Assembly: GCA_910592345.1 (NCBI GenBank)
Contig: CAJVPI010000088.1
Location: 1-57,166, forward strand
Length of the DNA: 57,166 bases
Direction: 5' to 3'
Source: Paraglomus brasilianum
Lineage: Eukaryota
Part shown: positions 1 to 57,166 of the stretch, piece after piece
How positions within the stretch are numbered: the stretch's first letter is position 1
Layout: the number at the start of each line of letters is the position of its first letter
Program-made: the position numbers and the translations under genes
The notes under the pieces: model-generated
Told to the model about the DNA's origin: nothing
Database searches by the model: none
What the model saw: only the letters and a program-made list of their open reading frames with translations

Positions 1-1
1 C

Positions 2-1110
2 TTGTGGGTGAAGAGTGTTTATGAGCGTGGATCACAATTCTTCTTTACAGTAAAAGTAAAGTTGGGAACCATGTCACCTGAGCTAGTTGAACAGAAGATG
101 AGTCCATGGCATGGGCGACACATTTTGTTTATCGATACTTTGCATGACACGACCGGAGTAGCCAAGTCTCTCGAAGAATTGAAATTACGACCAAAGTTGG
201 CTAGTTCCGTTGAGGAAGCAGCTATTATAGCAAGTTCCCGCAATAGTGATTCACCACTGTTTGATACAGTTATCGTGGATGATTTGGCTATTGTTGAGCC
301 TCTTCGTGAGATTTCACATCTTCGATACATTCCTGTCGTATTATTGGCACCTCAGATACCCAATCTCAACATGAAAAACTGCATAGATCTTGGAATAACA
401 TCATACAGCAATACACCCGCAACTTTGCCTGATTTAATGAATGCTCTTCTCCCTGCACTTGAATCACATGCAACAGTGCCCAGCGACTTTACGAGACATC
501 AACCTATAGATATTCTATTGGCTGAAGATAACATTGTTAATCAAAAACTGGCTGTTAAAATATTAGAAAAGTTTGGCCATCGGGTAGAGATCGTACCAAA
601 CGGTAAATTAGCCGTGGAAGCATTCAAATCCAAACGATATGACTTGGTAAGTAAAGGATGAATGGGAGAGAGTGGTTGTGAATTAATCAGTCAGTTTTCG
701 TATACCCGCATATCTAACGTATCACCTTGCGATCGATTAGATTCTTATGGATGTTCAAATGCCAATAATGGGAGGATTTGAAGCAACACAAAACATCCGA
801 GAATGGGAAAAAGGACATGGCAGACGCATTCCTATAATTGCCTTGACGGCACACGCAATTATATGGGATAGAGATAAATGTCTATTGGCTGGCGTGGACG
901 AATATGTGACGAAACCATTAAGTATGTATCTGTTTGATACTGTATTATATAACGCGAGCAAGCTTCACATTTATCGGAAACTAACCACTGTAATCTAATT
1001 TGATTTTAGGAATGAACGATCTTATAGCCACGATAAATAAATTTCCTGTAAGAAATCCAATAGTAGAGGATTTGGCAATATCAGATGAGCGAAACGCCTG
1101 CCAAGTGTAA
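2..1110 (+). CDS. NIK1: 3' part of group III hybrid histidine kinase (Nik1/Os-1-like); exons <2-646, 741-921, 1010-1110
   Basis: End of HATPase ([15 protein letters not shown]), then pseudo-receiver [11 protein letters not shown]...DLGITSY typical of Os-1/Nik1. Receiver motifs [43 protein letters not shown] introns 647-740 and 922-1009 restore frame; stop TAA ends at 1110. Confidence 0.88.
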
Positions 1111-1416
1111 TAAATGTAGATTATAAGTAGTTAGTTTATAACATGTAAATGGACTGTCATTGGAAAGAATTCTGTTGTATTTTGAGGGAAGGTTGTTTTT
1201 AGACAATTTTATATTTATTTTGCATTAAGTATAATAATTAATGCGACGTGATTTGGAGTTATTTGATTTAACATTCGTAATATTTGACAATCGTTTTACT
1301 TTTTCTCTTGTAACATTCATTAAATAAAATAGTTCTAAATAACGTTACGCTAAAACAGTGTATACCACTATTCTATGCTTTCATTGCCCATGGCCGATTC
1401 ATATCATTATACATAC

Positions 1417-1662
1417 CGGGATCATCCATGTGCCCAAATATCCAGTTCAAAGCCGTTTCGGCATCTCTGTTGTCGGTAGCAATCAATGCCTTCTTGCAGC
1501 GTATTTCTGGGAATCCCATTAACAACAATTCATTCAACACTGCTCCATTTACTTGTGGCTCGGATGCTTGTTCTTCCGGTAGAAGCTTTTCCCCTTCCTG
1601 CAAACCACGCCCAATGTACTTGTCAAAGTTAATAGGACCGCTTGGAGGAATCACAGGGACGC
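1417..1662 (-). pseudogene. UBP14: Isolated internal exon of a Ubp14/USP5 (isopeptidase T) deubiquitinase, encoding the first UBA domain
   Basis: Translation VPVIPPSGPINFDKYIGRGLQEGEKLLPEE...LLLMGFPEIRCKKALIATDNRDAETALNWIFGHMDDP matches the USP5/Ubp14 UBA1 region (MGF loop, NW..HMDDP). Flanked by acceptor TGCACAG and donor GTATGT; no other Ubp14 exons are visible on either side. Confidence 0.8.
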
Positions 1663-1715
1663 CTGTGCAAAGATTGATAAGTGATACGTTAAATGACAAA
1701 TCGAGCTATGACTGA

Positions 1716-1919
1716 TGCTCTTGTTATTTGTGTGGTAAAGAATTACGAGGAGCGGGGAAGACGGGGAAGATTAAAAATCGGAATAATCCTAGTTTTTGGG
1801 GAATAAACACTGAGTATAGAATACTCTGTTTAGGGTGTGTGGGGAGAAAGTATTATCCAAGCATGAGTAAAGGGAAGCAGAAGACTTTTAATAAGTATGT
1901 GAAGAGGGGTTATGTTTAA
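1716..1919 (+). pseudogene. C-terminal fragment of a bacterial-like CxxC...CxxC protein resembling Mycoplasma-related endobacterial (MRE) hypothetical proteins
   Basis: Intronless, purine-rich frame CSCYLCGKELRGAGKTGKIKNRNNPSFWGINTEYRILCLGCVGRKYY...KYVKRGYV*, with no start codon. The KNRNxPxFWG...LCxxC...YxKRGY pattern is recalled from MRE proteins and was not verified by search. Confidence 0.5.
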
Positions 1920-1968
1920 TAATTCAATTATAGTGTCGTGCGTGTCCTGACATAAAAAATATAGTATT

Positions 1969-2103
1969 ATGGTAGGTCGTAATATGAATGTTTACTTTCG
2001 AGAAGAAACATATAGCAAGATAAAAAACTTGGTTTCAAAAAGGGAAGTTAGTCGTTTTATTAATAAAGGACAAGTCTGTATGTCGCGCAGTGATTTGGAA
2101 TAA
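1969..2103 (+). pseudogene. Truncated ribbon-helix-helix (antitoxin/CopG-like) ORF, bacterial/MRE-like
   Basis: MVGRNMNVYFREETYSKIKNLVSKREVSRFIN fits the RHH beta-strand, helix, S-R-F-I helix pattern. It lies 49 bp after the previous ORF on the same strand, with a TAGTAT -10-like box just before the ATG. The pattern fades after ~2069. Confidence 0.5.
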
Positions 2104-2439
2104 ACAGCTGACAAGGCTTAAACCCTAAATACCAATTGTTGCTAACATATTTAGTCACTCAAAGCGATTTTTTCAACACTGATATATCGGGCGATGTTTG
2201 TATTTGCACCCCGCACTAATAAAAAGACTATCGCTAACGTATTCAGTAATTACTTACCAAGCCTTATCAATTTTAACTGAACTGGAAATGACGCTACTAT
2301 GATATATAATTAAAGTAACGAATGAATATGTGTGCGTGGTATTTGCGGGGAAAGCGGAATTACATCCCACGGTTTTATAAATATGCTATCTGCACGATTT
2401 CAAACTTGTTACTACATTGCTCAGCTTTACGTACTTTAT

Positions 2440-2845
2440 TATTATCAGTGGTCTTTCAACGAGTTTTCGTCGCACGCACAGAATTTGATGCCGTCGTCGA
2501 TCAATATATCCAAAAACATCACGAGCCAAAAAGAGCTAAGCTTTTCATCACTCAGACATGTACGACGAAGCCATTCAAATACTCCGTAGTCCTATCGGAC
2601 AAAAAGACCAGACATTAGGTAAATTACTGCGAGGAAATTTATTTCATAGGCTTGTTGCAAGAGACGTTTAACGGTATAATTAATTCAATAAATTAGCTCA
2701 AAAATAACTTTCAAATTCAAGAGACGGCTAATAGAAGCAATGAATACACTCTTTTGAAAAAGCAAAAGAGAGGCGATTCAGGCCTGCTTGTGGTAAAGAA
2801 AAGGTGCTCACAAAAATTCATAACGATCTTGCACATCTGGGATGC
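2440..2845 (+). mobile_element. Frameshifted relic of a Ginger/GIN-like DDE integrase N-terminus (HHCC zinc-binding region)
   Basis: EFDAVVDQYIQKHHEPKRAKLFITQ, then a frameshift to MYDEAIQILRSP, a GTAAAT intron, and KVLTKIHNDLAHLG (H-x4-H-x-G, first half of the integrase HHCC motif). Truncated afterwards. Confidence 0.5.
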
Positions 2846-4878
2846 GTGCGTTTTGGGTTGGGTTGAGGCTTCTAACGGCTACGGGTATTCCTCAGGTGAT
2901 TACTGAACTTTACATCAATCTCTGTTCAACTCATAAACGAAAAATTAAGCAATCGCCTTCTAGAGGATTTCCTTAACAGGAACCGATTTTAACAATTAAA
3001 CAAATTTTTCTTTTATTATAATTTCCAGCTAACTTTACATAAAAAGTAACTAAGAATTGTGTTATGCTACTTTGTTTTATCAAATTTACTCTTTACGCAC
3101 GCGAATGAACTTCTCCAAACTTTTAAATAGCTGCTGGCACCCTCTTGTTGAATTAGGAAATGTCTTTAAACTTTTTAATGCACATTAGCACTCACTATTG
3201 GGTTTTTATTACTAGCAAAGAATCTTTTCTTTGCACAGCTAGATCTATAACAATGATCAATTGAAATCCAATCTATTGTAAACAGGATCAAACTCAAACA
3301 CTGAAAAGAAAAATAGCAATGCTTTACAAAGAATTCTTTCTTCCCACGTAAAACCGTATCTATAACAATAATGTTGTGCGCGCGAATTGTGATGTTTGAA
3401 ATTTGATATTGCATTATTCACTAAGTCCTATGTGTATGCTTGGTGTTAGCGGTTTTCTTCGCGAGGCGGCTGCGCTTCCTCACCGTGCCCTGTAGTGTCA
3501 ATGCTTAGTGATGAGGCCCCGACTTAGCCAACTTTTTTTTATATATCTATTTTTGCCTTCCTTCAGACGCCTTGACTTGTACCTTTCCCCGTTTTTGATC
3601 GCTTCCAATCCATGTGTAACATCAACATTTCGCAGAAATCTTGAAAATCGGGAACAAAAAGATAAGCGTCAAAATCTCACTCATCCTCACTAAAACTTTT
3701 ATACGGACATAAATTCTGTTGGAAAGGATCATCTTCGCATATCGTTCCCATTCATCTTGATTGTAGTTGCTTGAATCATTGCATTCCCAAGGGAATTTAG
3801 TGACTGAAAAAGAAACCAAATCTTTGGAATCAGAAACAATATCACGAATTAAATAAATCTATAAAAGAAGAATTCAGAAAACGTTTGTCCATTAGTGTTA
3901 AGATATGTGTCTACTTTCCACTCTATAAACATATCCTGATCTCTAGCTTTTACAATGTAATAGACCCGTCACCGAATAAAACTTTTTGCAGCAGGTAGTG
4001 GCAAAGAGAATGGCGAAACACAAATTATTTGTAATAATACCAATAGGCATGGGGTCTTTCATAGCGAACGATGTCGGCATATGATACAGTGATAATATCA
4101 CAGATGTAAAACTAATTTGGATTTGCAAATATTATTTTGTGCCATTGTAAATCATAGCATCATCATCCAATATACTTGGTCCGCTCAAACTAAAAGACTT
4201 AAAAGCTAAACTTAAATAGAAAAGAGATCATCTAACTCTTTCCAAGTCGACTGATATCGACATGTTAGATTATCATTTTATTCTCGACTAAATGATTAGC
4301 CGAATTTGAGCTTGGATATAGAAATGCCAATTATGTATCCAAGATAAATTATCTTTTTTATAATGCTATGCTAATTCATTTTTGTAAAATTGAGATTCTG
4401 GGCCCTGCTCATTCTGCCTCAGATTTAAACACGTATAGTACAAGCCGAGAATACATGTTTTATTTCATTATCATATGCTAAAAATTCGGCAAAAGAAAAA
4501 GTCCAGAGTTTTTGTCTCTATGAATAGTACCCTTTATTACATAATTTGGTGACAATGCAAATGGAATGTCACTTTTGAATGTGTTGGATCAATATGCGAG
4601 GGAATGCGTTCGAATATTTCCCTGAGACCTGGCTTTTCCTTTGACTACCTCTACTCTTGCTAAACATATAAACGACAATTAGGAACCTTAAATTGGGTTT
4701 TGGATATTCACGATACTTGATTGGTCCTGTATAAATAATTACTGTATTTAATGAGTTTGTACGTCTATTTCTTTCGATTTAAAAGCCTACAAGTCGGGAA
4801 ATTTTTCTAAACTAAACGCGTTTATAAAACTAAGTAATAATCCTAATGTCAAAGGTTCCAAAACGAAATATATATTTT

Positions 4879-5388
4879 TTGTCGGCATCTCAAATGACAA
4901 CCCGAATGTAAAATTGTCGTCTCGTGAACGAGATGCCCATCGGCCAATCTTCCGGCTAGCCAGCAAAATAATTGCATGACGACGCAAATGTGGGCTTTGC
5001 CTGCCCGTTTCCCAGCTAAAAGTTTTTTAGCCAAGTTGTCACTTTTGATGAAGACGCAAATATGAAGGCGTCATTATTCATTTCCGGCCGAAATAATTAT
5101 ATCAATTGGAAAAAATTATGTAAACGCTATGAATGCGTAAAATTTTCTTTCGCAATACCTCATGCTTCAATATCAACCCGACTTTTGTTCTAAACAATTT
5201 CTTGAATGACACAACTTGTCGTACTTGAATGATGACGAAATTGCAGACTCACCAACACTAGGGAAACGTAATTTTGCTGTCAATTAAAGGCATAACCTAC
5301 TTGGGTGGAATAAATGACAATACAAACACAAACTTGGCGTCAACAATAACGACGTAAACGTGATATTGTCGTCACTCGCTTTGACAAC
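4879..5388. repeat. Dispersed array of imperfect ~22-25 bp palindromes (TTGTCGTC...ATGAC[A/G]AC), possible subterminal repeats of a non-autonomous DNA transposon
   Basis: Copies include ttgtcggcatctcaaatgacaa (4879), ttgtcacttttgatgaagacg (~5036), ttgtcgtacttgaatgatgacg (~5216), ttggcgtcaacaataacgacg (~5334) and ttgtcgtcactcgctttgacaa (5366). Confidence 0.45.
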
Positions 5389-8211
5389 CAATTAGCGTTA
5401 GAGACCAAATGAAACATAAATCCAACTGAGTGAAAATAACGTATATTATGTTATTATATTATATCCATTTCTCGCTTTGTATGCATATTATTCTTCACAG
5501 ATACATATATTTACAATAAATTTTACTCCATTCAATTTACATCAAACAAGCTAGATATTTTTACTTGATGAACAAACAATAATATAATGACTATCCTTTA
5601 GAGTGACTGATTTCGACCATGTAACTGTAGCTGCACCATAATGATTCCCAACATAAATTCATAAATTAAATAGTACAGCAAACTTTAAATAACTGTTTAC
5701 CACGGTATTAAAGAAATGCTTGACAAACAGATTAAAACAGAATAAAAATTATAACTTACAAACTTGGAATTATTTATTCCAGAATACTTAGACTCCGAGG
5801 AAATTACCAAAAAAATCAAAAAAGTAAATCCGAAGAATATATTAATTAATTAATTCAAATTACTATTTCAAAGACAACTATATTATTAATCAGCTCCTTT
5901 GACACGTTTAATAAATTATCACATCTAATATTAAGCCAACATTTTTGTTAAAACTTTTGTTGGTTCGAGGAAAAACTAACGTTTTTTATTGTATACCAAA
6001 AACTAATGCTTGTTGTTTGATTCACATTGTATAGAACATAGTGATAGTGATATTAATAAATTGTTAATTGTCCTTTTCTACTACGTATATAATAATAAAG
6101 ATAAAATAGTTGTAATCTTTCAATGTTTGCATTTATTATTTCACTTGTATCCACATATACTGTATTAGTATACACACCTCATTCTGATACTAGCATTTCA
6201 GTTACCCCAGCAAGTCCACGAGTTAAACGACAAATTAAATTATCAATCTTTTTCTCACAAAGTTAATCACTTATTATTATTCGCGTTATCAAATTGTATC
6301 TTTCATTTATGTTTTGTTGCGCAGATAATTAATTTTGGACAGTGGATTATTGTAAAGGCCTTCGAAATAGTGTTAGTAATCTCAAATCAGTAAACGGTTT
6401 ATTGTTTATTGAGCAAGATAATAAACATATTTCTGTGACAATATCTGTGTAAAAATATACTGTATTTAGTATAATTGCTAAGTAATGATATAAGAGCATA
6501 AATATATTATGCCATAACATTAATAATCGTATCATATCACAAATTGTTACAGTTATAAACCTAATTTACAAGTTTATCATGAATTTTCAATATTTAGTAA
6601 TATTAGAAAACAAAGTTTTCTTGGTAAGCTCCCATACTTTTAACAGGTAATCTAAATGTTGGTTTGGTGTATGGAGTACACATTTTTGCTGTAGAATAAT
6701 GGAAGCTGGTCTTAAGTAATTCAAACACATAGACAATACTGTGTCATAATAAGATATAAATCTTTCACCTTCAAAGTCTACCCATACAATTTTTTTATCT
6801 TTCAACAACAGCACTTTTATTATTATGCATACAATAATTACAGTAATAACTTTATTGCTTACTACGTACAATCTAAAAAATGTGGTAGTTATAAGATTTA
6901 AAATATAGCCAACATTAATTATAAGATTATACTGGTCATATTTTATCAATTGGAAAAAAAAATGACTAACAAACAGTTTTAACACCCATTTGTTAACAAA
7001 AGCAATTAAGCAAGATATATGACGCTTTAGCAGTAATTTATGTCCGTGAAAGCAAAGCTAATGTAATTTTAAAAAGCCTAGATATTATATTAAAAAAGGC
7101 GTTAGCCTTTTTATTTAAAATAGTCAAGATTAAGATTAAATTGGGCACCATAAAGTATTGAGTGTTTCCATTTGATATATTGACGTGGCCTCATAGTGGA
7201 GTCGTGCTCAGGGCTAAATTGAGAACAACTGCGTTTCCAGGCTACTGATAAAGTATTTGTAGTAAATGCTAATACTATTTATAGAAGCTACTACAGAAAC
7301 ATAAAATATATTTCAAGTCTGGAATAAAGGAGAACCAAACTTGAGTTATATTGTCAAAGAAAAACTGGGGGCTAATTTTTACACTACTAGACAAAGACGA
7401 TAATAATAACGCATGGTCATTGGTCACAACGATAATTTTCTCCATGTTGTATTTCTCTCTCTCTCGACATAAACTAGTCTGTCAAGGAGTATGAATAAAC
7501 TTTCCATCTTAATTTGATAACGATATGATTTGAGGCTCAAATCAAGAAAAATTGATGTATAATGCAAGGCAGTTTTGCTCGAAAGCATTTTACACCTTAT
7601 AAAGTTCACGCACACGTCATTACGAGCATCACAAAGTTTTGTGCATTACTATAATACGTGCAACAATCAAAGATTGCCAGTGTATCAGGCAGGTTTGGTA
7701 GCAAATAAGAATTAAAGTCACTTGAAATGTCACGCAGTTTTATTTATAATGTCATCTTGCTATATATCCATATTATAGTTGTGTACATTGAGTAGGAGTT
7801 ATTTGTTTAAGGTTATATTTATATTTATACGAATACGTACTATAATTCCTAACTTTCCTGCTTTGAGCAAACATATTAATATTTGCGACTTGCCTGAAAA
7901 ATACTACGAATAATATAACAAAACAGTTTAAATAGCGTTGTGTTAATCGTGTATATCGCGAGTGTGTTAATGTATGACACTGTTAATTCCAGTCAGCGTA
8001 CCGCAGATTTTCTTTCGCACGATTGTTTATTTCCAGAAACAGCAATCAGCATAATTTCGGAGTGGTAAGTAATACAAGCCTAGCATACTAATATGGTATC
8101 AGGAATACACAGTGCGTTTGAAAAAAAATAATGTTTAGTATTGTACATTGTGGCTATGCTAACAGTGACTTGACACAACTTTCCAAAATAATTACAGGGC
8201 GTAAAAATGGT

Positions 8212-8212
<1 letters not shown>

Positions 8213-8245
<33 letters not shown>
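8213..8245 (+). repeat. Poly(A) tract, 33 nt
   Basis: Uninterrupted A run seen directly. Confidence 0.95.
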
Positions 8246-8247
<2 letters not shown>

Positions 8248-9344
8248 AAAAAAACTTGCTCTCAATATTATCCTGTGACTACAACAATAATCACTCTTTG
8301 TCCATCTGTTTATGGTTTGTGTGTGTAACACTCAGCCCCCAAGCGAAGCTTGTTCCCAGGACTGCATTCTCGATAATTTGGGGAGACGAGTCCTGATTAT
8401 TCACCAAACTCTAGAATGTCGCTCAAACACATTCCACCCTCAATTGTCTGCTGACTTTTTTACACAATACAAACTCTTTTCTTTGTACTTGAAAATTTGG
8501 ACAAAGACCAGTTGTTTACTTTTCTTGGGAACGTCATATAAATGGCGCCATTGTGTTTATTGTTTATGTTCCCAACGCCCCCAGCTCATCAAGCATATTT
8601 CGGCGAAAGGCCGATTTCTGGCTCGACGTCGCTTTGGAATGCTCTTATCGCAAAATCTATTCGATGTTTGACCGCGGAATACTAACATAACAATGTCTAA
8701 TCAAAGCGAAAATGTAACAACACGTGCAAAACCCTATGTAGATCGCACCTTTCCTAGAACAGGGCCCACATCTGTATATTGCGCACATTCCCACTAGACC
8801 GTTAAAAAGGAAACGGCTGCATTCGCCACTAACCATATACAGTATTATTAAGCAAAATGTAAGGGACATGTGATCAACTTTAAGAGGGTTTTCAGTCAGC
8901 AATTCGTGGCGTGGGAAGTTACAATACCCAGTTTGTGTACCGAATGATAAGAGCGTTGTGGTGGACATTTAGATTAGTATCAGTGCTATTAATCCTTATC
9001 TATTAGCGTTAGTGTCACTATTACACCATTACAATATACAAGTCTTTCTTCTTTGGAATTTCTTGGCGCAAAGGTCATGCGCAACGGCTGTCCCCGAATT
9101 GTTTCCTCTCAATAAAGTCCCCGGATCTGTGTAGTATCGTGGGACACAACCTACGTGGGAATTTTTAGCCATCGGAGCATTGAACCCACCCTCCGAATGT
9201 CCGAATTTGACGCGCGCACAAAGCTCTGTTCGCTGGCCTCAATTTTGACAGTAGGCCTTTTGTAATTCTAATATCGGCCTTTCTTTTTTTCTTTCTCTTT
9301 CTAAGAAAAAAATAAACAAATAAAATTGTCTGAACGGAAAAGAA

Positions 9345-12300
9345 ATGTCTTCAGATGAAGAATCAGTAGACACAGAAACATCGTTCGAAGAAGTGTCCAG
9401 TGTTGGTAGTACAGGGTCCAGCACGAGTACACATGAAGTGTTCGCTGATGATATTATTACTACAAAGCCTGGTAAGGGGAAAGCCAGACAGATTGAGTAC
9501 AGCAGTGAGGATGACTCTGATGAAGGTCAACCGACTTTTGCGGACATATCACAAAGAATTGGTGCAGAAAATGTTCAAATAGATTCAGACAGTCAGGAGA
9601 TGACAGATGATGAAGATTCTCAATATGTAAATGCTCGAGAAGATAGTCTTAGTGATGAAGATGATGGTCCTATGCCTAATAAGAATTATCTCTGTGTACG
9701 AGTGTCTGACTCGTCTGGGCTTGACGAACTGACTGACAGTGCAGACGAAGGTGATTCTAATGCAAATAGGGTTCAAGAGGATAGTTCTAACGAAGAAGAT
9801 ATTCCTGCACGGCAAAACGACTATGTCTCACCCGAGTCTGACTCACCGGTACCGCTGGAATCATCAGCGGATGAAGAAGAAGATTCTCCACATGTAAATA
9901 CAAACGGGACTCAGGAGAATAGTTTCAGCGAAGACGAAATTCATACGCAGCAAAACAACTACGTCTTTCCACACGCGTCTGACTTGTCCGAACCGCAGGA
10001 ATCAACGGACGATCGTGATGAACATTTTCAACATGTAAATACCCGTACGACCCATGAGGATAGTTTTAGCGACGAAGATATGCCTATGGACGATGAAGAT
10101 GGTCCACGTGAAAATTTAGGTAAGGCGCTAAAAACCCAGTTTTGTTGCCGATTTTAATATATTACACGCGTCTAACTTGTTCGTATCGTAGGCGAACAAC
10201 ATTCCCCACACGCAAATCTAGGTAATGAATGTAAAAATTAGTAATAAAATAGAATTAAGTCTTTCTGACGTGTCTATTCTGGCAGATGACCGGGAACAAA
10301 TCGATGATGAAGAAGTCGATGACGAAGAAGTCGATGATGAAGAAGTCGAAGAAGATGAAGTCAAAGAAGTCGAAGTTGAAGAAAATGAAGACGAAGAAGA
10401 TGAAGTTGAAGAACATGAAGTTGATGATGAAGACGAAGAAGTCGAAGTTGAAGAAAATGAAGACGAAGAAGATGAAGTTGAAGAAGAAGTCGAAGAACAT
10501 GAAGTTGATGATGAAGACGAAGAAGCTTCTGCACATGCCGGTAAGATATGCACTGAGTAACGTTTCGGAGAATCTCTTCATTTACGGATGTTTGAACTTA
10601 ACAAACAGCAGATAGTTCTCTGCATGCAAAAACAAACGGCGATGGAGATATTAATAAACCCAAAAAGGATCTTCACCTTATGAGCATGCATGATACTCCT
10701 GAAGTCAACGAAACAATTACAAGCAACAAGAGCACCAAAGTTGCTACTGGTAATGCCAATCCTGATCAGCAGGCATGGATTGATGAAAGATTTGCTGAAA
10801 TTCAGTCTTTGATGGCAAAGCTAAAGCCACCGGGAGCAGAAGGAATGCAAACCACAGCAAAACCTCTTTCGCTGCATCCCGCGAAACCACAAGACAAGTC
10901 AGCGACTAGAGGTTATAAAGGCGATCACCGAAAGTCGAAAGAAATGTCACAAAAGAAGGGTGAATCTTTTATTGACAAACTTTACGTGTCTGGTACTGGC
11001 GACAAGGCAGTCGATGCAACTGAGGTCGAGAAGATATCAGGTCCAAGTAAACTCGAACTGCAAGACGAGTTAAACATGCACAAGATGGTATACGAGAGTA
11101 CAAGCCCTAAATCGACATCTACCGAAAGGCTTCAAGAAACTGAGAAGCCCAAAGATAAAAAGCGAAATCAAAAAAGTGAAGGAAAGCATTCTGGACAGAA
11201 ATCAGAATTGCTGCCAGAGAAAGATGTTAATCAAGATCAAGAAGATTTCCATGACGACAATTCTCATATCGGAAAGAAATCGAGCAAATTGAACACGTCC
11301 CCCAGTGGCAGTAAAAACAGAGAATCTCTTCATGAAACCAAACGTTTATCAACTTCTACGAGTAATCCGATCAAAGGAAGTGCTAAACAAAAGGAAGAGC
11401 GTGTTGAAAAACAAGATGCTCATAAAGGCAAGAAAAAGGCTGGCAAACGTGGAAATGGAGTAAAACTTGATAGCGGCATTGTTAGTACGAAGACGGGTGA
11501 AGGTTTGAATACTCAACAAGCATTACCCGTACCCGAATCTGCAGCAGTCATCGATAACAGAATGAACAGAAACAGTCCTTCACCTGGTTGTACTCTTTTC
11601 AGAAAACAAGATGGCGAAACGGCTCACGATTCTGATTTATCGGACAGTTCTTTGCATTCTGGCGCTGGAGAAATAGTTAGATTGGCAGACGAAAGCCAGC
11701 CCAGCAGCGCTGCTCAGCAAACATCGTATATACCCGAAGCTACGGCATTTAGACGGGGACAGGGTTATGAACCAAAACGTGAACCTGATTTATCAGATGC
11801 TTCCTCGCGTTCTGCTACTGTTGGTACAAAATTCGCGTTAGGAACTGAAAGTCCACATGGTCGAACTACTCCGCAAGAGTCGCAGACAAACCCCAAAGTA
11901 AAAGGAAAGAAATCTTCCAACAGGCATCGTAGTGGCGCAAAACCTAATGCTAGTACTGATACATTGACCAGGTCACAGGATTCCGATGAACCTATTAGAG
12001 CTAAGCAAGAATCACAGACATCCGAAAATAGCAATACCAGCCTTTCGCGTAGTTCTTCCAAGAGAAACCAAGGTCACGGGAAAAATCCTAAATCCAAGTC
12101 ACGTGGGAAGGGAATTTCTGACAGAACTGCTCTGCAAACGTCCGAGAATGACAGCAGTCCTTTGCCTAATCCTTCTTCCAAAAAAATCCAAAATCACGGG
12201 GAAAAGCCGCAGGCTGGTGATTCTTTGCATTTTAACACTGATCCTAAAATCAAATCACAGAGGGAAGTCATTTATGACAAAGCTACTCCGCAAGAATCCA

Positions 12301-15300
12301 AGACGTCGAAAAAGAAACGGAAGAAGAAGAAACGTGAAGAACAATCTAATATTGATTCGGATGACGATTCCTTGCAACGTAGCATTGACACAGCAACCAA
12401 GTCGCGGGATGAAAGCAATTTCAACAGGCGTAATCAAGAATCGCTCAAGTCCAAAAATAATAACATCCCCTTGGCTGCTCCTTCAAAAGGAAACCAAATT
12501 AATAAAGCAAAATCTAACTTCGACTCTGCTGACGATTCCTCACATCATAATAGAAAAATCAAGCCGCAGGATGAAAGCGAGCTCAACAGGAGTAAAAAAG
12601 GATCGACCAAGTCCAAGAATAATAACCCCTTGTCTGTTCCTTCGAGAAGAACCCAAATTAATGAAACAAAATCTAACGTCGACTCTGACGATTCCTCGAA
12701 TCATAATATCGACAGGAAACCCAGGTCGCGGGATGAAATTCAGCTCAACAAAAGTAAGCAAGAAACGTACAAGTCCAGGAATAAGAATAATAGCCCTTTA
12801 CCCGTTTCTTCACCCGCTCCTTCACCCGCTCCTTCACCCGCTCCTTCAACGAAATCCCAATATAATAGCGATTCTCTGCGTCATAATGCCCATACAAAAT
12901 CCAGGTCATCAGACATAAGTCAGTCTAACAGAACTGATAAAGCATCACAAGCATCCAGAAGTAACAGAAACAGCACTTTGTCGATGACTTCCAAAAGGGG
13001 CCAGAATAGTGGAACAAATGCTGATCTCGATTCAGATGAAGAGTCTTCGCATGAGCGCGCTGATACCAAGTTCAGAAAGAATGAGTATCTGGATAGCACA
13101 ACTACTCGACAAGCGTCAACCCAAAAGAACACAATTAGCTCTTCACCTACTCCGCATCTCGATTCAGCCAATAAGTTTGGTGCTGCAGATGTCTGGTCTG
13201 AGAATAAAAAGCCGTCCAGCAGAACTACTCAACGAACATCCATGTTGGGTGATGAAAATCAGGATAGCAATCGCAAGTTGGGAGCTGATAATATAAATCG
13301 CTTCTCGCGTACTTTTGATGCGGATACTCGGCCTGCTGATCAAAATCAATATAACGAAACTATTCGAGCATCATCTTTCACAAACAGCGACAACGGATTT
13401 AATGCAAACAGCTCTCTACCACGTGCTGGTATCTCCTTCCAGAGAGACCAAAGCTACGAAACAACCCGTTCGTCAATTTATGGAGATCAAAATCAAAAGA
13501 CCACTCAGCCAACGGGTTCACAAACGAGAGATAGTCTTCACTTAAATGATGATGCTCATTCCAGGAACATGGGTTTCGAGAAAAATTACGGTTCAGATAA
13601 TGTAGGGCTTGGGAAACAGCATGGGCGTCCTACTACTGCTGGTATCATGGCTGATTTAGAAAATTCGCATGGTGGTTTTTCGCAAAATACTGGTGCTACT
13701 TCCGGAAATCAAGGTCGCAACAAATTAAAAGTAGGAAACTCACAAACTCGCTATGAACCAAACGCCAAGGTATTCCATGTGTATATGCCTAAAAACTTGC
13801 CAAAAGGATGTGAGGTTTGGGTTGTTGGCGACATTCCCGAATTGGGCAACTGGAAAAAATTAATGGTCCCTCTTACACAATCAAAGAATTCAAAATATTG
13901 GTATTCGAAGCCGGTGGAAATTCCAACAGTTCGCTTTGGGAATCCCATTCGCTACAAGTATCTCCTTACCCTTAACAGCAGTAAGAGAGCACTTTGGGAT
14001 GTGCGGGGTTGGTTTGCGTCAAATTCTGGTGACGTTTTTTTGTTTGAAGGCTATGACGAGCGTGATAACCGCACATGCAATCCTGCAAAGAACCAATATG
14101 ATGTCTGGAAGCCAAATACCCAGTACAAAGTTTATTCTAAAGATCTTGAATCAGAGTTTGCCTTCCCCTTGCATGTATTTCAAACGGTCACCAACGAAAA
14201 TCTCAAAGAAAAAATAATGGATTACCAAAGACTACTCAAAGGATATGAGGGCTTATGTATCAAAGAAACGCGCTTTATTGTTGATAATTATTCTTTCGAA
14301 ACCTTGCAAGATGTAAACCGTATCTTTTTATGTGTGTTGATTGGCGTCCTTTCAAAGCAGTCCAACCGTAGTCGCGAAATCAAACTTCAGGAAGGGTTTC
14401 CGTCGGCTGATTTCTTAGATGCACTTGGTCGCATAGACGAGAACACTCTACTCTCGGACTCTGAAACGAAGCAATACATATCATATGCAGTTTGTGCATT
14501 AGTCCAACATAATTCGCGATGTTCAAAATCGTTCGATTGGATGAGAGTATTTAATGCAACAGAGTTTATAGATCCGACTTGGACGTTCTTGAATTCGATT
14601 GAAGTACGCGATCTTGACGCTGACGAATCAAAGCAGTTTTGCAAGTCTTTTATGATAAATGTCAAACCATATGTCGATGCGGCGAGTGACCATACTTATG
14701 TGAAACTATATAAAGTAAGTCGTCTCTGGGCGCGTGAGCCAATTTTGTCAATCACTTCTTGGGTCTCGATTTCGTTATTAATTACATTGATATAATTTCA
14801 GTTTTTTATCGAAATATCCAACGGCATTTACATTCTATCCTTTATTTGGACGACCTTCACTAGACCTGATGAGCAATTGACTCAGGCTTGGAAAGTGCGT
14901 CTGGGCCAAATAATCAACACAGATGACGCAATGAAATTACTTAATCATTATTATGAAGTCCCAAATGATCTGGATATCGAGTACAGCTCCGTGTTCGTCA
15001 AGAGAGCTATGATACTGTTCGACGTTTACAAGAACTGGAAGAAAGATGATCTCAATGCATTCGTTACCTTGTTTAAAGAACTACAATGGACTTCGGAAGA
15101 TCAAATGGAAGTGCTACGACGTGCATCAAATTGTCGGCGCATGGAAGTATTAGAAATATTTGTGAATCTAGTGGAAATTGTTCTTGGGAGAACTCGTTCA
15201 GACTCAAATGTGAATGAAAAAATAGACGAGTGTTGCTCACAATGGCTCAGTCGTACAGTAAATATGATAAAGGAATCACATAAACATGTTCGCAATAATA

Positions 15301-18300
15301 CGCAAAATAATGTTTGTATGACCTATCGTCAACTCTCCATCATCTACCCTATCATTGCAGACAGACCAAAAGTTAAAAACGGATTGCTTAAATTTGTCGA
15401 AGAAGAGATAGATCATTATGGGGACGAGCTAATTTATGTTGCAGCTAGAGACATAGGAAACTTGTCAGGAAAAGATATCGAGGCATCTTTTCGAAAGATT
15501 TTGCGTAGAAGACTTGCACAACCTTCTTGTCGAGCGGACGATATACTACTGAAAAAAATTAGGCTGATATGCGGTTGCGATGGCAAACAGATCCGAGTCC
15601 CTAATGGGTAGGTGATATTATAAATGAAGCTTTTTTGAGTTCTTGCTTTCCCAGTTTTAGTGACTGAATCTTTTACTTAAAATAGCTTTTGCGAGGAGAT
15701 TATATTATACATTTTGACTAAATTGCAAGAAAGCGCTCCGCATGGAGACATCGAAATTAGCGATGATTTCCATAAGAGCTTATTGGATTCGTCGAAATTT
15801 TGGATTAGTCTGTTAACTGCCACAGGTGAAGTAGCTCATATTAGGCAGAAGCATATATATAGCATAAGGGTTATAAAAGCTATCAAAGATTTGACGGAAA
15901 AGCTTCGAAGTCAAAGAATCTCACTTGGCATGCTCCAGTATGTTCTCAATCATACGGATAAAGATCTCGCTGAATATTTAGCCATTATTAATGACAGGCA
16001 GTCTCTTCCCATTGAGCCGTCAACTCTTCGAGTATTTCGAGACACACACGCTGTCTACTATAAGACATTACGTGAACTCGGCGATTTTTATGAAAGATTT
16101 TGTCAGAAGGCTGGTGACGTTATAACTTATATTGGTGACATCGCTGAAAGAAGAAATTCTCTTGATAGGACTCGATATAGGGACATTTTGTCAAAGGAAC
16201 ACTGGACAATGCATCAACCGATAATGACAATTGCGGAACGCGCATCTTCATACGCCACATTAGTAACATTTAGTAATGTTTTTGAAATGTCCTTAAACAA
16301 AGTAATTGAAGCAGAGGCGATGAATGTTATAACCATTTCTCAAAAAGTAATGTTTGCAGCATTCGATGAATATGATAAAATACGAGTTTCTCACAAAGAT
16401 TGGACAAATTTAACGTTCAAGAATGCAAAGCTAGTATGGAATAATGTCAAAGACGTGAGGGGAGAACTTGACTTCATGTTAAAAGACATGAAAATAAAGG
16501 CTTCGGAGGATTTGTTCAGGTCTATTTCAATTTTGTCGAAAATATCCAAGTGGCAAGAGCGAGCGGAATATCTGGATGCAGTTGTGGATATTTTCGATGT
16601 CAAGAAAGACAGTGGTACAGATTTTAAGCAATTGAGCCTGCAACTTAAGAACGAGGAAGGAATGTTAAAAGACTTGAAGGCGGTGTTCGATAAGTTTGAC
16701 AACAGAATCAAAATTCTCAACGATGATTGTTGGAAGATGATCAGGGAAATGGCCAATGCACGTGGTTTATTGAAATGGCTTGATGGACTTCGGTCGGACG
16801 CGTTGAATAATGTAATTAACGGAGCAGATGATCAATCTGATGAACATTTGATCCAGGAGGACACAGTATCTGCTCTCATGGAAGTTAGACAATTTGTGAC
16901 CCCGCTTAAGCCACCCGAGCGCTTGAAAATTGATGAATTTTTCAAAAATCTTCGCGAATTGACTAACAATAACAAAATGCTTGCGGAGAGAATCTCGCGT
17001 TGTAGTGCCAACTATTCTGCTCTGAGAAACATGTATGAGGGAATTAATAATAGGGGAGAAGTCACGAGAGTGCGCATTAAAAATGCCGCGACCCGAGGAA
17101 TATACACATTTACCCGTGATCAAAATGAAGACCAGTGCTCCGTCGAGTTGTCGTATGATAAAGATAAAGATACTGATAAAGATAAAGATTCTGATAAAGG
17201 TACCGATAAAGATACCGATAAAGGTACTGCCAGTTACGGCTTAGCGGAATTGCAAGATTTGCGAGGTCGTGCTCTACTTATTGCTAAACAGGAGACGGCA
17301 ACTTTAGCTTCTAACAAAGAAACTGGCCGAGATGATTTGGAACAAGAGGATATGCGTGCAGATGACGTGATGATGAAATTCGTTCGTCAAGTAGACTTTG
17401 TATACCAAATTATTAAAGTTGCATCGAAACTTATAGAATTGGGACATTTTGCTTATCGTAACTTTAATGAGGTGACTCTTAATATTGAAGATATGGAAGA
17501 ATTACTTGATAGATTGCAAAATGATTTGAGGGATTGGTAAGTTTGAGGTTTCATGATTCAGCGTTGTTGAAAGGTCTATCCATACATATTAAATTAAACT
17601 ATTGGTTTCTTGCGTGCAGGGAAGATATTGTAAGTGAAGCACAAGAAGATTACTATTACTTGACATTCTATACCGGAAGACATATTTTAGCGTTTTATGA
17701 TTATTTCAGTCAAGATACAGCCGTCGATGACGATCACAGACAACTTTGCCAGACGTTGTTAAATTTCGTAAATCCCAATGCTCATCTGGTATCAACCGGT
17801 GGGATTGTGAAACTGGATTTGGAGAGAGAAAACTACAATGAAGTGCTATGTAGTATCGGACAAAGACTTTCTGATATATTTAGTCATGTGGCCGTTGTTA
17901 TCAGGGGAATTCCATCCGGCACAATAAAGGAACCAGTCGCCTCTGACATTGCTCGAACTGGAGAGTTGTTTGTAGCAGCATGCAATGACAAGTTTCGAGT
18001 TCCAAATATCATTATGTCGTTGTATGCTAATCGCGGCCTGTACCCTGAATCCTGGCAGGTTTTTATATGCCGAACAACAACTACTGCTGAAGAACTCACG
18101 CTGTTTGTTAAAAGGTGCTTTTTTGCGCCAAGAAATAAATACGGGGAGCACCTGTTCTGTATTGCTAATTTAGAATTCCTTGAATTTGAGCTTCAATACA
18201 ATCTAGTCAACGATATAAGAACGCTGCTTAATCGAGGAGAACCCTTCAATTTAGCTTTGATCTGTTGCAGAGAAAACGGAATTCATCATCATATTCTTGA

Positions 18301-21300
18301 CCAGTTTTCAAAACATGTTGTCAATACTGTGGGACTCGAAATATCTTCCATGAAAAACATGTATGAAGAACTCTGTCCAAATGTCAAATGCGTATCTTCT
18401 GATTTGTCCGGACAAGGCAAAACAGAGTACATCAAGCAAACTTGTATGGAGACCACGTCAATCCCAAGAAGCGTGCTGATAAGTGACGGAATGCGTTATG
18501 ACCGACTTGTCAGTCAGCTGCATGAATGTAAATTAAAGCGTATGGAGAGTTTGCACTTAAATATTGTTTCAGTTGACAATCCTGCTGAAGTCAATACCTT
18601 TATTTTTGAATTTCTGACACTTGGCATTGTGTCTAACAAAGTGAATATCTCTAGTCTTCCGAAACAATCTGTATTCATAGAAATCGCATCTACTATGGAA
18701 CAATATCTGCTCGAGTCATTACCAATCATCAAGTGCTTACCACGAAAACATCTTACGTGGGACATCAACCGCTTTATCATCTCAAGTGAGATTTATAATC
18801 CAATACAGGTGGTGTGCCGCTACTTGGATGCACTCATGAAGGGTACAGTTGATGATAACGATATCTCTTTTGGACATGGAGGTATTCAAGAGCCCTTACC
18901 CGTCATGCGTTGTCGAGAACTCATACAACATTACTTCTTCGCAAACAATCCAGCTACCGTTGCTTCTTACCGCTTTGTGGAGATTTTTATAAACGTTTTG
19001 GCTGATCAATTAGTTCGTCTATCGTTAAGTTCTTTCTTCCGCGTTGAGAACCTCAACTTGATGTCACAAAATAGCAAAGTAAGATCAACGTTATTAGAAA
19101 CATTAATATATGTGTCAAAAGACTTTGCCACACGTTCTGTCGCGAGCAAAGCCGCACAACTAGCGTCAACTGCTAAAGATGCAGATAAAGCACGATTAGC
19201 CACCATAGCGCAATGGGACGACTCGAATCATTTACTAGTGTTCTTCTTGTCACAAACACCAGACTCTATTTGCGCCCTCTATCGTGATAGGAAAAAAGTA
19301 CCGGAGAACGTTAAACGTCTTTTGTGGAGCCAAAAAGCACAACGTGAAAGTTTGAAATCGTTTACCTTGGAAGACTATCATAAAATGCTACCTCGAACTC
19401 TGCAAGAACGTCTGGAATGTATAGCTCGTACATCGATGGAAAGTAAAAAATTTGGTGATTACGCTCTATCAGCTGACAATCTTATTAAAATGGCACTTAT
19501 TTTGCTACGAGCACGCGCAAATATTCCGGTCGTTGTTTGTGGAGAGGCTGGATGTGGCAAGGTAATATTATTTTGTTTTGCCAATTCTTGTTTATTCGAA
19601 TACTGTATTGACGTTTTTGACTTAATAGACAAGTCTAATAGCCTATTTGGCAAGAGTCATTGGTGTCCAATTCCATAATCTCTCTTTGCATGCTGGCATT
19701 GTTGAGAGCCAGATTCTTTTATTCATGAACAAGGGAAATGCCGATGCCGAGAAAACTGAAGATGAAGTATGGCTATTTTTCGACGAAATTAACACTTGCA
19801 ACCACATTGGTCTCCTGGCAGATCTAATAGCCCACAGAATGTTCTTAGGAAAACCAATCCTTCCGAATATTCGCCTGTTTGCTGCTTGTAATCCTTACCG
19901 ATTGTGTGTGAACAATGATAACGTAGCAGGATTAAAGAAAACAAGGGTATACAAAAGTAATCTTGTCTATCAAGTTCATCCTCTTCCTGATCAAATTCTT
20001 GATTATGTCTGGGACTTCGGTGTGCTCAAACCCGAAGATGAAAAGGTAAATTCGTAGTTCGATTGCACCCTCATAATGATAAACCGGTTCTAAATATGTT
20101 CTATCAATCAGTTATATATAAAAATCATGGTCTCAAGCGAAATAAAAGAGAATACAAAGAATTTTGATATGATCAGCGAATTGCTTTTTTCCTCCCAAGA
20201 CTATATACGCCAAATCGAAGGACCGCAAAGCGTAAGTCTGCGCGATGTCAAAAGAGCAATCAAACTAATTAAATGGTTTCAACAAAGCCTCCGAGACAGA
20301 AGGGAACTGAAAGAAAGGAGGAAAAATACCCGTTATAAATACACAACGGGCAGGCATTTGCCTGAACTTCCCGTTGTTCTATCGTTGGGACTTTGTTATC
20401 AAGCTCGACTTTACAAACAGAACGAGAGATTAGAGTACCGTAGGCGGATGGCAAAGGTTTTCGGGAAATATAGCATTTACTTGACCTCGGAAAACTTTAA
20501 AGATATGCTTTACGATGAACAGAAAGATTGGATAGATAGAATGATATGTCCACCAGCAACTGCCCAAAATGAAGCCCTATTGGAAAATGTACTTGTAATG
20601 ATAGTCTGTATAATGACACGAATTCCAGTCTTTATTATTGGAGCTCCTGGAAGGTAATTAAGAACACTGCAATCATTTTAGTAGGAACGGATATTAACTG
20701 CTGTTTCTTTGTTGCCAGTTCTAAATCGCTATCGATGCGACTTGTCAGTTCTAATCTTCGGGGCGTTGATTCGGAAAATGCGTACTTTAAAACGCTGCCA
20801 CAAGTGATTATCCAAGTGATCTAGTTTATGTTTCTGCGGTCTTAGTTTTAACTTGCTCACGTTCAATATTTCCAGGTTATTGTAATTCCGCATCAAGGTT
20901 CATCAACTTCAACGTCTGACGGAATCGAGAAAGTTTTCCAGAAGGCAACAAAGTTTCAAGAAAGTAGATCCAGAAATTTCAACGTGCAAGCTGTGGTTCT
21001 TCTTGATGAAGTTGGTCTAGCAGAAACGAGTCCATTCAATCCCTTAAAAGTATTGCATGGACTTCTCGAACCTAGTTATCCTGAAAATGAACCAAAAGTG
21101 GCAGTAATCGGAATAAGCAATTGGAGATTGGACAATAGTAAATCAAGCAGGGCATTACTTGTCCAGAGGCCTCAATTGGACGAAAATGACCTTGTGAACA
21201 CGGCTGAGGCTCTTCTTTTGGAAAACAGGAGGACCTGGCTTTTTGATGTTAGTTCGAAGAAGCAGAAGATACAAAGCATTGCCAGATCCTACACACACTA

Positions 21301-24300
21301 TCAAAAGAATCAGAAATATCCCAATTTTCATGGTATAAATTAACTATCGGTTTTATTTTGTTATTGTCTATAAACTCTGACGTTTTTCTGTCTTTTCAAC
21401 AGGTCTGCGTGATTATTATGCTTTGATCAAAAGTTTGGATAAAAAGGAGCTTACCGGTAAGTCAGGCCTGGTGTAAATCTTTCACATTATTATGAATTTT
21501 TAGATTCAATTCCTCTAACTAATACATAAAAAATAAATAAATAATGGTTTTTATTATATGTTTAGCGGAATCGATACAACTGGCGCTCGCACGAAATTTT
21601 GGAGGCACTGACCAAATGAAAACAATATGTGAATTTTACTTCGGGAATGTCTTGAATGCGTATAGTAGTAGATTCAGCAATTACGTTTATGTTCCCCTTT
21701 CAGTGGAAGAACTGATTTATGAGAACCTGAAAGAGAGGGATGGAAGGCATTTAATGGTTATTGGGAAAAGTGATTCAATTGTTAACCTCATTACATACAA
21801 TTTGAGGTCACTTGGTATGGATCCAATGGTCCTATGCGGTTCACAATTCCCTGATGATGCTGACGGAGATTATTCTTATGGCATACTGAGTAGAATTATG
21901 GTAAGAAATTAAACTACTTAACAGGACGTAAATTTTATATTTGCTGATTGCTATTCTCTTCTAGATGTGTGTTGAAGCGGGAAAGCCACTTGTACTAACC
22001 GACCTGGATGCCATATATGGTAAGTCGTAGATATTTTCGCCAATAACAATGTCTTCATTCTTTGGCTTATATATTTCTGTATTGGTAGGGAGTTTATATG
22101 ACCTTTGGAATCAGAATTACATAACACATGGTAGCAAAGACGATCCCAAATACTATACAAGAGTAGCTTTGGGAGCTTATGCTAATCCACTGTGTTATGT
22201 GCACCCGAATTTCAGATGCGTTCTTATCTTTGACGAAAAACAAGTTGCTGCTGCAGACCCGCCTCTTTTGAATCGCTTTGAAAAACAACGATTAACTCTT
22301 GATGATACACTCAACGGGAGGCAATATCAATTATATATCAAACTCGAACAGTGGGTTAAATCAATATCAACACTGATGAAAATGGAAAACGTCAATGCAG
22401 CTAGTGGATTTACCGAAGCAGATTTTTTTATTGGATATGACGAGGGCGAAACGCTTCAGAGTCTAGTGATCCACGAATGCAATAAGAATGCTAACATTAA
22501 TGACGGAGCTATTTTAGAAAATTGTAAGGCAAGACTTATAGACATAGCATCATCAGATGGTTTAATCAGAGCTAGTCATTCTTTATTAGCTGCAGAGTCG
22601 GACGAAGTCATATTATGGAAAACTTCTTACTTAGACTATGGAGGACATGAACATATAGCGGCATACTTCGGACAATTAAGAGAATGTGTAAGCGAATTTA
22701 AATACAATGAAGGTCACCAGCTGATAATACACACATTCAGCAATATTAATACTGATATAAAAGAATGTCTCAGAGAAATCATAACGTGCCAAATGGACAA
22801 GCTGTCAACTTTCAAAGCCGAATCCCAATTACAAAACAGAGTTAAGCATTTTTGGTTTGAGAGTGAAGATCAGTTGCTAGTTCTTCAATGCGATCTATCA
22901 ATAACACAGCCAGGCTGTATCAGATTAGCAAAATTTATTATTGAACAATTCCGTACAGAATATCTTGCAATAAGGACTAAGGATATGCCTCCCAAACATG
23001 CGTGCATTATATTACATCATCATAGAGACCAGGGCAACAAAAGTTCGTTCAATTTTATGTGCGGATGGGATCAGATTACTATTGAGTCTTTAGGAACCCA
23101 AGAAAAACCTTTGTCCGCTTTCCTGAATGGCAATCTCTGTGATATAATCGACTCAATTTATCCTTTCGAAGAAATCTTGCAACAAGAGCTGATCTGGTGC
23201 TTGCTTTGTATTAAATACCCATCGCCCGGACAATCAGTCGATCGTATTCGGTAAGTTTCGACAAGCGTACTATGTTTATATCTGTCATAAATTTAACGAA
23301 ATATGTTATTTGAAGACTATTGGTAGACGAAATCTCCAGCAACGAAGCATTTATGGAAGTTTTGAAGACAAGAGTTATGTGCTGGATAAAGAAGAATATC
23401 CAAAAAAACTGGCAACTACAAGTAGCATTGGATAAAAAATCCCTCTATCTTCATTCGTCGTTTTTAAATGCATTACTGGCTCACGTCCGCATGCTTGTCA
23501 GGAAACCTATCGCCCAATTATTGTACGAATTGGAAAAGCAAAATGCTCTTCTCACCTTCTTCCACATTACCAGGGAAGTGGCTGACAACGGAAAGCTGCT
23601 CCGTTTGTGGACAGATACTCTTATGGACAAAAATGTTATAGATATTGAATTGACCACAGAGCCAAATCCAGAAGCCTATAACATAACGAATCACCTGTAC
23701 GATTTTCGATTCCCGTTCTCATCCTATTTTATGGAACAAATCAATAGTTTCAAAGGGTTATATTTGGAGGCGGTCGCCCTTTTAGAAGAGGAAGATGAGA
23801 ACTTTGATGAAAATGGGGAATTGCTACCTCGCCTGATTGAAGACGAGTTAAATAGTTTTGCAAAGAAAGTTGGGTATCTTTTACCACTACTCAAATCTGT
23901 TTCGTCTTCGGATCTTTATTTCAGAGACTTTGTGACCGTTATTGCTTCGAATTATGGTGGTGACAGAGTTAGTCAATTTCTCGCTAACCTTATCAGTCAT
24001 ACGATTGGCCAAGAGAATGTGCTGGATCCTATCAAGCTTCATGCATGCTGGTGGACAAAGTCAGACGCTGTGCTGGCACAATTGCAGTTGGCAACGTTAT
24101 GTCCGACTATCATCAATGCGGCGCTAGATTACAATGAGGATGGGGCTAATAATTTTGAGGAATATTTGGTCAACGAAGTTACTAATATGACGCTAGGACG
24201 TTTGAAAAATCTCTCAGATGCCGACGACCAGATGATACAGTGGCAATTGGAGGCAACGCACATTCTGTCGCTCTGCTCTCAAATCTCGGTATCTTCATCG

Positions 24301-27300
24301 GTGCTTTCATTTCAGCTACTCAGGTTATGTACTTATTTGCTTTCAACTCGGGCTGTCCCTCTTAATCAACTTGTAGAAATTGTCAGAGAAAATGACAATA
24401 TCTTAGAGGATCAATTTATAAATCATATATTCAATGTTATGGATGGATTCGAGCCAACAGAAAAGAACTTAACCTCCCGTCAAGCATTTATACTACGCTA
24501 CATGGACTTGATTCCTATAGAATCACCAGCAAGAATACTTCTTTATGAAAAAATATTTGCGCCGGCAGAACCGCTACCGTTTACCGCACCAGTCATCAAC
24601 CATATTTTTGGGCAGGAAGTTGATGATATCTTTCCACTAATAGTCGGAGATTTCGATAGAGCGTTAGAAATGTCCCAACACCTACAAATTATTAATACTG
24701 CACTCTCAAAGCATGATCCTGATTCTCTAATGGCAGCTCTTTGTTGTGATGTCATTCAGCAGAATTTCTTTGGTGAATTAGGCATGCAGCAGCTTTTAGA
24801 GCTCTTTCATGAAGCAACTCAAACTATTCGTGCCACTACCTCAAGTGTCTTGCAGATCATCTGTTCCATCGCTTTATTGAAACAATTTACCCATACACTT
24901 TGTGAATTTATCGACTTGGAGAACGCAAGGACTCAAACGATTCAGTTCGACTTTATGGAGACAGATGACCTGATGGAAAATATGAATCATATAATGGGTT
25001 TTGATCATCCACAAATTCACTCGATCCAGGTTTACTTTATGAAGCGTCTTCGTTCTCGTGGATTTACACTAGACGACATCAGGAAATTTAGTAACGTTCA
25101 AAGTCGCGTATTTCCTTGGTTAGAAAACTTAAAATGGGCCGACAGTGAAGATGACACTCGTCTTCCTTTCAATCCATACTATATTACTCCAGGATATGCG
25201 AATGCTGAAAGAGCTTACTCAGTCTTAAGTAGGCTTCACGACAAGACTCCCTTACATGAACTTGTACAAGAAGCAGCTAAACCTGGCAATATTAATGTGC
25301 GCCTTGCTTTAATGGGCATAATTGTAAATCATTTATATGTCATAAGAACACGAGGATTCAGTCACAGCGAAGAAGGGGTTGCTGGATTTCTTGCCGTACA
25401 ACTTAACACTATGAATACTCATCCAGTATACAAGAGGGTAGCGCTAAGCACTATCAAGAATGGAAATCCCCTACTGCAAGTTTTGCCACAAATTGACAAC
25501 ACAGAGTTAATAATGAAATCCGTTCTAATTCATATAATTGCAGTCCATGCATCACTTCCAGAAGATCGTTCACCATTGACTTTGTACTTGCATAGATTGG
25601 GAGGAACGAAAGGAAGTTTCATATTAACTTCTCCATCAGATGAACAATCTATGATCTTTAATTTGCTTCGTCGTGAAGGCAACGTCACTCGGTAATGTTC
25701 TTTTTTTCTTGTGTCTTTCCTTCCGCTTATAACTAAAGGGTATTAAAATCCACCATCTTATTTAGATATCGATGCCAGTGCGGCTATATGTATATAGTAG
25801 CTAATTGCGGGAAGGTAAATCAATCTCAAACATGTCCAGACTGTAAGATAACTCTTGGTGGTGAGAAATCAGTAGCAGCCCCCGGCCAGACTAAACTAGA
25901 CGCTAATCCCGTGAGGACGTTTAACAATCCAGACACGCCCGGTTATATCTTTGAAGCTGTAACACCAGATACTAGAAAAACGGTGCGCGCACTGACACCG
26001 ACTGCGTACCGCGTTCTTCACCTTTTCGTACATGCTCTGATTGGAGCATCTACTACTCCACAGGTAGCCAAAGAATTTCTTAGTGCTAATGGTAACAACG
26101 TACCAGACTCTGTTTTTTATTGCCAACAACATATAACAAATGACTGGGAAGTTTTGAAAGCGCTTCTTGCATGCAACGATGAAACGTTGGCATTAATCAT
26201 ACACAGTATTCTGTATTCTATCCTGGAAAACGGAACCAACCTAAGTGCACACTTGAATACGGCGGAGGCTCGGGATTTATGGGAACAAGACTTCCTCGAT
26301 AGACATGTTAACCCTTATACAAGAAATGTGGCAGCGACTGCCATGAATTTACGAGAAAAATTGGAAAAAGCTAAAACTGATGGGAAATCGCAGACGGCAA
26401 CATTCGAGGCTGAAATAAATGAAGTTTATCAGACGACTGATACGTATCGTAAATTATACCTACCAAGACTATGGAGACGCGTTGAGCCGGCGAGCAAGGA
26501 AGGTTTTAAGGCGTATTTTATAAACAATACACAGTACAAATCCGCTTTTCCGTTCCTCGACTTATTCCTTGAGTTCGAGGAAAGTTTGTCTCTCGTAAAA
26601 TATCTACGATCTCTTGTGAAGTTTACTCAAATCTTGACGAGACGCCTGGCGTATCGAATGACACGACAACAAGCGATGAACATGACATTCCGTGATTTTA
26701 TTGATCGTGAAGAAAACAGAGATTCAAGACTTCATCTTGAAACCGCTTTCGAAAATTTTATGGAAGCTTGGAATAAAGTTCATCACTTGGTGAGGGGTTA
26801 TAGATGTACATCATTTGAATGTCCCCAGATTTCTGCGTCGTCGCGGCTTGTTCTTGGGCTTGTCGAAAACAGAGATATCGGACTGTATTTGTACGCCATG
26901 TTGAAAATGTTGATACAACTTCAAAACAAATTTCTCGCAAAAGTTGTTCTCATTCCACCCGGCCGTTGTGGTTCGCTGAAGTTTATTGAACGCCAGGTGA
27001 TGACCGACCAAAATGCTCGTACGACGCAATATTATATAAAATCAGTTCGCTTAGAAGATGCGCGACGATCAAACTTGATAGATTACGAGTGGAACGATGA
27101 AATTTTGAAGTATAGCCAGCGTAACTTGGAGCACGGTCGTGGTCAAGAAATTTCTTACGATCTATACAAAATTGAAGCAGAGATCGCACGATGGCTTGTA
27201 TTTAACAAAGTATTTTTGGAAGACAGTGATGACGAAATATCATTTGGAATGTTCCCTTACCACAGGGATATGTTTCAAAGTTCGCTCGGCATTCTCCAAG

Positions 27301-28134
27301 AAATCAAAACTAAAATACCTCAAGAACCGATTCCTCAGGTGCTAATTGCTCAAATTACAGGATCCATAGAAAACGGTAATATGGAGGAGATCCGTTTGCT
27401 GGAGGATCCGCATACTTTATTATCCGCTCTTGAGATCCTGATATGCTTTGTGAAAAGAACAAGCCATAACAATAACCAAATCCCTATCAGAGATTATGTT
27501 AACGATTGGTTAAATTTATCGACTCTTGAACATAACGCGGAGATAAAAAAAATACTCGATTTGGGTTTAAAGCTCATGCATGTGGTCTCGTTATATGAAC
27601 TTGTGGAAGACCGAGTAGGTGACGTAGTCATCGGTTGCATTGATGACAAGTATAAGGAACCGCTTACGATCGAGTTGGTGAACAGCCTTAACGAAGCATG
27701 CACATATGATGATGCTAAAAATAAAATTCCCGCTGCAGCCTTTGCTAGAGCTTTGAAGCGATTCGCATTAAGGTGCCTGTCAGTAAAGCGGACACCTCCT
27801 GTTAAAGAAGGGGATCATCTATCGACATGGCTGGAATCAACGAACTATTGGACGGACAATGTATCTGAAGAACTTCTTGAAAATCAGCTTCCGAAAAAAT
27901 TAAAAGTTTGCCACACACACGCTGTCTACGACTTGATCAAAAAGGAGATTGAGGTGAGTTATTTCGAGACATTTAATGGAACGGTTTTAAGACTATTTAG
28001 GTTGTTACTTAATTTAACTATCTTACCGCCAGTGGAGGAATCGCAAACAGGAACGAAAACATCCGCAAAGGTTTACGCTGCCCAACAATAAATCTGGTTT
28101 AAAGAAAAAAAGGGGGGGTTTTAACAACACCTAA
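9345..28134 (+). CDS. RNF213: Giant RNF213/mysterin-like AAA+ ATPase / RZ-finger E3 ligase, paralogue A (~5844 aa). Exons: 9345-10119, 10192-10221, 10286-10540, 10612-14714, 14802-15607, 15686-17536, 17620-19561, 19629-20045, 20112-20653, 20719-20803, 20876-21332, 21403-21456, 21566-21900, 21965-22019, 22089-23250, 23316-25691, 25766-27953, 28033-28134
   Basis: All introns GT-AG; exon sum 17535 nt is a continuous open frame. RNF213-type motifs: SDLSGQGKT, GEAGCGK|TS, FFDEINT, FAACNPYR, VSLRDV, ENVLVMIVC...PVFIIGAPGSSKS, VLLDEVGLAETSP..PLKVLH, GISNW.LD, GLRDYY, RNFGG, SLYDLWNQNY, PLLNRFEK. Also a CBM20-like domain and an RZ-like finger. Confidence 0.9.
9600..10660 (+). repeat. Degenerate tandem ~125-140 bp acidic repeats spanning exons 1-4 and introns 1-3 of gene A, including a D/E/V-rich tract at 10301-10525
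   Basis: Recurring EDSxHVNT...QEDSFS.ED...QN.YV...SD.S.P.ES unit in exon 1; related DNA recurs at the exon/intron boundaries; GAA/GAT/GTC-rich sub-repeats in exon 3. Confidence 0.7.
12330..12850 (+). repeat. ~52-56 aa degenerate coding repeats (KSNxDSDDSxxHN...RDE...N.SKQES.KS.NNN.PL..PS) ending in a 12-bp x3 repeat (SPAP) at ~12808-12848
   Basis: Seen directly in the exon 4 translation and DNA (cttcacccgctc x3). Confidence 0.75.
13767..14108 (+). other. CBM20-like carbohydrate-binding domain of gene A
   Basis: VFHVYMP...EVWVVGDIPELGNW...W...VEIP....IRYKY...DNR: CBM20 signature (VVGxxxELGxW, YKY). Confidence 0.8.
17156..17228 (+). repeat. Coding 6/18-bp repeat (GATAAA-based) encoding DKDKDTDKDKDSDKGTDKDTDKGT
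   Basis: Seen directly; absent from the aligned position of gene B (SYETEKGNNKY). Confidence 0.85.
25767..25871 (+). other. RZ-type zinc finger (variant) of gene A
   Basis: YRCQCGYMYIVANCGKVNQSQTCPDCKITLGGEKS aligns without gaps to the RNF213/ZNFX1 RZ finger. Confidence 0.8.
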
Positions 28135-29357
28135 TACTAGGTCAAGTTCTCAGTTTGTTAGTGTTGACCGACATTAGTAAAAAATCCAATTACTTTATCA
28201 TCGAACTTTCCGACAGAGTAATTTGCTATCATTTTTTATTCGAGAAATAGTTTATTCTTATTAATAATAAATACAATCATACTTAGCCTGCACGATCATG
28301 ATTTGAATCCCAATGTAATAAGCTTACCAATTATGGAATTACAAATTCAAACTATTTTGTCACGTACCGAATTTGAGCCTAATGTCTGTACAAGGACATT
28401 TAGGGTTCGTGGCTGCTTGGTAAAAAAAACCTCACTGACTTTCAAGAGAAACTTCCCCTAATTTGCCTCATTCTCACTTTATCCTTTTTTTGCTAATAGA
28501 ACGAATTTGTTCTGGTAAAATACAGCAAATTTCGTTATAAATTTCAGATCACGAGCGTTTCAGCTTCAGCCCCCACAATTATTACTAATTATGATACTAA
28601 TACATGGTCTAATTTTCCTAATTTCCATGCCAATTGTTTTACCTAAATCTATTCAGTAGACTTCTCGTCTTTTAATTATTTGTCAGCGCAAGCATCTAAT
28701 GATAAAATTCAAAAGTCAAGCCGTTTCTCATTTATTATCCAGTCTCTCACTTGCTTTGGTTCTATGTCGATTCTGCTTGCTGTTTCTCGGATAGAATGAC
28801 AATAAGTTTAGTTGCAGGCTTGTTAGCGCGAACCATAGTATCGAGGAAGAGAACGTGAATATCCGTGCATTATATAGTGTGTTACATAAACACTATTACT
28901 ATGCCACCAACCGAGATGATAGTTCCAAATTTTGATTTCTGACGAGTCGCTTTATATTAATGTACACGTAATGCTGTAGTTTACCAGAAACGCCAGAACC
29001 ATAGTTATTATGTGACTTTTGTTACGCTGGTCCTCAGTGTTGTTGTCAATAAAGTACTCCTCAAAACTCGCGCGGAAAGCTGATAAACCCTAATACTAAC
29101 CCAATTTTTCAACCCCCGAATGTAATCAAACATTGTTTAATAATTACAAATTTCAGAATTTTGGGACCCACGACATTATATATCTAGGCATTCTGAGTGT
29201 TCACAACGTGTCATACTCTACTCCTTTGTAAATGTAATTTTTACTTTTTCGTTACATTGACACGACGAAAGGAAGCATATTTATTGTGCAAATAATCACG
29301 AAAATCATGTATAATAATAAATGTAAATAAAACTACGAAAAGAAAAGAAAAAATTTT

Positions 29358-32300
29358 CTATGCTCGACCAAACTTCTGTTTCTGCGCTTTCTTCGCTCTA
29401 ATAGTGGTAGGTGATTTCAGTATGGGACGCTTGTTTGAGCTGGCCATAGATTGCTGCTTAGAACGTATTTTCTACATGATATGATCGAATTAATCGTTAG
29501 CATACAGATAGATGTGTGTGTGAAAATCACTCAAGATAATACTCACATCCATCTTCAACTTGATCACACAATAAGCCGAATGACTATGAGCGACAAGCAA
29601 GTTTTCTGGGAAGTATTTATCAACAATCTCTTCGGATACGTCCGACCAGAAATTCATCTGACCCAAATATAAATTGAGTTGCAAATTCTCGTCAACAGGT
29701 TTTACAGATAACATTCTCAACGCAAATCGCTTCAAGGCTTTTGCGAATGCTTCAGCAGGAATTTTTCCGAGTCTACCGTTGGTATCTTCAAATTCGCATG
29801 CGCTCATCAGTTCATCGTGTATCTCAACCGGGATTTCGCATTTGTATTTCGAATCAACACAGTCAATAAGTATATCGGCTACTCTGTCTTCTACTAATTC
29901 ATAAAGCGAGACGACGTGTTTTAATTCTAAACCTGCTTTCAGAATCTTTTTCATTTCTGCATTTTTCTCAAGCGTTTCTAGTTTCATCCATTGCTTGACA
30001 TAATTATTTAAAAGAACATCACTGTCACCGGTGGACGTTCTCCTGACAAAGCATAAGAGAATTTCAAGGGCGGACAACAACTCGGAGGGATTTTCGATAG
30101 AGGACGTCTGCAAAATGCCGAGTTTTCCGAATGTATTGATAGAAGTTCCGGTAATTAAAGCAACTTTTTCATGCGGAATAGGTTCCTGCGGAATTTTCTT
30201 TTTGATTTCCTCGAGGATAACCTGGCAAGTTTCGAACAATTCCATATGATAAGCCACCTTCTCGAGAGGTAGACCATTGTTTTCAACAGGTTCCAACAAG
30301 GCTTTGTCGCGTACAAGCCATAGAGCGAGCTCAGCCTCAATCTTGTATAGGTCATAGAAAATCTCCTGACCATGCCCAAAATTGAGATTGCGCTGACTGT
30401 ATTTCAATAAATCTTTGTCCCATTCGTATTCAACGATGTTTTGTTGCCGTGAATCTTCTAAGCGTACACACGTTATGTAGTATTGAGTTGTCGTAGTAGA
30501 AATTGCTTTATCATCTTGATCCACTCGCTCTGTCATTATTTGGCGTTCAATAAACTTCAACGAACGGCAATTTCCAGAAGGGATAGCAACTACATCCGTC
30601 AAGAACTGATTCTGAATATTCATCAAGTACTCCAACATGGCACAAAGATAGATTCCCGCGTCTTTATCCTCAAGAAGTCCGAAAGTAATGGAGCTGTCTA
30701 ACGTGATCTCAGGGCAAGGACCCAACTCATGACACTGATATCTATCTATAAAACATCTAACAGAATTCCAAGCATTCTTGAATTTTTCAAAAGAATCTAA
30801 CAGGGAACGAATGACATCTTCGTGTACACCATTTTGAGCTTCACTTTCGATAAATCCGCGGAAGGTTATCTGCTGCGCTTTCTGTCGTGTCAGACGATAT
30901 GTCAGTCGACTCGTTAATGTCTGCGTAAATTTAACAATTGGCCATAGATGTCCGACTAGAGGCAGCTTCTCTTCGTGTTTGAAAAACACGTTAATGAACG
31001 GGAATGTCGCTTTGTATTGATCATTATTTGCGAAATAAGCTGCAAAACTTTCTCTATTCTCGTCTATAATCTTTCTCCATAACCCTGGCAGATGATCTCT
31101 GGAATACTCGTCAGTCAACAATAAGGTTTCGTTTATCTCTGTCTCAAGTAGCGCGGCCTTTTGTTTCTCTTCTGGTTCAGCCCTTTCCATTTTAGTGCGT
31201 ATGTCCATTGCCGTTGCTGCTACGTTTTTGATTATAGGAGTCACATATTTGTCACGGAAATATTGCTCCCACTGGTCCCGGGCTGCAGCAGTTTTTATAT
31301 GTGCGTCGAGATTGGGCTTATCTGTCGTAATCGAATACAGTATATTATGTATTATCAAAGCTAGAGTTTCATCGTCACATGCAAGGACTGCCTTTAAAAC
31401 GGCCCAGTCATTTGTTATATGATTACGGCAGTAAGCAACGGGATCATTTATTGGGTTCCCATTGGCATTCAAAAAGGCATTGACATTCGGTGAAGGAGCT
31501 GACACACCAATCAGAGCGTGCACGAAAAGATGCAAAATGCGATATGCTGCGGACGCGAGTGTGCGAACGTTTCGTCGAGCGTCCTCCACCACACCTTCGA
31601 CAATATACCCTGGCTTGTCTTTATTGTCGACATTATGCAAAATTGGTTTATTATCCAACCTCTGCTGACCATCAGCCGGTACGCCGTATTGATGACCTCC
31701 AAGAACAGAAGCGCATTCTGGGCATTGTAACGCCATTACGACGTTTCCGCAATCCGCGACAAAATATTTGTAGCCACATTTACATTGATATCTGAATAAT
31801 TAATCCTATTAGTATCAACACAGTAAAGAAAGATGAATAAGAAGGAAAAAAAAAAGGCGTACCGAGTAATGCCGTTACCGGGGTGTGCGTCATTAAGTGC
31901 GTTGATAATCATAGTTTCCTCGTCAGAAGGGCATGTCAAAATAAAGTGATTTCTTACAACCTGTAACCTTTGCAAGTATAAGGTCAATGGCGAAGATTCT
32001 GCTGGTAACGACGCGTGCACTGCAATTATGTGGACGAGGACCAATCGCATTATAAATTCTGCATTGTCTGTTTGTTGGCGAACGGCCAATAAAGCGTGCT
32101 TATTGGTAATTAGATTTAAAGCTAAATGTTTATAGGCTGCCGAAAAGTTATTCTTGTCAATTTGGCCTTGCAAGAATTTAGCAACTTCATTTTCGTTGTG
32201 GGTCATTTCACGTGATGCTCTAGTACCGTACAGATGGTTGACGATAATACCAATCAGAGCAATGCGTAAATTGAGACGTTCAGCTTTTAAAGCATTCTTC

Positions 32301-35300
32301 ACAACAGCGCCTAATTGATCCTTTTCTAACACCCTTGTCATTGCAGTATAGGCTTTTTCTGCATCACCGTATTCTTGAAGTAAGCCGTAGGGATTGAACG
32401 GGATTCGACTGGCCTGATTAACGTAATCCCAAGGCAAATTTGCCAGCCAAGGTAGCAACCCCTTCTGAACCACGCAGAATTTCTTGAGGTCGTTAATGGT
32501 AAACCCGCGAGATCGAAGATTTTTCAAGAAATAAACTTTTAGCGAATGCATTTGTGCATGATTGAGTTCCATAGAGTCATTTAAGTCATCCATAAGCGTT
32601 TGAGTATCATCTGTCATCATAAAATTAAACTCTATTTGCTGAGCAGTGGGCTTATCTAAACCAACAGAATCCCAAAACTCCTGAACAAATTGTTTCAAAA
32701 GCGCAACAGAGCATATGCGTTGCAATGGTTCTGGCATTGTTCCACGTATTGCCTGAGACGCATTGTGGAAGAGTTTAGAAAGCTCATGGAAGTCTAGTTT
32801 GTTAAAGAAATTCTGCTGAATGACGTCACAACAGAGTGTTATAATTTGTGAATTCGGATCATGCATCGCCAAACGGCGATTAATAGCTTCTAGGCGTCTG
32901 GACTTTGCGAATGCATCCTTAGGATTGTGTATAAGTAATGGGAATATGTCACAATTCTCAATGTAGATATAATGAATGACGGCTGCTGTGAAGCGCAATG
33001 GTTCTGCGGGTTGGAATATCTTATCGTAAAGGAATAGTTGAACTTCCGAATCGGTATCAACCATATCTAAGAACCGTAACAAGAATGATTGACGTGAAGT
33101 CAGATTCTTCTCTGTTGGTTCGAGATTGTCCAAAATATTGAGCACATCGTTCAAGAAATTCACAGAAAGAAAGCCTTCTTCGTCATCAAGATTGATAATG
33201 GTTATAAGGCGATCAACAGGAATAACTTGTGTAGAAAGCAGATCATTACAAATCCTGAGTAGCTGGAACAATGTCACCTCGTCATATCTGGGAAGTTGGA
33301 CGCATAGAGACATAATATTGGTGACGTCCAGCTGCCACTTCATCGCCTTGTTATCAATGTCTTCTTCGCCGGGAAGTTGCAGCAGTTTATCGATGAAAAT
33401 TCGAGACACTTCATTTATAATACGTTGTTCAAATGTTTCTTCATACTCATCGTCGTTGTCTAAATTCTCCATGATAGTTGGACATAATGTTGCTAAATGC
33501 ATTTGCGCCAAAACAGCATTTGATTTCGTCCACCAGTATACGTGCAACGAGATAGGGTTCAAAACTTTGTCTTCACCGATAAGACGACTTAGAAGAGACT
33601 TCAGAATTCCAGTAACCTTGTAGCCACCGTGATTGGACGCTATCACTGCGATAAAATCTCTAAAGTAAAGTTTTGAAAAACGTCGCAACGGTGCGGATCT
33701 AAGTGTTGGTAATGCCGAAAAAATGTTATCTGAGAATTTGTCAAGATGAGCCTCAACAACATCATCATAGAGTTCGCCGGTTTCCTGATCGACATTATTT
33801 TCATCTTCCTCTAATTCGGCAATATCGTCCAAATATATTTTCTTGAAGCTATTAATTTGCTCCATGAAGTAGTACGAGAATGGGAAGTGAAGGTCATGTA
33901 AGCCGTTAGCTATAGCATAGCCATCCGGTCCAGGCTCCTTGATTGTTTCGATGTCAATAGTCTTCTTGTTTAGATACATGTTCTCCCAGAATTCAATCAA
34001 CTCTTCATCTCTGCTCAAATCCTCAGTAATGTTGAAGAACGTCAGGAGTGCGCAGTGCTTTTCCAATGCATACAACAACTGGGCAATGGGCTTCCTGACC
34101 AGGACACGAATATGAGCTAGTAGAGCGCCTGCGAATGAAGAATGCAAGTAGATAGCCCTTTTATCTGATGCCACACGTAATTGCCAGTTTGATTTAGCAT
34201 TCTCGTCAATCCATTGCATGATTCTCCTCTTCAAAATATCGACGAATGCTTTATTGTTTGGAATTTTCTCTATCAATCGTCTTTAAAGTAGCAATGGTTA
34301 GTCAGGTGATACAAAGTCGGCAACGGGGGGATATGTATTCATATGACTTGTCGATACTTACCGAACATGTTCAATTGATTGCGAAGAATTTGGATATTTG
34401 ATACAAAGTAGACACCATAATAATTCTTGTTGCAAGATCTCTTCGAAAGGATACGTTGAGTCGATTACTTCACACAGATCGCCTTCTATGAGAGCAGACA
34501 GAGGTTTCTCTTGAGGCACTAAAGTCTCGATAGTTACTTGTTCCCATCCACACATGAAGTTGAAGGAACTTGTGTTTGCCTGATCTCTATGATGATGCAA
34601 TATAATACATGCATGTTTTGCTGGCATATTTACATTGTCATTACGTTGTCTTCTTGCAAAGTATTCGGTGCGGAACTGTTCAATAATGAACTTTGCCAAT
34701 TTAATACTGCCCGCTCTTGTTGTCGATAAGTCACATTGTAGAAGGAGCAGCTCATCTTCGCTCTCAAACCAGAAATGCTTGACTCTGCTCTGTAATTGAG
34801 CCTCGGCCTTAAATGTTGACAGCTTGTCCACTTGACATTTCAAATTTCTTTCCAAGCATCCCTTTACATCCGTGTTAATATTGCTGAATGTATGTATTAT
34901 TATTTGATACCCTTCAGTGTATAGAGAACGCGCAAATAATTGTTGAAAATACGCTGCTATATGATCGTGCCCTCCGTAGTTAAAGTAAGAAGTCCTCCAT
35001 TTCATAACTTCATCCGACTGTGTAGCTAACGTGGAATGAGTAGCCCTGACTAAACCATCAGATGACGCGATTTTTATCAGTCTTGCTTTACAGTTCTCTA
35101 AAATTTCCTCATCGTCACGTGTCAAACTTTTCTTGCACTCGTCAATCACAAGACTCTGGAGAGTTTCATCCTTGTCGTATCCAATAAATAAATCTGCTTC
35201 GGTAAATCCACCGGCTATATTTATACCTTCCATCCTCGTTATTGTTGATATAGACTTGACCCAGTTTTCAAGTTGATCGTATAAATGGGAATGCTCTTCC

Positions 35301-38300
35301 TTGAGTGTATCATTGATCGTTAGTCGTTGCTTTTCAAATCGATTCAAAAGAGGAGGGTCTGCCTCGTATACTTTTTTTTCATCAAAGACAAGGACGCATC
35401 TGAAATTCGGGTGCACATAACACATTGGATTGGCATAAGCTCCCAAAGCTACTCTTGTATAGTATTTGGGATCTTCTTTGCTACCTTGTGTTATGTAATT
35501 CTGATTCCACAGGTCATACAAGCTACCTAAAAGATAAAAGTATGAAGCAAATTATGAAAATGTTTTTTTTAACACCAATTCTTATATTAAAAGAGTCGAA
35601 ACCAACCATATATAATATCCAGATCAGTCAAGATAAGGGGTTTTCCTGCTTCAACGCACATCTACAAGTGAATAATTTTTAGCAAGTTGTGACTAACAAA
35701 CACATCTCCATGATTAGTTCAGAGACTTACCATGACTCTACTTAATACGCCGTAAGAATAATCTCCCGCTGCATCGTCTGGAAACTGCGATCCGCAAAGG
35801 ACCATTGGATCCATACCAAGCGACCTCAAGTGATAAGTAAGGATGTTAACTATTGAATCGCTTTTCCCGATTATCATTAAATGCCTGGCATCTATCTCGT
35901 GAAGGTTTTCGTCAATTAGGTTTTCAACTGGAATTGGATCATAGCTATAGTTGAGACTACCGGACTCCTTTAATACATTCCCAAAGTATTGTTCGCATAT
36001 TACTGTCATTTGGTCAGTGCCCCCGAAATTTCGTGCAAGCGCCAATTGTATTGAATCCGCTAAGAAATTAACAAACCGCGTTTAAATCACTGACGCTATT
36101 AATATCGTCAAATGCACATATCACAACTTGACTCACTGGTAAGTTTCCCTCTGCTCAAACTTTTGACTAAAGCATAATAATCACGAAGACCTGTTGAAAA
36201 GTACAAAGATATAATGTCAAAACATGGATTCACAAAAAAGTGCTATCTTATAAGACACGTATATACCATGGAAGTTGGGATATTTCTGCTTTTTTTGGTA
36301 ATTTGTGTATGCACTGGCAAGATATTGTATATTGCGCTTGTTCATATCAATTGATGGTCCGCGTTCGCCCTTCAACAAAAGAGAAAGGGCTGTCTGCACA
36401 AGGTCACTTTCACTCAATTGAGGTCTCTGAACCAGCAATGCCCTACTCGATTTACTGTTGTCCAATCTCCAGTTACTTATTCCGATTACCGACACCTCTG
36501 GTCCATCCTTAGGATAACTAGGTTCGAGTAGTGCATGCAGAACTTTCAAGGGATTAAATGGGCTTGTTTCTGCTAGACCAACTTCATCCAAAAGAACAAC
36601 TGCCTGTAAATTAAAGTTTTCGGATTTGGTCTTCTGTAGATTTTCTGCCTTCTGGAAAACTTTCAGAATACCATCAGATGTAGATGAAGATGATCCTTGA
36701 TGTGGGATTATAACAACCTTAAATTAAAGCAAAGTCGATGTTAGACGAAAATTCTAAACAAAAACATTATTGCTCGATATAATTACCTGTGGTAGTCTTC
36801 TAAAGTACTCATCATCAGAGTCTGTCCCCCGAAGATTAGAACTGACGAGTCTTATCGCCAAAGATTTGGAACTAGTAATCAACAATATAAGTACATCAGT
36901 ACCGGCCAAAAGATTGCGTATTTCATAACAGGTAATCACCTTCCGGGTGCTCCAATAATAAAAACTGGAATTCTCGTCATAATGCAAACTATCATTACGA
37001 GCACATTTTCTAACAGTGCTTCGTTACGAGCAGTAGCGGGTGGACAGGCCATTCTGCGTATCCAATCATTCTGCTCCGCCTGAAGGAATCGCTTAAAGTC
37101 GTCAGCGGTCAGACGAACTTTGTGCTTGTCGAAAATACGAGCCATCTGTCTGCGATACTCTTCCCTCTCATCCTGATCGTAAAGCCGAGCTTGATAACAA
37201 AGTCCCAATGATAAAACAATACAACGCTCGAAAAATTGTTTGTCTTTTGGCGGATAGTTGTAATAATAATCCTCGTCATAGTAAAACCCGGTTTTCTTCT
37301 TTTTCTCTTTCAAACTAAGCCTCTCTTGGAGACTTTTGTGGAACCATAAAATTAATTTGATGGCTCTTCTAACGTCTCGTAAGCTTACGCTTTGCGGTCC
37401 TTCGATCTTGCGTATGTACATTTGCGATTCAAAAAGCAAATCGCTTATGACGCCGACCTTACTTATTTGGCTCTCGACCATAATTTTAATATACACCTAA
37501 GTGATAGAACGCAACTATTAGTTAGTAGCTCTATTATGACATCAAGATACACTTTTATAATCACCTGTTCATCTTCGGGCTTGAGCACACCAAAATCCCA
37601 GACATAGTCAAGAATTTGATCAGGAAGAGGATGTACTTGATAGACGAGTTGACTTTGCTCCTGGTAGACTCGTCTTTTCGCTAACCCTGCTACATTATCA
37701 TTACCTACACGCAGTCGATAAGGATTACAAGCGGCAAACAGACGAATGTTCGAATGTATTGGCTTTCCTAACAGCGTTCTGTGAGCTATGAGATCCGCCA
37801 AAAGACCAATGTGATTGCAAGTGTTAATTTCATCAAAGAATAACCACGCTTCTCCTTTTTCGGCAAGTTTATTCCCTGTGTTCATGAACGCAAGAATCTG
37901 GTCCTCAACAATACCAGCATGCAGCGAGAGGTTATTGAATTTGACTCCAACAACCTCGGCCAAATAGCCGATCAAACTTGTCTACCAAAAGCAAGACATC
38001 GATTAGTTGGTATATAAGCATTGATCTCAAACTAGTGAAAGAAATCTTACCTTGCCACATCCAGCCTCTCCACACACTACAACCGGGATGCTCGCACGTG
38101 CTCGCAATAATATTAGTGCCATTTTTATAAGATTATCGGCCGATAAAGCATAAGGAGGGAATTTTTGTCGTTCCATCGACGTACGGGCGATACATTCCAG
38201 GCGTTCTTGCAGAATTTGAGTTGTCATCTCGTGATAATTTTCTAGTTTAAATGTTTCTAAACGTGCGCGATCTGATGCTTTCTGGCTCCATAAAAGACGT

Positions 38301-41300
38301 CTGACATTGTCTGGCGCTTTAGCTCTATCACGGTAAAGCGCGCAAATAGAATCTGGTGTTTGTGATAAGAAAAACACTAACAAATGGTTTGAGTCGTCCC
38401 ATTTGACTATCGTGGCTAATCGAGCATTGTCGGCGTCTGTGGCAGTCGATGCTAGCTGTGCGGCTTTGCTTTCAACCGAGCGTGTCGCAAAATCTTTTGA
38501 CACACGTAGTAGAGTCTCCAGTAGCGTTGATCGTACATCGGAATTTCGCATCATCAACTTGAGGTTTTCAACACGGAAGAAAGAGCTTGAGGATAAGCGA
38601 ACTAATTGATCAGCAAGAACTCTAACGAAAATCTCCACAAAACGATAAGAAGCAATTGTCTCTTGATTTTTTTCAAAGAAGTACTGTTGTATGATTTCCC
38701 GACAATGTGCTTGTGGTAATGGCTTGGCTACGGTTTCATCGAAAAAGATATCATCATCGTCAATTGCCTTTTTCGTGTATACATCCAAATAGCGACAAAC
38801 AATTTGAATTGGACTATGAATTTCGCTTGAGACAATAAAATTATTAATGTTCCATGTAAGATGCTTTCGGGGTAAACATTTAACGATTGGCAATGACTCG
38901 AGCAAATATTGATCCACGGTCGACGCAATCTCAATCAGGATAGCTTGCTTTGGAAGAGTAGCAATATGTACTTTGTTAGATACCATCCCAAGTGTAAGAA
39001 ATTCAAAAATAAACATGTTGACTTCTGCGGCATTGTCGACAGAAACAATGTTCAAGTGCAAACTCTCTAAACGTTTGGGTTTGCATTCATGTAACTGACG
39101 CACAAGTCGATCGTAACGCATGCCATCACTTATCAGCACGCTTTTTGGAATTGACTTTGCCTTCATACAAGTTTGTTTGACGTACTCCGTTTTACCCTGA
39201 CCAGATAGATCTGAAGATACGCATGCCACATTCGGACAGAGCTCTTTGTACATATTTTTCATGGAAGCTGCCTCGAGGCCAACGGTATTGTATACATGGT
39301 TTGAAAATTGGTCAAGAATGTGGTGATGGATACCATGCTCTCTGCAACATATTAATGCTAGTTTATAATTCTTCTCTTGTTCAAGCATCGTTCTTATGTC
39401 CTTAACGAGATTGTATTGTAGCTCAAATTCAAGAAATTCCAAGTTAGCAATGCAGTACAAACAATCTTCGTAACCGTTTGCCGCCGCAAAAAAACATCTT
39501 TTGATAAATAACGTAAGTTCTTCAGCCGTTGTCGTTGTTCTGCATATAAATACCTGCCACGGTTCAGGATATGAGCCATGGTTAGCGTACAACGACATAA
39601 TAATGTTTGGAACCCGAAACTTGTCATTACATGCTGCTACAAACAGCTCTCCAGTTCGTACAATGTCGGAAACGACTGGTTCCACTATATCAGGCTTAAT
39701 CTTTCTGTCAGAAACATCCTCATTATAAAAGATTTCGGAAAGTCTTTCTCCAATACTACATAGTACTTCCTTGTAGTTTTCATTGTGTGAATCCACCTTC
39801 AAAATCCCACCAGGTAATGGCAGTTGAGCATCAGGATTCACAAAATGTAGCAGCGTCTCGCAAATTTGTCTGAGATCGTTTGCTGGCGCATCTTGAGTGA
39901 AATAATCATAGAACTTCAAGATATGTCTTCCGGGATAAAAAGTCAGGTAATAGTACTCCTCTTGCACATCTCTTACAATCTCCTCCCTGTAGAAATAATT
40001 AAGTTATACATACGTAAAAACTATAATAACGGGCATTGCATCACGGGAATTTATACTTGCCACTTCTCCAAATCTTCTTTTAATTGATCAAGTAGTCTTT
40101 CCATCTCTGTAGTGTTACGCGTCAAAGCCCGAAACTTTCGATAAAAGAAATGTCCCAATTCCATTAACTTTGTTGCAAAGTTAATAATCTGATGCACCGA
40201 ATCTACTTGTTTAACAAACATCATCATCACAACGTCTGCTCGATCCTCTTCGTACTTGGGACGATCTTGAATAGTTTCCTTCTTCATAACGAAAGTTGCC
40301 ATTTCCTGCTTGGCGATGAGTAAAGCCCGACCTCGCAAATCTTGTAACTCAGTCAAGTCGTATTTGTTATTACCCTTCTCTGTTTCGTACGACATCTCAA
40401 CGGAGCACCGATCTTCATACTCATCGCGTTTAAATGTGTAAACTCCCCTTGTTGCAGCATTTTTAATACGCTCTTTCGTAACTTCGCCTCTATTAGTAAT
40501 ATTTTCATACATATTCATTAGTGCAGAACGATGACCATTACAGAGAGAAATTCTCTCCGCGAGTAGTTTATTCTTATCAGCCAATTCGCGAAGCTTCTTT
40601 AAAAATCCTGGAACTTGCAATTGCACTTCAACTGATTTGAGTGGAGCCAAAAACTGTTTGACTTCCATAAGAGAAGAAACTGTGTCTTCCTGGATTAAGC
40701 GTTCGTCAGAGTGGTCATCAACTCCGTTAATTACGTTCTTCAAATCATCCGATCCAATTTTGTCAAGCCAAGCCAATAAATCGCGAGCGGCGGCTATCTC
40801 TTTGATTATTTTCCAGCAATCATGATTTAGATCTTTGATAGCCTTTTCTAGTTTTACGATCAGTTTCTTTAAATCTTTTAACGGCATTGTTTCCTTTTCT
40901 AGGCCGGCAAGCATCGTTGAAAATGTTTCTTCTTCGCCATCCACGACTGCGAAAATCTTCAATACATCTATCAGGTATCGTAATCGCTCTTTCCACTCGG
41001 GTATTTCAGATAGTACTTTAATCGATCTCATCAAATCTTGTGAAGGCTTCCATTTCATGCCTTTTGACATTAATTCAAGTTCTTGTCTGACATCATTCGC
41101 GTTTGCCCATAATGGACTTGCTTGAGCGCACGTTAGCTTTTCCCAATCTTTATAAGCAGCTCTTTTTTCATCATACTTGTTGAATGCTGCCGTGGTAACT
41201 TTCTGAGCGACCACTTCTACTGTCAAAGGTTCTGATTCTTCCTCTTCTTTCAAACATTCCTCAAAGACATTGGCAAAGGTTCTCGAATTACGATACGGAT

Positions 41301-41922
41301 ATATGCGTTCCGCAACGTCACTTATTGATTGATGAATTGCCCAATACTCCTCTAATAAAATATCTTTGTACTGAACCTTATCAAGCGAATCCCTTCTTTT
41401 AGCAATATCATTGAGGTAAGCTTCAACATTGGTCACTTTGGCATCTTTCTGACAAAATTGTTCGTAAAATGTACTGAGTTGACTTAAAGTCTTTTGGTAG
41501 CCAGAGAATACTTCCCGAAATTCCCGAATAGTACGCGGTTCAATGGAAAAGGACTGTTTACTGTCATCGAAATTGTCGAGAATGCCAAAATATTCGCAGA
41601 GGTCTTGGTCCGGATAATGAAGAAGTTTTTGAAGCATGCTTATTGTAACGCGTTGACTTTCAAGCTTCTCGGCCAAGCCTTCAATAGCTCTTCGAACTCT
41701 CTCACAGTAGAGATGTTGTTGTTTAATACGGTCTACACAACCCTTGGCAGTCAACACGCTCACCCAAAATTTCCAAGAACCTAACAAGGTCTGGTGAAAT
41801 TTGTCGCTAATTTCGTCGGCTTCTTGATGAGGAGCGCTTTCTTGCAACTTGGTCAAAATATGGAATAGAATATCTTCACAGAAACTATAATGTAAAAAGG
41901 ATCGAACCACTGAAGTTTAACA

Positions 41923-41957
<35 letters not shown>

Positions 41958-44900
41958 GAAAGTTTTCATTGTCACTCACCCATTAGGAACTCGAATTTGT
42001 TTGCCTTCACAATCGCAAATCAGTTTAATTTTCTTCAGTAAACGGTCATCGGCCTTCCAAGAAGATTGCCCAAGCTTTCTTTGTACAATTGTGCCAAAAG
42101 ATTTCAAGATCTCCTTCACTGATAATTCTCCTATATCTTTGGCTGCTGCATAAATTTGAGCTTCCTCGAATGGATTGATCTCTTCTTCAGCAATATTTAA
42201 TAGTTCATTTTTAATCGTCCGTCGATCCTCGAGGATTGGATAAATGGTAAAAAGTCGTTGATAGACCGTATATACATAATTATATCCATGAGCGCGAGAG
42301 CGTTTACGCGATTCCTTTATTTGATTCACTATGCGCCTGAACCATTGTGCGCAATAATCACCGAGTTTCGTATTCATTTTTGAATCGAAATGGGTTTTGT
42401 CCAGAACTATCTGAAGCAGTTCCACAAATACATCCAATAATTCCATGTTTTGTGAGGTTGATACCGAACTCAATACCTTCATTCTGTCTTCTGACGTCCA
42501 TGGCAGTCTATTGTCTTCGAACAACGCAACAAATCCCTTAATATTGTCTCCATCCCATTTCGATCTTGATCCATTGAGTAAATTTATAACCCTCTTAATG
42601 AACAATGACGTAAATTCGATATCTAGATCGGTTGGTATTTCGTCCAAATGCACAAGTAATCTTGTTGGATTATCCTTGCTAATTATCTCGTCCAGTCGTC
42701 TCATCATCCAATTCTGTCTTAATTCAGCCTTCATTTCTGGTCTAATCATCTCCCTCCACAGAAAAACTAGAACTTGAATATTGGCGGATATTTCAATAAA
42801 AAACTAACAGTATATATTACATTAGTATCACACTCGAGGCTTTATGCAGCGGGAAATTAGATTATACTTACTCTACATAATCGAATGTATTGGAAATCCT
42901 CCTTTTCTATATTAGATTTCTGCTCGAGAAGAAATTTGCAGAAACGATCCGATTCATCAGGGTTCAATTCGCGTCTTCTAACTGACTCCAAGAACGAATA
43001 TTTCGGATCGATAAAAGCCGCTACTTCGAACATTTTCATCCACTCGAAAGCACCTGATGTTTGCCAATTATGCTGGACTAACATGCGAACAGCGTAGGGT
43101 AGCAAGTCTATAACTTCGCTAATCAGTGTGTCACCGCTGCCTATACAACTAAGAGAATTCAACAGGCCGGCCGATGGAAATTTATCCTCCAGCCTAACCT
43201 CGTGATTATGATAGGACATTTTCGCAATAATGCCGAGCAGTATACACAAGAAAATACGTTGTGCATCCTGGTTGGCCACGTAAAAGCTGTTGCTGATAAA
43301 TTCTATGTTCACAGTTTTCAAACATAATTCTCTGTGTTGCTTGAATACCCGCTGATAGTCTATAAGCTTGGTCTTGAAATTAGCTTCGGTGATCGTTTCG
43401 AATATTTGCGTAGGGAAGTAAAAAGGCTTAAGATCACGTTCATAAAGGGGGTATTTAGGATTCCGCTTCCAGACGTCGTATTGGTTCTCTTCAGGAAAAA
43501 GTTCGCGATTATCTCCGTCGTCATTGCCTTCATAGTAAAAAGCATTATTATTCCAGAATCTAAATCCCCCGCTTTTGGAAACTATGACGTATTTATACCA
43601 AATGACACGTTGAAAGCGAGGCGTCGGAATTCTCACTGGGTCCGAATACCAATAATTCGAATCTTTATATCTCCTAAGGCAGATTTTTAATTCCTCCCAT
43701 TTGCCCAATTCTTCGATATTACCGACAACACAGACTTCAGCGTCCTTCACCTTAGGCATATGAACGTGAAACTTTGTGACCACTTCGTCAGAATTCTGAT
43801 ATTGAGGCGGGATCGGTCGAAGCAGTTTCTTGTTCTCTTTCTTTCCGTAAACATCACTCGTCGTTCCTGTTTTGGTGGGCTTCCTATTGTCAGATGCTAC
43901 CGTTGCGTAAGATCGAGTAGGTTGAGAACCTCCCATTGAATTAAAATCGGAGTCTGTTCCGCGATCTTTGCCTTTATTATCATCCTTAATATTACGTTCC
44001 TTACGCACGTCGCTGTGAGCCTCTGACTCATCACCTTCGTCATTTTCTATCATGCCAACAATATTAGGCACATTTTTCGAAGTACCCGTGGAAACTTTCC
44101 GAATAACCCTTGGCTTATTCGTCCTTTTTTCGTTATTCACCTTATCGCCATAAGAATCTTTTTGATCATCTTTTGAGGTACCCATGGAAAAACTCCGTGT
44201 ATGGCTCGCCTTATTTCTCCGTTTTTCGTCACTCTCACGTAACGCTACATTGCTTTCTGTGTGTAGATCATCGCCATAAGAATCTCTTTGACTATCACGC
44301 CTTGCACCTTTCTGTTCAGACGCCTTCCACGCTCCCCATGCAATTTCTTTCGCCTGTTCATTCCCTCCCCGTACAATTTCCTCTATCACCCGTTCATTCG
44401 CTCCTCGTGTAATTTGCTCCATCTCCCGTTTAGCCGTCTCCTGGTTAGTATTCTCTACAGATCTTTGTTCACTTCCGTCCGTTTCATTCTCGTCAGAAGT
44501 TTCCTTCGATGCTTGTTCATTTTGTCCCATATCCTCTTCGTCAGAATTCGTCACCACTCCGCGTTCAATTGGTTTACTTCCCTTTTGGTCAAATTCCTCC
44601 GCTGCTTCTCGTTCAATTAACCCCTTTTCCTCGTCTTCTTCAGTTAGCTGGGATTTATCGAATATCATTTTATGCGAATTTAGTTCATGTTGTGTATTCA
44701 AACCACTAGGGACAGACAAGTCATTATTTGCGTCGGCTGCCTTGCTGTGCAACGTAGATTCATTAGAATCGGACGGCTTATACTTAAAGATGAAGGGTGT
44801 ATCCGTTTCTTGTGAACCAGAAGAGGACTGGTCTGCTTCTTTTCCAGTCAAATCCACTGAAGAACGTTCTGACGATTTTGCCGTTTCTTGCTGATGGTCA

Positions 44901-45586
44901 CTGTCCCCAGCTTCACCATGATATATTGCTAAACGTGGCGAAGGAGGATCTTTTGGCGATTGTGGCGTGTCATCTTTATGAAATTCTGCTGAACTTGGTG
45001 AAGGAAGGTCTTTTGGAGATTGTTGTGTGTCATCTTCATGAAATTCTGCTGAACGTGCTGAAGGAAGGTCTTCTGGAGATTGTTGTGTGTCATCTTCGGC
45101 GTCTGCCAGGGCTTGTGAGAGAAAATCACTCATAGATTTTCTAATGTCGGCCAATCTTTGGTCACGTTCCATGTCTGACGCCTTATTGCCACCAATTCTA
45201 ATATTATTGTCGACTGCGGCCAATCCACGAGATTCAGAATCGTCAGATAGGTGCACAAAAGAGTCGTCCTTTTTGTCTGTAGACGAAGAGTCACCTTCGC
45301 TGCTGGAACTGTCAGAGGCACTGCTCACGTTTGCATATTCTACAATTACTGCGTCTTCTGATTTGGTTTGTTCAAGTTTTTGTTTTTCTTTGTCTTGTGA
45401 CTCGTCTGAATGTGTTAATTGACTATCCGATTTAGTGGCTTCAATTATATCCGAGTTATTATCCTGTGTGTCGTTATGAGGCGGCGCAACGAGGACATAG
45501 GACTCGTTCCGTGGTGTGGTATCATTAGAACTGGGCGCTTCCGGAGAAGACGCTTCGATATCTAGTGAGTCGTCACTCGAAGACAT
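29358..45586 (-). CDS. RNF213: Giant RNF213/mysterin-like AAA+ ATPase / RZ-finger E3 ligase, paralogue B (~5062 aa). Exons 5'->3': 45586-42872, 42803-41980, 41884-40061, 39986-38051, 37981-37565, 37496-36940, 36871-36787, 36717-36267, 36190-36137, 36059-35731, 35661-35607, 35526-34362, 34280-31863, 31791-29547, 29471-29358
   Basis: Exon sum 15189 nt is open. Same motifs as gene A (SDLSGQGKT, GEAGCGKTS, FFDEINT, GAPGSSKS, LLDEVGLAE, GLRDYY, SLYDLWNQNY). All 14 introns match gene A in position and phase; one uses a GC donor (40060). Confidence 0.9.
31686..31790 (-). other. RZ-type zinc finger (variant) of gene B
   Basis: YQCKCGYKYFVADCGNVVMALQCPECASVLGGHQY after splicing. Confidence 0.8.
41924..41954 (+). 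repeat. Poly(A) tract, 31 nt (poly-U in intron 2 of the gene B transcript)
   Basis: Seen directly within intron 41885-41979. Confidence 0.95.
43469..43780 (-). other. CBM20-like carbohydrate-binding domain of gene B
   Basis: VTKFHVHMP..AEVCVVGNIEELGKW...YWYSDPVRIP....IWYKYV...DNR...NQYDVW. Confidence 0.8.
44918..45097 (-). repeat. 3 x 60-bp coding tandem repeat (EDDTQQSPEDLPSARSAEFH-like) in the gene B N-arm
   Basis: Exact 60-bp periodicity seen in DNA and translation. Confidence 0.92.
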
Positions 45587-46076
45587 TTCTTTTTTTTTAG
45601 TCTGTTTTTTGACAATAAAGTATCAAACCCCAAGAGCCTATTCTCAAAAGAACACGGCCAGAGAATAAGAAAATCGTCAAAATAACAAAGAGTGGAGCTT
45701 TATACGCCTAAACCGGACTTGTAACTCCAATATTCCGACAAACGTAATCGATGATTTTGGGGAGGGAGCGTGTGATCCTTACCCGAGCCGAGTGAACCCC
45801 AAATCTGCAATAGTTGGCCAATTGGAATGAGGGATTCTTATAGGTACCCTTATCGGAGTTACACGGAACTATTCCCGATATAGTGAACAGTGAATATTTA
45901 CTTTATGAAGGCAGAATGATAGTAGGGCGACGTTTGTTCAACAAACCGTCACATGTGACCGGGCAGACGGTGTGAACATTTTAACAGATGTGGATGAGGC
46001 TTGGCCAAATGGACAGGTTTGGTCCAATTATAAGATAACGTCCCTACCGCTCCCCCACCCCTGCCAATATCTCGAA
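45587..46076. promoter_or_regulatory. Putative bidirectional promoter shared by RNF213-like gene B and the RING-Ubl-TerD gene
   Basis: 490 bp between two divergent ATGs (45586 on -, 46077 on +). No specific sites demonstrated. Confidence 0.5.
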
Positions 46077-47393
46077 ATGAAATGCTCGCAGTGTAAGATT
46101 GATAAGTTGTCAAATGAATTTCCGTCGTCTCCTGTGACTGAGCGTTGTATCCATGTATCTTCGCATTGTTTGCGGGTAATCTACAAACATTATATCTAGT
46201 CAAGAATGTGTTTTGTTAATCAACATTGTAACTTGCATGCTTTGTTTGTGTTCAGTGTCTGGTCCAATCACTAAACAAACAGAACGAAGACGAGTATCAT
46301 TGTCCGGGATGTAAAGCGGCACTTAACAATGAAGAAGTCGTAAGATGGAGGCAACGTTTGGATAAGGCTTCGTTTAAGTTGAATGTCGATAAACTTGGTC
46401 GTCGCCACCTTGCAAACATAGAAAATGTCGACAATAATGAGGAGATTGTTCAACAAGGGAATATATATGTGGTCTTACTAAACGGAGAGAAGATTGTAGT
46501 CGATTACGAGAAAGTGCGCACTGTAGTGGCATTACGGCAAGAAATTCGTACCAAGAAGAAAATAGAAGTCACCAAGCAAAAATTGGTGTACAATGGTGTT
46601 GAGCTCAAGGTTGGTAAGGAATGGTACTGTCAGAGTATTTATTGTTCGAGTATTTTCTAGTCTTATCATCATTCTTCTACGGTTACAGGATCATGCGGAC
46701 GACAACGGAGATAAAAACCTTGTCGAATATGGCATTAGAGCCAATAGTCACATACAATTGATGGTTATTCTTTACGAAATTACGGAAAAAGAAACTATTA
46801 AGGACCTTGTATTTGATTTAGACTGGGGATTCCCCAACGACCAAACAGTCGACTATCTCGATGGAACTTGTTTCTTGTATACGGGTAACAAATACTGGCG
46901 CAAATACGATTATCAATCTCAGTATTACCCATCTACGCAAAATACGAGACATTCCGGTGACGTACTTAACCGTACGACCAGAAGAGGTGACTTTGTATAT
47001 AAACTCTCTCTTTTATGTTTTGTGGATATACGTGACTAGCAACTTATATCGGACATCTTAATACACATAGGCCACCATAAGATAACATCTAAACTGGACG
47101 AACTACCCGAAAACGTGACGCATTTGTATTTTATCCTTAGCGCATGGAACTCACCATCCATTGGATGCTACAAGACTCCAACGTTCAGTCTATTAGATAG
47201 TGAACATCCCGATAAGAACTTGTGCAGATATGAACTCGAAAATGTCGCACATTCAAAGGCTGTCATCATGTGTAGTGTTGCGCGTGCCGGGACTAAATGG
47301 AATGTCTACATAGTTGGCACGGAGTCCGCAGGTAATGCGAAAGATTACAGGCCAATTGAGCAGAAAATTCAGACCATGGATGGGTTGTTTTAG
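46077..47393 (+). CDS. RING-HC + ubiquitin-like + TerD-domain protein (~357 aa); exons 46077-46175, 46256-46609, 46689-46986, 47071-47393
   Basis: RING: CSQC-x17-C-I-H-x4-CLR|C-x14-CPGC. Ubl: GNIYVVLLNGEKI...QKLVYNGVELKD...NLVEYGIRANSHIQLMV. TerD: LDWG...DYLDGTCFLY...RHSGDV...HKITSKLDELPENV..LYF...LCRYEL...AVIMCSVAR...W. Exon sum 1074 nt is open. Confidence 0.85.
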
Positions 47394-47847
47394 AAATGTG
47401 TTTCGGCTGCGGCTTGGCATTTATTTGTGTCGAGAAACATGTCATACTTCCTATTCGAATATAGCTTAACATACGCTTTTGAAATTGAGCAAAAGAGAAC
47501 TATATAAATCGCATTGGTAACGGTCGATGTTTGTAATATAAGAAGGGGCACGTTTGTCTAACTAAGCATCCGCAGTGCATGACCATCGTCTGTTCGATAG
47601 TTCTATTTGCTCGTTGTTAGTCTTAGTCTCTTATTATTAGTTTAAATTACGGTTTTATTATTGAGGAGAATATTTATTATTTGAACCATAAATAAAGGAC
47701 GAATTCATCTTCAAATGGCCGCAGAAAAGATTAAAGATTCCAATCTCCTTCTCGCAGTTTAATTAAAGCGAAGAAATAATAGTACTGATACTGGACACTC
47801 GCTTTTATGCACATCATGTTTATTGTCAAGAGGATTGTAAAGCCTAA

Positions 47848-48073
47848 TTGCGGGCCAAGGTTACTGAAATTAATAACGAATTCTCCAACACTCTGAAAAT
47901 TCTACCAGCGTTGAATAACCTATATTTGCAAACAGTAGCGTTGTCTTCTAGTACGTTCTCCAACTTATCCAAATTAATTCCTACACTTAATTGTATTCCG
48001 GCAACTTTTTGTCTCAAAAACATGAGAGACCCGGACTTGCAAGTTTGAAGAAGTTGTTATTAGATAACTACAA
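47848..48073 (+). pseudogene. Possible LRR (F-box/LRR-like) gene relic
   Basis: LKILPALNNLYLQ and, in another frame, LASLKKLLLDNYN followed by a GTAAGC donor (LxxLxxLxL pattern). Frameshifted, no full gene. Confidence 0.25.
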
Positions 48074-48581
48074 TGTAAGCTTCCAATACATATTTCGGAA
48101 CGGGTAAACGGTTTTCTAGTCTAGGGTATCGAAGCAAATAAATAAGTCGGTTAATCACCCGGCCGATTTATTTGAGACGCCATCCAGAATTCAACGCAAT
48201 ATTCATCCAGCAACTTGACTCGTTTTCGGAAGGTTGATAAAACAGTTGCGTTAATAAATGACGTAACACGAGAATTCCTAAATTAGATTAATATTAAGTG
48301 GATGGTTAGAATGTCGGTGGTTGTAGATTAAAACTTTGATTGTAGTTCTGGCCTGAATGACAGGGTTCGTATCACGAATAGTCATTGTCGTCATTATGAA
48401 ATCCACTATCACTAATAACGATTGGCCAGGATTAGTATATTAAACGTAAGTTCCCCAGTCCAATGTACTTAGTTTTGCCTAATCTGCTGGGAATTAACCA
48501 AATCATGTGGCTCGGAAAATTTCACATAAACAATGTTTGTTATTATTAAAAAATACAGATTCCCACGGGGCAGGTTGTGAA

Positions 48582-49253
48582 ATGCCTTCGACAAGTGCAA
48601 ACTCATCAGAGATACTGAAGCGTATGCGTGATTTCACGACCCATCAATCTACACGAGTGGCTTTGTACAAAGAATTCGAAGAGTACTTAAAATTTTCTTA
48701 TCGGCAGTGTGTCCAAGGGAACGACTCTATCCATTTCTAACTTGTATCAGGTCTTTCGACCAGAATCATCAGGGGAAATTGTCAGATGCTGAATTTGCAT
48801 TGATATGTCAGATAACTACTGATGGCTTTAACGAAGTTTCCCACGACATACGCAATGTTGAGAGCGACATGAATGGACCTCTAAACAGACCCGACTTGGG
48901 CGGATTAATAAGAGACGTGCAAGAGTTGGAAAGGGAGAAGTTGAAACTGGTAAGGGAAAAGTTGAACGAACCCGCTGCTGTATTACGTCATTAGATTTAT
49001 TCCGTTTTGCTTTGATAGACTGTGAATACACAAATATATATGAAACAACAGCTTACGAGTGAACAAGACTTTGACACTTTGATTCAAGATACACGGCATA
49101 GGTAACAAGATTTTGCTGCTGGTTTGGTGGTGTGAGAATCTGAAAGAGCATTGGGGTTAAAAACTATCTCTTCATGATAACAGCCTGACGAAAATACTCG
49201 ACCAGATAAACGAGAAGATGCGTGATGTCCACGAGATTATGGCAGAATTGTGA
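48582..49253 (+). CDS. REX1-B (required for excision 1-B, C19orf60-like) domain protein (~150 aa); exons 48582-48682, 48751-48949, 49019-49101, 49184-49253
   Basis: F...Q..RV.LY.EFEE...ICQITT.GF.EVS..IR.VE...RPDL..LIR.VQ..E.EKLKLT pattern of the REX1-B family. Exon sum 453 nt is open. Confidence 0.75.
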
Positions 49254-49463
49254 ACCTACAACTTTTATTTAAAGTATACATGTCCGAAAGACGCATCAGT
49301 TATAACTTGCCGTATAAGTTACGCAAAAATTAATAAATCTTGTATGGTAACAAACAAGCGGATATCGAGAAGTTAACAAGCCCTAATGTATGTATACTGT
49401 ATATACATATTGCATGCCTAAACACATATAATAACCTGCCGCCCATCTACTTAATTTCGTGGA

Positions 49464-49845
49464 TTACCCAAGGACTGCGAATGCCGCCACGACAATCGCA
49501 TGCGCCAAATTGACAAGAATCGGTTCTTTTGTCAATGACTGTGCACTACTAGGGCTTTGCGTTGGGGATGGGCTGTTCGTGCTGCTGCTCGTGGGACTTA
49601 GCTATTTGTTTTTGAAGCATGTGAGTCAAGTATCGACAAGACATGTTTTGAAAAGAAAACACATACCGATAGGTTAATCGTAGGAGAACTCGGAGACGGA
49701 GTCGCAGCGAGTGCAGCATGCTGAAATATATAAAACGTAGAGTGAGGTTCTGACATCATAGCAAAGACATATTCTCTCTCGCCCAGATGCTTACACATGT
49801 CAGAAATATCATGAATACGAGGAAGATTGTCAATGTTTTCTTCAT
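49464..49845 (-). CDS. Small secreted Ser/Thr/Pro-rich, putatively GPI-anchored protein (80 aa); exons 49845-49795, 49720-49667, 49601-49464
   Basis: MKKTLTIFLVFMIFLTC|HAALAATPSPSSPTINLS|LSPTSSSTNSPSPTQSPSSAQSLTKEPILVNLAHAIVVAAFAVLG*: signal peptide, SP/TP-rich core, hydrophobic C-terminus. Two phase-0 GT-AG introns. Confidence 0.75.
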
Positions 49846-50304
49846 GATTTTTTTTTTTTGACGTTCACAATGAAACTTGTCTTTGCGAATAAACCGCGGT
49901 ATTGCTCACCGCCCACTTATACTAATATTTTACAATGCAGGTGACATCGGTATGTTTTCCCACATTCTTCGCGTTCATTCCCTCGTTGATGGAAGTGACT
50001 ATTATTAGTCATGAATCAATGTGCACCATACACTTTGCTGGTGATTTTTTCAAGTTAGAACTGTAAGTAATCTAATATAGTATCGTCATTGTTAATAACC
50101 CACGTAACTCACATAACTATATTTATCTGACGGCTGTCTATTTATAAGCCATCAACACCATTCTCAAAATATCAATTTGACTTTCTCTTGTTAGTTATCG
50201 CGTGAATAAAAGTTTGTGAATTTTTTCTACTTGATCGCGTGACCTGATCGTGTGATGATCAATAATCTCAAAATTCCACAAAACTTGCTCAAAAAAACTC
50301 AATT

Positions 50305-52088
50305 ATGTATTCTCTGACGTCGCGAAACCTTTTAAGGATTTTTGTTAACAAACGGATACGCTCCCTTGTCCCCACAGAGGCGCCCTATTTAACTTGCCGT
50401 TATTTAATAACTGAAGCACAATCTCCGATATCTCTTTTGGAAACAAATATTCCAGATCCAACAACAACAACAACAACAACAACTACTACTACTACTACTA
50501 CACAGGATACGGAAACTGATAAATATGGTATTTACTACAAAGTTCGCAAGTCACTTGTAAAATACATGTTGTCTTTATTCACAACGATTGACAGAATTTT
50601 CTAGATTTCAAGAAGGCGATATCGTATTGGTAAGAGAACACCATAGAACAAAGCCAAAGATTTTCTTAGTTGGTCCGTTGAAGCCGGGAACAAAAAAGCA
50701 CACATCCCATGGACTATTACCACACGATCGGATTATTGGGATGCCGGTTAGAAGCAAAGTAAAGAAGGCCGACGTAAAAAGTACGATATCAACACGGTAT
50801 TCTATAAAGGATTGTTGGCCGTAAAATTGTTGCAAATATAAGAATCATGTGATTAAATCAGACGTATGAAATGGGGAAAGAATCCATAATCTGAAACCAT
50901 TTCTTCTTGTTTAGAAACGCTTTTCACTATTCAGTTTCCTACACTTGACGAGTGAGTACGAGTATATGACAAAGCACTTAGCGATCATGTATATTAGCAC
51001 ACGTGTTCTTAACATCTGATCTCTCTCACAGGTATGTAGTCTTAAAAAAGCGTATTACTACACCCGTATATCCAAAAGACGCCGCTTCAATTGTACGTAT
51101 GATTAACATATACTTTTTATTCTTCCGCGCGTCACGAGCACATCATCATTAACTTTTTTCTTATTATCTTGCTCCCTTTTTCCTAACACAGGTTTCCCTA
51201 CTAGATCTTCATCCACATGCTAGAGTTCTCGACGCAGGGACTGGAAACGGCTCACTAACCCTTTACCTCGCCCGTGCATTGCATCCATCCGGTCACGTCC
51301 ACTCGGTTGACAAAAGTGCTCTTCATCTTTCCCATGCAAAACATAACGTTGAACGCTTTGCGCGTGGACTCTACCTTCCAACGATTTCATTCTCCCACGG
51401 CAAGCTCTCGTCCGTACTCAACTCCCTCCCTAGCGATGCACCATTATATGATGGCGCTGCTTTGGATATGCCTACTCCATGGTCGGAGCTTGAGAGTGTT
51501 TTTAAGCGATTGAAGAATGACAAATATGTTGTGTGCTATTTGCCGAACATTACTCAAGTATTAGAGTGTATGAAAGAGATAGAAAGAAAGGGGTTAGCGT
51601 TTGCTGTAGAGCAAGTGCTGGAGATTAATTGGAGACCGTGGGATATAAAGCGTACTGTTATTAGAGGAAGTATGCGGGATTCGACTGATGAAAAATTGGT
51701 GGATAAACCGTGGTTGAGGACATCCGAGCATGGTGAGAATGGATCAAGTGAAAAGAGCGTTGAGAATAATGACTCGAGCGCTAACGTTGGGGAAGAAGAA
51801 GAGGTTAAACATGAGCAGTGTCAAAATGTGGTTAAAGAAGGAAATGCCGAATACGAGGAAAACGGTGACCTTGAAGTCGCAACGCCACGCGACCCAGAAA
51901 ATGCTGCTCAAGAGTCACAAGCTGCATCAGTAGTATCGGACGCTAGAGCATGGATCTGTAGACCTGGACATCCTCCCACTGAACATACTGCTTTTTTGCT
52001 TCAATTAAGGAAGAAGGAATATTCTCCTGATAATATCATAGAACTAGAGACGCCGAATAAACAGAATAGGTTTTTGATTTTGCAATGA
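50305..52088 (+). CDS. TRM61: tRNA (adenine-58-N1)-methyltransferase catalytic subunit, TrmI/TRMT61B-like, probably mitochondrial (~467 aa); exons ~50305-50527, 50595-50780, 50915-50951, 51032-51092, 51192-52088
   Basis: Motifs FQEGDIVL, HGLLPHDRIIG, PTLDEYV..KR..TPVYPKD, VLDAGTGNGSLT, DGAALDMPTPW, YLPNITQV, HTAFL. Arg/Leu-rich N-terminus resembles a presequence. First-exon boundary is uncertain. Confidence 0.88.
50461..50502 (+). repeat. (ACA)n/(ACT)n coding microsatellite giving poly-Thr in the TRM61-like N-terminus
   Basis: Seen directly. Confidence 0.9.
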
Positions 52089-53164
52089 AAGATTGTGTAT
52101 AGTTTAGAGTAATTTATGATTATTCGAGAAACTGTCAGCGTCTTTGCATCGAGCTGCAACACGAACTTCAACACAAATGAAGATATAAACAGCCTAGCAT
52201 TTTTGCTTGAGTACGTGTGTCTATCACTGGGAAAAAGTCGACACTTTATTTGTTTACTGAAAAAATGAGAGTATTTTTAATAGTTTGCATGTTTCTCAAT
52301 ACATTCTCTACACATACCTCTTATAGATTTGTCTGAGCCAACTTCTTTTAATTCATGCTTACGTGCGGGTCAATTCTGCGGAAGTTTATTCTATGACTTA
52401 ATTGAGCAGAGCAAAGGAGAACGGCACTTGTGGTGCACTATGGGTGCCTTCTTTGTCCTTGTAACGAAAATTGTGTATTAACAGTAGAGTTAGGGTAACC
52501 GAGGTTTTTTGACATCTTACCCGCTTGGTTGCCCTTCGTCTGAAAGTGCAATAATAATAATCTTCACGTTCAAATTCGGCAAGTTCGTCTCTGACAACCG
52601 GTGAGTCATTTCGCGCAATTTTTAAACATTTGCACCACAAAAGTATCCTAAACTATTTATGGTAGCATTTTAATTTTAATATCCGCGCTGTTGTTATTAT
52701 TATATAAAGTTTAATCTCTTAGTGACTAGAAAATTTATAGTAACTATTTTTAGACATTTATACAACATGCCAGTGGTATAGAAAGAGTTTCACGAGAAAT
52801 TGTAAGACAACAGTGACAAACATAAGAACGTGTTCAAAAAATTGCAAGAGTCTCAAGGAAATGTCCATTTCTCGTGAGATGGAATTTTTTATGGTGACGA
52901 ATCATTGATACACTTTAGATAGGTTAAAGGCAAGTGGGTATATCCTGCTACTGGGGCCAATTATGGTAACGCTTATGAGATATACATCGATGGTGATGCA
53001 ACGAAGACAGATTTACATCAATCTACTTAGAAACCTACCAATATTTGATTGCTAACACCGTGTATTGTTAATATACGCAATTTAATACTTTAATAGAATA
53101 TTGGAATAGTTTATAAGCTTTAGCGATAGCAAAGAACTAATAAAAAGTTTCTTGCCCAGAGATT

Positions 53165-53332
53165 TCAACCATTTCCACCCCCACCGCCATTGTTACAAGT
53201 ACAATATGTCGAAGATCCTGGCAATTCGCAACCACAAGATGAGCAATAGGCAAAACTGCAGTAGCCGTTATTGCACGTTCTTGAAGCTGTCTGCGGATTC
53301 TCGCATTTGCAAGTAGAACTGCCTGCTCCCAT
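53165..53332 (-). CDS. Cys-rich micropeptide (55 aa, 9 Cys) with N-myristoylation-type start
   Basis: MGAGSSTCKCENPQTASRTCNNGYCSFAYCSSCGCELPGSSTYCTCNNGGGGGNG*. An upstream GTATGT...TAG intron (~53411-53348) suggests a spliced 5' UTR. Confidence 0.55.
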   Translation of the reverse strand: MGAGSSTCKCENPQTASRTCNNGYCSFAYCSSCGCELPGSSTYCTCNNGGGGGNG

Positions 53333-53552
53333 TGCTAAGTAATGACTAAAAAACATTTGTTAAAAATTGGAAAAGAGAACCTTAAATCATATAATGCCAA
53401 GAGAGACATACCAAAGAAAACGAGGGAGAGATTGAAAGAAATGAGAAGACGAATTGCAGCAATAAATAACAGAAATGGTGGCGCAGTAACAAAGGTGGTC
53501 TTATCATTTAATAAAACCTTCTTTCCATCTCGTCAAACTGATACGTATACGA

Positions 53553-53586
53553 AACGACACGACACGACACGATACGATACGATACG
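53553..53586 (+). repeat. (ACGAC/ACGAT)n pentanucleotide microsatellite
   Basis: acgacacgacacgacacgatacgatacgatacga seen directly. Confidence 0.9.
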
Positions 53587-54842
53587 AAGCGATATGATAA
53601 TTACCATTTTCTTTTGTCTTTTCAGAAACACAAAGCATCAAAAGAATAAAAAAAGGTATTTTGTATATGGACCACTCGGGACTCGTCACACCCGAGTGGT
53701 CATGAGACTATGCGTTACCAACACAAGTTAACGAGCATTCTCTTCCACGAACAACCTAATTTGGAGCTCGCGCTTTTCCAGAGTCTTTAGCAAAGAGTTC
53801 AAACCACATTTCATATAACAGCGCGCTATTAGACGGCATTGCGTGACGTGATATACTAATTTGTGTGATAATGGAATTGGCGAGTTGGGTGCTCATGGTT
53901 GTCATTAATGTGCAAGCATTTATCATTCAGAAGAAATATTTGGTAAACACAAAGACAGTGAGACAACGTGTAGCAAACCAATCGTTATATATAAGCCACT
54001 GCCGAAAGTCAGGATAGTAAACAAAGTTATTTATGGCAATGGATGGTTATAATAAGATTCGTAACAATGCGGTCATAAAAGTAAATTCATACTATAAATG
54101 TTCATATTAATGTTCAGCCGCAAACATTAAATAATCAAAGCGACCATCATTTCTTTATAGCAAAGTAATTATTTCTCCCCCCCCCCGTTCGATACAAGAT
54201 TTTTATCTAGACGGTTACAATATTAACAATGCTTTCATATGTCCATCTTTATTCTACTAGGGCATATAACCATAATTTGCTCATTTACTCTCACCACGGC
54301 ATAAAGAGTAAACTGGTCCAATATTGCGTATTGTCGATTTGAGTACGGTCAATTTGTTAATATTCGCACAATCACGTTTTGGATTCTCTGAACTATTAAA
54401 TATCAATTTAATCAATAGTATCAAAGATTGCTTACCTCAAAGATAAGCAAGTCCGGCGTTTCGTCAAAAAGTTCCCCATAGCTCTTCTAACTTGCGTTTA
54501 TATTTTGCAGTACTGTATATGCCATTCCATAATCATCGAATCCCAAAGTCAGTATACTGCATAGTAATAGTATTTCGAGTAAACAGTTGTTACAATATTT
54601 AAACACGCGATACGCACTTGTCGATTGCATTGTCTACTCACGAAATAAAAATCAAATGATCGAAACACCCCGTTCATCTGCCCGAGAAGTTACAAAGGCT
54701 GATTTACATGAATCATATGTAAATCTAATACTAATAGTAACCCAAATCAATATTCGGAATAGCATTATTGGGAAGCTCGTGACACAATAAATGTATTGGG
54801 GAGGTTTGAACTGTGTCCTAGTGTTTTTTCTTTATTCAAAAC

Positions 54843-57166
54843 ATGTCGTACGTTCCAGAGAACATTCGTAATCTAGCAATTGACGGCTTGATTCAATTTT
54901 CCTTATCAGATAAATATTGTCAAAAACTTGAGTGGATTCCTTTCTGGCGAATTAACGACATAAAGCCAACTCAAATTGACAACGTTCATTACGGGCGAGC
55001 ATATAACTGTAAGCTAACGTTGGTGTTGCTTGGAAGCGATAAAATATGTACACCGTCGTTTGTGAGTGAGTTTGCTAGAATATATGCACTTCCAACACAC
55101 AAGCACAATAGTAAAAGCGACAACTTTAAAAGATATTCCACGTGGCTTGAATGTCGCAACAAACTTATAATGGGATTCACCAAGTATAAAGATAATTATT
55201 ACATGGTTGCTAAGAGACAGTTTTACCACTGTTACTCTCAATATGGGTTCTGCTCTGCATGTGGAATACTCCGATGTGGTCCCGTGTGGTGCATTTGCGG
55301 ACATAAACAATTATCCAATGGATGGACTAGCAACAACAACCAATTAGATGAGTTTGTTAAGAAATCTCAATTACAAACGAACTCTGCAAATGATGCCTAT
55401 TTGGAATGGATTCCATCTGATTGTGTTGAAGATGGTTGGTGGTGGATATATAATAATAAAGTACGCTTAAATGGCCTACCTACGTCCAATTATGAATGTG
55501 TTAGATTGACTCCGCTTGAGATAACAGACGAAACACATGATTTATATTATGCCGAGGTAAGACATTTACTTATGCGTCATTTTATTAAATAATTGTTGGC
55601 TTATTATTATGTATCGTTCCATTAGCTATGTGATGAGCATCCAGATATTCTTATCAATAATGTTTGGCTTACCATCGGATTTACGTACAATACAACGGAA
55701 AGGAAGTATTATTTAATCAAAGTCGAGAATGGATCATGTCTGGCATGTGCAAAGGAATTAGAACCACGGATAAATGCATTCTGTTTCACATGTAAAGCAC
55801 CAAGACCACTAGATTGGACGACTAGCAACAAGTCTTTGGATTCGGTTATTATGGAATCATGGAAGAATACAAAGAATGAATACGATGCATATATACAATG
55901 GATAGAGTATTCTCTATTAAGAAACATACAAGAGATGACGCTATTACGCCATGGATGCACACATATAGCAGATTGGACAACAACGGATGGATTGACACGA
56001 GTGATGCTCAAAAAGATAGCTGTTGACAAACATGATGATCAATCGTTTGATTTCCGTCAGGTAAGTATTTCACGTGTATTAGTATCGCGCGTTTAAATCG
56101 ATCAGTGTTCTAACCTCGTATTCAATAAATAGCTAATTAAGAAATACCCAGAGATAATAACACCTGATAATATTTGGATAATTGGGATATCTCAAGAGCC
56201 ATCTACCCGAGAATACTATTTAGTGTTCTACCCTGACATACACGCAATAGTGGGCAAATTTATACAAACCAATGAACATGTCAGATATATGCGGTATATT
56301 GACTTTAATCAAATCAAGGAAATTGGATCTGGAGGTTATGGAACAGTCTATACTGCTAAATATGGAAAGTATTTCGAAGAGCACATACCACAAACCGTTG
56401 TACTCAAACGGTTTAAGAATTTTGATGGAATGCCAGAATTATTTATTTCCGAGGTAAGCAATAATTGGTAGTATTAATTAAAGGGATATTGAATCTGACT
56501 CTGTATGTATTATATTTAATAGTTCAGAAATCATGCCAAGTGCACAAACAATGGTTATGGTTTCCTTCAAATTTATGGAGTGATACAAGACCCAGAAACA
56601 AAAGAGTACATGATTGTTATGCAATACGCTAACAATGGTAGTCTTTTGTCTTATTTGGATCAAAATATTAACAAATTGATGTGGAGGGATAAATTACGCC
56701 ATTTGTATAGTATTGCATGGTATCTGGGACAGATTCACGACGTGGGATTAGTGCATTGTGATCTTCATGGCGGAAACATAGTTTTAGATAGTACTACGAC
56801 GCGTAAAAGCATCAACCCATACATATTAATATGCGATCTTGGTTTCTCACGATCAGTGCATTCATGCGAGTCAAATTCAACCATTCGAGGCGTTTTACCT
56901 TTTATTGCACCAGAAGTCTTCCATACCCGCAAATTTACAAAGAAATCAGACGTGTATTCTTTTGGTATTATTATGCATTTGATGGCCACTGGTGAACCAC
57001 CATTTAGAGATAGGCAGTTCGATACAAGTTTAATACGCGAGATTATGGGCGGACTACGACCATCAATGCCTGATTCCGCACCAGAGGAATATAAGAAACT
57101 TGCCGAGCAGTGTTGTGATGCTGATCCTGACAAGCGTCCAGATGCAGAGACAATTCGGGGTGATAT
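54843..57166 (+). CDS. Tyrosine-kinase-like protein kinase of the expanded Glomeromycotina/Endogonales family with repeated N-terminal modules (3' partial); exons 54843-55556, 55626-56060, 56133-56453, 56523->57166
   Basis: Kinase motifs IGSGGYGTVY, VVLK, HCDLHGGN, CDLG, RGVLPFIAPE, KSDVYSFG, GLRP, DPDKRP. Upstream LEWIP / WTSxN..LD modules and CxxC pairs. Phase-0 GT-AG introns. Confidence 0.9.

What the first reader, a model, noticed from the sequence alone, without database searches (positions are those of the whole stretch)
9345..47393. Candidate fungal ubiquitin-immunity locus: two RING-less RNF213-like giants plus a divergent RING-Ubl-TerD partner
Seen: two intact 5-6 kaa proteins (CBM20 + multi-AAA+ + RZ finger) tail-to-tail, with a RING-Ubl-TerD gene head-to-head to one of them. 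Established: animal RNF213 is a cell-autonomous immune E3 that ubiquitylates bacterial LPS through its RZ finger and triggers xenophagy; TerD domains belong to bacterial stress/anti-phage Ter systems; Mucoromycota host intracellular bacteria. Inference: this is a clustered, possibly co-regulated system for surveying or controlling endobacteria or other invaders. I am not aware of such a cluster being functionally described in fungi.
Basis: partly seen in the sequence, partly recalled or inferred. Interest (0 to 1): 0.9.

Follow-up and report, generated by a model that had tools for sequence, protein, structure and literature searches.

The report
Fungal RNF213-like ligases with conserved partner
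A mycorrhizal fungus carries two intact, spliced giant relatives of the human immune ubiquitin ligase RNF213, both without its RING finger, beside a small RING/ubiquitin-like/TerD gene that has the same neighbour in three other fungal genera, so the small protein is likely an undescribed helper of a ligase that probably marks intracellular invaders.

Summary
Observation confirmed. Gene A (+, 5,844 aa) and gene B (-, 5,062 aa) are intact, tail-to-tail paralogues with CBM20, AAA2-4 Walker motifs and an RZ finger with its catalytic Cys. A profile of their E3 module aligns to mouse RNF213 (E 1e-123) with the RING unmatched. Gene C (357 aa; RING, ubiquitin-like, TerD) starts 490 bp from B, head-to-head. 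RNA contigs from relatives skip 13 of 17, 9 of 14 and 3 of 3 modelled introns. The decisive test was linkage. Consecutive gene numbers on contigs of equal length put a C relative beside an RNF213-like gene in Ambispora, at two Gigaspora loci and in Jimgerdemannia. No such pair was seen in Rhizophagus (0 of 74 accessions). C's RING looks most like RBR RING1 domains (weak Z) and has no conserved linchpin. Best reading: C is a dedicated cofactor of a cysteine-relay ligase in cell-autonomous defence (0.45). Binding, co-regulation and any bacterial target are untested, and the endobacteria idea has no direct support. Both families are multi-copy across arbuscular mycorrhizal fungi. No paper on the pair was found; this scan noted it before on other DNA.

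The parts
9345..28134 (+). Gene A: RING-less RNF213-like protein, 5,844 aa, 18 exons (9345-10119, 10192-10221, 10286-10540, 10612-14714, 14802-15607, 15686-17536, 17620-19561, 19629-20045, 20112-20653, 20719-20803, 20876-21332, 21403-21456, 21566-21900, 21965-22019, 22089-23250, 23316-25691, 25766-27953, 28033-28134)
   Evidence: 13 of 17 introns skipped in listed RNA joints; the first three introns and 17537-17619 rest on splice signals and frame (the last also on its match to an intron of B)
9345..13757 (+). Gene A: about 1,400-aa polar, low-complexity N-terminal arm with internal repeats (predicted disordered)
   Evidence: 76% polar/charged/G/P, 15% hydrophobic; internal repeats near 9759-10081 and 12335-12787
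13800..13997 (+). Gene A CBM20 domain
   Evidence: Pfam CBM_20 E 1.5e-6
18419..21010 (+). Gene A AAA core: AAA2 Walker A K2874, AAA3 K3254/E3307, AAA4 K3576/E3647
   Evidence: motif scan; AAA numbering inferred from order and from PMC7311170 passages
25767..25892 (+). Gene A RZ finger: C-x-C...C5096 (catalytic position)...C-x2-C; Ser5117 at the His4537 position
   Evidence: Pfam 2.3e-12; alignment to RNF213
29358..45586 (-). Gene B: RING-less RNF213-like protein, 5,062 aa, 15 exons (45586-42872, 42803-41980, 41884-40061, 39986-38051, 37981-37565, 37496-36940, 36871-36787, 36717-36267, 36190-36137, 36059-35731, 35661-35607, 35526-34362, 34280-31863, 31791-29547, 29471-29358); GC-AG intron 39987-40060
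   Evidence: 9 of 14 introns skipped in listed RNA joints; all 14 introns match an intron of A in position and phase
43547..43777 (-). Gene B CBM20 domain, after a 598-aa polar N-terminal arm
   Evidence: Pfam CBM_20 E 1.5e-8
36583..39193 (-). Gene B AAA core: K2053, K2433/E2484, K2760/E2831
   Evidence: PDB RNF213 hit of the exon, E 2e-7
31863..34280 (-). Gene B E3-shell/core exon; holds the position of the mammalian RING, which is absent
   Evidence: profile A3 against mouse RNF213: RING falls in inserts or on non-Cys columns; no RING pattern in 0 of 123 long relatives and models
31680..31790 (-). Gene B RZ finger: C4280-x-C...C4291...C-x2-C; Tyr4312 at the His4537 position
   Evidence: Pfam 9e-10
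45587..46076 (.). 490-bp stretch between the divergent start codons of B and C; likely a shared promoter region (inferred, no start sites mapped)
   Evidence: sequence; gene models
46077..47393 (+). Gene C: RING-Ubl-TerD protein, 357 aa, 4 exons (46077-46175, 46256-46609, 46689-46986, 47071-47393)
   Evidence: 3 of 3 introns skipped in RNA contigs; model pLDDT 88
46083..46312 (+). Gene C C3HC4 RING (C3, C6, C24, H26, C31, C34, C49, C52), RBR-RING1-like, no conserved linchpin
46457..46772 (+). Gene C integral ubiquitin-like domain, no C-terminal di-Gly
   Evidence: (Z 13.1, rmsd 1.3, 72 aligned)
46794..47378 (+). Gene C TerD domain with conserved D194, D206, D209, D225, H239, D242
   Evidence: 2qz7_B Z 19.1, rmsd 2.3, 158 aligned

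Best explanation
Genes A and B are intact RING-less RNF213-like proteins, and gene C encodes a RING/ubiquitin-like/TerD protein whose gene recurs beside such giants in other fungi, so C is likely a dedicated cofactor of a ubiquitin ligase that probably defends the cell against intracellular invaders. Proposed working, step by step. (1) Shown: A and B keep CBM20, the AAA2-4 Walker motifs and the RZ catalytic Cys. (2) Inferred from mammalian RNF213: ATP switches the giant on, an E2 passes ubiquitin to the RZ Cys, and the giant coats a foreign surface. (3) Shown: C has an RBR-RING1-like finger without a conserved linchpin, an uncleavable Ubl and a TerD fold with a conserved Asp/His cluster. (4) Inferred: TerD binds a metal-bridged ligand or small-molecule signal, the Ubl docks C on the giant or on the growing ubiquitin coat, and the RING brings extra E2~ubiquitin for transfer to the RZ Cys. 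(5) Inferred: the divergent promoter keeps the two co-expressed. A is an old tandem duplicate of B.
For: Homology: last big exon hits all 9 distinct RNF213 PDB sequences at E about 2e-15; E3-module profile E 1e-123 over mouse 2697-4619. Linkage outside the window: Ambispora gerdemannii 10720/10721 (C-like) and 10722 (RNF213-like), contig 67,600; Gigaspora margarita KAF0525875/876 and KAF0525877/878, contig 494,730, the same locus again as 25736/25735 in a second assembly; G. margarita 16628/16629, contig 17,505; Jimgerdemannia BC936DRAFT_148834/148836, contig 26,796. That is 7 of 50 named fungal C-like rows, 4 loci, seen with only 120 of 647 long RNF213-like hits listed. Chance of 4 or more: 3e-6 to 0.02 over the assumptions tried. 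The linked giants lie in five separate clades and the linked C proteins in four, which fits a pair that was duplicated together. The 8 best structural matches of C's RING are RBR RING1 domains, Z 4.2-4.9. All three genes have spliced contigs in the same four runs taken together. Mammalian RNF213 works through the RZ Cys and does not need its RING (PMC11549300, passages). RNF213 is reported expanded in symbiotic bivalves (PMC9993606, passage), and molluscs are the other main holders of C.
Against: No linkage in Rhizophagus: 0 of 74 C-like accessions lie within 5 numbers of a listed RNF213-like accession (nearest 67), and in the chromosome-level numbering the nearest of 13 RNF213-like genes is 1,831 genes from the two C-like genes whose numbers were seen. 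28 of 50 named fungal rows on contigs of 15 kb or more had no partner among the listed hits, and 15 of 50 are on shorter or unlisted contigs. Linked loci share ancestry, so they are not independent draws. Mammalian RNF213 docks its E2 on its own CTD (10.1101/2021.05.10.443411, passages), so a RING in trans is not needed. One linked giant (P0307) has lost the RZ catalytic Cys. A and B lack the predicted general-base His. The RBR matches are within 1 Z of ordinary RINGs. No named C relative from Mucorales or Mortierellaceae (0 of 51 named fungal rows). No substrate, localisation or induction data exist here.
Confidence: 0.45

Rival explanations
1. Shared regulon without partnership: C is a stand-alone small E3 or sensor of the same stress or defence response, and the head-to-head layout is kept only because both genes use one promoter.
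For: 490-bp divergent arrangement; C has its own RING and a likely ligand-binding domain; RNF213 needs no outside RING; both genes occur unlinked in Rhizophagus.
Against: A RING with no conserved linchpin (position 53: K 15, E 10, N 8, P 7 of 61) and RBR-RING1-like matches would be a poor stand-alone ligase and suits a partner with a catalytic Cys.
Confidence: 0.22
2. Inherited synteny without function: an ancestral neighbourhood was copied by segmental duplication and is being lost at random.
For: Linkage absent in Rhizophagus and unseen for most rows; the Paraglomus and Ambispora loci may be one orthologous locus.
Against: The pair spans Endogonales and three orders of Glomeromycota, and recurs at two Gigaspora loci whose giants are in different clades. 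The window's other neighbours (REX1-B, GCD14 methyltransferase, kinase) were not tested for synteny, so this rival is weakened but not excluded.
Confidence: 0.12
3. The module is real but serves housekeeping, such as ubiquitylating the fungus's own glycogen particles, lipid droplets or damaged organelles, and not invaders.
For: CBM20 is a starch/glycogen-binding family; RNF213 activity on damaged mitochondria and glycogen ubiquitination appear in search listings only; lipid-droplet localisation of RNF213 is recalled.
Against: Many divergent paralogues per genome (at least 13 gene numbers in one Rhizophagus assembly), variable RZ fingers including catalytically dead clades and patchy taxonomic spread look more like conflict genes than housekeeping genes.
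Confidence: 0.11
4. C is a brake, decoy or substrate: it holds the giant inactive, or soaks up microbial effectors that attack RING domains, so that symbionts are tolerated.
For: A bacterial effector binds the RING of human RNF213, and RING-less RNF213 escapes it (PMC12440826, passages); a linked giant is catalytically dead; these fungi keep endobacteria (PMC5909441, passage).
Against: C's RING ligands and TerD residues are strongly conserved from fungi to molluscs, unlike a fast-changing decoy.
Confidence: 0.1

Closest known systems
Mammalian RNF213 / mysterin (PDB 6tax, 7oik, 8s24, 9g08, 9jw1)
   Same: Order CBM20 - AAA ring - E3 module - RZ finger - CTD; Walker A in AAA2, Walker A and B in AAA3 and AAA4; catalytic RZ Cys; about 5,000 aa.
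   Different: No RING; RZ zinc site C-x-C instead of C-x3-H; His4537 position Ser or Tyr; much longer polar N-terminal arm in A; many paralogues per genome; a recurring RING-Ubl-TerD neighbour.
Bacterial TerD (PDB 2kxt, 2qz7, 3ibz, 2qng)
   Same: Same fold (Z 19.1 and 15.9; Foldseek 2e-9); conserved D-x-L-D and H-S-G-D motifs.
   Different: 10-22% identity; fused to RING and Ubl; G-H-H where bacterial TerD has an acidic calcium-binding loop (that loop is recalled, not aligned here); no ter operon.
RBR ligase RING1 domains (ARIH2, HOIL-1L, RNF144A, HOIP, HHARI, CUL9)
   Same: The eight top structural matches of C's RING; C3HC4 with no conserved linchpin; HOIL-1L also has a Ubl.
   Different: C has no IBR or RING2, so no catalytic Cys module of its own; Z values are low (4.2-4.9) and tied with ordinary RINGs; by sequence the best hits are BRCA1, BMI1, RING1B and RNF4.
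LUBAC accessory subunits acting downstream of RNF213
   Same: Small Ubl- and zinc-finger-bearing proteins that work in the same antibacterial ubiquitin cascade (PMC12440826, passages).
   Different: No TerD, no genomic linkage to RNF213, no homology shown beyond generic Ubl and RING folds.

Membership tests
RNF213 / mysterin | Full-length homology of AAA core and E3 module | tested here: met
   (profile E 1e-123); the single E3-shell exon alone found no RNF213 hit
RNF213 / mysterin | N-terminal CBM20 | tested here: met
RNF213 / mysterin | Walker A in AAA2; Walker A and B in AAA3 and AAA4 | tested here: met
   reference pattern from PMC7311170 passages
RNF213 / mysterin | RZ finger with catalytic Cys (human C4516) | tested here: met
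   A C5096, B C4291
RNF213 / mysterin | RZ zinc ligand H4509 and general base H4537 | tested here: not met
   C-x-C replaces C-x3-H in 73 of 74 pattern hits; His position is Ser (A) and Tyr (B), His in 48 of 74
RNF213 / mysterin | RING inserted in the E3 shell | tested here: not met
   no RING pattern in any of 123 proteins of 3,500 aa or more. So these are RNF213-like relatives, not vertebrate-type RNF213
RNF213 / mysterin | ATP-dependent transthiolation and LPS ubiquitylation | not testable with these tools
   needs biochemistry
TerD domain family | TerD fold and Pfam PF02342 | tested here: met
   51 of 51 aligned members match
TerD domain family | Two calcium sites as in Klebsiella TerD | tested here: inconclusive
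   Asp/His cluster conserved; no residue-level alignment to 2kxt was obtained
Bacterial Ter system | Operon with TerB, TerC, TerY and related genes | tested here: not met
   no other Ter family among the 34 window ORFs scanned
RBR E3 ligases | RING1-type finger | tested here: inconclusive
   top 8 matches are RBR RING1 but tied with ordinary RINGs
RBR E3 ligases | IBR and RING2 with catalytic Cys | tested here: not met
   the 357 aa are filled by RING, Ubl and TerD
Conjugatable ubiquitin-like modifiers | di-Gly at the end of the Ubl | tested here: not met
   Ubl ends V-x-L-Y in most of 61 members

The most novel reading that the evidence does not exclude
The ancestral eukaryotic RNF213 system is a two-protein, split ligase: a RING-less ATP-gated giant with the catalytic RZ Cys, and a separate RING1-like/Ubl/TerD subunit that senses the invader and delivers E2~ubiquitin. 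Vertebrates lost the subunit and carry a RING inside the giant. Mycorrhizal fungi amplified the pair into a diversified intracellular immune repertoire, with His-, Tyr- and dead-RZ variants, that polices their endobacteria and viruses.
Probability: 0.2. Interest if true: 0.92.

Novelty: new variant of a known kind. Interest (0 to 1): 0.74.

Why it matters
The function of the RNF213 RING and its cellular partners are open questions (PMC12440826, passages). Natural RING-less RNF213 relatives with a recurring small neighbour give a concrete candidate cofactor that can be tested in vitro. They would also extend RNF213-type cell-autonomous immunity to arbuscular mycorrhizal fungi, which live with endobacteria and have little described intracellular immunity, and give a first role to a eukaryotic TerD fusion shared by fungi and molluscs.

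Tried and rejected
Own genome not held, so paralogues in this assembly were not counted. Metagenome scan with the C alignment gave 55 loci; 0 of 55 carried an RNF213-like hit, but the median length is 2,280 bp and only 7 of 55 reach 5 kb, so this is uninformative. Complex prediction of B's E3-shell exon (residues 165-805 of it) with C gave no answer (score 0.00; alignments were not used; only one of several candidate regions was tried); it is no evidence either way. The single E3-shell exon found no RNF213 hit; a profile was needed. The idea that the vertebrate RING was captured from C is not supported: the RNF213 RING ranks 17th by sequence (E 0.009) and 20th by structure (Z 3.5, though with the highest identity listed, 33%). 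RNA contig depth cannot rank genes, so co-expression was not tested. A link between partnership and loss of the RZ His (1 of 6 linked giants has His, against 48 of 71 others; Fisher p 0.02) was not accepted: numbers are small, the P0081, P0295 and P0307 states were read by eye, relatives are not independent, and unlinked Tyr types exist in Rhizophagus. Anantharaman 2012 (Ter systems) and Otten 2021 could not be read; an earlier mention of this TerD fusion there cannot be excluded. No supplements were read; gene-family tables of fungal genome papers may list these genes.
Full report
1. What is in the window. ORFs and GC show two long intron-broken genes facing each other and a small gene beyond the second. 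Splice sites were fixed from RNA joints and GT/GC-AG signals. Gene A (+ 9345-28134) has 18 exons and 5,844 aa; gene B (- 45586-29358) 15 exons and 5,062 aa; gene C (+ 46077-47393) 4 exons and 357 aa. None has an internal stop. The spliced C is identical to stored protein P0001, which NCBI names Paraglomus brasilianum 7298_t, on a contig of 57,166 bases. Contigs from four RNA or probable-RNA runs of related strains or soil communities skip 13 of 17, 9 of 14 and 3 of 3 modelled introns among the joints listed; 18 and 26 further joints were not shown. Most contigs differ from the window by a few per cent, so they show splicing in relatives, not in this isolate.

2. A and B. They are 56.8% identical over A1211-5818, about 75% in the AAA core and under 20% in the first 1,200 residues; all 14 introns of B match an intron of A in position and phase. 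In the AAA-core tree A is sister to B plus a P. occultum protein, so the duplication is older than that species split. Both have CBM20 and RZ by Pfam and Walker motifs in the AAA2/3/4 pattern described for RNF213 (PMC7311170, passages). The last large exon hits RNF213 at 2e-15, the AAA exon at 2e-7. A 40-sequence profile of the E3 region aligns to mouse RNF213 2697-4619 at 1e-123, with the mouse RING in insert columns or on non-Cys columns. A RING pattern is found in 0 of 123 proteins of 3,500 aa or more. The RZ finger keeps the catalytic Cys but has C-x-C in place of C4505-x3-H4509 (73 of 74 pattern hits among 215 proteins). The general-base position (human H4537; PMC11549300, passages) is His in 48, Tyr in 20, Ser in 3 and other in 3 of 74; it is Ser in A and Tyr in B. 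Some clades have lost the catalytic Cys. The family is large: 647 hits of 2,568-8,173 aa; the named ones among the best 120 are all Glomeromycota. More distant RING-less relatives are from Endogone, Jimgerdemannia, Branchiostoma, Cymbomonas and Epipyxis.

3. C. The model (pLDDT 88) has three domains. TerD: 2qz7_B Z 19.1, rmsd 2.3, 158 aligned; 2kxt Z 15.9. Ubl: Z 13.1, no di-Gly. RING: eight ligands kept in 59-60 of 61 relatives. A RING-only profile hits BRCA1, BMI1, RING1B and RNF4. A RING-only model has RBR RING1 domains in its first eight places (Z 4.2-4.9) and ordinary RINGs from the ninth (4.2 and lower), so the RBR likeness is a lead. The linchpin position is not conserved. Of 72 relatives, 49 are named Glomeromycota, 2 Jimgerdemannia, 11 molluscs or Lingula and 10 unnamed; Atlas clusters are all eukaryotic, mostly molluscan. 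Fungal and animal members form separate clades.

4. Is the neighbourhood conserved? No eukaryotic genome could be read, so adjacency was inferred from consecutive gene or accession numbers together with equal contig length; orientation is known only for the window. Positive: Ambispora gerdemannii 10720, 10721 (C-like) and 10722 (giant); Gigaspora margarita KAF0525875, 876 (C-like) and 877, 878 (giants), seen again as 25736 and 25735 in a second assembly; G. margarita 16628 and 16629; Jimgerdemannia flammicorona 148834 and 148836. Of the 50 named fungal C-like rows other than P0001, 7 are linked (4 loci), 15 lie on contigs under 15 kb or without a listed length, and 28 showed no partner among the giants listed, which were only 120 of 647 plus 20 clusters looked up. 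A binomial estimate for 4 or more is 3e-6 to 0.02, depending on assumed gene counts, and ignores shared ancestry. Linked giants fall in five clades and linked C proteins in four. Negative: in Rhizophagus 0 of 74 C-like accessions are within 5 numbers of a listed giant; ten giant clusters were looked up, not all. The metagenome scan was uninformative. Earlier notes of this scan report the same pair in a soil fungus (e1-7508367) and in Naegleria and other branches (e1-673201). These are leads.

5. How it likely works. Shown: intact catalytic motifs in the giants; the three folds of C; recurrent adjacency; a 490-bp divergent spacer. Taken from mammalian work: ATP gates transfer of ubiquitin from an E2 to the RZ Cys, the E2 docks on the CTD, and the RING is dispensable (10.1101/2021.05.10.443411 and PMC11549300, passages). 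Inferred: C acts with the giant, TerD reading a metal-bridged ligand or signal (TerD as a possible nucleotide-derivative binder: PMC7159879, passage), the Ubl docking it, and the RING1-like finger supplying E2~ubiquitin. A defence role is inferred from the mammalian function, the expansion and divergence of paralogues and the patchy distribution. The target is unknown. Mollicutes-related endobacteria lack LPS (recalled), so LPS could be the substrate only for Gram-negative guests. I give this reading 0.45; shared regulon 0.22, inert synteny 0.12, housekeeping 0.11, brake or decoy 0.10. The one complex prediction gave no answer.

6. Literature. Searches: RNF213 + TerD, 0 papers; RNF213-like + fungal + immunity, 0; RNF213 + fungi + RZ finger, 1 review (listing only); RNF213 + arbuscular mycorrhizal, 1 review (listing only); broader searches listed nothing on the pair among the rows shown. 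The library lacks most subscription papers. Passages were read in PMC11549300, PMC12440826, PMC7311170, PMC7159879, PMC9993606, PMC5909441, 10.1101/2021.05.10.443411 and 10.1101/2021.12.02.471044; no whole texts or supplements. Databases already label some fungal giants 'e3 ubiquitin-protein ligase' or 'RZ-type domain' and some C relatives 'tellurium resistance protein terz-like', so the genes are annotated, but the pairing was not found in print.

7. Verdict. Real, well supported as anatomy and as a recurring gene pair; unproven as an immune system against endobacteria. New variant of a known kind; interest 0.74.

Noticed in passing
window 25869 (A) and 31688 (B); proteins P0112, P0295, P0307, P0081: RZ fingers of the family split into His, Tyr and Cys-less types; 5 of 6 giants linked to a C-like gene lack the general-base His, against 23 of 71 others. 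A hint only.
   Followed up: partly
P0307, P0314, P0332, P0303 (Gigaspora, Dentiscutata): A clade of full-size giants has lost the RZ catalytic Cys; one member is next to a C-like gene.
   Followed up: partly
P0121 (Branchiostoma), P0118, P0111 and relatives: Amphioxus and unnamed records hold RING-less RNF213-like giants with degenerate RZ fingers.
   Followed up: partly
Rhizophagus accessions (for example PKC02217/02219, PKK71241/71243, RGB33131/33133, OCT59_008414/008416; Ambispora leptoticha 12478/12480): C-like genes often come in pairs with one unknown gene between them; that gene could be a further partner.
   Followed up: no
P0232 (Diversispora), P0175 (Dentiscutata), P0294 (Scutellospora): Some RNF213-like annotations carry protein-kinase or topoisomerase Pfam families; real fusions or merged gene models.
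   Followed up: no
L045:2918-5848: A 977-aa ORF joins a chitobiase C-terminal/Fn3-associated domain to a TerD domain of the same type, beside a TMEM43 gene.
   Followed up: partly
window 2-995: 3' end of a hybrid histidine kinase gene with response-regulator domains.
   Followed up: no
window 1376-1705 (-): Isolated ORF resembling a UBA-containing piece of a ubiquitin hydrolase (read by eye; this strand was not scanned); possibly a gene fragment.
   Followed up: no
window 48498-49240, 50561-52088, 54822-57166: REX1-B domain gene, GCD14-type tRNA methyltransferase and a kinase-like gene of the kind expanded in these fungi, cut by the window end.
   Followed up: no
window 5000-8000: AT-rich stretch (GC 0.26-0.32) without recognisable genes upstream of gene A.
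   Followed up: no
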